A stretch of DNA of 62,088 nt, counting the filler, from Pelomyxa schiedti (taxonomy: Eukaryota > Protista > Evosea): NCBI GenBank assembly GCA_020536535.1. It is 9 parts of 9 records of this genome, joined end to end, with 100 filler letters (N's around TTAATTAATTAA, not from the genome) between each part and the next. Parts side by side here need not be neighbours in the genome. Positions count along the whole stretch, not along the records: positions 5,196 to 30,237 come from JAHLWZ010000343.1; 8 more parts are not named here. The stretch is one strand, 5' to 3'. Positions 1 to 62,088 of the stretch are shown here, one piece after another (positions within the stretch are counted from its first letter, which is position 1; the number at the start of each line of letters is the position of its first letter). The notes below the pieces were generated by a model. That model worked only from the letters and a program-made list of their open reading frames with translations. It did not search any database and was not told the origin of the DNA. A program made the translations under genes and the position numbers.

Positions 1-324
1 TTATATTCAAGTCGGGTGTCGATCCCAAAGCCCCTTCGAGCAGTGGTTGTCGATAACACACTCCATTGACACTGGTTAACCACACAAGGTGACCACTGCT
101 TGTTGCTCGCTGTGAAGACTGTGAATTTAATCACACTCAATGAACTCCTTGTCACTTGCCAAATGAATCCAAATACCTTTGATTCTCGGGGATTATCACC
201 GTTGCACATTGCAGTGTGCTCACGTAATGTTGAAATGGCAAAACTTCTGCTGGTATGACCCACTTTCTCTCACTGATTCGACTGAACTGTTCCCCTCTTC
301 AAGGCAAATGGACTGAAACATTAA
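1..324 (+). CDS. 3' end of an ankyrin-repeat protein (partial; introns 46-88 and 253-303)
   Basis: Manual splicing gives ..SGVDPKAPSSS/GDHCLLLAVK..MNPNTFDSRGLSPLHIAVCSRNVEMAKLLL/ANGLKH*. G-x-[ST]PLHIA..N.E..KLLL is the ankyrin consensus. Not in the ORF track. Confidence 0.8.
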
Positions 325-889
325 AATTAATTACCACAGGTGTATTTAAAGGGGACAAAGAAAATCAATAAATTTAAACGGGGGAAAAAAAAAAAGCAAG
401 GTACTGTTCTGTTCGCACTTACTTGTTGGTTGTGTACTCAATACATGCTTAAACGGGGGAAAAAAAAAAAACACAACGTAATTACAACACACGACACGTA
501 CGTGGATCTTGACATGATCGGTTGGTCTTTAAAGAAAATAAAGTGTGAAAAAGCTACAGCAGGGAAAACGTGATCCACGTTCTGTCACTCAAAAACTCAC
601 TCAGATCGCCCTCCTCTGTCATCTCCTCTATCATCACTCTTCCAGTCACACAATCCGAGCTCACAGGGCCATCACAGAAGTCCACGCTTTCTCGCACACC
701 AGACTCACAATCATCATGAACAAAAACGAAAAAAGACCCAAAAAAAGAAGCCGGTCTCGGTACAGTTTATTTTACACCACAAACAAAAAAAAGCCACAGC
801 CTCATTGTGGGACGCGAGGCCCCTACCGTGCTGGTGTTGTCTGTTGTTTGTCCCTGTGATCCACCACACCAGCCAGCCACCCACCCACA

Positions 890-1042
890 ATGGCAACCCA
901 CACTCACCCGCCGCACACAAAGGCCACCACCACGAGAGCCCACCACCACTACCACAAAACCATTCCCAACGCCCCCAGCGGCGACGGCGACGAGGACGAC
1001 TCGATCGGCAGCAGTGGCAGCCCCACCAGCACCACCACCACC

Positions 1043-1131
<89 letters not shown>

Positions 1132-1376
1132 GCGCAGCCGCAGCGGCAGCAACAGCTCGTCGTCCTCGTCCTCATCGTCCTCGCCGTCCTCCCCCGCGTG
1201 CGCAGCAGCATCCACATCCACGGCGGCGTCGTCGCTGCCCGGCCTGTCCACGGCTGCTGCCACCGCTTCCTCGGCGGCCGACGCGGGGGGCACAGTGTCA
1301 CCAACCACGGGGATCAAGAGGCGGCACGGGGCGCAGAACCCCACGGCCACCACCGGGGGGCACGGCCACAAGCGCA

Positions 1377-1421
<45 letters not shown>

Positions 1422-1456
1422 TACAGTCGACAGTGACTACCACCACCACGGGCACG
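890..1456 (+). other. Duplicate of the GSK3 gene 5' coding exon (His/Thr/Asn/Ser/Gln low-complexity), possibly exon 1 of a chimeric gene
   Basis: From about 912 to 1456 it is near-identical to 44408-44850 (HTKATTTRAHHHYHKTIPNAPSGDGDEDDS..GHGHKRRQQQ..IQSTVTTTT). It diverges abruptly after GGCACGG at about 1457. Confidence 0.85.
1043..1129 (+). repeat. (AAC)n microsatellite, about 29 units (poly-Asn in the likely frame)
   Basis: Direct reading. The homologous tract near 44530 has only about 3-4 units. Confidence 0.95.
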
Positions 1457-1561
1457 GTGAATGGAGCCAGTCCCACTGTGTGTTGCCTTTCAAAGATTTT
1501 CCCGACATAACGTTAGTTTGTGCTGTGACAGTTGCAATCTTCGGTTGGAATTCCGTTGGAG

Positions 1562-2876
1562 ATGGTCATGCAAACAGGATACCCTGAATGGATCGAAGCG
1601 TTTCGCAATGCACAGGCAACTGATTCCTTGAATAATTCAACCAAAATCAATTTTAACACTTCACAAACAAGACACTGGTGATCCCGGTGTATACTGTGAC
1701 AGAAATCCTGGCCTTATTGCCCCCAAGGGACTTGTACAGATGCCGAAGAGTTTGCAAGGTGAGTTCTCCGAAACTTATTTGAATATAAAATATAATTGGC
1801 ATCAGGATTTCCGGATTCTCGCTGATGAAATTATTGCACAGCCAAGCTATTGGTCAAATCTCAAACTTTCAAAAGAGTTTTATGTTAACTCCGCTGCAAT
1901 GTTACGCCAATGTTCGGTGGGGATCCAAGATTTTGTGCAACCAGATCCCCCTGCAGTGCCTGTGGGCTCCGCACCAGAACCTGATTACCTCTTCAAATAC
2001 GTAGTCGTGGGTTTGTCAGCCTTTTTACTTTGATGCACCTGTTTAACTCTTTCCAGGGGATACCCGAGCCGGTAAAAAGGAATTGATGCAATGTTTTGTC
2101 CGCCATTCTTTCCAAAACTCCGAAAATCCTGAATTTGTGGTGAAAACTGTCAAGTGCAATGAACGGGTTATTTCTTGTCCATTGAGCCAACTGCCTGCTA
2201 ACTCACACTATTAGACTATTAAACTCCAAGGTTTCCCTTTTCTCCGATCATATCTTTCCTTTAGTAAATGTTCACAAGTGTGGAAGTATTCTCCAGCTAG
2301 GTTCCGCGTCAACAACCGATTCCGGGGGGCTGGGTTAGTAATGATTGGCTTTGATTTGACAGGTGACCACCCCCTCCATCATGATATTCCTCCTGTATTT
2401 AATGCCGTCACCCAGACCGGGAGGCATTTGACAACCTTAAGAATTGGTTCGAAGACTTGCAGAGATATGCCCCCGAGGTATCGTTTTAAAACGCAACACC
2501 CACAACACAGTGTCTCCTTCACTAACCCCCAAAAAAAGAATGTCCGGATGGTGGTTATTGGAATGAAATCCGACTTACCAAATCACGCAGTCACAACCCA
2601 GGAAGTGCATGACAACCTCAACATACACCTTCCCCATTTCTTCTAACAGCTCCTTTTCATATGTAGATAACCGCACTGTGCACTGAATTGCGAGAGGCAT
2701 CAGGCTCTGAGGATCAGATTTATTATGTTGAAACAAGCAGCCGCATGTGTTATAACGTGGATTTGGCCTTCAAGGTGGCAACTCATGTGCTGATGAAGTA
2801 CAGAGGACTACCACCAAAGCCAACACCCACCCCATCAACAAAGCAAAACCCAAAGAAGGACTGTCTTATCTGTTAG
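1562..2876 (+). CDS. F-box + degenerate Rab/Ras-like GTPase domain with C-terminal prenylation-type motif (multi-exon)
   Basis: Spliced exons give LVIPVYTVTEILALLPPRDLYRCRRVCK/DFRILADE (F-box), then DYLFKYVVVG/DTRAGKK (G1), IKLQ/VWKYSP (G3), FDLT/DREAFDNLKNWFEDLQRYAP, IGMKSD (G4), ETSS (G5), and the end KKDCLIC*. Confidence 0.8.
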
Positions 2877-4429
2877 TCTGACAGTGGTGATGAGGGAGAG
2901 GCATTTACGGCACTTTGAGTCTTCAGAACATGTGGCACAACGTGGATTGGATAGAAATGACCTTTAGAAAAGGTTTTAGACTTATGTTAGCTTTGCCGGT
3001 AGCTCGGTCGAATTTTCTAGCAGTTCCGCACAGGAGTTTTCACAAACAGAACAAAAAGCTAGAAACCTGAGCAGATCTGGTCAGATGTGTTGCGATCTGC
3101 TGCCTGTCGGTGGTTGTTGTTGTTCACAACTCTGAGAGTGTGTGCCGGAGTGCAAACAACAACCCATGTCAGTTGTGTGTGGGGCTGTGGTTTATGCCTT
3201 CGAGGAAACCCACGAAAAAGAACCACCCAGCTGAAGGGGAAAAAAAAAGACCCGATGTGTTGTTTATTATGCTGTGCAACAATAAGAACGGCCAAAGTCA
3301 TACCACCAGGCTGAGTGGCAAGACACCAATGTTGGCAACAGTGCCACAATGGGTGTTTCTCGAAGGACAGCGTTGATTTGGTGCCAGACAATCATTTCTG
3401 CTGTCGAAGTTCAGTGACATCGCTGGCAGCACCCAGTGGTGAATTTCCGGGAGGAGCTCTGCCTGCTAGAGGGAGGACGTGTCGACACCACCCAGTCCTG
3501 TTTTTTTCGAAAACTCAAGGTGCCTGGTCGCTGCCAAGTAACCTGCCAAGTGACAGGTGTGTTCGGGGTATGGGTGGCTGTCACTCCACTGTGCGTTGTT
3601 GTTGCAGTTGTTGTTGACAAGGCACGGTGGTGGTTGCCCACATCACACCGGTGTGTCTATTTCTTTTGATTGTTTTCCCGAACTCAATCGGGAATGACAC
3701 AAACTAAAAATAGTTTTATTTTTGGAATTTTTTTCCTCTTCCCGGGGGATTGGAGTGGAAATAACTTCGCAAATACTGACAATCCTCACAACCCAGCCAC
3801 AGGAACACTCACAGCGATTAATTCTCTACACAACCATCTGACGATATTCCTCGGTTGTGTCCAGGGGCCCCTCTAGGTTTGGTGCGGTCGTTGAAACACA
3901 GCACAGTTCCGTAAAGACCACGTAGTTCGACGGTAAGACACCGTACCGGAAAGCGGAAAAACAGGGTTCGATTTCCCTTGCTCTTCCTTCATGGAGGGTG
4001 AGTTGTTGACCTCAATGGGCTGGTTGTTGGGGTTGCACACTCCTTTGGGAATCTTCCAAATTGAGAGATTGAATACTCAGTAATTCTGTGGTATAACTGA
4101 GATAGTATTTGCTTTTCAACTTTGTGTTGCATATCCTGGAGAAGAGCTAAAAGTGCCCTTGAGTCATGGGCAACACCTTTCAAAGCCTGTAGACAGCAAT
4201 TGATTACTCTCCATTTGTTTGTTTGTTGAGGGTAATTAATTTTGGATTGTGGAATTGAATTATTTTTTTTTCTGGCCACAGAAGAAAAAAATTGCTGGTG
4301 GAACTGTCTGGGTAGAAGCCTTTTTGGAAGACCTCTCAAAGTTTCCACATTTCTCCCCAGAAGTGATTCCATCTCTCTCACAGGAAGAGAAACTGATCCT
4401 GACAAATCACAAAACCCAGTGTTCACTTC

Positions 4430-4622
4430 AATATCAGCCTCAGCTTCAGCCTGAGCCCCAACCCCAGCCTCAGTCCCAGCCTCAGCCTCAGCCTCAGCCT
4501 CAGCCCCAGCCCCAACCCCAACCCCAACCCCAACCCCAGCCTCAGTCACAGCCTCCAGCTCCATCTCAGCCTCAGTCTGTGCCTCAGCCTCAGTCTCAGC
4601 CTCAGTCTCAGTCTCAGTCTCA
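4430..4622. repeat. Hexamer-based (CAGCCT/CAGTCT/CAACCC) repeat, probably coding (Gln-Pro on + or Glu-Ala on -) in an unresolved gene at about 3900-4710
   Basis: Direct reading. A good + strand intron (GTTTGT..CACAG, about 4216-4279) flanks it, but a - strand ORF is also plausible. Confidence 0.6.
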
Positions 4623-5095
4623 GGTTCACACTAGAAAGCTTTATCAGCAATACAAGACCGCACATTCATATACATGTTCTTATGTACATATATTAATGGC
4701 GGAACTATAGCGGAAATATATATACTTTACATTTTTTTTCATGCCGAAAATATATATTACAATTAAAAATGAGTGAAAGGAAGCAAAAAAAAAAAAGCAA
4801 ACCTCTTTTATGCTCCCTTTTTTGATGTGTCCCTGGAAAATTTTAATTTAATTTAAATAATTAAAAATTAAAGAAAAAAAAAACCTTCCAACGATTCTTC
4901 CTAACCCCACTTAATCTGATTCTCGCAGCAATTAATGATGCTTTGAGCTTAAACAGAGATTATTTTGAATAAAAACCAAAGAGTACACACTCGTCCCATG
5001 ACTGCAATTTTCCCGCCAAATAAAAACTTAAAGTGGCAGTTGTTGCCACCGTCGGCGCCGACGGCACCTGCTTGTGATCAAACCGATTTTTTTTT

Positions 5096-5195
5096 NNNNN
5101 NNNNNNNNNNNNNNNNNNNNNNNNNNNNNNNNNNNNNNNTTAATTAATTAANNNNNNNNNNNNNNNNNNNNNNNNNNNNNNNNNNNNNNNNNNNN
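5096..5195. other. Assembly gap with TTAATTAATTAA six-frame-stop linker (same at about 30282, 32060, 38312, 39467, 41558, 43553, 50638)
   Basis: An identical 12-mer centred in N runs at 8 sites. Confidence 0.95.
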
Positions 5196-5928
5196 TCCCC
5201 CCCCCCCCCCCCCAAATAAGTTCAACTACATTGCATTGGAGTGATGTAAGACCTCTTTTGGCTTTCTAACTAATGTCTCAATTAGTTGGCTACCTTATTT
5301 GGCTACATAAACCCAACAAACAAAAACAGGATTTTTATTCAAATTGGTTTTTTGTCAGACACAGTACCCAGTAACGAACATCTACATCCCCATCTTCAGG
5401 CACGTCTGTGCGCTGGGCGGCATCTACCTCTGGAGACTGGTGACGCGACACTCGGATTCGATCGATCAAACATATTGGGGAAACAAAGCCCAGGTGCCAG
5501 GGAAAAGCACTCGTCACCTCCATTCCGCCAGAGCCCAATCCAGTGCATTGGGGAACCCGCCTCCCGTGAGGGTTCTGTAGCCACAACGGCCTTTTTGTAT
5601 GGTGCTTCCTTGGAGTTTATTGCTCGTTGATCATTCAGTGTAATCAAATTGAATTGTCCCTTGGCTATTGTTTCAAACCATAGATTCTTTGTTTCTGGTT
5701 GACCCTACGTTGCAGCCCCTCAGATTTCCTCTCGATGGTCCATGGCCAGCTTCTTGGCTCACACACGCTCTCCCAGAAACAAGAAGCACCTGTGATGTAC
5801 ACGTTATGTTCTTTCCGTTCCCACGTGTTCAACAACAATGGAGGAAGTGACAGGAAGTGAACAGCCAGACCACCACTTCGCTTCTGAGAAGGACAAAATC
5901 AAAAATCTGGAAATTTCCGTGGTTGCGA

Positions 5929-7949
5929 ATGGCATCGCAGGCCGGGCCTCAAGACGTGGCGGGTCTCAACGAAAAAGTAGGCGCCGCGATGTGCCAGTTC
6001 GCCACACATTACTTCCACGGCGACTCAGTCGACCGCGACGTCGACAAGGCCGTGTCGCTCTGGGAGGGCGCAGCACGCCTGCGCCACCCGCAGGCCCTGG
6101 CCCAGCTCGCCTGGTGCCACCACCACGGCGTCGGCGTCGACCGCGACCTGCCGAGGGCCGTGTCACTCTACGAGGACGCCATCAGCCTCGACAAGACCGC
6201 GTCGTGGCGGCTTGGTGTGTGCTACTTGCACGGCCACGGTGTGGATAGGGACTGGGCCAGGGCCGCGGATCTGATGCAGCAATCCGGAAATGATCCAGAT
6301 GCGGTTGCATACCTTGGGTGGTGCTATTTGTGGGGATGTGGTGTGGAGAGGGACGAGGCGAGGGCCGTGGAACTGTTAAGTAGCGGTGCTAGTTCTGGCT
6401 GCGCGAGGGCGGCTGTGTTCCTTGGGTATTGCCGGGAAAGGGGTATTGGTGTGGCCAGAGACGTGGCCCACGCCAATGCGTTGTATGCTGGGGGAAAGGA
6501 GGTGCCTGATGGTAGGGGGGCTCTTGGGGAACTTGGGGAGTTTTGCCAAAGGGGTGATTGCGGTGCTCCAGTGGACAAGAGGGCCGCTGTTGGGTATTTC
6601 AGGATGGGTGCTGAGGGTGGTGATCCTGTTTCAATGTTCCACCTTGGCGTGTGTCTCAGGGATGCTGTTGTTGGTGTTGACTGTGACAGGGAGCAGTCGC
6701 ACCATTGGCTGGAGAAGGCTGCTCAGTTTGGGCACAAAGTTTCCTTCCAGATTAAAACCCTGGTGTGTTATTGTTCAGCCACCTGCACAGAACTGAACCC
6801 TCCTTAGGGGTACGAAATGGCAAGAAATATGGAATCATCGTACCAACTCCAAAACTACACAAAGGAAGATCTCTCGACATCAAGTAGCATGGATTTCGGG
6901 GTTTGGAGGTTCCTTGGGTCAAATGGGTCAAATGGTGCTGTCTTCAAGGTGCAATACCACAGAGGGCAAACAGAATTGGCCTCAACACCCACATCGACGA
7001 GCGAAATTGCGCTCAAGGTGCTTTTCAACTGGGCTAACACACCACAGCAGATGATGCTGAGGCATAAATACAATGCCGAGTTTGTGGTACTCTCGCTTCT
7101 TCCAAATCACCCAAACGTGATCCACCCTCTTGGTGCCTTGGTCCTCCCTTGGTGTGTGCACATTTTGTGATAATTATTAACTCACTCATTAATGCTCACC
7201 CACTCAACTCCAAAGCTTGCCAAGTGAGGACTATTTCAGCCAACCGGCCAACGAACTATTGGACACCCTCACACTCCATTGTTGGATCTCACTGGCATCA
7301 TTCCTCTCTCTCTCTTTGAAAGAATCTTTCTCTTTAGGAGTCACACAGGATCTGTTTGTTCAAGCACATTGAGTCACAATCCATTGTTCACAGGTTCGCG
7401 TGTGTCAGGTTCCCTTAGGGATAGCTCAACCACCACAGGAACATCAAGGAAGACAACATCATGGTGGACCCAGAGAGTGGCAAGCTGACACTGATTGACT
7501 TTGGCGAAGCTCAACACTGCCAAAACATGGATGTGGTACTGTCACCTGGAGCGGCAGTATGGGGAAACACAGGCACGATGCCACCAGAGCTGAGCTTGTT
7601 CCTCAAGAGTATCACGAGGGGAACCAGTGGTGTGTTCTCATACTCAAAGTGTGACTCTTTTGCACTCGCCCTCACATTCTGGGATGCACTCTTGCCACCC
7701 TCCCACAAGTTCATTGGGAGCACACTGAACCATGACATGAGTGCATTCAGCACCCAGTCGCTCGTCGACTTGTTCCCAGTCCCCTTGTTTTCATTGACAC
7801 CTCCCCAACCACAAGCGGTGATCACAGCAGCACAGGATGATGTCTCCCACACTGCCAACATTTTGCAGTCGGTGATGATTGGAATGATGAACCCTGACAA
7901 AACACTCAGGCTCTCTGCCACTGACGCGATCTCAGCACTAAGACACTAA
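5929..7949 (+). pseudogene. Sel1-repeat protein kinase paralogue 1 (frameshifted; catalytic HRD changed to HRN)
   Basis: Sel1 repeats (GVGVDRDLPRAVSLY, GCGVERDEARAV) splice to a kinase (FLGSNGSNGAVFKV, IALKVLF, DFGEAQ, WGNTGTMPPE). Relative to paralogue 2 a 17-nt deletion at about 7364 gives TGA at 7370-7372. The catalytic loop reads HR/NIKEDN. Confidence 0.8.
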
Positions 7950-8038
7950 AAAATTCGCAATTTCGTTGGTGTTGATAAATAACAACCCTTCGACCTTGTC
8001 TTAGTGTCACAGCTTTACAACACCGCCCATAATCGCGA

Positions 8039-11000
8039 ATGGCATCATGGTTCGGCGCGCTTTGGTCGGCCGCGACCACTACGACTGCTCCGCCTCCCTC
8101 GTCGTCGTATCCCCCGGCGTACACATCCCCAACCCCGCCGCCGGGCGTACCTCCCATAACCGCACTTAGCCAGCCACTGCCCCCTCCATTAGTCGCCGCC
8201 CCCACCAATAACAACCTGTTGAATACGTCGCTGTTGCCTCCGCTATTCTCGTTGACGCCCCCGCCGTCTCACACCCCAGTCGTTTCCGCGCCCCCCACAA
8301 CCAGTCCCATTATTGCCCCCGCGGCCCTTCCCAATGCAACGGCAATTAGTCCCGTCCCCGCCGTCAGTGTTGGCGTTGGCGTCGGCAGCATTAATAGCCC
8401 GGTAGTGGCCACTTCAGTAATTGGGGCGTCCCATAATTCTAAACCGTCACCGCCACAACAACCCACCACTACCATCGCCAGCACAACAGGGGGTACACTC
8501 ATCAGGGATTCTACTATTAATTCTGCTGCTCAAATCAACCCACCACAACCTAAAATTGTACAGCAGCAGGCAAAGTGCTCGTCTATTCTGGCTGAAATAT
8601 TCAACGATTGTATGTCGTTCCTCTCCTAGGTTTTTATTTTTTGTTTGACCCTATTTTCCTTCGCAAGCATTTAATGTTTAATGTGACTAATTACTTATTG
8701 CTTTTCTCTTGGGGTAGCTCTACCATCTGATAAGTTGGATGAAGCACTCTCGGAGTTAAGTGATATGACTGTGGCTCACCATCACTTGTGTTCTGTATGT
8801 ATAGAACTATTTGCAATTGCTTGTTTTAACTGACGTCATATTTTTTTCATGAGCAGCTTATTGGGAACAGCATTCCTGATCTCATCAAGATACTGAAAGA
8901 GGGCAACCGCTACACTCCTGGCCATGCGCAGCTTGTCCTGCAAATACTCTGTGAAATCTGTACTCCTCAGCCAGCCACAAAGCAAGTGTCACATGCACCC
9001 GACTCCTCTAGTGTTGAGAAATCCAACGCCGAGTCTGTTATCAAGGTATACTAGAAAACCTATTTTTGCTGAGTATTACCTAATTTCTGTTAACAGCACA
9101 TCGGGATCATAATCAACCTCATTGAATTGCGCGCTCAACACTATTACATCCGTTATTACACTGCCCATCTCTTGCGCACTCTGTTGGGAGTAATCAGACC
9201 ACAACTGCAATCAGCACTTATGGATACACCCCTGGCCATTGGGAGGGTTGTGGATTTATTGGCTGATGAGCGTGAAGCTGTGCGAAATGGTGTGATTGAC
9301 CTTCACTCCCTGTCTCGTGTGTGTAACTTCCCACAGAAGGGTTACTGCTTTTGCAGCAGCTGTGCAATGACCACCAGGAAATCCAGAAAGTGGGTATTAT
9401 TGTCTCCCTTATGCTTGTTTGGTCACCATTTCCTCAGTTGGCCGCCTTCGAGGGTTGCTTTGAAAAGATTCTCCACATCATTACCCAAGAGGGGGGAAGT
9501 GAGGGGGGCATTGTCGTTGGAGACTGTCTTGCTCTCATCATCACATTACTCACAGGAAATGTCTCAAATAAGGTAATTCTCACCTTTCTACTTTGAAGTG
9601 CCAACTGGTGAAACCAAAAAAGAACAATTTTCGTGAAAGTGGGTGCATCCGAGGAATTGTCGACTTGCTTGATCTTCTTCCAAGTGACATGTGGCTGCTT
9701 ACAGACAACAAACTCAGAGCTATTTTGTTGACACTTGATATAATAAGGCTGCTGCTGTCCAAGAATAACACAAGTGATTTGCCTCGAAATCAGGCAAGAT
9801 ACTTCCTTTTTTTTCCTTCACTTTGACATTCCCACACAGGCTGCTTGCATCAAGGCTGGAATTCTCAACCATGTCATCAGCATCGCACTTGGGCAGGTCA
9901 ACTCGCTGCTACTGCGAGTCAGGGCCTTGTATGCCCTTGGGGATTTACTTCACAGCAATCCCGAATCTCGCTCACTTTTCACTCAGGCATGCGTCTTGGT
10001 GTCTGACAAGCCAATTTCCGCTGTCCTCAGGCAAGAAAAGATGTTAGAAAAACAATCAAATACTCACACTTGCCAACAGGCTTACAACAGTCGCATTGAA
10101 TACAAACGAGATGAAAGAAAGAGCAGCTACCCTGTTCGCCTTTCAAGTACTCTTCTTCCCACTACTCAGAGTATATTTCTCACGCTCCCCCAGAACTACT
10201 TGTGCCAAAATGAGGAGGGTCAAGTCGGCATTACATCCATGTTAACTCCCTCTCCAACCGCAGGTTAATTATCAACCTCTTCTCAATTTCAAAATATTTT
10301 ATCCACTTGTTTTTGATATTGAATAACAGTGGTAGAGCAGGAGACAGAAACACCTCATTTGCAGCTTTGCTGCTCCCTAAATTATACGGATGGGATACAC
10401 CAACCACAAATCAGCAGCCACCAATGATACGTGTTGAGAGAGTGGATAGCATTGGAGGGTGGTGTGCAGCCATGGTTTTGCTTCAGTTACTCCAAGGGTG
10501 CAATGCCAGCAAAGAGTTGTTGTTGAAGATACCTCTGACAATTCCATCTGATGGTACTTCACTCATCAAAAGCAATCAATACTCACCATCTCTGCAGGTA
10601 AAACCATCTTGATTCGAGTCTTTGAGGCACTGAAACACAGCACCTCTGTCACATGGAATTCACCTTGCTGGATATGTGTGGGATTGCTGCGAGTTCTACT
10701 CGAGTGGTTGAACAAGTCCCGCCCCGCTTGCGAAATTCTTTTTCCGGCTTCACTTGCTCAGCCCAACTTCATATATGTGCGCATTGGGTCAAGGCATTCC
10801 TTTCTGGATACTGACTCATCTACTAGTTTCTGGAGCTGAGTAATGACTCACAGGCAAGCATTCATATACAGGGTCTGGCAGTACTCATTCTTGCCATTGC
10901 TTTGGAAAACTTGAATGATGAGTTGAGGTAAAAACAAATATAAATGCAAAAATTTTCCTTAAAACATGCACAGAAATTCGTTTTATACCATTGCGCAACA

Positions 11001-13418
11001 AAAAGGCAGTGTTGACCAACTTATGAACAAACTTGATCAACTCAGAAAAAGTTCTGAATTCGTTGTGGCTGAGAAGCATGTGGTTTGTGCCTACAATAAA
11101 ATATGCACTTAACAATATCGTTGGGAAAGGTGGAGGAGCCACCTGCTGAAGAAACAAGTCTCCATATTTATGACCATTCTTTCACCTTATTTTTCAAAGA
11201 CTCCTATGGTGTGGACATTTAGTTTTTACTTACGTAAACTCACGTTGTTCAATGCAGACCGAGTCACAAATTCTTTTAAGAATTCTCCCAATTCAAACCC
11301 TACAACTCCTTGCAGCACACAACCCACGCAACTCATTTCCCCGTCCCAGCCAATTCCTACTCCAACACCAATTGTAAAACCTTCCACATCTCCCTCCCTC
11401 TCATCTTCACCACTACCCCCCACACCAGCACCATTGGTACCAACACCCACAGTAACTCCCGTTGCATCATTGACTGCTTTTCCTCAAAGTCCCCCAATGA
11501 AAGCAAGCGATCTCCCATTTTCTCTGTTTCCTTCCCCTCCTTCAGCTGATGTTGTGCAGTCCTACAAGGTGAGGGGAAACTCGTCTTTCCATCAAACTCA
11601 CACACAACCAAGAATGTCATTGCCCATCAAGAGAGAGAGCTTGAGACTCTCAAAAAGCACTCTAAGGATCTTGAAACCAAATTGAAGCAAACTGCCCAAC
11701 AGCTTTCTGGGGCTCAGGTTTGGGCACTCCTTTGAAATCCAAAATTTCACCCGTTTCTCAAAGAAAAACTCTGAAGCCCACGAATCCCAGGAACTGATGT
11801 CCAAAAGAGTCACAGAACTGGAAAAATCTCTGTTGGAATTAAATCAGACCAGCCGTGCAACTGAACACAGTTTAAAAACTCAAAATGCGGCCCTTTCGAG
11901 CCAAGTGTCCACTCTTTCAAAATCACTTGCAGATTTTGCCAATGTACGGCCTGCATTCATTTTTCAGTAGAAATATTTTCAGTTTCACGTTTGTATCCAG
12001 GTTCGGCAAGAGTCTGAAGAGTTACGAAATCAAAACTCATCCCTCCAGAAGAAACTCACTGAAGTTGAAACAAATCTTTCCAACTTCAAGATTGTATTTC
12101 TCCACCCCCCACATACCCTTATTGTCTAATTGGACTCTGCAATAAGATAAGACAACAAGAGCTTGATGCCTTGAATCAGAAAATCAACATGGACGCGTCC
12201 AAGTACGAGGCTGTCATTCAATCTCTCAACCAAGTAAGTTTTTCAAAACACCCTGTTCCTAAAATTCCTCACGGTTGATGCAGCAACTGGAAACAGCACG
12301 GTGCTCCCTTCTGAGGCAACCAGAAAACCAAACGTGGCAAGAAGAAAAACAGAGAGTGGGTGTCACTCCTCTCACTGTAAATCAAAATTCCACTGACTGT
12401 GAAAATGGAACAACAGATGGAAGAGTTTGCTGCAGTGCAGAACTCGAAAATCTCAGAATTGGGCTCGTCTCTGGTTGATCATTTTCAAAGTGCTTGCATT
12501 CTATTCCCTGACCAAGAAATTGCAGGTATCCAAAGAGGAAGAGTTGACTCTGGCCACAATGAGATGCAAACAATTTGAAAACCTTGCCCAAGATGCACAG
12601 ACAAAACTGGTTCAATTCACGCATTCCATCAATTCTTCTCACCACACAAAGAACGAAACTATTGCAAGAGCAGAAACGGCAGAAGGAAATTTTGCCGAAA
12701 TCAGAGATCTTGTGGGTGCCAAATTTCAACTTTTTTTCTTTTTAACAAACAAACAGATGAACATGGTTGAAGAAGAGAAAAAGGAAGTTGAAGAGGAAAG
12801 GAACCAGCTGCTCGAACGAACCCAAGAACTGGAGGCGGCAAAAGCTCAAATGACCGCGGAACTTCACAGCCTGAGCTACAAACTCCTGGTGCTCTCACAT
12901 ACCGATATTCTCAATTCCCATTTCTTTCTCCCCGCTCACATCATTTACAGCAAGCCGGCGGCTTCAACTCCCTGCCGATGAGCTCTGCACCAACAACACC
13001 AACACCCGCACACCTTCCGCAATCAACAACCGTGTTTCCGGGAGCGATGCCCCTCACCATCTCCCAGCCCCCACCAACAAATAGAACATTCACCAGCAAC
13101 AACATTGCACACAACAACAACACCACACCGGCAGCAACCACACCGAAACCCACCCTGAATCTCCACCCGCAGTTCACCACACCACCACAACAACACCCGG
13201 ACATCCAAAGGCAGCACCCTCCACCACCGTCACCAACACCATCATCGGCAAATGTTCCCCGCACCCAGCAACGTGATTATCCAGTACTCAAAGCCACACT
13301 ACCACAACAAAAACCAGCCGCCACCACTATTTCCACCACAGCTGAACCACTGCCGCCGCCTTCCAACGACGCTGACGACGATGGTTCTGCTGCTCTCGCC
13401 GAGTTCCTGTCATCCTAA
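8039..13418 (+). CDS. USO1: General vesicular transport factor p115/Uso1 (multi-exon)
   Basis: Head-domain motifs YIRYYTAHLLRTLL..PLAIGRVVDLLADEREAVRN, EIQK/LAAFEGCFEKILHIITQEGGSEGGIVVGDCL and NNFRESGCI. Coiled-coil exons follow, then an acidic tail NDADDDGSAALAEFLSS*. Confidence 0.9.
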
Positions 13419-13639
13419 TGGAATACAACAATCAAACATCATAACACCCACCCACATCACCATACAGAGAAAAAAAAATGGCAATTCTTTGAAGCTAAGC
13501 ACAAGGGCGTCATCGACAACAACAACAACAACCGATTCCCCCTCAGGCGACCACGATCAGGTTTGCCGGCAGCAGTAATCCCAGGCAAAAGAAGGCTTTT
13601 GTTTTTAAAAGACGTTCAACACATTCAACGCTTTTCTTA

Positions 13640-15073
13640 TCATCGTTGAAGCCATGAGGCCCAACCATGGAAGTTAACAATGGGTTTTAACAGCTGGAAT
13701 GTGATGACATGGGCACCAGAGGACTCCTCAGTGACGAGTATCTCGTGCCCGGATTCGCCTACTTGGAACAGAAGGCCACCTTCAACAAAAGGTTGCCGGA
13801 ATCCCCTGTTGAGTTTCTGTGACCTCACTGGCTTGCTTGTGTCATTCACATCCCACACTGTGTAGGTGTCTGCTTCATAGCAAAAAACACAGAACTGAGA
13901 CTCGTTCAGCTGTGAGACCCACCAATTTTCATTCTTGGAAGTCTCTTGGACTTGTTGTAGTCTGCCAGTTCGTTCCTCAATCATGGTGACCTGACGAATA
14001 GCAGAGGATTGCTGTGTTACAAGGGCACGACAACCACTTGATTTTGTCAGCACAAGATAATTGCAGCAGTTCCTGAAAGTTGCGTTTACAGAGAGGTTCA
14101 AGTCAGCCAACCTTGGAATTGTTGAGCTCAACACCACCAGAGTCTTGGATGACGAAGTTTCCCTGAGGTCCACAACTGCAATCTCAAAAAAGCTCTCGTT
14201 ATCCATGAAAAGAAGAAGGGCGTGGTCTTCATTGGTCAGTTTACAGCTTGGTTGGCAATTCCACCTTATTCTTCCCTTGCATGCAACATCAAGTGGAACA
14301 ACAACGACAGATGGATTCTTGCTCAATGCTGCAGCAGCACTTTTCTTTGGAATCTCAACAACAACCATCGTCCTCTTGTCACAGTCACACATCACCAGCC
14401 ATTTTGAATTGTAACCGCGGCGGATGTTGTACTTCCACTGTGGGGTGTAATCAAGCAGTGTCACCCTCTGGCCAGTCACCCTGTCCTGAAGGACGAACAC
14501 ATAGCCTCTCCGCAGCACCAAGTAATCCCGAGTTGCAAACAAAAGTTTCACATAACTCCTCTGGACCCACCACCTCATTTCGTGAGTGAGCGTCAGCAGC
14601 ACCAGTGACACCCCGAACGTGATCATCACAGTTTGCCCTTCGAAATTCATTTGTCCTCCGTCATTTTCCCACCACACGGTGTAGAACCTCGAGTTTTCCA
14701 TCAGCCACTCCCACACCAGCCTCACAACCAGCGTCCCGTCCCCGTCCCCGTGACCGTGACCACCACCACCACTCCCATAATTCGTCGCCAGCAGCCGCAG
14801 CAGCGGGCACCCGGCGCCGCCGCACCGCGGGTGCGTCCCGGCGGCCATCGCGCCGACTTGGTCCCTCGCCGTCTCCTTCATCGCCTCCACCCTCGTCGTC
14901 GTTGTCGCGGTAACCATACCGGTAGTTGCGCTTGTTGACACCCGTCTGGAGATCTCCGTCGACGCCGGCACTACGGTGACCACGCGGCCCCCCTGTTGGT
15001 GGTGTCGGGTCGTAGTGGCGACGGCGGGAGCGCATGGAGGAGGAGGAGGTGATTGGGGCACAAAGGGGTGCAT
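13640..15073 (-). CDS. Intronless lineage-specific hypothetical protein with an N-terminal HPRCG motif (copy A)
   Basis: Long open frame. The ATG at 15073 (MHPF) is conserved in copy B, whereas the upstream ATG is not. Confidence 0.8.
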   Translation of the reverse strand: MHPFVPQSPPPPPCAPAVATTTRHHQQGGRVVTVVPASTEISRRVSTSATTGMVTATTTTRVEAMKETARDQVGAMAAGTHPRCGGAGCPLLRLLATNYGSGGGGHGHGDGDGTLVVRLVWEWLMENSRFYTVWWENDGGQMNFEGQTVMITFGVSLVLLTLTHEMRWWVQRSYVKLLFATRDYLVLRRGYVFVLQDRVTGQRVTLLDYTPQWKYNIRRGYNSKWLVMCDCDKRTMVVVEIPKKSAAAALSKNPSVVVVPLDVACKGRIRWNCQPSCKLTNEDHALLLFMDNESFFEIAVVDLRETSSSKTLVVLSSTIPRLADLNLSVNATFRNCCNYLVLTKSSGCRALVTQQSSAIRQVTMIEERTGRLQQVQETSKNENWWVSQLNESQFCVFCYEADTYTVWDVNDTSKPVRSQKLNRGFRQPFVEGGLLFQVGESGHEILVTEESSGAHVITFQLLKPIVNFHGWASWLQR

Positions 15074-15258
15074 TGATCTGGTTGTTTGGTTTGATTGATG
15101 ATTTTCACAGAAAAGTGTGTTGTTCATTGTGGCCTGCCTTGCTTCAATCAGAAATGGTGGTGAGATTATTCGCGAGACGTTCTTCCAATGTTGGATTCTG
15201 GGTGGTGTTTTTCATTCCTTCCAACTTACCGATCAAAAAACAGAGTTGGTTGTTGGGA

Positions 15259-18156
15259 ATGTCAGACCGTACCACGACCAGCAGCAACGATGGCGATTCG
15301 GGGTTGAACGATCAGATCGATGCCGGGATGTATCGCCTCGCTCGGTGCTACCTGTACGGGGAGCACGGCGTGCCCCGTGACGAAGCAAAGGGCGTGGCAC
15401 TGCTGCAACGTGCTGCCCACGGCGGCGACGTGAGTGCCATGTTGAGGCTTGCGCGGTGCCACTGGCACGGTTGGCATGGCTTGCCAACGGACAGGGAAAA
15501 GGCAATTCGATTGTTTGAGGCTGTGCCTGGTGGAGGGGGCATGTGGGGCTTGGGGTGGAACCACTATAATGAACGCAGGGGAGCAACCTACAACGTGGAT
15601 AAGGCTGTGTCAGCGTGGAAAAAGGGTGCGGAGCTGGGTGAACCACTTGCGCAGGTGGAACTTGGGTGGTGTTACCAAAACGGTGTGGGTGTGGAGTGTG
15701 ATCCACAAAATGCTTTGTCACTGTTCAAAACAGCGTGCATCAAATTGCAGAGCCATTGGCGTATGGCTCAATGCTATTTGTGTGGTGAGGGTGTGGAGAG
15801 AGACTGGGAACAGGCTGTGGAGCTCCTCAAACAATGCCCCAAGATTGAGGGGAATGCACAGGCATACCTCGGGTGGTGCTACTTGTGGGGTTGTGGTGTG
15901 GAAAGGGACATGTCCAAGGCTGTTGAGCTGCTCAATAGTGCTCTTCTCAACAAATGGCACAGGGCTGGGGTATTCCTTGGGTGTTGTTACGAGAGGGGTT
16001 TGGGTGTGCGACAGGATATCAACAGGGCCAAGGAGTTGTACAACAATGCAAAGAAGTCCTCTCTTGAAGGTACACCGGCATTGACAGAACTGGGAGTGTA
16101 TTTTCTCAGGGGTGATTGTGGAGCTCCAACTGACAAGAGGGCAGCTGTTGGATATTTCAGGATTGGCGCCGGGGGTGGCGATCCCGTTTCAATGTTCCAC
16201 CTTGGTGTATGTCTAAGGGATGGTGATGGCGTTGGTTGTGACCTTGAGGAGTCACGCCTCTGGCTTGAGAAGGCTGCCAGGTTGGAACACAGAGGTGCAC
16301 AGAAGATCCTTCTTCAACAACGCAAACCAACCACCATCTCCACTACTGATGGATCAACTGTGTGTTCCAACCTGGCACCTCACACAGCAACCACAACAAC
16401 TTTCCACAACAATGGAGGTTTGGAAGAGCACCGCAATGGTGAGGCAGAAGAGAGTTTGAAACAACAATGTGAATCTCTGAAAAGACGAATCATAGAGTTG
16501 GAAAAACAGAATGAGAAGGTACCTCCCCACGCCATTCACCTGATTCAATTTTCCTTTTCCTGCAGTTGCAACAAGAAAGCAAAACACTTGAGAGGCGTGT
16601 CTCAGACACAGAAGAAGCTCTGTCTCAACAACGAAAGACCGTTGAAGACTTGAGGAAAGACCTCATGGAAGAAGTGGAAATGTGCAAAAGATACAAGGTA
16701 GTGAATGGTGTTTCTGAAATCTCATTCTTTTGAAACAGAACACTGTGGACACAATGACGTCTCTGATTTCAGCGACAGCCGCTGATTTCAGGGTTGAGAA
16801 ACTGCTTGGAACCGGCTCAAATGCAGCTGCATTCAAGGTGCAATACATCACAGGCAAAGGCACACCACCATCAGTTTCATCACTCAACAACAGAGGAGCA
16901 GGAGGGGAAGAATCAACACTTTCTTCAGCAAACAGCACCACAGACAGCACCAGCAGGAGGGAGATGGTGATGAAAGTGCTTTTCAACTGGGAGAACACAC
17001 CACAGCAGACGATGCTGAGGCAGAAATACATGGCTGAGTGTGTGATCCTCTCATTGCTTCCAAATCACTCAAATGTGATCCACCCCCTTGGTGCCTTGGT
17101 CCTCCCTTGGTGTGTGTGCACATTTTGTGATAATTATTAACTCACTCATTAATGCTCACCCACTCAACTCCTGATCCAGCCTCCCATCTGAATTTGTGGA
17201 GAAAATACCAAGTGAGAAAAAGTATTTCAGGGAAGAACTGTGCAACAACAAATCGTTGGCCATCCTCATGCCCCACTGTGGCATCACCTTGTCTGCGTTC
17301 CTCTCTTCTTCCTTCAGCATCCAGAAGAAAACAGTTGAATTGGCACACGATCTCCTTCTTCAAGGGCTCAAGGCTATCCACCACATCGAGTCACATTCCA
17401 TTGTTCACAGGTGCTAAGCTTTCTGTTCATGTTTGTTGTCATTAACAATCAGCACAACTCACACACAGGGACATCAAGGAAGACAACATTCTTGTTGATC
17501 CAGAGAGTGTCAAGCTGACACTGATCGACTTTGGCGAAGCGCAGCACTGCCTGAACACCAACCTTGAGTTGGCGGTTTCAACCACAACGACATCATGGGG
17601 AAACACAGGCACGATGCCACCAGAGCTGAGTGTATTCCTCAAGAGTATCACGAGGGGAACCAGTGGTGTGTTCTCGTACTCAAAGTGTGACTCTTTTGCA
17701 CTCGCCCTCACATTCTGGGATGCACTCTTACCAACACCCCACAAGTTCATTGGGAGCACATTGAACCGTGACATGAGTGTCTTCAACACCCATTCACTCC
17801 TCAGTCAATTCCCTGTGCCTTCATTTTCCTCAGGTTCAGCATCAACACCAAGCACTTCAGGCTCACCAGCAAGACAAGAAGCCGAGCCACAGCCCAAGTC
17901 ATTCCTTTCACGTGTTCTGCCTTTCACACTGTTTTCGTCATCAACGACTACAGCACCAACCCCCCAAGTTCAATCATTGCCCACATCAACGACAACAACA
18001 TCCAATGTGAGTGCTGCAGAAAATACACCTGACAGCAACAACAGGAGTGCCATCATGGTGGCGGTACAGTCAACACTGATTGGGCTGATGAACCCCGACA
18101 AGGCTGCCAGGCTCTCCACCACTGATGCAATCCCTCGTGTCACCATCAAGGACTGA
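15259..18156 (+). CDS. Sel1-repeat / coiled-coil / Ser-Thr protein kinase, paralogue 2 (apparently intact)
   Basis: Exon 1 has Sel1 repeats and a coiled coil. One phase-0 coiled-coil exon follows (LQQESKTLERRVSDTEEAL..YK). Kinase motifs are LLGTGSNAAAFKV, MVMKVLF, HR/DIKEDN, DFGEAQ and WGNTGTMPPE. All hand-spliced junctions stay in frame. Confidence 0.9.
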
Positions 18157-18355
18157 ACAGTACTTGGTTACGGGGGACAACCATAACAATAAACAACACT
18201 AACCAACGACACCCGCCCCCGCCATTAACCGTCGTCGAACCACCCACACCCGCACTCCAAGGCTGAGCAAAAACCTGATCGCGATCGTGTCTCGCAAGGG
18301 GACTTGGGGTCAAATCATTTGCACAAAAAGGTGTGAAAAACCAAAATCACCGCCG

Positions 18356-20611
18356 ATGTACCACACCACAACTGTCGACGACCCACATTGCCAAGAAACC
18401 AGCACAACAACAACATCGGCCGATGCGAGGGCGACGGCGCTGTCACGCGCCGTGTGGGTGTCGCGCATCGTGTGGGACTGGGTGGTGCCGTGGCTGGTGC
18501 CCCCCAGCCGCGGGCCGCACGGCGAAAAAGGAGCCGCGCCGGCGATGACCCGGGAGCAGGCGGCGGCGCTGTGCGGGGTGGCCGAGGCGATGTTCCCGCT
18601 GCGCAGGTTGGCACGCAGGGCCCTGGTGGCGCGCTGCACCAAGTGGCACGTCGCGCTGAGGGCAGCAGCCGAGGCCGGTAGCACATCGTGCGTGGACTGG
18701 CTGCTCACCACAAGGAGGAGGACAGCGGATGAGGAGGAGGCGGCGAGAGATGGAGAGGGAGAGGGGGAAGCCGTTGTTCAACTAGTGTCACAACAGGAGA
18801 AGAGGGTGAGGAGGAGGAGGAGGAACAACAAGGAGTTCATGTGTGTGCTTGGGGGTTTGTGTGAGGGTGGCCACTTGGCGATGGCCCAGAACCTCGTCGA
18901 TGGTGATTGGCCTGGACTCGCCTGGGTGGAGTATCCTCCTCTGCTTGGAGGAGCAGATCATGGTGAGGCTGCGGCGCGGAGCCACGGTAATATTGATTGC
19001 GGGAATCGGGAGCTTGGTGACTACGTGCGGGATTCCCAAATCCTGACTGGAGTGTGCCAGAGGGGATGGGGTGATGTGGCCAAGTGGATTGTCCAGAGGT
19101 TTGAAATCAGGGAACTGTGGGAGTTCGTTAAGCCAATGGGTGCAGCACTGGAAGGGGGTCACCTGGAGTTGGCTCAGTGGATGGCGGGCACATTCAACTT
19201 GTTGGAGAGGTTCAGAGAATATTCCATGATGAAATTCCACACCCAGGCATGCAAGAGCGAGAACCTGGAGGTTGTCAAGTGGTACTTCGAAAGGAGTCCA
19301 CCATTGGAAGATTCTGGTGCCATCCTCGCCACCTTCTGTGCTTGCCTTGAGGGGAAAAAAAGCAACAGTTGCGTGGAGATATGCAAGTACGCGAGGGAGT
19401 ACCTTGGGTTGCCTTGTGATCCTGATTCTGATTGGTTCAATGAGCTTTCCAGAATCAGGAGAGTTGACGTGTTGCAGTGGGTGGTATCTGAATTCAATGT
19501 TGCTCCCTCAATTGATGATGCTGGGATGTACTGCCAAAGGAGAAATGCACTCGAGTTTCTCAAGTTCCTGCTTGTGGACGGTTTGGATGGGCAGCCTATT
19601 CTGACAGCAACACCAGCGCTATTTATCTCAGCCTGCAAGGGCATAAAGGGAAGCAATAGCATGCAGGTCGTGAAGTGGTTGTCAACGAGGGTGAATACAC
19701 CGCTTTCCGCAGAGGAGATTGACCTCTCGTTCATCACAGCGTTGGCCAACAACGAAACCTCGATTGCGAGGTGGCTGGAAGATTCCCACCACATCTTGGC
19801 GCAGAATGCAGGAGGCCCAAAGGCAGTGCGTCTCATTTTCAGGGTGTGCAGAGCAATGCCTAGGTTCGGCAGAGAATCAGCAGGGATTGAGTGGCTCCTT
19901 GATCACTTGGATCTCCACTCAGCCACTCCACAACAGATAACGCGGCTCGTTCTGGACAGCGTGGAAGACAACGTGACAGATCACAAGTCGCTGCAAGCTG
20001 TAATCCTCCTTCTTGAGAAGTTCCAGTCGGTAATCCCCGAAGAAAACAAGTTGGACCTCATCTCCTCTGTCCTGCAGCACAGCATTAATGATGAACCCGA
20101 ACAAGTCCAAAGGATCACCACATTGATGGGTGGAATCATCAGGAGCAACAAGCCAGCAATCTCCAGGTGCCTTGCTGAGTGCTGTTACTTTGGCTCCACC
20201 AAGGCAGTCAAGTGGCTGATCACACAGTTCCATCTCGAGCGTGGGCACATAACAGCTTACAACAACACAATCCTCATTAAAGTGGTGTCAATGGGACAAG
20301 AGTGCTGCGCAGAGTGGCTCATCAATCAGTTCGGCATCACATTTGATGAGATACAGCCTGTGAGTCACGTCTTTCTGGATGGATTCCCCACAATGAAGAT
20401 GCTAGTGGAGGTTTTCCCAGGGATCACAGGCACCAACATCAAGGAGAAGCTCCTTCCACTTGTGTGCCAATCACCAATCATTGCGCAGTTCACATTGAGG
20501 CACTTCCCTGAAGTGACAAGGGAGGACATTGCTGGACCCTGTTCCACCTCGTATGGTAGTACTTCAGACACACATTGCTGGCTCATTGACACACCACAAG
20601 AACAACACTGA
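18356..20611 (+). CDS. Intronless degenerate ankyrin-repeat-like protein (about 750 aa)
   Basis: Long ORF with repeated ankyrin-like units: LCEGGHLAMAQNL, VCQRGWGDVAKWIV, ALEGGHLELAQWM, ACKSENLEVVKWY. Confidence 0.8.
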   Translation: MYHTTTVDDPHCQETSTTTTSADARATALSRAVWVSRIVWDWVVPWLVPPSRGPHGEKGAAPAMTREQAAALCGVAEAMFPLRRLARRALVARCTKWHVALRAAAEAGSTSCVDWLLTTRRRTADEEEAARDGEGEGEAVVQLVSQQEKRVRRRRRNNKEFMCVLGGLCEGGHLAMAQNLVDGDWPGLAWVEYPPLLGGADHGEAAARSHGNIDCGNRELGDYVRDSQILTGVCQRGWGDVAKWIVQRFEIRELWEFVKPMGAALEGGHLELAQWMAGTFNLLERFREYSMMKFHTQACKSENLEVVKWYFERSPPLEDSGAILATFCACLEGKKSNSCVEICKYAREYLGLPCDPDSDWFNELSRIRRVDVLQWVVSEFNVAPSIDDAGMYCQRRNALEFLKFLLVDGLDGQPILTATPALFISACKGIKGSNSMQVVKWLSTRVNTPLSAEEIDLSFITALANNETSIARWLEDSHHILAQNAGGPKAVRLIFRVCRAMPRFGRESAGIEWLLDHLDLHSATPQQITRLVLDSVEDNVTDHKSLQAVILLLEKFQSVIPEENKLDLISSVLQHSINDEPEQVQRITTLMGGIIRSNKPAISRCLAECCYFGSTKAVKWLITQFHLERGHITAYNNTILIKVVSMGQECCAEWLINQFGITFDEIQPVSHVFLDGFPTMKMLVEVFPGITGTNIKEKLLPLVCQSPIIAQFTLRHFPEVTREDIAGPCSTSYGSTSDTHCWLIDTPQEQH

Positions 20612-21029
20612 ATCTTAAGAAATTTCTTTTGATTTTTTTTAGAAATGGGGACATGACATCAGAAGCAACCAAACCATCAGTGTAGGGCTGCAATAACCCT
20701 CTGCGAGTCAGTTCAGTGAGTTTGGAGGGCCAGTGTGGCCGAGGTAGTACAGCAAAAGCGTTTCTTGACTCAACATAATTGGCAAGGTTGAACTCCTCGT
20801 AGGGAGAACTCACCCATTGAAGAAGAAAACAAAACCTGAAAATATCGTGGGAGAATTGTGAAGAAGTTTCATCCAGGAGACCATTTGGGTGTCGGGGAAT
20901 AGTTGTAGTGCAAAGGAAGAGGGCAACTGCAACTGGAAGCTTTAAGTCCTTCGAGAAAAGCTTGCACAAGTGGCATGGAATGCAGCATTCTGAGTTTACT
21001 CGTTAGTTTACCATCAGTATTGTGAAAGG

Positions 21030-22004
21030 GAACAGAGGGAGACACACCATCACCTTCTTCCTGTAGTCGCATCCAGTGAGGACTGCCAAGTCAACAATCC
21101 AGGAAGGTTTGAAGGGTGTGTGCACACAGTGACAGAATCTCAGAGTTTGAGCTCCCAAGGGCTCGAACAACTCTGATTGGTTGTCCTTTGGAAGAGAGCT
21201 TTGTTGTGTGCTCCAGCAGTATTTCCCTTTTTGCCAAATATCAGATTTTTTCTTTTTGTGAGGGCATGCATACTATGACAGTTGTAACTATGGCGAACTT
21301 GTGCTTTTCAATTGTATATTTCTTTCCAAGTGTGTGGTGGAACAAATCAAGATTCCCACATTTCATGAACTCTTTGATATCCATAATCCTTCGGTTCTGT
21401 TTCTCAGTCACTTTCGGAATGGAAATTGCCGGAGTGAATCCATTTAAGACCTACAACAAACATAAAAACATATAGATATTGAATTAGGCGGTCACAAACA
21501 GTCAAAGAGTTATGTGTTGATGGAAGAAAAAGACACACCACTAAAAGCTTAACTTGATGCTCCACAACCACCTGCGGAACCAATAGCCCACTGCTCGTGA
21601 AAATTCGGGACAACTTCCACCCATTACACAAAACTCTGCCTTCTGGGTAATGCTATCGTCAACGTCAGAGCCCCAGCAAAGCCTGCGTTGTTGTTAGGTT
21701 TGCTTGACGGAAACAAACAAACAAACAAACAAACAAACAAACAAACAAACAAACAAACAAACAAACAAACAAACAAACAAACAAACAAACAAACAAACAA
21801 ACAAACAAACAAACAAACAAACAAACAAACAAACCTTGTTAAGAGCCTGTTAATCAGAGCACGTGCGTCCACCACCAAGGTCTTAGTTTGATTTTTTTGT
21901 GTGAAAGCGAAAAATGACAGGAACAGTACCTTTCCAGCTACACAGCACTGCGTCCCCCAATTGGGCAGCTCACTCAGTGTTCCCTGCAACTTGTCGACAC
22001 CCAT
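21030..22004 (-). pseudogene. XPG/FEN1-superfamily (Asteroid-like) PIN-domain gene, degenerate; 3' end unresolved
   Basis: Splicing (exons 22004-21930, 21881-21835, from 21682) gives MGVDKLQGTLSE..GK/TLVVDARALINRLLT/R..MGGSCPEFSRAV. Downstream segments read VKLLV/VLNG, IRVVRALGSSNSEILSL and an H2TH-like DLAVLTGCDY (21063-21092). At least one frame change is required. Confidence 0.55.
21711..21834. repeat. (AAAC)n microsatellite, about 31 units, inside intron 2 of the XPG-like gene
   Basis: Direct reading. On the minus strand the array begins exactly at the GTTTGT donor. Confidence 0.95.
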
Positions 22005-22208
22005 CCCCTATTTTATCGTGTCACAACTTTTGGACTTCCCTCGGTTTTTGATTGAGTTGAAACAAGTGTACAGGTGGTCACGTGGCAGCGCACATTCCAC
22101 TACACTTCACTGCTTCGGGGTTCCCTTTGGGGTCCGGTGAGTCAGGCTGTCCCGCGCCTGAGTTTTTCACAGAACTCCACCTTTTTGATCAAGGGAGCGG
22201 TGTTGGTG

Positions 22209-25200
22209 ATGTCAAACAGTACTATCACCACGAGTACCAATGACAATTCTGAGTACGTCAGGAGGTTGACTGATATGGTCGCTGCTGGGGACACCTACGC
22301 TATGGAGAGTCTCGCCGAGTGTTACCTGTGCGGGGAGCATGGCGTGCCCCATGACGCCGCAAAGGGCCTGGCGCTGCTGCAACGTGCCTCCAGCGGGGGC
22401 AACGCGTGTGCCATGTTGATGCTCGCTTGGTACCACTGGGAGGGTTCCCACGGCTTGCCAAGGGACATGGGCAAGGCACACCAATTGTACGAGGCTGTGC
22501 CCCGTGGAATGGGATTGTGGAGCTTGGGCAATAACTACTACTACGGATACAGAGTAGATCGCGACGTACACAAGGCTGTGTCACTGTGGAAAAAGGGTGC
22601 CGAATTGGGCGATCATCAGTCAATGGTGGAGCTTGGGTGGTGTTACAAGAATGGCGTGGGGGTGGAGTGCCATCCACAAAATGCTTTTTCATTATTCAAA
22701 ACAGCATGCAGCAAAGATCACCGGTGCCAATGGTGTCTGGCTCAATGTTATTTGTGTGGTGAGGGTGTGGAGAGAAGAGACTTGGCACAGGCTGTGGAGC
22801 TCCTCAAGGTGTGCACACCAAATGAGGATGATGGGAATGCGCAAGCCTACCTCGGGTGGTGCTACTTGTGGGGTTGTGGAGTGGAAAGGGATGTTTCAAA
22901 GGCTATCGAGCTGTTCAACAGTACTCTTCCAAACCAAAGGGCTGAGGTATTCCTTGGGTGTTGTCATGAAAGGGGTTTGGGTGTGAGACAGGACATCAAC
23001 AGGGCCAAGGAGTTGTACAACAATGCGAAATTGTGCCATATTGATTGCTCAACACCTTTGACAGAACTGGGAGTGCATTTTCTCAGGGGTGATTGTGGAG
23101 CTCCAACAGACAAGAGAGCAGCTGTTGGATATTTCAGGATGGGTGCCGAGGTTGGTGATCCCGTTTCAATGTTCCACCTTGGTGTGTGCCTCAGGGATGG
23201 TGATGGTGTTGATTGTGACGTGAAGGAGTCACGCCTCTGGTTGGAGAAGGCTGCCAGGTTGGAACACAGAGGTGCACAGAAGATCATTGCTCCACAACAC
23301 AAATCCACCACTTCCGCTGATGATACAACTGTGGAACACAACACAACCGAGTCGTGTGCCCCAGCAACCACACCAACCTCCCACAAAAATGCAGTCTTGG
23401 AAGGGCACAACAACCTGACCCACTGTGACTGCGTCAGTCTGAGACAACAATGTGAATCGATGAAACAAATAATCACGGAACTGGAAGAACAGAAGGAAAA
23501 GGTACAAACATCCCTGCTCTAAGATCTACCCAGTAATTCCTTTTCCTTCCAGTTGTTGAAAGGGCTCGTACAAGCCAATGCAACTCTCAGTCAACACCAA
23601 ACTGCTGTTGACAATCTGCAAGGTAAAGTGAAGGAAGAAGTGGAAAAGGGTACAAGATACAAGGTGTTTCTCGTGCTTCCACATTTTCCCATTCACCCTC
23701 AAACAGAAACTCTGGGCGGACTCAACAAAGAAGAATGAAGAGGTATTTGGTGCTGAAAAAAAAGGAACCATTTTTCTTCTTTTTGGTAACAGTGCTTCCT
23801 CTTTCACTCCTCAAAAAGCTCCAGAAAGAAAAGGAACAACTTGAGAGGCGTGTCTCAGACACAGAAGTAGCTCTCTTTCAACAACAAAATTCTGTGGAAA
23901 ATCTGAGGAGAGCTCTCACAGATGAAGTGGAAATGTGCAAGAGCTACAAGGTGTTCCTTTCTTCCGTCCAACCAATTCCATCAACTCACAAGCACAGAAC
24001 ACCGTGGAGACAATGACATCACTTATTTCAGCAACACCTGCTGATTTCAGGGTCCAGAAACTGCTTGGTACTGCTTCGAATGCTGCTGCCTTCCAGGTTC
24101 AATTTCATACAACAATCAATAGCCCCACGCAGGGCGGTACTACATCATCATCATCATTATCATCATTATCACCATCATCATCATCATCATCATCATCACC
24201 ACCACCATCATCATCACCTTCAAAATCAATGTGTCTTTATAGTTCAACAGCAATGGTGATGAAAGTCCTTCTCAACTGGGAGAACACACCCCAACAGATG
24301 AGGCTGAGGCAGAAATACATGGCTGAGTGTGTGATCCTCTCATTGCTTCCTATTCACCGAAATTTGATCCACCCTCTTGGTTCCTTGGCCCTCCCTTGGT
24401 GTGTGCTTTTTCACAAATCGTTTTTTATGTGTTTTAAAAACCCCAACATCACATTCAGCCTTCCAGCTGCATTTGTGGAGACGCTACCAAGGGAAAAAAA
24501 GAATTTTCTGGAAGAACTGTGCCACACCAAGTCGTTGGCCATCCTCATGCCCCATTGTGGCATCAGCCTGTCTTCATTCCTCTCTTCCTTCAGCACCCAG
24601 AGCAAGAAGATAGTTGAAGTGGCACATGATCTCCTTCTTCAAGGGCTTAAGGCGATCCATCACATCGAGTCACATTCAATTGTCCACAGGTATTTGTGTA
24701 TTTCTGTTTTTTGTTGTAATTAACAAAGAGCACACCACACAGGGACATCAAAGATGACAACATTCTTGTTGTCCAAGAGAGTGGAAAGCTGACGCTTATT
24801 GACTTTGGCGAGGCACAGAACTGCCCATATGCTGACCTCCAAGTGGATGTTTCCCCCACAACAACATCATGGGGAAACACCAGCACAATACCACCAGAGC
24901 TGAGCATGTTCCTCAAGAGGGAAACCAGTGGTGTGTTCTCATACTCAAAGTGTGACTCCTTTGCACTTGCACTCACATTCTGGGATGCACTTGCCAAAAT
25001 CCCACAAGTTTATTGGGAGCACACAGAACCGTGACATGAGTGCATTCAACACCCAGTCTCTACTAGCTGACTTCCCTCTCCAAGTATTTTCATCTGCACA
25101 GACAGGGTCAGGACCAGTGCTGATTGGGCTGATGAACCCCGATAAGAGTGCAAGGCTTGCTACCAGTAAAGCAATATCCATGCTTGAGGGTTCTGTCACA

Positions 25201-26383
25201 CCACAGGTCCCCCTGTCGACTGTTACCACTTTCCAGGTCGACACACTCATCGGGACTGGCTCAAGTTCGGCAGTTTTCAAGGTTCAAAACTGTACAATAA
25301 CAAGCTGCAGTTCATCGTCATCACCTTTGCCAGGATCAATAGTTGTGAACAGGGACATGGTGATGAAAGTTCTTTTCAACTGGGAAGACACATCAACTCC
25401 AAAATATCTGGCTGAGTGTGAGATTCTCTCATTGGTTCCAAAACACCCAAATGTCATCCACCCTCTTGGTGAGATGGTGGTACCTTGGTAGGAGTCGCCT
25501 GAAAAAAATAGATATAAATAATAATAAATACTTACTAACACTTGTGAAAAAGCCTGCCAACAGAGTTTGTGGAGAAAATTCCCCAAAAGATTTGTAGAGA
25601 ACTGTGCCAGAAAAACTCATTTGTTATGCTCATGCCCAATTGTGGAATAACTTTGCCCTTGTTTTTCTCTTCCCTTGTGGACCAAGGCATCAAGAAACAG
25701 AAGTTTGCTGATGTCACTGAAAGTCTGTTTGTTCAGGGACTCAAGGCCATACATCACATTGCTTCTCATTTTGTTGTTCACAGGTTTGTTCTCAACAGCG
25801 CAACCAAAACTAAAACCAAGTCAGAGATATCAAGGGGGCCAACATTCTTGTTGACCCAGAGAGTGGGAAGCTGACACTGATCGACTTTGGTGAGGCCCGA
25901 CACTGCCCAAAAATGATACTTGAGCTCAATTCCAGAACACAAGCATGGGGCAATCCAGGCATGATGCCACCAGAGTTGAGTGCGTTCCTCAAGAGAATTG
26001 CAGGTGGTGCAGGTGGTGTGTTCTCATACTCAAAGTGTGACTCTTTTTCACTTGCCCTCACATTCTGGGATTCCCTCCTGCCAGAATCCCACAAGTTCAT
26101 TGGGACCCCATTGAACCATGACATGAGTGCGTTCAACACTCAGTCACTCCTCACCCAGTTCCCTGTCCCCTTATTTTCATCCCCTCCACAACAACAAGAA
26201 CCAGCACAACAAAGGTCATGGTTTTCGTGGTGGTCACCAACACCAACAGCTGTAGCAGAGGATGATCTCACTCGTCATGTCAGAGTGTTGAAGGAAGTGA
26301 TGCTTGGCATGATGCACCCTGACAAGGATACCAGACTCTCTGCCTCTGATGCTATTCACTCAATTACTGCTGATCGAGTTTGA
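22209..26383 (+). CDS. Sel1-repeat / extended coiled-coil / tandem kinase-kinase, paralogue 3 (2-nt deletion in kinase A)
   Basis: Sel1 exon, three extra phase-0 exons, kinase A (HR/DIKDDN, DFGEAQ) and kinase B (LIGTGSSSAVFKV, HR/DIKGAN, DFGEAR, WGNPGMMPPE). GCACTTGCCA at about 24990 replaces GCACTCTTGCCA seen in paralogue 1 and gives a stop at 25032-25034. Confidence 0.8.
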
Positions 26384-26766
26384 TTCTGTATACACAGTTA
26401 TACAATTGTTCTCAGTAGCTAGAGAAAAAAAGAAACGTACTTAAAACGGTCTTGTTGTTCTTTATTATGGTTAGGTGTTAAAACAACCTGGCGTGGAATC
26501 GTGAGATAGCCTTCTGCGAAAATGGAGGGAGCAACAACTCCCGGCAAAAGGGAGCCAGAACAAACAAGTGACGAAGAAGGCCCCCTTCTGCCTTGTTCTT
26601 ATTTCCACCCTGCTCCTCCTGCAAAACTCTGCCCCCCTCGGCCTCGGCTACCACACCGCGGCCGCGNNNNNNNNNNNNNNNNNNNNNNNNNNNNNNNNNN
26701 NNNNNNNNNNNNNNNNNNNNNNNNNNNNNNNNNNNNNNNNNNNNNNNNNNNNNNNNNNNNNNNNNN

Positions 26767-28193
26767 ACGTTTGTATCCAGGTTCGGCAAGAGTCTGAAGA
26801 GTTACGAAATCAAAACTCATCCCTCCAGAAGAAACTCACTGAAGTTGAAACAAATCTTTCCAACTTCAAGATTGTATTTCTCCACCCTCACCCTTATTGC
26901 CTAATTGAACTCTGCAATAAGATAAGACAACAAGAGCTTGATGCCTTGAATCAGAAAATCAACATGGATGCGGCCAAGTACGAGGCTGTCATTCAATCTC
27001 TCAACCAAGTAAGTTTTTCAAAACACCCTGTTCCTAAAATTCCTCACGGTTGATGCAGCAACTGGAAACAGCACGGTGCTCCCTTCTGAGTCAACCAGAA
27101 AACCAAACGTGGCAAGAAGAAAAACAGAGAGTGGGTGTCACTCCTCTCACAGTAAATCAAAATTCCACTGACTGTGAAAATGGAACAACAGATGGAAGAG
27201 TTTGCTGCAGTGCAGAACTCGAAAATCTCAGAGTTGGGCTCGTCTCTGGTTGATCATTTTCAAAGTGCTTGCATTCTAGTCCCTGACCAAGAAATTGCAG
27301 GTTTCCAAAGAGGAAGAGTTTACTCTGGCCACAATGAGATGTAAACAACTTGAAAACCTTGCCCAAGATGCACAGACAAAACTGGTTCAATTCACACATT
27401 CCATCAATTCTTCTCACCACACAAAGAACGAAACTATTGCAAGAGCAGAAACGGCAGAAGGAAATTTTGCAGAAATTAGAGATCTTGTGGGTGCCAAATT
27501 TCAACTTTTTTTCTTTTTAACAAACAAACAGATGAACATGGTTGAAGAAGAGAAAAAGGAAGTTGAAGAGGAAAGGAACCAGCTGCTCGAACGAACCCAA
27601 GAACTGGAGGCGGCAAAAGCTCAAATGACCGCGGAACTTCACAGCCTGAGCTACAAACTCCTGGTGCTCTCACATACCGATATTCTCAATTCCCATTTCT
27701 TTCTCCCCGCTCACATCATTTACAGCAAGCCGGCGGCTTCAACTCCCTGCCGATGAGCTCTGCACCAACAACACCAACACCCGCACACCTTCCGCAATCA
27801 ACAACCGTGTTTCCGGGAGCGATGCCCCTCACCATCTCCCAGCCCCCACCAACAAATAGAACATTCACCAGCAACAACATTGCACACAACAACAACACCA
27901 CACCGGCAGCAACCACACCGAAACCCACCCTGAATCTCCACCCGCAGTTCACCACACCACCACAACAACACCCGGACATCCAAAGGCAGCACCCTCCACC
28001 ACCGTCACCAACACCATCATCGGCAAATGTTCCCCGCACCCAGCAACGTGATTATCCAGTACTCAAAGCCACACTACCACAACAAAAACCAGCCGCCACC
28101 ACTCTTTCCACCACAGCTGAACCACTGCCGCCGCCTTCCAACGACGCTGACGACGATGGTTCTGCTGCTCTCGCCGAGTTCCTGTCATCCTGA
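26767..28193 (+). CDS. USO1: Second copy of the USO1 3' half (partial, starts at a gap)
   Basis: Near-identical to 11987-13418, with scattered SNPs. Confidence 0.85.
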
Positions 28194-28440
28194 TGGAATA
28201 CAACAATCAAACATCGTAACACCCACCCACATCACATACGGAGAAAAAGAAAAAATTCTTTGAAGCTAAGCACAAGGGCGGCATCGACAACAACAACAAC
28301 CGATTCCCCCCCTCAGGCGACCAGGACCACAAACTTCAGGTTTGCCGGCAGCAGTAATCCCAGGCACATTCAGCCCACTACCACAAAGTTAAAATTCTTT
28401 TGTTTTTGAAAGACGTTGTTCAACACATTCAACGCTTTTC

Positions 28441-29880
28441 TTATCTTCGTTGAAGCCATGAGGCCCAACCATGGAATTTAACAATGGGTTTTAACAGCTG
28501 GAATGTGATGACATGGGCACCAGAGGACTCCTCCGTGACGAGTATCTCGTGCCCGGATTCGCCTACTTGGAACAGAAGGCCACCTTCAACAAAAGGTTGC
28601 CGGAATCCCCTGTTGAGTTTCTGTGACCTCACTGGCTTGCTTGTGTCATTCACATCCCACACTGTGTAGGTGTCTGCTTCATAGCAAAAAACACAGAACT
28701 GAGACTCGTTCAGCTGTGAGACCCACCAATTTTCATTCTTGGAAGTCTCTTGGACTTGTTGTAGTCTGCCAGTTCGTTCCTCAATCATGGTGACCTGACG
28801 AATAGCAGAGGATTGCTGTGTTACAAGGGCACGACAACCACTTGATTTTGTCAGCACAAGATAATTGCAGCAGTTCCTGAAAGTTGCGTTTACAGAGAGG
28901 TTCAAGTCAGCCAACCTTGGAATTGTTGAGCTCAACACCACCAGAGTCTTGGATGACGAAGTTTCCCTGAGGTCCACAACTGCAATCTCAAAAAAGCTCT
29001 CGTTATCCATGAACAGAAGAAGGGCGTGGTCTTCATTGGTCAGTTTACAGCTTGGTTGGCAATTCCACCTTATTCTTCCCTTGCATGCAACATCAAGTGG
29101 AACAACAACGACAGATGGATTCTTGCTCAATGCAGCAGCACTTTTCTTTGGAATCTCAACAACAACCATCGTCCTCTTGTCACAGTCACACATAACCAGC
29201 CATGTTGAATTGAAACCGCGCCAGATGTTGTTCTTCCACTGTGAGGTGTAATCAAGCAGTGTCACCCGCTGGCCAGTCACCCTGTCCTGAAGGACGAACA
29301 CATAGCCTCTCCGCAGCACCAAGTAATCCCGAGTTGCAAACAAAAGGTTCACATACCTCCTCTGGACCCACCACCTCATTTCGTGAGTGAGCGTCAGCAG
29401 CACCAGTGACACCCCGAATGTGATCATCACAGTTTGCCCTTCAAAATTCCTTTGTCCTCCGTCATTGTCCCACCACACGGTGTAGAACCTCGAGTTTTCC
29501 ATCAGCCACTCCCACACCAGCCTCACAACCAGCGTCCCGTCCCCGTCCCCGTGGCCGCCACCACCACCACCACCGCCGCTCCCATAAGTGCACGTGGGCA
29601 GCCGCAGCAGGGGGCACCCGGCGCCGCCACACCGCGGGTGCGTCCCGGCGGCCATCGCGCCGACTTGGTCCCTCGCCGTCTCCTTCATCGTCTCCACCGT
29701 CGTCGTCGTTGTCGCGGTAACCATACCGGTAGTTGTGCTTGTTGACACCCGTCTGGAGATCTCCGTCGACGCCGGCACTACGGTGACCACGCGGCCCCCC
29801 TGTTGGTGGTGTCTGGTCGTAGTGGTGGCGACGGGAGCGCATGGAGGAGGAGGAGGTGATTGGGGCACAAAGGGGCGCAT
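28441..29880 (-). CDS. Lineage-specific hypothetical protein with HPRCG motif (copy B)
   Basis: Open frame nearly identical to 13640-15073. Confidence 0.8.
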   Translation of the reverse strand: MRPFVPQSPPPPPCAPVATTTTRHHQQGGRVVTVVPASTEISRRVSTSTTTGMVTATTTTTVETMKETARDQVGAMAAGTHPRCGGAGCPLLRLPTCTYGSGGGGGGGGHGDGDGTLVVRLVWEWLMENSRFYTVWWDNDGGQRNFEGQTVMITFGVSLVLLTLTHEMRWWVQRRYVNLLFATRDYLVLRRGYVFVLQDRVTGQRVTLLDYTSQWKNNIWRGFNSTWLVMCDCDKRTMVVVEIPKKSAAALSKNPSVVVVPLDVACKGRIRWNCQPSCKLTNEDHALLLFMDNESFFEIAVVDLRETSSSKTLVVLSSTIPRLADLNLSVNATFRNCCNYLVLTKSSGCRALVTQQSSAIRQVTMIEERTGRLQQVQETSKNENWWVSQLNESQFCVFCYEADTYTVWDVNDTSKPVRSQKLNRGFRQPFVEGGLLFQVGESGHEILVTEESSGAHVITFQLLKPIVKFHGWASWLQRR

Positions 29881-30338
29881 TGGTCTGGTTGTTTGATTGA
29901 TGATTTTCACAGAAAAGTGTGTTGATCATTGTGGCCTCCCTTGCTTCAATGATCAATTCATTGAGCCTAAATCGCTGTTTGGGGGTAAAAGCAGCTTTGG
30001 GGGGGGTGAAAAGTGCTCCAAATGGGGGAAAAGCGCTTTTCCCCCACCTGGCGCAGGTTCAAATTTTATTTTTTGATTTGCCCTTTTAAGCGAAAAAAAA
30101 AAAGGCATCAATCGATTTTTTTTTTACTACTTCGACGAATCTCTAATCAAAAACGGGGGTTGGTTTTCGGCTGTTTGATTGGGAGGGAGACCTGGCTCGG
30201 GGTGTTGCTGCTTTGCCGTGATGTACACCAGTGATGGNNNNNNNNNNNNNNNNNNNNNNNNNNNNNNNNNNNNNNNNNNNNTTAATTAATTAANNNNNNN
30301 NNNNNNNNNNNNNNNNNNNNNNNNNNNNNNNNNNNNNG

Positions 30339-30499
30339 ACATGACAGATCCAGCAAGGACACAGAAATCGCTCTGCCACAACACCACAGAGGCTTCCTTT
30401 GTCGATGGTGGCCTCCTGTTCCAAATGAGTCGCTCCAAGAGGGAAATACACGTCACTGCCTTGTCGCATTCCAGTTTTTCAGACCCCTTGCAGAAGTGA
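30339..30499 (+). CDS. 3' fragment of another member of the 13640/28441 family
   Basis: EASFVDGGLLFQMSRSKREIHVT resembles QPFVEGGLLFQVGESGHEILVT. The 5' part is lost in the gap. Confidence 0.55.
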
Positions 30500-30603
30500 C
30501 GTCCCATTTCTCTTTCCATCTCTGACCCCTTCACAAACCTACATTTACGAAATGAATAGACTCTTTTTGAAAAGACATTGATTTTTTTTTGGTTGTCAAG
30601 ATG

Positions 30604-31733
30604 TCAACCAAACAAGGAGAAAAGAGAAGGGAGAGGAGGGTTCCTGATGAACCTGTACTTTGCATCCCTGCAACACATGTGCACTGTTGGAAACATGGGC
30701 AGCTTTGTCTCCACGTGTTCGAATGTGCCGAGTGGTTTGAGGTTCCTGAACACACTCACCCTCCCGTGATTCGTGTCTGTGCCATCAAAGTCGATCAGGA
30801 ACGAGAACTGGTCTCCAACAACTGGTGGTCTTGTGTCATTCAACACCAACGGTCGAACTGATGACTGAAGGGCTTGTTTTCCCTGTATTTCCCCGAGAAG
30901 CGTTGATTTGCCCATGTTCAGCCCAAAGGAGTAAGTTCCCTTGGATGCCGCAGAGTAGAATGTGATTGGGTAACAGTCTCCATTTTCATAGTGAGAATCA
31001 CCAACAACACAGGAGCTGAAGGAACATGCACCAATCCCTTCCTGGTGTTTGTTGGTTTATCAAGTGAGAAACAAAGAGAGGGAAGGGTACAAAAAAACCA
31101 CCTGACAAGGAGAGTGTGAAGAACATGATAGCAGTTCAAATGCCCAATAAGCAAGGTAAGTTCCACCACAGGAGAGGGTTTGCAGTGACGGTTCCACCCA
31201 CGCTATTCTCCCCTTGGATGAACTCCCACACGTCTCCCTGATGCCGTCAGGCAGAACCCACCCAATTGTGTCAGTGCCACTATCCACAACAACACCCCAT
31301 CCCCTTGTCATCCACCGTGTCCCTTCTGTTGTTTTTGAATACACTGCAACACTCCCTGTTGTTTTTGACGAATCGATTGTTAAAGGTTAGAATCGCGTGC
31401 AGTCCAGAGCATACCACGAGCGAGGATGTGCACGATTGACACGCCGATGGAGTGAGGGACATTGAGAGTGGACATCACGCTGTTGGCTCCCGCCCTCGTG
31501 TGCCACCCACTCATAAACACAACGGCGCAGTCGTGGAAGTGACCACGTCTTCGGGCGGAAACGTGCTGTTGCTCTTGTTCTTGTTCTTGTTCTTGTGGTT
31601 GTGAGTCTGTGTCGGCGACCCTGTTGACATTGTGTGTTTCAATTGTGGGAGTTGTTGTTGGCGCAGTTGTTGATGTTGTCGGGGGTGGCTCGAGTTCCAA
31701 CCGCCTTGTTTTCCTCCTCCACCAAGACAACAT
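30604..31733 (-). CDS. Spliced protein with N-terminal HTRAG motif and C-terminal SPRY/B30.2-like domain
   Basis: Exon 1 has FMSGWHTRAGANSVMSTL. An intron restores the frame into SVAVYSK..GWGVVVDSGTDTIGWVL. The C-terminus VGDQFSFLIDFDG..GRVSVFRNLKPLG..MFPTVHM matches the SPRY pattern GD.IG.LLD...G...F..NG..LYP.V. Middle exons not fully resolved. Confidence 0.5.
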
Positions 31734-31799
31734 TTTCTTAGAATTGATTGGGATTGCTGATGATGGTGGTTCATTTAAACAATCAAGGTTCTACTGAAC

Positions 31800-32015
31800 C
31801 CCATTCTCCCACCTCTGGTTGCAGTTGCTGGTGGTCATTTCTCTTTGGGAGTAAATTTCGTGGGCGCCACACAAAATCACTCGAACAGAGAGGGAAGAGG
31901 AGGGAGAGGAGGGTTCCTGATGAACCTGTACTTTGCATCCCTGCAACACATGTGCACTGTTGGAAACATGGGCAGCTTTGTCTCCACGTGCTCGAATGTG
32001 CCGAGTGGTTTGAGG
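31800..32015 (-). CDS. 3' end of a tandem paralogue of the SPRY-like gene (partial)
   Basis: About 120 nt at 31900-32015 are nearly identical to 30625-30743. Confidence 0.55.
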
Positions 32016-32945
32016 NNNNNNNNNNNNNNNNNNNNNNNNNNNNNNNNNNNNNNNNNNNNTTAATTAATTAANNNNNNNNNNNNNNNNNNNNNNNNNNNNN
32101 NNNNNNNNNNNNNNNAAGGAGATAGGAATGGTCCTTGGTGACGAAGTGTGCTAGTGACAAGAACGCAAATTCACCCCTTGGGTTTTTGGGTGCCACAGCA
32201 ATTGGAATTTTATTATCACTTTGCCACACAGCCTTGGGCTCCTTAGTGACAAACATGAAGCAGTCCAACATGTCGTCACCAAGGACCATTCCTATCTCCT
32301 TGACTACTTTCATCACATTCTGCTTTTCAAAGTTGATATTAGCCTCCATTTGTACAGCCTTCTCCATCATCCAGTTTGACAGTGATATCCCCATTTACAG
32401 TGCCACATGCTGCTAAATATGCTTCTTCTCCAGCCTTCATTTGGAATATTCCACACATTTCTTCACTGTTTATAAGGTACTTGTGTAACACCATTGCCAA
32501 TCTCCTATTTGCTTACTAATGCTTCTCGGGAGCAAATTTACCATCACTACAAATCCAGCTGCTGTGTAAGATCCTGATTTTGATTAAGTTAACTGTGGTG
32601 ATTGCTACAACACCGCAGGGTAACTATGCTAAGTCGACATCAAAAGATCCGGCCGAGATTCCCTGGACTGCCAACTTGGTGCTCGATGTATTTTAGGGTC
32701 TCTTCTAGAATTGCGAACACCTCTTCGCGGAAATCTCATTATTTGGCTGAATAAAATAATCAACAGACCGGAACGCTGAACTTTTCGTTATTATCGCACA
32801 GGATCGGCGGTCTGGTGTTTTTTATTCAGCCATTTTTACAAAGAAATAAAGAGTCACAACCAATACCTTCGGCTCGGCATCCTCCTGTACGCAACATTCT
32901 TGTCGTTTCTTTTACCGTGACCTCTCCGTGAGAGAAGGGCGCAAA

Positions 32946-35930
32946 ATGATGCGGAACGAGCCGCTCGCGGTCACGAGCGGCGATAGTGATGGAAAACGAG
33001 GGACTCCACTACTCCACGCACAAAAAATGGAGCAAATGCAACTTTGGCTGGACGGCGCTGATATTCCCATCGAAAAACCACTTTTCGACAAGTACGTTGA
33101 AAAAAGCAAAACTCTGGCTCTATGTTGCAATAAGCACTGCGACCTCTTTGAAATGGCAATTACCTTTTCCAAAGACCCACACAATGGTCTTTGTTCCCTT
33201 CCCCAAGACAACCCCTGTCTCGTACAGTTTTTCATCTTTGTGGCTTAAAAACAATTCCACAAAGTGTATTGTGGCAGCGAGCTGGGAAGCGCAACTGCTC
33301 TCAGCACTTGCTCAGATTTACAGGAAGAACACAATGGTTGTGAAGAATCCATTCATATGTTCTTTTCCTCAACCAGCAGTGAGCAGCTGTTTTTCCCCCA
33401 GGGCACTACCTCCAGCAGTTGTAGTTTCGAATTCCACTGAGCTCATCTCCGATAGTCCACCTTCGGCACCTCCTCGATCTACCCCACCTTTTTTCTATTC
33501 TCCTGCAGCACCGCTGTTATCAAATGTTTATTATACTCAAGCAGAGCAACCCATCAGATTTTTCCTCCATTCACCAGCAGAGTGCTCAACAATTTTCTTT
33601 AAAACAACTGAGTATGAAGAGCTGAGCAAATATATCCATGATTGCAACGAGAACACTTTTCAGAAACCACTGTTTTCTATTTGGGGTATATAGTCTCTAT
33701 TACAACAAAAAAGAATAAAATTAATGGGGGCCAAAAAAAAGGTGAGCAAGATGACTGCCAGAGTAATATAAATGCTTTCGTCAAGGAAATGACTATCAGA
33801 GACCCAGATACACTTTATAAACCAGTCGAATTTGATGATCTACTTCAACACCGTATATGGCACCTTCTTCTTCCTTCCTTTCTAACCATTTTCTAGGCAC
33901 TAGCTTACAGGAGTTCAACAACCTGACACCCCACCATATACTTCATGTTTCAAATGTTCATGATGCCGAGGATACTACACTAAGGGCTATATTCACGTAT
34001 TAACCACACACACGTCACGGCATAGTATTATTAAAGCCCTACATCTACCCTCCAGTGAACTCATATCTCTTACTGTTCTTTCCCAGGCAACTAGACGAGA
34101 TCCGCAAAGCTAGAAGAGCAACCGTGATTATCTCTGGACTTGATGCTACGATTACTGGTCGTACGCAACTACTATTTACTCCCATACTGGTTTGCATCTT
34201 TTGCAGCCCAATTCATAAATAGCAACTACTCTTTCTGTTGTTTCTGAATCAACTGTACAGACTCCAATAATCACACCTGAGGTGGCTTTCCAAATTTTAA
34301 AGTACTTTCTTTCTATGGTCCCAGGCGAGTCCCTTTTGGGTTCCACTTCTGATCAAATTGTGGCTCAAATGAGGATATTGAGTGGTTGCCTATATGGGCC
34401 TCCTTATGTCATTAAACGATTCTTGGAAATGTACTTTTTGGCTTGAATACTTGTATGTTTGGTAAATATTAATAGAGTTCGAGTATATAGTTTGACTCAT
34501 CACGAACGTCCGTTCCTGCTTACAATGATCATTCAAGTGTGGCTGGAGGCAATGCAAAAGTATAAACTTTATTTTCTTGTATTGCCATTAAATTTTGATC
34601 TTGAGGTATGACTCTTTGAGTTGCATGCAGTATAAGCATGTACTTAACAGTAGTTTCAAAAACACGCTGAACAAGATATCCCACTCAGATGAAGTGCTTC
34701 AACTTCGAAAAAATCCCTGTAAGCACTGATTAGGCATGCACTTGTGAGAATGTATTAAGATTCCTTTTAGGGTCCCAAAAGCTTTTAGACGTTGGAAGCA
34801 ACTTCAATACCAAGCACTTCTGTTGTATCATACCACAAGGTGATTCCATCCGTGTGTACATACCGTTCTCTTTCACAGCTTGTTGTACCTTGGTTCAAGG
34901 CTCCGTTCTCGTTACAGTTAGGAGTCTATATATCCTCTTACTCCAACATAACATTTGCTCAGCCCACTGCCGAGCAACTGGTTGACCAGATGATGAAATC
35001 TCAGAAAGGTAACGAATTTGAAATAGTTACAAAGAGGGCCCTGACTGAACCCGGCTCTATCCTCCTCTGCCGAACCCACCTTTCCACGTCTTACCATTCT
35101 CACTTCAGTAAGGATCCTTGTTACTAAAAACGAGGGAATTCACCTTGTGTGACTCGTAGATTTACGTGCCGGCTATCTCAGCTTTGATTCTTTAGCGGAA
35201 GCACCGTTAGGTAGAGTGTTGGTTGTGAAAGTAGGCTTCTGGAAAGTTGATACATGCACCTCTGAGACTAAAGGATGTGTTGATGTGCTAACTTTGGCTC
35301 AGAATGGCAGGTTATTAGGCTTTCTTTACCCCAACCAACACTTAAAAAAGATGAAGATGGCTCCTCAATATTACGTTGGTTTTTTTCCCTCTATGCCAGA
35401 ACTCATTTTTTGAAACAGACCAATACAAGATCACAACTGCAAGTACAGGGCTGGATCCCAAAATTCTTGAATTTTTCCAGGCTGGTAGTGACCGAGATGA
35501 AGATGGTAAGTAAGAATACTTTTTTGAAATGCTTGACCCTTACCTTCTCACTAGCGATCTACACCTTTATTTCTGCTGTGGAATATGTACCTCAACCAGA
35601 TTCAGAAGTAGCGAAATTCCTATCTCGTGATCCCCACTCAGATGGAAAGCATTTGAAGAAATATCAGATCTTGTCTGGCCCAACACTTGTAAGTCAGTGC
35701 CCTGAGGCTTTTCTGCACTGCTTGATTCCACCTGGGGCTCCCTACCGTTACAGTTACATAAACAACAACGGTATCACCTACTAACTGATTTTTTCTAGTT
35801 CCCGATGCTATGACACCCACAGCAGCCAAAAAACCTCGACTTTTCTAAGAACATTTGAAACTTCAGCTTTTTTCTTTCCCTTTTTGGATAGGAACAGCAG
35901 AAACCAGCCAGCATCATCATGGTTTTGATG
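32946..35930 (+). CDS. Large multi-exon hypothetical protein (no family recognised; 3' end approximate)
   Basis: Chain of open, protein-like segments separated by GT-AG introns, e.g. MQLWLDGADIPIEKPLFDKYVEK, QLDEIRKARRATVIISGLDA and PEVAFQILKYFLSMVPGESLLG. Confidence 0.55.
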
Positions 35931-38388
35931 AATCAGAGTGTTGTTCTCAGTCGGGGGTGGATGGAACAATCTGATCTTTTGGATTTAGCTGGCCCAAAGA
36001 AAATGTGCTTGGTCCTGCAGCAGTCTCTGTGCCCTGGTCCCAGAGCGGTAAATAATTCTTTTTTCTGTGAAATAAACACAGGCAGAGGACATTAAATGTG
36101 CATTTAATGGCAATGCTGTTGTAGTACTTCCGCATTCCATTCCCTGTGCATCGTGCGTAGTATCAGTTCATGTCTGATGTTGCATGGAGCTGTTGTCATT
36201 GAGATGGCGAAGTGGAGGTGAGTATGGAATGTCGATGCGCGTTGTAGGTAGACGTTAGGCGTATCGTTGTTCCGTGATGCACATCGTTCCGTTGTACTCC
36301 TTGCACTTCAAGGCTGGAATTCCAATCAACCCAATTTCAGCTCCACAAGAGTCCCTTGTTCTGTAAGAAGTCAGACACAGAACATCAACTATTCTGGACT
36401 TACCTTAAGCATACAGAGCACTTTCTGAGGTGCAGGACATCAGCATCAATCCTCATGACACATCTGAATCTGAGTTAGCATACTAGCTAGGATTATATCA
36501 CATACAAACCTGAAGATATTTCTGTGCCAATCAGTCAACTTTCATATGAACATTTTTGTATGTTCATTCTAGTGATTGGTCTGGATGATCTCCTTGAAGC
36601 TTGTGCTGCCAGCTTCCAGCTTGAATGAATTGCAAGCCCGAATTGTTCCCAGGTATGGTTCCATTTTCCATAAGATGATTCCTTACTCATGGCGAAGGTA
36701 GCAAAGCCTGCTGTTGTAACTGCTCCTAGCTTGTGCAGCTTGAGTGATCTAGAATGCCTTGAGCTGTGCTGATGTGCTTCTTGTGTTTTGCTGACCTGGT
36801 TTGCTTGTGTCCTTCACATCAGCATCTGATGCCATTAGGTGACATTGCCTTGGCGTTGCCAATGATCTGCTTGCTGCTCTCAGCTGAATTGAACAGTGTC
36901 CACCTTGCAGCATTGTTGCTGAGCTCGAATTTGCTTTTCCCTTTTTGCCCAAGTGCCTCAAACTGGACAAGGTGGTTGGTGTAGAAGCCACCTTCAACAC
37001 CACAGGTTCCTTCCTATGCTCCAAAACCACTATTTAATTGGCTCTCCTAGGCCTGCTGCGAAAATGTCTGTTTATTTCTGCACTTCCAATGCTATTGTGC
37101 AGCGATTTCCATATTGGAGCACCCTGGGTAATCCAACAAAGTGTGCATTTTTTTCCCATTATCACATCCTGTAGGCCAACTAACAATGAGGTCTAACAGA
37201 TAAGTCCTGGCCATGATAGCTATGACATCACAAGATGTCAGGGAGCTTCCATGAAGGCACACCTCACTACTGTGTCCCTAAGGGCACCCTTCCCTAAGGT
37301 CGACACAGTGTGACACAGTAATTCATTACTAATGATTTCTCGGATAGTGCCACATAATCCAGAGGGTTATGCAATCCCTGTGCAGAAATGTGAAACATAG
37401 GTTCAGGTAATCTCTACTTCTAAATTCGGATTGACAGACAAATCATTTAGGGTTGATAAACCAGTTTTTATGACAATTCTGATAGTGGAATTGATATGTA
37501 GTTTTGTAGCTAATCTATGTGCACAGATAGAGTGCAACCAAAACATTAGGTATGTATTCCTTACACCAAGGTAGTGCTTCCCACTATTATCACAGAGTGA
37601 AATTCAATAATCCCAATAGCATCAACTGCTTAATAAAACACAAATACAAGCCAATAAACCAATAAGCACAACCGAAATGAATAAATAGATTTGTAATAAT
37701 GCTACATAGCTTTGGAGGATTTCCAACCTTCGAATTCACATATCTAGCATTCCCGCGATATAAAACTTGCCGGATGTTGTCTGCATGATTCCCAATATTT
37801 ACATGCTAATCATGTTGCAGGATGCATGCTACAGTGCCGGAAATGTCTGCCGCAGTGCCGGAAATATCTTCCAAGGTGCTGGTTGAGAAAGTGAATCAGC
37901 AGTATCCCTTTGCAGTGAAATTTTTATTCCACCATGCCATATTCTCTCTCGCCACTAGGCCGGTATCTCGGATCAACAATCGGCTGATAATTAATTTCAC
38001 GGATGTCTTCTTCGAACCAAATAAACTTTTGTTATCGTTTCGATGATTACGTGTTACTAAGTTACGACAATGCCGATGTTGAGGGCTCCCGTGCTACGGT
38101 GATGTCAAATAAACCGTGGCAGTGGAATGTGTGGGCTAGGAAGCACTGTGTGTCAGGATGAGGGATTTGTTGGAAGGCATTTGGCACTACAATCCATGTA
38201 ATTGTGATGTTGTGCAATTACAATGCTGACTGTTTTCCATTTCCATCCGTCCGTTTTCCCCTCTGTTNNNNNNNNNNNNNNNNNNNNNNNNNNNNNNNNN
38301 NNNNNNNNNNNTTAATTAATTAANNNNNNNNNNNNNNNNNNNNNNNNNNNNNNNNNNNNNNNNNNNNCCCACCGTTCCCGCAGCATCG

Positions 38389-39423
38389 TCTGCCACCCCG
38401 CAGCAAATTGCGGCTTACGAGTTGGCTGAAAAGAAGGCTGCAACTGTTGCCACCATTACAGCGGCGATGGTTGCAGATGACAAGTCCCATCCTACCACGG
38501 CACGTACACAGGCAGGCTCGTAAACAACCAGCGCGACGGGAAAGGCACCTGCAAGCGCCACGACTGCACCTACGACGGCCGGTGGGCCGACGGCGAAGAG
38601 AACGGCCGAGGCGTCCTCAAGTGGGCCAATGGCGACACCTACGACGGCGAGTGGCTCAACGGCATTGTCGACGGATGGGGCGTGTACCGCTGCAGCGGCT
38701 CTGACGGCTCGTCGTTCGAGGGGCTGTACAGGGACAACATGCGCAAGAGGGGTGCGTGGCACGACAGGTCCGGCGCCGAAGTCAAGGACGGCGACTGGGT
38801 GTTTGGCACCACCGGGTCGGAGATGCAGGGGTGGGGTGTGCAAAGAAGGAAGAGAGCCGCTGACAAAAGCGCCACAACAACGATGATGGAGACGGTGTTC
38901 GAGGGGGAGTGGGACAGGGACAAGTGGCACGGGAGGGGAACGTGGAGGTCACATGAAGGTGAAATCTACAATGGTATGTTTGATCACGGCAAGAGGAGTG
39001 GAACTGGGAGCATGCTGTTTGGTGGTGATGGGGGGGAGCGAGGAGGGAGCTACGTCGGGGAGTGGAAGGATGACATGTTCCATGGTCGGGGTGTGAGGCT
39101 GTGGGCAAACGGCGACAGGTACGATGGCAAGTGGGTGTGTGGCATGGAGAACGGTGAAGGGACAAGGACGTGGTCAAGGGATGGGTCATCGTTCACAGGG
39201 TTGTGGGAGATGGGTGTGCCAAAGAAGGGAGCAAGGAGGTGGCCAAATGGTGACCAATTTGAGGGTACCTTCTCGCAGTTTGAAGTGCATGGATTGGGGA
39301 TTTTGCAGGTCGTTGGGGAGGGTATTATGACACTCTCCACAACTGGGAATGTTCCATTGAGGGGTGTTCTCAACAACAATGTATTCAATGGAAGAACAGG
39401 TTCTGGAATTTTCCAACATCAAA
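38389..39423 (+). CDS. MORN-repeat protein (partial, gap-bounded; apparent frameshift near 38490)
   Basis: Repeated YDGEWLNGIVDGWGVY, FEGEWDRDKWHGRGTW, YVGEWKDDMFHGRGV and YDGKWVCGMENGEGT. Confidence 0.85.
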
Positions 39424-40239
39424 NNNNNNNNNNNNNNNNNNNNNNNNNNNNNNNNNNNNNNNNNNNNTTAATTAATTAANNNNNNNNNNNNNNNNNNNNN
39501 NNNNNNNNNNNNNNNNNNNNNNNCGGCTTTGGTGGTGCCTATTTAAATGTAAGTATTAGTTAGACTAAGATGAGAAGGCACTTAGCTTTGGTTACTTTAT
39601 TTGTATTGAGGATAACTTGTGGCAAACCTATTACAACTAAGGATAGAAGCCAAAAATGCAGTAGATAGCTAGGCAGCTCTACACAACGAGAAAGGGAAAC
39701 TAGAACGCGAGTACAAAAGGAACAAGGGGAAAAAAAAAACTTTCAAAAAATGAAGAGCAAAGAACACGGGGACACATTGTAGTCATTTGCAATACTTACC
39801 GATGTTTGCTGTTCTTGTCGTGTGGTCCGGCCCGGTCCAGCCTTTGTTGGTTTATTTATTTTTTTGAATTAGTCTGAGACTAGTTTGGCGGGGTAATTGC
39901 AAATTGGGAACTTTTTCGTTTTTCCCCAGAATATTCGGTGTGGGGTTGTTATTGACCTGCCCTGGTGCCGACTGTTGTTGCGGTTGTTGACCAACAGAAT
40001 ATCTTGTTGTGTTGAAGTCCAGTCCTAATCTCAGTCTCAGATCTGGAAGACACCGAATAGCATCAAAGCACATAAAAGGAAAGAGCGACGCATGTGGTGC
40101 GCCGATTGTGGTTTGTAGTGTGCGATCGACGGGGATACTGCCACATGTCCATGCCCGTCGGTTTTGGATTATGGGGTTCGGAGTAATATTTCGTACCAAG
40201 AGACCACCATATTAGTTTATTTGGCGTTTTCGGCATTCC

Positions 40240-41513
40240 ATGGGTGTTTTCTTCGGATGTTATGAACAACAGCCGCGATGCAACAGTTGGGTGGGGTCCT
40301 CAGAAGGTTCCCTCCTACTGCTACATCACAGCTGTTTCCACAACATATTTCATGTTGCAAAGGAAATGTTGGTCCCAATTGCTCTGCTAAAACGTGGGGA
40401 GACCAGGTCTCATCACCTAACGGCTGGTACGTTTTTCTTCAATCAAACTGACAGTTCCTCACAAATCAACTTCAATTGTGCCCAGTCCCAAGTGGTTGAG
40501 GACATCAGGCACTCAATGTTCCAAGCACACTTACTGTTACTGAACACTCTACACAGAGCTATCCCCAGAAGCCCCTTTCTGTCATCGGCTGGCATTTTAG
40601 GCGAACCCTTCGATGTCACGACTTTACGCCCCTGCGTGCTCCGCGCCTCCTCCTCACTCGAGTTCTGAAAAAAGCTCGAAGGTGATGTTGTCTCAGAGTG
40701 CCTATTCCTTGTCGACAGGTTACTTTCGTTCTTATCAAAATATCCCTCCCCATTTCAGATCAGGGAGTGTGGAAGGAGAGCCAATTAAACAAGGTACAGG
40801 CTTCCTTTGTTGTTCCAACTTGTTTTCAGTTTTCAAAACAAATGCTGCAAATATTCTTGAGGTTTTACCTGAGCGGATACGCCTTGTTGGAGATGACTCG
40901 GATTCTCATGCAATTAACAGGATTTGGTCACCTGTCATGTGACTCTTTTCTCCAAAGGGAGTTGAGTACCCTTCTTTCTCAATAATTTTTTTTTTTCGCC
41001 TTTGAAGAGCAAAAAGCCTACCCCAGGAATACCTCAACAGGTTTTTTTTACTAACTGATGGGCAAAGTGTGTTCTCCGCAACCGCAGCTATAGTACTGTC
41101 GATCTCACTGTTACATTCCAGTTTCCGATACAGAAGAATGCATTGCAGCTGTAGGGGCAGTGCCAGTACCACTAGAGTGTTCACTATATGGGATAGAAAA
41201 CTTGTTCGAAGTGTTGCTAAAGCAGGGAATGGTGAATGTGAGTTGATCCAGGACACACAATCCATTAACCAGAAAGTTCTACGTTTGCTGAATAAAGCCC
41301 TCCAACCAGCTCTGACTGATGTACTGCCTGTACCAATTCATTTACTTCTTTGTTCTCAGGTAACTCTCAGCTCTTACAGGATTTCAACAAACCCCCTAGA
41401 TATTACGGCCACTGTTCGGCGGATCGGCTTTAGTTGTTTATGGCTTCTTGCCAACTGTATGGTCCAAATTTCTTTTCTCCCACTATACATACTCTTGTTT
41501 AAATTAGACCCAA
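40240..41513 (+). pseudogene. Decayed von Willebrand A (VIT-vWA/VWA5A-like) gene
   Basis: Motifs SECLFLVDR/SGSVEGEPIKQ (MIDAS DxSxS), SPLKSKKPTPGIPQQVF-LLTDGQ/ISDTEE and STTRVFTI..LVRSVAKAGNGECELIQD..KVLRLLNKALQPALTDV. Frameshifts at the T8 run (41042-41049) and near 41150. 5' boundary approximate. Confidence 0.65.
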
Positions 41514-41613
41514 NNNNNNNNNNNNNNNNNNNNNNNNNNNNNNNNNNNNNNNNNNNNTTAATTAATTAANNNNNNNNNNNNNNNNNNNNNNNNNNNNNNN
41601 NNNNNNNNNNNNN

Positions 41614-42536
41614 ATTCTGGGGAAGTGCCCACAATATCCGGTGAGGAATCTCCACCAGAGCTTACCGAAGGAGACCGCTTGTTCTTCTTATGATATGTCT
41701 TTGCTGCAGAAAATGTATTAGATAAAGACATACATAATTCTAACTCACCAGTCAGAGCACGCGCCTGTAGCTGGAACTGACCGCTAATTACTTTCAAGTC
41801 TCTGAGAGTAACAACTAAGAAAAGTGCAGAGACCTGTATAAACGATGAGAAAAGACCGAAACAACTTTCCGCAAAGCGAACCTGTAAGTGCATTCTCGAC
41901 GAAGAGCAATTCCCTTTGATTTCAAACTGATATTCCTCAGATTTTGAATCGGGCACATTGTGAGGTACTCTGTGTATCGGCGTAATCCTCACCAATGGCC
42001 GATGGTCCGGGCAGCACTGAGGACACTCCACTTCTGCCGAAAAGTTCAGTAAACAACCAACAACAAAAATGATACAAACCTTTCTGTGTTCTCCATGAGC
42101 AACACTCAGCCGTAGTGCAGGCCGCACACACTTCATCATGTGTGATTCCATTCATCTCCCTCCACTCCCTATTCACCACCAGGCACATCTATTTATAAAC
42201 GTACATTAGTTCTCGTCCATTGCACGAAGGCACCAAACAAAAAAAAAACCGACGAAAAAACCAAAAAAAAGAACTTTGGGATTTCCAAAAAGAAAAAAGA
42301 GAACGAACACACACCACTGTTGATGATCGGGCCGAAACCCTCGCGGGCACGAGCAACTGCGCGCTCTGGTGACACCCCACGCTGTTGCACAGTGATGACG
42401 TGTTGCTGACGTCACCGCCCGCGTCGTCGTCACGGCTGCTGCCGCCGACGTCTACATCGACGTCCCGTGGCGGTGCCTTCTCGTGGCGTTGGGTATTGCC
42501 CTCGTCTGTGCGGTCTACAACATTCAACGGTTCCAT
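41614..42536 (-). CDS. Putative CudA-like DNA-binding protein 1 (partial at 3' gap)
   Basis: In-frame splicing gives ..EVECPQCCPDHRPLVRI..EEYQFEIKGNCSSSRMHLQ/VSALFLVVTLRDLKVISGQFQLQAR..KTYHKKNKR. It shares a motif with the 51038 gene. The CudA assignment is from memory of that family and is unverified. Confidence 0.55.
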
Positions 42537-42899
42537 CTCACCCTGTGGGCAATGAACCCTCCTGCTGGCTGTTTGTTTTCTTTTTTAATGGTTGTTGATG
42601 CGGCTTTTTTGTTTTGTTTGGTTAATTTGGGGCGATAACGGGAACCGATTTTCGTTTGATGACAATTATCTTAGGCGAATGACCGTATTTCGGTCAGAGT
42701 CTTTTCTTCTGTTATCGCACGATATCACCGCAACAGTTGCTTTTTCGCCTGGCTTTCTGCGCAACCGTAACCTCGTTTTCCAGGTTTGGGCGATAGAANN
42801 NNNNNNNNNNNNNNNNNNNNNNNNNNNNNNNNNNNNNNNNNNNNNNNNNNNNNNNNNNNNNNNNNNNNNNNNNNNNNNNNNNNNNNNNNNNNNNNNNNA

Positions 42900-43508
42900 G
42901 TTCTCGTCCATTGCACGAAATCACCAAACAAAAAAAAACCGACGAAAAAACCAAAAAAAAAAAAAAAAAGAACTTTGGGATTTCCAAAAAGAAAAAAGAG
43001 AACGAACACACACCACAGTTGATGATCGGGCCGAAACCCTCGCGGGCACGAGCAACTGCGCGCTCTGGTGACACCCCACGCTGTTGCACAGTGACGACGT
43101 GTTGCTGACGTCACCGCCCGCGTCGTCGTCACGGCTGCTGCCGCCGACGTCTACATCGACGTCCCGTGACGGTGCCTTCTCGTGGCGTTGGGTATTGCCC
43201 TCGTCTGTGCGGTCTACAACATTCAACGGTTCCATCTCACCCTGTGGCCAATGAACCCTCCTGCTGGCTGTTTGTTTTCTTTTTTAATGGTTGTTGATGC
43301 GGCTTTTTTGTTCGTTTTGGGTTTTGTTTGGTTAATTTGGGGCGATAACGGGAACCGATTTTCGTTTGATGACAATTATCTTAGGCTAATGACCGTATTT
43401 CGGTCAGAGTCTTTTCTTCTGTTATCGCACGATATCACCGCAACAGTTGCTTTTTCGCCTGGCTTTCTGCGCAACCGTAACCTCGTTTTCCAGGTTTGGG
43501 CGATAGAA
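42900..43508. repeat. Redundant copy of 42209-42798 (exon 1 and promoter of the CudA-like gene), probably a haplotig
   Basis: Near-identical, separated by a 100-N gap. Confidence 0.85.
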
Positions 43509-43608
43509 NNNNNNNNNNNNNNNNNNNNNNNNNNNNNNNNNNNNNNNNNNNNTTAATTAATTAANNNNNNNNNNNNNNNNNNNNNNNNNNNNNNNNNNNN
43601 NNNNNNNN

Positions 43609-44307
43609 ATGCCCACCACGGTCCTGGGTCATCAGCATCATCATCGTCGTCGTCATCAAATGGTCCTAATACGCAATGTGTTGGCAACTGGCCTACAACG
43701 AATACCACGACTACCACAACGACTGTGTCAACTACGGCAACTACGTCGTCTGCTTCCAACATCACTATCACCAACACAATCACAATCACAAACCCGGTCA
43801 CATCACCGTCACCAACCCCAACCCCAACCCCAAATACACATCCACATCCAAATACAAATACAAACACAGTCACTAATTCAGGCACTGGCAAAGCTACGGG
43901 TACATACAGGGATTATCGGAGCCCAGTCACAGGCAGTGGTGATGAACCCAGCTTGGGCAGCACAAAGAATGATCATCCCAGGAGCAGAAGTTCCAGCCCA
44001 AGTCTTCCGCATCCTCTCTTGTCTACAGGTGCCACCGGCTCTGCACATGAAACGGAATATGAGGATGAGGAGGGGGTGGAGTATGGTAATGCAGTGTACA
44101 CTGGTGGCCAGCAGTACTACCATGAAGACGGGGATGGAAATGAGGGTGAGGATGGTGATGGTGCTGGCGATGGTGATGGAGATGGAGATGTAGAGGAGCC
44201 TAATTATGGCGTTGTATACCCAGTTCAGTACACGGGTCCGTATTATTCTCCTGCCAGTACAGGTGCTTATGGCACCTCTGCTCCTGTCATGTATCCACCG
44301 CCTAGTA
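43609..44307 (+). repeat. Redundant copy of about 48800-49520 (internal part of the 48445 gene), gap-bounded
   Basis: Near-identical apart from repeat-length differences; flanked by gaps on both sides. Confidence 0.85.
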
Positions 44308-44407
44308 NNNNNNNNNNNNNNNNNNNNNNNNNNNNNNNNNNNNNNNNNNNNNNNNNNNNNNNNNNNNNNNNNNNNNNNNNNNNNNNNNNNNNNNNNNNNN
44401 NNNNNNN

Positions 44408-47676
<3,269 letters not shown>

Positions 47677-48444
47677 CCAAAACACAATAGTCACAATTCA
47701 GAAAATAAAAAAAATATTACCCGTTGCATTGTTTCCTTTCAGGGCAAAAACCGAGAGGAAGGAAAATAAAAAGGTAAGAGGGGGGTGGTGAGTAGAGTAA
47801 CGTGAGATTTACCCGAGCGAAGCGCCTTAGCAGGGCGTCCGCCAGGGAGAACACAGGCCGGAATGAGAGGCCGGCCCACGTCCAGAGTTGCTAGTGCATT
47901 GCCATAGAAGTCGAAGAATCACGTTCACATGGGAGCACCATGATTCCCACCTCACACCATAAGATGACCCCTCTTCTCCGCTTCTATGCCCACTGTTTTT
48001 ATGCTGGGTTGCATTGTGGGAGAGCTAGTCGCCCACTCGCGCGCGACAAAACGCGATTTCGGCTAAATGAGCACTTTGATGGAAAAATCGTAGCGTGTTT
48101 GGTTGCCGGGTTTGCGAACGTCTTTGTTTTGGGGAAATGTGTGGCAGATCGATCGCATTCATGTGTTACCAAGTTAACAGTTTAAGTACGACTCCGTACA
48201 TCAAACAACGAAAAAAAAAAAACAAACAAACAAAATTCAACATAACACTACGTATGTCTTCTACAACAACGAACCAACACGTCGATAACAACAAACGGCA
48301 ACCCGAACAGCGACACACGACGCAGGGGTGGATTTTTTAAATTGACATAACCGGAAAAGATTCGTAAGACAACGTTTGATGAAGCGTCTTCACAGATCCT
48401 TCGGGAAAACCCCCTTTGATTAAATCATCAAGACACAACCGGAG

Positions 48445-50262
48445 ATGATGCACGCGGCGTCACCAACTACGTCACTTAACAGCACAAAATTCTCGGCACC
48501 ACACGCCGGCAACAAGCGACGACCGACGGCAGCCGCAGCCGACCCCACGGCGACGATGTCGGGCGGCGTGCCACCATTGTTCAAGAGATCCAGGCCTGTG
48601 GTGTGGGACAGCGTCCCTCCCACAATCCCCGTGATTCCCGTTCCGCAGCGGCCCGTATTACGCCCCGCACTTCCCGTGATTCCCGCAGCCGCTGCGGCCA
48701 CGATCGGCGCCGACTCGCGCCCAGCCGCCCCGCCGTCTCCCGTTTCGGCGGCTGCGCCGCCCCACAATTCTCTTTCGACGAGAGTACTCCCCGCCGCCGA
48801 TGCCCACCACGGTCCTGGGTCATCAGCATCATCATCGTCGTCGTCATCAAATGGTCCTAATACGCAATGTGTTGGCAACTGGCCTACAACGAATACCACG
48901 ACTACCACAACGACTGTGTCGACTACGGCAACTACGTCGTCTGCTTCCAACATCACTATCACCAACACAATCACAATCACAAACCCGGTCACATCACCGT
49001 CACCAACCCCAACCCCAACCCCAAATACAAATCCACATCCACATCCACATCCAAATACAAATACAAATACAAATACAAATACAAACACAGTCACTAATTC
49101 AGGCACTGGCAAAGCTACGGGTACATACAGGGAATATCGGAGCCCAGTCACAGTCAGTGGTGATGAAGCCAGCTTGGGCAGCACAAAGAATGATCATCCC
49201 AGGAGCAGAAGTTCCAGCCCAAGTCTTCCGCATCCTCTCTTGTCTACAGGTGCCACCGGCTCTGCACACGAAACGGAATATGAGGATGAGGAGGGGGTGG
49301 AGTATGGTAATGCAGTGTACACGGGTGGCCAGCAGTACTACCATGAAGACGGGGATGGAAATGAGGATGAGGATGGTGCTGGCGATGGCGATGGTGATGG
49401 GGATGTAGAGGAGCCTAATTATGGCGTTGTATACCCAGTTCAGTACACGGGTCCGTATTATTCTCCTGCCAGTACAGGTGCTTATGGCACCTCTGCTCCT
49501 GTCATGTATCCACCGCCTAGTAATGTCCAGAGTCCACCAACAAAGGTGCGGCGGGACAGACCTCTTCGGATCAAGGCACTTTTGAAATTGGCTGGTATTG
49601 TGCAGAGGAGAATGCCGACTTCTAGCAAAAGACACACCCTCAACCTCCCAAAGTTACCTGGTAGCCTACCTCGCGAGAAGGCAAGCAGGTCTATTTTTCT
49701 CCCAGATGAATCAATTTTTGGCCCATTTGCGCGAGTGGTTGTAGCTCCGCCAGAGAAGATTGCACAGCTCCGGAAACAGAGCAATGATGCCAGCGGTGAC
49801 CCTATAGACTATACACAATTCTATACCATTCCTACTAACGAGGGCTTGTGCATTGCGGTTGTTAGTATGTTTCTTCTCTATACAACCCTTTTCCACTTAT
49901 GTATTTTCTAGAACACAATGAAGGAACCGGAGCACTTCCCCCCGTAATGCTGGAGAACGCAGATTCCAGGATTTCTAGCGGCACAATGAACTTGTGTGTT
50001 CACACTTTGTCTGAAAACTCCGAGTGGACATCAACTACAATTAGTATGACTTGTACTCCTAATTTAAGTAGCTCACCCGTTGAAAGCGGTACCGCCTGTT
50101 GCGTTGCTGCCACCGCGTCCTGTTACATACCAGCCGGTCTACTTTACACCCGTCTTGTACCCATCGTTTCCTCCCGGAGTATACTACGCACCACCTTCCA
50201 CACCTGACAACAACACAACCAGTGATGCTGATGAACAGGACACTCCTCCCTCAGACACTTAG
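48445..50262 (+). CDS. Hypothetical low-complexity protein (multi-exon; 3' end approximate)
   Basis: 488-codon first exon with a globular-looking end (DRPLRIKALLKLAGIV..SIFGPFARVVV), followed by spliceable exons. Confidence 0.65.
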
Positions 50263-51037
50263 CCACTCAGCAGACCGCCATTGCAACAACTTCCCAATGA
50301 ACCTTGTGCATAATATCGACTAATTTGTACAGTGCTGGTCATTTTGAAAAAATGCTCCTTTTTTTTGTCACTTAATTAACAGAGTTGGTCTTTTTGAAAA
50401 ATGCGTCATGGGGAGCTGTCGTACAGTGGTGGGAATGAGTCCATATCAGCAGTACAAACAAGCTACAAGGGCGGGGGTGAGGTTCTGTTTATGTATTACT
50501 GTGAGATACCCTTTCATCATCTGGGGATACTGAAGTGTCATCGGCAATCACACGCTCAATGTTGTCACCAACAATGCTCAGGTAGTGTGTACTNNNNNNN
50601 NNNNNNNNNNNNNNNNNNNNNNNNNNNNNNNNNNNNNTTAATTAATTAANNNNNNNNNNNNNNNNNNNNNNNNNNNNNNNNNNNNNNNNNNNNGTACCTT
50701 GGCGAGGGGGGTAATGCTCTGTTTTTTCCTCACAAAGGGGGAGGGAACTTCAACGGGTTAGGTACTATGGATTGTGTAAGATGTTGTCGAATTGTCCAGG
50801 GAGGGATTCCGATCGCAGTAACAGTTGGAAACGTCCACCCCCCTGCGGCCGTTCACTATCAAGGCCGCCGAAGTCAGTTGTGATGTGCCCCCGAGAAAGG
50901 TGGCTTGCCAGAATTTCTTTGAGCTGGTTCACTTTCAAATGTCAGATCCCTTCCCCTAACACCCTGAGATTGAAGAAAAAATCGAAAACAAATCAAAACC
51001 AAACCAAAACACAAACGACAACAAACAGACAGCATTC

Positions 51038-53393
51038 ATGAAGAGCAGAAACAGCAACCGACTACCCTACATGGACAAAACGACAGGCTCCCAATCATCG
51101 TCGAGCACGGTCCACACTCGCACCACCTCAGTGGCCACCACGACAACCACATCATCATCATCGACGACGGGCAGCGGCAGCAGCAGCATCAGCAGCAACA
51201 CCAGCCCAGGCGCCTCGCCCTGGTCCTCGTTGTCCCCCTCGTCGTCGCCGTCGCCGTCGCCTTCGCCGCCCTCGGGGTCGGCTCCTCCCTGCGCGAGGGG
51301 AGGGGGCAGCGGGAGCCAACAGCAGAAGCCGCAGCGGCGCGCGCCGGGTGGCGGGGCCCACGTGCGCGGCAGCACCACCCACACAGTGATAATCATGCAC
51401 GACTGCACCCAGCACATGATGCACAACAGGAAGCAAAAGGCCGCAGCCGCCGCCGCCACATGTGTCTCCGCGTCGCGGTCTAGCACCGCGTCTTCGTCGT
51501 CTTGTATGGGCGGCGGCCCTTACTCTAGGACGGGGACGGGGACGGAGGAGGGGAGGCTGCTGTGGAGGAGGACCAGGAGCGGCGGCGGCGGCGGGGGCGA
51601 CTCGAATGGCGACGAGGACAACACCACCTGGGACTACGATGACTACGAGGAGGAGTACGAGGAGGACGCGGGTGCCCCGGTGCGGCTTGTTCTGCACTCC
51701 GCACCGCTGGCTGGCCGGGCCTCTCCACAACAGCAGGGGGCCCCGCTGCTGCCCACGGCGCCGCACCCGGGGGGCGGCGGTGGCAGGAGGAGGGAGCGAG
51801 GGGGAGCGGGAGCAGGGGGAGGGGGAGGGGGGAGCAGCAACACATCGTCGAACAGCAGCGGGGATGAGGACATTGCGTCTGCGATAGCGAGCAAGGACGG
51901 CTTGGTGCTTGGGGGCACTGGTGGGACTGCTGCTGTTTCGGGGGGTGCACCCCGCTGCGATATCTCGAATGGGGACAGGGCGGCTATGATGCAGCGGCCC
52001 AGGGTGTACAAGATGTACTGCGGAAAGCCCACACAAGTACTTTTGCGCTTTATATCTTCTTGGATTTGGTTGTAATTACTCCCTTTAGCTTATTGTGCTG
52101 CTATCACGTAGATGGCGTTTGTCTCACTCTATCACCGAACCCGACGTGTTTCAGGCAATGCTGTCTTTGAGTTGCTCATATGCACCAATTTCCGACAGTG
52201 CGGCCTCAATTACTAACAAAAGTGTAACTAATATCCATTCCAGCTGAACCGAAGTGTTATAAATGTAAGAAGAGCACGGACAATGAGGGGCGGGTGTTCA
52301 CGGCATGGGTGAGTAATCACACTCCTGAAATCGATGAAAATGGAAACACAGAGAAATACACAGCATTCGTAAAATCGTTGTGCTCATCTTCAAGGTTTTT
52401 CCTTTCCTTTTCTCTTCCCTTAACTAAGTTCCCTAGGGATCATCTCGGTGGTCAAATCTTGTTCGTGCTGACACTTGGAGGGATTGCATTTCGATCCAAG
52501 CCAATTCACCTCAGAGCACGACTAAAAAAACCTCGTGGTATTCTGATTCCCCTTTTTGAAAGAATAATAACACTCGCACAGTTACTGCTTCCACTCCCAC
52601 TTATGCCAAAACAAAGAGACGAAGTTCAGCACCGCTACAAGAAGTACCGCCTGAAAGCAGACAACCACCAACACCAAGTCAAACAGTCATACACCCGTTT
52701 CCACTAGACTTCGACTCGAGAGTTCCGGCTGTTTTGAATGCACCGTTTAACGGCTCTTGGGGCACAACTCCACCAAGTATGTTTTCGTTTGGCAAACATA
52801 CAACTCACATGAATTAGTCTCTGTGAGGATGTTGTATACCACCTTCAGCCCTGTCATGCTGAGTAAAGTCTTATCATCAAGCAACTCGATTAAACTGACA
52901 GGGGTTACTACTCAGAAGTTCCAAGTCCTTTCCCTCCCCCAAGACCCCAACATAGAACTACTCAACTCTTCGGCAATCCCGCCACCATCACCCGCTCTAT
53001 CAGCAGAGAACTTCAACTACGCCGCATCCACTCTTATGAAAGAACTCACAGAAGCATCACGCCACAGCACAGTTCCACTTGCTACAGCCTCTTTACCGCC
53101 ATCACCACCATTACTGGTAATTCACCCACAAACATCACAGAACCCTGACCGGCACCTCATTGTGCTAATTACAATGTATGATTCTGTACCCTACGCAATG
53201 CACTACAACAACTACTGGGGATCAGTTCAGAACAAGCTCATTTTACCGGGTGCTATCAGCCTCGTCAACATCATACAGAGCTGGATGCCTTGATTCCTTT
53301 CTGACCCCCTTTGTAGGTGTACATAAAGCTAAAAAATATGCTATTGTGAAACAAGGAATTCTTTTTGAAATTCCTTTCAAATCATTCGAGTAG
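51038..53393 (+). CDS. Putative CudA-like DNA-binding protein 2 (multi-exon; 3' end approximate)
   Basis: Low-complexity exon 1, then CYKCKK..EKYTAFVKSLCSSSR/DHLGGQILFVLTLGGIAFRSKPIHLRARLKKPR. Same motif as the 41614-42536 gene. Confidence 0.6.
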
Positions 53394-53398
53394 TGGTT

Positions 53399-56300
53399 TT
53401 AGTGGGATGATCTTGGAGTGAGGGGAGAGGATACAAGTACAGAAGCTGATAGTAATACACTACTGGTTGTGGGACTGCCGTGATTGCGAGGTGTTGGCGG
53501 TGATGTGATATGTGGAGAGGTGATAGAACCTGATGATGTGGATAATAGTGGTGACGGGGATGGAGGTGTCATGGCTGTGCTAGTGCGTGGTGACGATGAT
53601 GATGAGGCTGATAGCGGAGGAAGGGGAGGTGGGATGATGGGCTGCTGGCTGGTGAGTGCTGATAGCGGAAGAATTACTGTTCTTGGGGTTGATGGTGTTG
53701 TTGGCGGTGATGGTGACTGTGACTGCGGAGGAAGAATCGGGGAGGATGATGGCTTGGGAATGAGGGAAGCCGGAAGCTGCGATGGTGATGGAATGGTTGA
53801 ACTTGTTGGTGGTGGTTCGTATGTTGGGGGTGGTGGATTTGGCCGTGTAGGGGGAGGTGAGGGCACGCGCTTAGATGCGGGAATACCGGCTGGGGTATTG
53901 GAATTTGTGTTGGTACTTGTATAACAGGACACTGCGCTGGACAGTGGGGCGATGATAGGGGGTGGCGGAATCGGTGTTGTGAGGGTCGTTGTGTATGCGG
54001 TACGTATTTTGTTGATAAATGCGTGCAAGGTGGAGATAACCCCATGAAGTGGATGATAGTCCAAGCTCTTTGGGCTGATGTGCTCAAACATGGCCTTGAG
54101 GAATAATTTTAATTTTATTTTAGGATGGCATTAACTTATACAGTACACACATGGGAAATCCGGTAATACTCCAACAGTCTTTTTAGTGGTATCTCCAACC
54201 AGGATTTCACCATTTCCACTTGTGGTTGGGAAGGGGAGTTTTCTGAAGTCAGTTCGGGAATCTTTGAAATAATCAGCTTGGCGATAGCAAAAAATTGTCT
54301 TAATCTACATTGTCAAGATACTGTGCCGATTGAATAATATCTGTAAGTGATGACAAATCCGCAAAATATTCTTTGTATAATTTCTTGAATCTTGCCTATG
54401 TTTTCTAAGGTTGGGTGTTGGTAGTTGAAGAAAATTACCGGGATTGAGGGAAAGACATCGATGTATAAATCGTCATCCCACGACTGTATACTCTGGTCAA
54501 TATGTTCCAAAAACCTAATTTAGTTCAAAAAATAGAAATGGACTGGCTGGAAATCTACATCTGATGCTCTTTTATTATCATCACGAAATTACATAATATT
54601 TCTTTCCGCCTATGAGCGTTCATAGCACCCAGAGGCCGTGATAAAAGTACCTTTTTTTTTTACAGTGAGTCTCCGTGGTACCTTACAGCGGTATTACTTC
54701 GTATGTGAATTCCAGGTTTTTAATGTACTGGCTTTCTGAACTTTGCAATGAATTTAAGGCAACCAATCTGCTTCGCATGTCACTTGTATTCCCACTATCT
54801 CGCACCTGAAAACCCCTTTAGGAGATAAAAAAAAAAAAAGCACGAAGTCAATACCTTATTATTGGAAGTAGATGTCAAAAGGGCCGCTTTGGATTTTGTT
54901 GTAGCACTTTGGATCTTTTGAACCCATACATCCGCATCTTCTACACTACTTGCTTTGAAGGTAATGATTCCGGTGAGTGTAGTAAGATTGAAGGACTTCG
55001 TTTTTTTCCCTGAACTTGCCGTTGTGGAGCTAGAGGTGAGGGGATCAAGAGAAGTAGAGGGAAGGCTGAAAATGTGGTGCAAGTTCAGCTTCCCATTTCT
55101 TGTACTTGATGCGGCGACAAGAACTTCAAGGGGGTGAGTAAACAACAAAACAAAATAACGGAATTACGGAGGTCAGTCAGTAACCATATGTTGGATTTCT
55201 TTCCCTCAACTTTCAATTCTCCACTGTGTAAGACTGCGCGTGGAACCCCACCAATGCCCCGCCAGCCAGAAGGGATAACACTGTTTTCCCCTCCGACGAT
55301 ATCTGATGGAGGAGATGTAAGCTGTATAGGCAGCCCACTAATTGTATTCTCCAGATTCCAAAGTTGTGTTTGTGTGTGCGGTGTACGTTGTTGTTGGTTA
55401 GTATATTCAGCAGCTTCTCTGAGCTGTTGCAGTGCTAATTCTAGTAGAGGATGGTCTGGATGAGTTACTGGAGTGTTTTTGGTAAATTCTTCGATGAGGA
55501 GAATATCTGTAAGAATTCGTATGAAAGACGGAAAACCAGTAGATATTTACATCGAGGAATCCTCTGAATGAGTGAAATCATAAGCCCTTCTAGATTATTG
55601 AACTGAAACTTTTCTTGGAACTCCAAGGCCTTTTGAGTGTTAGGTGTGATACTGAGTCAATGAGAAACGCAATACTTCAAGAAATGTGGCAAAGTTAGGT
55701 TGGTACTGCTTGCATGTCTGAATAGTGCTTCTCATTTCATTAAAATTATTTGCAAAGTGCTACCATGGAAGTCAGCAACGAAAATGGAAAGGCCATACTT
55801 TGTAAAAGATCAACCACTTAGTCTGAAGAGATCTGAGTTTGAAATAAAACTTACAGCAATACGAACCTCCAAAAAGAGATCACCAATGGTTGTACTTTCA
55901 TTCCATGACCTTATTCTCCGTTCCACTGCTTTCTTGAACCTGATTTCTATTAATTGAAGGTTCAAATACGTATCCACATACCGTTTGTGGTAACTACGCA
56001 AAAGATTCACATTAGAAAATAAAGCTAGCATTTCTCTGGGATTCAGATTGAATGAGGAATCCTTGCAAAGAGGATAATAGACAAGTGAAGTGACTGTTCA
56101 TGATGTAAGGAGATAAGTTAAAAAAAAAAAAAGGACGGTTACTGATGTTCAGCTTTTCAAGGTAAGCAACTTCAGTTGTTAAGAGTTCATCAGCCACTTT
56201 CTTTCTCACTGAGAGCATTAAGGTTACCTGCACGCGTTGTAACGGTGCGAGCAACTGAAACCAAGGTAGATTAGCTAGAATAGGAGGGGGTGAGCCTGGG

Positions 56301-59300
56301 GATGGAGAAGATGTGTTTCGGGGACGGATAGATGGTGATGGGGAGACATTTAGGTGGCTGGTTCTATGGGGTGGCAAATTTGGAGATGTTGAGCCAAGAG
56401 ATAAGAGAGATGCAGTGGATGCAGAGTGCCTTGATTGTCGGAGGTTAGGTGAAGTATTTGGTGCACTTGTGCCAGCTTTCCAGGGAGGACTGGGTGAAGC
56501 AGTTTCAGCTGGAGGTGGGATGGATGTAATTTGAGGTGAACTGGTAGTTTTCAACACAGCTGCTGATAAAATTGTTGGTTGACTTGTATTTGTTGGAGGT
56601 TGAGACTGGGCTATAGAAACTAAGCTTAGGGCTGAGCGAATTGGAGGTGGAGATGGTGAAGTTGTTGACCTCACAGGAATTACGGAATCTGGAACCGTAG
56701 GCTTCAGTGTAGGGGAGGGCAGAGGTGAAGCTGGGGAGACGCGAAAAGATCCATGATGAGATGTTGCAGTCCGGTGGCTTATTTGCACAGGTGGGGGAAT
56801 AGTTGGAACAGGGAAAGCATGTGAACCAGGCTGTGGTACGTGAGTTGCGGGTCGTTTTGTTCCTTGCAGCAAAAGCTCGGCACTAACGATTGGACTTCCA
56901 TTGGTGGTACTCCCACTAATGCTACCAAGACTTTCACCACTTCCACCAATGCTTCCACTGCAAGCAGAGCCAGAGCACGACCCAGAGATGGATCCAGACA
57001 CTGAGCCACCCTCAATGCTGGAGCTTGCCACAGTGGAGGCTGAGTGCACATGAAGGCCGATTCGTGTTGGCGAAGGGGATGGCGGAGGGGATGGAGATGA
57101 ACTCGGTGCAAAAATCTGAAATAACTAAGTTGGGAGAAACCAGGTAAGATAAAGTACCACACAGTCGGGATATAACAACTCCACATTACTACAGTCAATC
57201 CACATATGGGGTACATCAATCCCACCAATAAGGAATGTGTGATTGTGGTTATCAATGTCGTGCACAAAAACCAAGCTACCCTTTCCATAGTGAAGAATTA
57301 GTCAATCTAAGTCTACGATTTGTACTACCTTCGGGATGGATGTAGATCCAACTCCAATGCACTCACACAGTAGAGTTCCTTTTAGGATTCCTTGCTCAGG
57401 TTTGCAGTGCATTTTCAATGGCTTAACCTGCATTTATCTTAAGTCGAACTTTTTTTTGCGGAGATACTTTACTGCTTGGATGAGAGAAATATCGTTCACT
57501 AATGTTGAGCAAAGCCACTCATCCAACTTGAAATTTCGTATCCTTTTTGTTTCCGCATTTGCAACACGGTTCTCTGGAGCCCATATTAGTACCTACAATA
57601 TGTTCAGAGTGTGAATGAGGAGAAGGTCTACACACGCTTTCAAAAGAAGACCAAAGTGAATATGCGATAGTGTTTTCAATCGGGAGTGATGCTAGAAGCA
57701 AGGAAAACTCCTTAAGGAGTTGCAAATTGCACGGGGCGATGGCACTAAGCATCACTCTTAAAATTCCAATAACCTCTCGGTGATGTGTACCTGAGACACT
57801 CGATGTGAGAAGAAAGAACTACGGGCGTAAGACATACAGGTCAACAGAGAGCACAGAGCAAAAAACATGTGTGAAGGAAACAGCGATTCTGTCAGGTAGC
57901 TGAGGAATTTGACCAGCATTTCACAGACAATTCGAGATACATTTCCGCGATATAACTCCTCGAGCTTGGGTGGTGAAGGTGCCTGTGTGTGCGGAGCAAG
58001 TGACAGCAGGGAGCTTGTGGAAATTGAATGCCTAGCTCGCGCTGAGAGCCGAACCGGGCTTGGTGCGGGGTTTGATGACGTCATGCTGTGTGCTTCGGTG
58101 GATTTTGTGCTATTTATCAGTTCTGGGTTGGAAATCATTGAGGAGATGGCTGACACTAAGTCTTGAACTAATTCTGAATGTTCACTTGCAGAAAGTACTG
58201 ACTCGGATCTTTTTCTCCGTTTTAGTTCGTTAGGTGGTGAAGATTTCTACCTTTTTTTAAGTGTGTGCTTTACTACTTTCAGTATTCTCCTTTCCCAAAG
58301 TCCAAGCTGGTGTACAACTAGAGAAGTTTAGCAATTTTACTTCTCCTTTATTTTTATTATTATTTTTATTTTTATTTTTATTTTTATTTTTATTTTTATT
58401 TTTATTTTTATTTTTATTTTTATTTTTATTTTTATTTATTATTAGGGAGGTTACTTTCAGGAGGGAGAGGCTCCAGAACAGAAGGGGGTGGACCATGCTT
58501 TTTGGGACTTGTTGAAGAAGACGGTTTGGTTGCCGGATGTGTTGCGTGTGAGCTAGACTGCTTCGAGTGACTGTGATGGCGGTGTGCATGCGGTGTCACA
58601 AACGATGTGCCGGTGGAATTACAAGAAGAAGAAGGAGGAGGAGGAGGAGACGCCGGGGTGGTAGCAACAACAACCGGTGCATCTGCCGAATCCCCAGTGC
58701 CCCCGCCACTCCTAGTAGTAGACTTTGGCACCGGCGAGTGCGAGTGACAGTGGCGAGAGTGCGAGGAGGACGACGAGGACGAGCCCCCCCGCGACGCCCT
58801 CGCCGCGTCTTTGCCCAGCTCCCGCGACGACGACGACTTGTGCCCCGAGTGCAAGTGGGTGTGCTGCGACGACTGGCCCGTGGTGCTCTCGTGCTGCTGG
58901 TGCTGCTGCTGCTGCGTGGTGGCCTCCGCCGCGGCCAAGTCGAAGCTGGGCGGCGGCGGCGCCTGCGCCTCCGCGTCCTCCTTGGCCGACGCGGCGCCGA
59001 ACCCCCCTTTCAGGAGGGAGGCGGTGGTGGAGCTGCAGAGGGCGGAGAGGGACACCCGCGCGGCGCCGATCCTCGTGGCGGTCTTGCTGCGGAGCACGTG
59101 GGCGTGGGGGTGGTGCTCGGCGGGCGGCTGCCCCGGCGTGGCCGTGGGCGACGGCGACAGCGAGGGGGAGGGCGACAGGGGCGCAGGGGGCGGCGTCGGG
59201 GTCGGCGACGGCGGGGCGGCCCCCCCCGAGGACGAGGAGGAGGAGGCCGCGGCGGCCAGGGCGTAGCAGTCGGAGGATGGGGGCGTGCCAATGGGGACTG

Positions 59301-59355
59301 ATGGGTCAGGGAGGATATCCTCCGCGGCGGTGGTTGTTGTTGTTGTGGCCGACAT
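53399..59355 (-). CDS. Large Rho guanine-nucleotide exchange factor (DH-PH) with a second degenerate DH-like region and Pro-rich ends
   Basis: DH motifs RKKVADELLTTEVAYLEKL, IGDLFL, LEGLMISLIQRIPR and EFTKNTPVTHPDHPLLELALQQL. PH end FKASSVEDADVWVQKI. A second DH-like start reads SLQSSESQYIKNL, with WLEIPLKRLLEY later. Confidence 0.85.
58358..58438. repeat. (TTTTTA)n array in intron 1 of the RhoGEF gene
   Basis: Direct reading. Confidence 0.9.
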
Positions 59356-59635
59356 TGTGGGACACAGGAGAGACGTGCCGGGGCAACGCGACTTGAAGAG
59401 TTATTTCGGACGTTTGATCGATCTGCGAACATCGTGACTTGTCAGAAAAGGGGTGGACACTAGTTAAAGGAAATCTGGTCTTGGATCTGGGTTTCGTCAG
59501 ATTCCGGCGGGGAAACTGGAGCTCCGACTCACAGCTTTACAGTTCCCCCACTTATTTTGATTGTAGTTGCACTCCCACCAAATCGTGGAGACCTCCACGA
59601 CATTAGGTCGGCGGAAGACTTAAAAAAAAGGTTCT

Positions 59636-60767
59636 TTATTTGCGGGCAACAATGAGAAGTATGCCATCCTTGTCCACAGGATCCACAGGGAAATTTGGTG
59701 GTGGTGAGAACAGACCCTGCGAGGACAAATACTGCAGCTCGGAGTCCAGGTCCGAATCATACATTGGAGGGTGGATGATTCTGATGTTGCTGAATCCGGC
59801 TGCTTTGAGCAACTCAACGTAGTCCTGGACCAACCACCGCCGGTCAAGGACAACAACATCCTCAGTTTCAAGGAACTTCAGGTGGGTATAAACCGGTGCC
59901 CCAGATATAACTGTGTCAGAAGGATCACCAAAGTAATGCTCTGAGGCTTGGAAGAATGGCAACCGCCATTTATTTTCCTGTATTTAAAAAGGTTCATCCT
60001 TAGTGTTGTAATGAGGAGACCAGCATACCACTATTACAACTGAACCAGATGGAAGGAGAACGCGGTGAAGCTCCTGTAAGCGACTGCCCAGGAGTTCTTT
60101 ACTTTGTATGGCACAGGTGACCCAGGTAGAAATAACGCCGTTGAAACTGTTATTAGCAAAAGGCAACGGTTGCATCTCTGGACTTTCCACCGCTGATGCC
60201 CCAAAATAACTTTCAGGGTGTTCAGGGTCAGATTTTCTATGGCGTTGTATCAAAATCAGAGGTGGAATTAGGCATGATTACTTAATTATTATATTATTAA
60301 TAAGTAAGTATAACCTGGCACTCGCCAACATCACGTTTGAAATGTCATATCCCACAGTCTGCATGTTGTATTTCTCACGCAAGAGAACAACCAATTTCCC
60401 CGGACCTTTAAGCCAGAAATCAACCAATCAATCTCCCCAAATTAACACAACACAAAAACACTCACATACCACAGCCAAAGTCCAGGACTCTTGGGGATCC
60501 CTCAATCTTCACCAGCGGGCCCGCAGAGTACCCATAACTGCCCTGCTCCCCCCCGCTGCCCTGTTGACATTGCAGGGATTTCTTGAGCTCGACGATGGCA
60601 GGGGCGTGGGCGCTGGCCATCAGGGCCAGGGGCCACAGCAGGTGTGCCTCACACACCCCTTGGCTGGTGTAGTGTGTGTCTGGCCTGACTTGGTTGGTGA
60701 CGGTTATGGGAGGAGAAGTGGAGGTGGAGGTACCATCTGCACTCGCTGTTGGTGTTGTGGTGCTCAT
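59636..60767 (-). CDS. Class I SAM-dependent methyltransferase, copy 1 (multi-exon)
   Basis: Motifs RVLDFGC/GPGKLV (motif I), TVGYDISNVML, LPFANNSFNGVIS and LQELHRVLLPSGSVVI. Confidence 0.85.
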
Positions 60768-61068
60768 TTGGTTGATGTTGTTGGTTTGTCCTGTTTCGAG
60801 GCGTTTCGAGGAGGTTTCTCACGCCATCCTTTCAGGGGACAAAATCAACAGATTGAAAAAAGAACTACGGATGAACTTCTGGTTTTTCGGTGATTCAGCT
60901 GAGTGGTGGTTGCAACCCAAGAGCTAATGCACTTGGATTAGCTTGGAGGTGAATTGCACAGCGGAAACATTTGCCTTCTACCACCTGGGTTCAGATGTTC
61001 GGTAACCATGCACCAAATAGGAATTTCTGTAACCATTTCCTTTCAGTGTAAGGTTATATCTTTGAGGC

Positions 61069-62088
<1,020 letters not shown>

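Follow-up and report, generated by a model that had tools for sequence, protein, structure and literature searches.

The window analysed here, a stretch of 62,088 nucleotides of DNA from the amoebozoan Pelomyxa schiedti (Archamoebae), contains the complete scaffold JAHLWZ010000343.1 (25,042 bp), on which three intron-bearing paralogues, here called genes A, B, and C, are all encoded on the plus strand. Gene B (15259..18156) is intact and encodes a protein of 893 aa (P0001) from an open frame of 2682 nt. Its first exon (15259-16518) contains nine Sel1 repeats, a linker, and the start of a coiled coil, the second (16566-16697) encodes the coiled coil, the third (16739-17109) the kinase N-lobe with a low-complexity insert, the fourth (17180-17410) the region from an Insert-3-like segment to alpha-E, and the fifth (17469-18156) the HRD and DFG motifs, the C-lobe, an S/T/P-rich insert, and the stop. 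The introns of gene B (47, 41, 70, and 58 nt) are all of the GT-AG type, and so are those of the spliced model of gene C, the introns of both models ranging from 41 to 155 nt. Every catalytic motif is present in gene B, and an AF2 model of its kinase (pLDDT 81.8) matches active kinases at Z ~25. Gene B would represent the working copy.

Gene C (22209..26383) has the order Sel1, coiled coil, kinase, kinase, and is composed of the exons 22209-23501, 23553-23663, 23819-23950, 23998-24398, 24459-24689, 24743-25487, 25553-25783, and 25825-26383. By eye it contains nine Sel1 repeats. Exon 23553-23663 is a duplicated, extra coiled-coil exon that lengthens the coil, and in exon 24743-25487 the end of the first kinase domain (C-K1) is joined in frame to the start of the second (C-K2). 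In the NCBI annotation the gene is divided between two models, P0002 and the chimeric P0121. The beta-3 Lys, the alpha-C Glu, HRD, and DFG are retained in C-K1 as well as in C-K2, and the Gly-rich loop of C-K1 reads GTASNA rather than GxGxxG. C-K1 also contains a frameshift (24990..24996): compared with gene B two nucleotides are deleted after 24992, between CTT (24990-24992) and CCA (24994-24996), and the original frame reaches a stop at 25029-25031. Because the contigs were assembled from Illumina data with SPAdes, this frameshift is probably genuine. Gene C is a tandem-kinase variant that apparently broke recently.

Gene A (5929..7949; NCBI model P0019, 559 aa) consists of about seven Sel1 repeats (5929-6739), a kinase exon 3 (6808-7151), a degenerate remnant of exon 4 (~7210-7393), and exon 5 (7439-7949) with HRN where HRD is expected; the coiled-coil exon is absent. 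In exon 4 the canonical acceptor is deleted, the indels are not multiples of three, nor is the net length difference to gene B, and an in-frame TGA is found at 7370-7372. In the NCBI model some 100 kinase-core residues are left out. With HRN, and without the region from beta-4 to alpha-E, this kinase does not qualify as active, and gene A is probably either a copy in decay or a remnant with Sel1 only. The gene models thus agree with the original prediction of one intact copy, one disrupted copy, and one tandem kinase, the latter with a frameshift in addition.

The other genes of the scaffold are of different kinds. Between A and B lies an unrelated housekeeping gene on the plus strand, the vesicle-tethering Uso1/p115 (8039..13418; 1348 aa; PF04869), whose 3' part is repeated at 26767-28193. 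A beta-propeller gene (13640..15127, minus strand) is divergent to gene B, and a near copy of it lies at 28441-29910. Its product had no match in the Pfam scan, its AF2 model (pLDDT 83) contains about 30 strands, and the structure matches are generic propellers. This propeller family has at least 27 members, all in Pelomyxa. An ankyrin-like gene between B and C (18356..20611, plus strand; NCBI model 723 aa) has homology to P0137, a protein composed of ankyrin-like, MoxR AAA+, and PINK1-like kinase parts; the homology concerns the first 661 aa of P0137 (27% identity over 729 aa, E 3e-58). Genes A, B, and C all lie before a scaffold gap of 100 N (26667..26766). The region 26767-30237 is a separate contig that was joined via RNA-based scaffolding, and its placement after gene C is therefore uncertain. 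A fourth Sel1 gene starting at the end of this contig (29841-30237) was considered and rejected; the similarity to the region upstream of gene B ends at about 15150.

The three paralogues share one architecture, as had been predicted. All score far above the cut-off of 30.7 bits for Sel1 (PF08238), with 120.7 bits (E 1.6e-35) for A, 169.7 bits (E 5.2e-51) for B, and 159.9 bits (E 6.3e-48) for C, and all contain the motif GDCGAPxDKRAAVGYFRxGAxxGDPVSMFHLGVCLRD. The predicted coiled coil "where present" comprises residues 395-464 of B, is lengthened in C, and is missing in A. In B its 70 residues keep a single heptad register, with hydrophobic residues at 70% of the a/d positions versus 12% elsewhere, 49% charged residues, and not a single Pro or Gly. 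The exon-5 pieces match Pfam Pkinase (PF00069) with E 1e-7 to 8e-9, and the proposed family signature was found again: DFGEA and WGN...PPELS as well as YSKCDSF[AS]LALTFWD[AS]L are present in all four kinase domains (A, B, C-K1, and C-K2), and KVLFNW in three of them, with KVLLNW in C-K1. The Gly-rich loop, the beta-3 Lys, the alpha-C Glu, the HRD Asp, and DFG were found in B, C-K1, and C-K2. Neither a signal peptide nor a TM segment was detected in A, B, or C; the highest Kyte-Doolittle means over 19 residues (1.4-1.6) fall within the core of the kinase, and all N-termini are polar. A Pfam scan of all pieces did not reveal an NTPase domain in any of the three. Judged from their sequences, the proteins look soluble and cytosolic, so that the picture of cytosolic-looking proteins combining repeats with a coiled coil and a kinase was borne out.

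The most informative point, which was absent from the original prediction, is the likeness of these kinases to PINK1. In a sequence search against the PDB, PINK1 chains hold the top eight places; the single-sequence query gave E 2.5e-12 for PINK1 versus 1.5e-7 for Pim-1, and the family profile matched PINK1 with E 6e-14 in an alignment reaching from Insert 3 to the activation segment. When 1.84 billion representative proteins were searched exhaustively with the profile, the best matches outside P. schiedti were an ARM-kinase of Trimastix, an SH3-kinase of Mastigamoeba, one protein from a metagenome (P0187), and PINK1 orthologues of animals, and most of the best non-Pelomyxa single-domain matches are either named Pink1 or 25-47% identical to PINK1. 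The alignment with PINK1, to which the kinases are 26-27% identical, has K-x-[LM]-F-N-[WY], PxLP...IP...N[KM][ST]L, GNxxxMxPE, and YSK[AC]D in common. When only the N-lobe (P0001:515-640) was searched against the PDB, PINK1 was not matched significantly, and the shared K-x-[LM]-F-N-[WY] therefore rests on the multiple alignment. In the HMMER alignment, the family segment LP.EF.EKIP...NKSLAILMP is paired with VPLLPGALVDYPDVLPSRL...GRTLFLVM of human PINK1, that is with Insert 3, whose columns also match in the alignment with PINK1 sequences, and this segment is nearly invariant across the family. In PINK1, Insert 3, pSer202/228, and trans-autophosphorylation within dimers have been described, and Insert 3 is the key element for the recognition of ubiquitin (PMC7849173). 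A variable low-complexity insert is found between beta-2 and beta-3 (pLDDT <55, model residues 31-60), where PINK1 has its Insert 1, and may or may not correspond to it. A counterpart of the insert following alpha-C in PINK1 (Insert 2) is missing from the family rows of the PINK1 alignment, beyond the kinase core A, B, and C show no hydrophobic stretch that could correspond to the MTS/TM of PINK1, and the Pelomyxa proteins end about ten residues past alpha-I, where the PINK1 rows run for about 70 more residues. Because Insert 2, the C-terminal extension, and the MTS/TM are absent, a PINK1-like regulation may not carry over. The residue aligned with the activating Ser of PINK1 is a Pro, with a Thr one position before. 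At the level of structure, Foldseek places PINK1 structures at ranks 1-8 by a small margin, and in VIA-align PINK1, CDK2, and WEE1 are tied at Z ~25, so that structure alone does not single out PINK1. By sequence, the kinase of A, B, and C is PINK1-like and PINK1 is its closest known relative.

The three genes belong to a family of about 90 PINK1-like kinases in P. schiedti (90 proteins scoring >100 bits), corresponding to about 0.45% of the 19,876 predicted proteins, and the profile search over the 1.84 billion proteins found the family nearly exclusively in this species. This is not a low-copy housekeeping family. The kinases are fused to Sel1, ankyrin, Ras/Roc, MORN, MoxR-AAA+, vWA, or SH3 modules, with roughly 20 Sel1 paralogues among them. 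In the kinase tree the Pelomyxa kinases form a clade apart from animal PINK1 (98*), the kinases of B and C-K1 are sisters, and the N-terminal modules switch at least five times (Sel1) and three times (Ank) across well-supported branches. A MoxR-type AAA+ domain (bpMoxR) is present only in the distant member P0137, and another member has a vWA domain; bpMoxR is a Pfam family named for MoxR-vWA-beta-propeller ternary systems. Tandem kinases recur in P0121 (corresponding to gene C), P0122, P0123, P0004, and P0139, and two members are also found side by side on other scaffolds. The clustering and domain shuffling claimed earlier from this one locus are seen in further members, and the claimed pseudogenisation is seen at this locus, where gene A is decayed and gene C frameshifted. 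Tandem clustering together with the decay of some copies implies birth-and-death evolution. Our literature searches found no description of a Pelomyxa PINK1-like kinase family, which apparently is undescribed so far. A tie between the propeller family and the PINK1-like kinases looks weak: none of the 90 family kinases contains a propeller domain, and at four other propeller loci no adjoining PINK1-like kinase was found. Observations on the side of such a tie are the fusion of the same propeller domain to Sel1 repeats in P0006, the adjacency at this locus, and one propeller gene adjoining an Ank-kinase (L004).

Given these data, we consider it fairly probable that A, B, and C belong to a very large, almost P. 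schiedti-specific expansion of PINK1-related Ser/Thr kinases, which would be lineage-specific signalling kinases dimerised by coiled coils. In the subfamily of A, B, and C, a Sel1 solenoid and a coiled coil come before the constant kinase at the C-terminus. The role of the family is most likely modular intracellular signalling. The Sel1 solenoid would bind a protein partner or substrate, with the variable N-terminal repeats setting the binding specificity and the two nearly invariant last repeats serving a function that every member shares. Two chains would be held together by the coiled coil, and the paired kinase domains could activate each other by trans-autophosphorylation as in PINK1 dimers. 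A candidate autophosphorylation site is the invariant Thr-Pro right after K-V-L-F-N-W, in the region of the activating Ser of PINK1, and the Insert-3-like segment might then shape the substrate site. Gene A, which has no coiled coil at all, counts against the coiled-coil dimer model.

The original prediction went further and, taking NLR loci and tandem kinases as analogues, proposed a family for cell-autonomous immunity or the sensing of symbionts, in which the repeats would detect microbial molecules, the coil would oligomerise, and the kinase would act as effector. We regard this as unlikely. A large lineage-specific expansion with tandem clusters, pseudogenisation, and recurring tandem kinases would fit such a role, as would a constant kinase combined with exchangeable repeat modules, the high variability of the N-terminal Sel1 repeats, the bpMoxR AAA+ in one member and vWA in another, and the presence of obligate endosymbionts in P. 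schiedti (PMC10579272). However, the average dN/dS is between 0.26 and 0.40 across all domains, and both the Sel1 core (0.34) and the kinase core (0.26-0.28) are under purifying selection. No excess in Sel1 was found at the domain level. The Sel1 region is only modestly less conserved than the kinase (mean pairwise identity 49% versus 59%, thus just ~10 points), and its conservation follows a gradient from the most variable N-terminal repeats to the nearly invariant last two. Also against an immune role, nothing functional ties the family to immunity or symbiont sensing, a STAND or NLR NTPase is missing from A, B, and C, and both kinase domains of gene C look catalytically competent. Furthermore, large repeat-bearing kinase expansions are found in other protists, such as the Nek kinases of Giardia, for which we know of no immune role.

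We assign a similarly low probability to the possibility that the family members are ubiquitin or Ubl kinases, in which Sel1, ankyrin, and GTPase modules replace the mitochondrial anchor and redirect phospho-ubiquitin signalling to other places, for instance organelles, vacuoles, or symbionts. For this speaks that no relative is closer than PINK1 and that the family has kept the strongly conserved segment corresponding to Insert 3, which recognises ubiquitin in PINK1 (PMC7849173). Against this, the identity to PINK1 is low, the position of its activating Ser is occupied by Pro, Insert 2 and the C-terminal extension are gone, and substrate specificity cannot be read from sequence. It seems quite doubtful that the PINK1 phospho-ubiquitin module has been turned into a large, modular surveillance system. 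In such a system swappable sensors (Sel1, ankyrin, GTPase, MoxR/vWA) would direct a PINK1-like ubiquitin/Ubl kinase to symbionts, vacuoles, or organelles and so mark these for autophagy or tolerance, and tandem clusters like A-B-C would undergo birth-and-death evolution in the manner of immune loci. Conventional mitochondria are reportedly missing from P. schiedti, whose cells are filled with obligate endosymbionts, both bacterial and archaeal. Finally, an artefact or foreign DNA, be it mis-assembly, bacterial or symbiont contamination, or a recent acquisition from giant viruses or bacteria, is very improbable and largely refuted. Bacteria associated with amoebae and giant viruses often carry Sel1, ankyrin, and MORN repeats (PMC5753266, PMC8831229), and the assembly is single-cell and MDA-based with a scaffolding gap in this scaffold, but A, B, and C precede that gap, each is interrupted by several short spliceosomal GT-AG introns whose positions are conserved, the eukaryotic Uso1/p115 gene adjoins, the scanned viral contigs hold generic kinases only (21-40% identity over short stretches), and the Sel1+kinase proteins of other organisms (P0040 and P0075), rejected as relatives, have the reverse domain order and kinases without a match to the PINK1-like family profile at E 1e-10.

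As a sensor of mitochondrial damage, PINK1 is known from a single gene copy. It reportedly has no homologue in the anaerobe Entamoeba histolytica, a relative of Pelomyxa (PMC9796589), or in the amitochondriate Monocercomonoides (PMC6759080), and about 90 PINK1-like kinases in another archamoeba are therefore unexpected. With varied targeting modules in place of the mitochondrial anchor, the Pelomyxa family is a natural experiment on the PINK1 kinase core, and especially on Insert 3, away from mitochondria. Soluble PINK1 relatives with putative coiled-coil dimers may ease biochemistry, and the family provides concrete genes for testing roles in host-symbiont control in Pelomyxa. The NCBI names "3-carboxymuconate cyclase" and "calmodulin-dependent protein kinase" for such genes are misleading, and the annotation of gene C is split and chimeric.

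Compared to known systems, the Pelomyxa kinases share with PINK1 the beta-3 motif, the Insert-3 segment, HRD[IL]KxDN, GNxxxMxPE, YSK[AC]D, and an alpha-I motif similar to RDPxxRLSA, and possibly also a variable insert that separates beta-2 from beta-3. PINK1, a member of the NKF2 family, is activated in dimers, and the Pelomyxa proteins would dimerise through their coiled coil. They differ from PINK1 in lacking the MTS, the TM anchor, Insert 2, and the C-terminal extension, in carrying N-terminal Sel1 repeats and the coiled coil, and in their copy number of about 90 versus one. eEF-2 kinase likewise joins a protein kinase to SEL1-like helical repeats, which are used for protein binding, and this resemblance may be the reason for the name "calmodulin-dependent protein kinase" on several paralogues. 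However, eEF-2 kinase has an alpha-kinase fold whereas the kinases described here are classical ePKs (matching PF00069 and PINK1), its repeats are C-terminal instead of N-terminal, and it is not known to contain a coiled coil or to form an expanded family. Plant tandem kinases such as RPG1, WTK1/Yr15, and Sr60/Sr62 also have two kinase domains per polypeptide and belong to clustered, duplicating families. In contrast to gene C, which keeps the catalytic residues in both domains, they usually combine a kinase and a pseudokinase and do without Sel1 repeats or a coiled coil. Their kinases come from families unrelated to the one described here, and only the plant proteins have been shown to act in immunity. 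NLR/STAND receptors are built around a central NB-ARC or NACHT NTPase, which A, B, and C do not have. In the Nek kinases of Giardia, with their ankyrin repeats and coiled coils, and the Roco kinases of Dictyostelium, one family has been amplified many-fold within a single lineage, including degenerate members. We know of no report of PINK1-like kinases as an expanded family. Like the Nek and Roco expansions, the Pelomyxa kinases are an amplified family in which the kinase is combined with ankyrin or other repeats, with coiled coils, and with domains of small GTPases; unlike them, the family is PINK1-like and has Sel1 as its commonest partner module.

The main new result is the affinity to PINK1 of the kinases encoded by three neighbouring Sel1-kinase paralogues, A (5929-7949), B (15259-18156) and C (22209-26383), all on the plus strand. 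Their gene models, based on stop-to-stop translation, DNA alignment of the copies and the sequence at each junction, are clean GT-AG models with introns of 41-155 nt. B has five exons with an open frame of 2682 nt encoding 893 residues, C has eight exons, and A is partly degenerate. The start codons of B and C are supported because the sequence upstream of them is not conserved between the copies in the DNA alignment. The original prediction of a Sel1/coiled-coil/kinase array is real: Pfam identifies Sel1 repeats in all three genes (E-values of 1.6e-35 in A, 5.2e-51 in B and 6.3e-48 in C) and, in the final exon of every kinase, a Pkinase match (1e-7 to 8e-9), and all quoted motifs are present. 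The coiled coil, proposed "where present", was found in B and C and not in A. Residues 395-464 of B have the features of a textbook coiled coil, with a single heptad register, 70% hydrophobic residues at the a/d positions versus 12% at the others, 49% charged residues, and neither Pro nor Gly. C contains an additional coiled-coil exon (23553-23663), which is a diverged duplicate of the following exon and gives a coil of about 105 residues. The proposed absence of TM segments also holds, as no stretch outside the kinase core of A, B and C has TM-like hydrophobicity and the N-termini are polar.

The states of the copies noted in the original prediction, one intact, one disrupted and one tandem kinase, were confirmed as well. 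B is intact, with complete catalytic motifs (GTGSNAAAF, VMK, AEC, HRDIKEDN, DFG). A is disrupted: it has HRN where HRD is expected, exon 4 lacks its acceptor and roughly 28 nt of its 5' end, and the remnant contains indels whose lengths are not divisible by three and reaches a TGA at 7370-7372. The NCBI model of A (P0019) stays in frame only because it leaves out some 100 residues from the core of the kinase. Compared to B, the last exon of A has a dN/dS of 0.26 at a dS of 0.77, and A was therefore under constraint for most of its history. C is an in-frame fusion of two complete kinase domains with Lys, Glu, HRD and DFG present in both; the C-lobe of the first is frameshifted by a 2-nt deletion after 24992, the original frame ending at a stop at 25029. 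C is annotated at NCBI as two models (P0002 and P0121), of which P0121 bridges the frameshift by an invented intron and continues through an N gap into a Uso1 fragment. In the model of B (P0001) a spurious intron deletes 17 residues of one Sel1 repeat. The product name of B is "3-carboxymuconate cyclase", and several paralogues are called "calmodulin-dependent protein kinase".

In sequence searches against the PDB, PINK1 chains occupy the top eight places. With a single sequence, PINK1 is found at an E-value of 2.5e-12 and the next family, Pim-1, at 1.5e-7, and a profile of 12 family members matches PINK1 at 6e-14. The profile alignment with PINK1 spans from before Insert 3 past the activation segment, while other kinases align at the catalytic loop only. 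In an alignment with PINK1 sequences from the global profile search (below), the family and PINK1 have in common the K-x-[LM]-F-N-[WY] motif following the beta-3 lysine (quoted in the original prediction as KVLFNW), the Insert-3 segment, GNxxxMxPE and YSK[AC]D. When 1.84 billion representative proteins were searched exhaustively with the profile, 51 clusters were recovered at E <= 1e-30, and all clusters looked up belong to P. schiedti. The next-ranked matches are more distant P. schiedti kinases, the metagenomic protein P0187, an ARM-repeat kinase of Trimastix marina and an SH3-kinase of Mastigamoeba, followed by animal proteins named Pink1 (Hydractinia, Ornithodoros, Nematostella). In a ranking by the score of the best single domain, the leading non-Pelomyxa matches mostly share 25-47% identity with named PINK1 across 200-530 residues. 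The AlphaFold model of the B kinase (pLDDT 81.8) has an ordinary active kinase fold, for which Foldseek ranks PINK1 first to eighth by a small margin. In VIA-align, PINK1, CDK2 and WEE1 are level at Z ~25, although alignments are longest and identity is highest for PINK1. Because the fold comparison ties PINK1 with CDK2 and WEE1, the PINK1 affinity is sequence-based and not fold-based. The family kinases are PINK1-like but not PINK1 orthologues. PINK1 homologues have been reported to be absent from E. histolytica (PMC9796589) and M. exilis (PMC6759080), and in the literature searched we found no description of this kinase family.

Of the proteins collected in this analysis, 90 exceed 100 bits with the family profile, corresponding to about 0.45% of the predicted proteome, and adjacent members are also present on other scaffolds. 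The kinase is C-terminal in every member and the N-terminal part is variable, about 20 members carrying Sel1 repeats, about 12 ankyrin repeats, and others Ras/Roc GTPase, MORN, CNH/Vps39 or SH3/CS domains. P0137 (1519 aa) combines ankyrin-like, bpMoxR AAA+ and PINK1-like kinase parts, and P0157 (3021 aa) MORN, vWA and the family kinase. Modules of these two proteins are known from bacterial MoxR-vWA-beta-propeller systems, the namesake of Pfam PF20030. Further tandem kinases are P0122, P0123, P0004 and P0139. Maximum-likelihood analysis of 60 kinase domains gives the core Pelomyxa clade a support of 99*, and the module labels on the tree are interleaved: the well-supported branches require at least five Sel1 and at least three ankyrin changes, two Ank-kinases are placed inside the Sel1-kinase group (99*), and one Sel1-kinase is the sister of a GTPase-kinase (99*). 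B and the first kinase of C are sisters (support 85), with A close by, together with P0004. The second kinase of C is on a different branch of the same 26-member clade and is therefore not a recent copy of the first. On JAHLWZ010001377.1, PINK1-like C-lobe fragments at 1085-1669 (-) and 6491-6768 (+), which lie within or next to models labelled as an ankyrin and a propeller protein, are more decayed or mis-annotated family members. On JAHLWZ010000691.1 (3505-9304, minus strand), a Roc-COR gene and the separate kinase model after it are probably a single Roco kinase divided by annotation, with a propeller-family gene adjoining; this kinase is outside the PINK1-like family.

Window positions 5196-30237 represent the entire scaffold JAHLWZ010000343.1 (25,042 bp) from assembly GCA_020536535.1 of Pelomyxa schiedti. 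This anaerobic archamoeba has a genome of 52.4 Mb and 19,876 predicted proteins; single-cell amplified DNA was assembled with SPAdes and subsequently scaffolded by RNA-seq (PMC8887013). The run of C at the scaffold start (5196-5215, TCCCCCCCCCCCCCC...) is probably an end artefact of such an assembly. A, B and C are all located upstream of a scaffold join of 100 N (26667-26766) that was introduced in the RNA-based scaffolding, and the segment behind it contains no start of a fourth Sel1 gene. A 3.2-kb repeat (11987-15150 versus 26767-29950, 92-100% identity), whose second copy begins directly after the gap, comprises the 3' end of a Uso1/p115 gene, situated between A and B, and a propeller gene. 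Either a real segmental duplication or the misplaced joining of a paralogous or allelic contig may account for it. The propeller gene copies are at 13640-15127 (-), starting ~130 bp upstream of the B start codon and divergent from B, and, after the gap, at 28441-29910 (-). They belong to a previously uncharacterised beta-propeller family of at least 27 members found, all from Pelomyxa, without a Pfam match, for which an AF2 model (pLDDT 83) has about 30 strands preceded by an N-terminal helix. In P0006 Sel1 repeats are fused behind an N-terminal propeller domain, and on another scaffold a propeller-family gene adjoins the Ank-kinase P0125. A consistent propeller-kinase link was not found, four other propeller loci having no kinase neighbour. 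B is followed by an intronless ankyrin-like gene (18356-20611, plus strand; G+C of 0.61 in the first kilobase). Because this gene matches the N-terminal part of P0137 (27% identity over 729 aa), modules seem to be common to neighbouring genes and family members.

An immune or symbiont-sensor family, as suggested in the original prediction, is a minority hypothesis in our assessment. The family resembles such systems in its expansion and clustering, in its swapped sensor modules and in its decayed copies and tandem kinases, and obligate endosymbionts are described for P. schiedti (PMC10579272). However, the resemblance extends to ordinary lineage-specific expansions of kinases in other protists, and A, B and C lack an NLR-type NTPase. 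A comparison of selection on Sel1 and kinase regions gave a higher dN/dS for the Sel1 core (0.34; 0.40 in the N-terminal and 0.26 in the C-terminal half) than for the kinase core (0.26) between B and C at a dS of 0.4-0.6, and 0.28 between B and the second kinase of C, but no sign of positive selection in these averaged values. For 15 Sel1-kinases compared pairwise, identity averages 49% over the Sel1 region and 59% over the kinase. Conservation climbs from 0.23-0.5 in the first Sel1 repeats to 0.7-0.81 in the two final ones, where the long motif noted in the original prediction is located. The Sel1 module is thus somewhat more variable than the kinase, chiefly at its N-terminal end. Contamination or recent transfer is ruled out by the conserved spliceosomal introns and eukaryotic neighbours, and a giant-virus origin was rejected, viral contigs holding only generic kinases.

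The most economical reading is a constitutively paired PINK1-like kinase that is activated in trans, because the coiled coil immediately precedes the kinase, an Insert-3-like segment is conserved in the family, and an invariant Thr-Pro occupies the place of the PINK1 serine in the alignment. Sel1 solenoids function in protein binding. It is likely that the variable N-terminal repeats provide the specificity surface, and the invariant last two repeats probably have a function shared by all members. Activation of PINK1 takes place by trans-autophosphorylation within dimers, after which Insert 3 is ordered by the phosphoserine (Ph Ser202, Hs Ser228) so that substrate can bind (PMC7849173). In contrast to PINK1, which has Insert 2, a C-terminal extension and an MTS/TM, the Pelomyxa family is without all of them.
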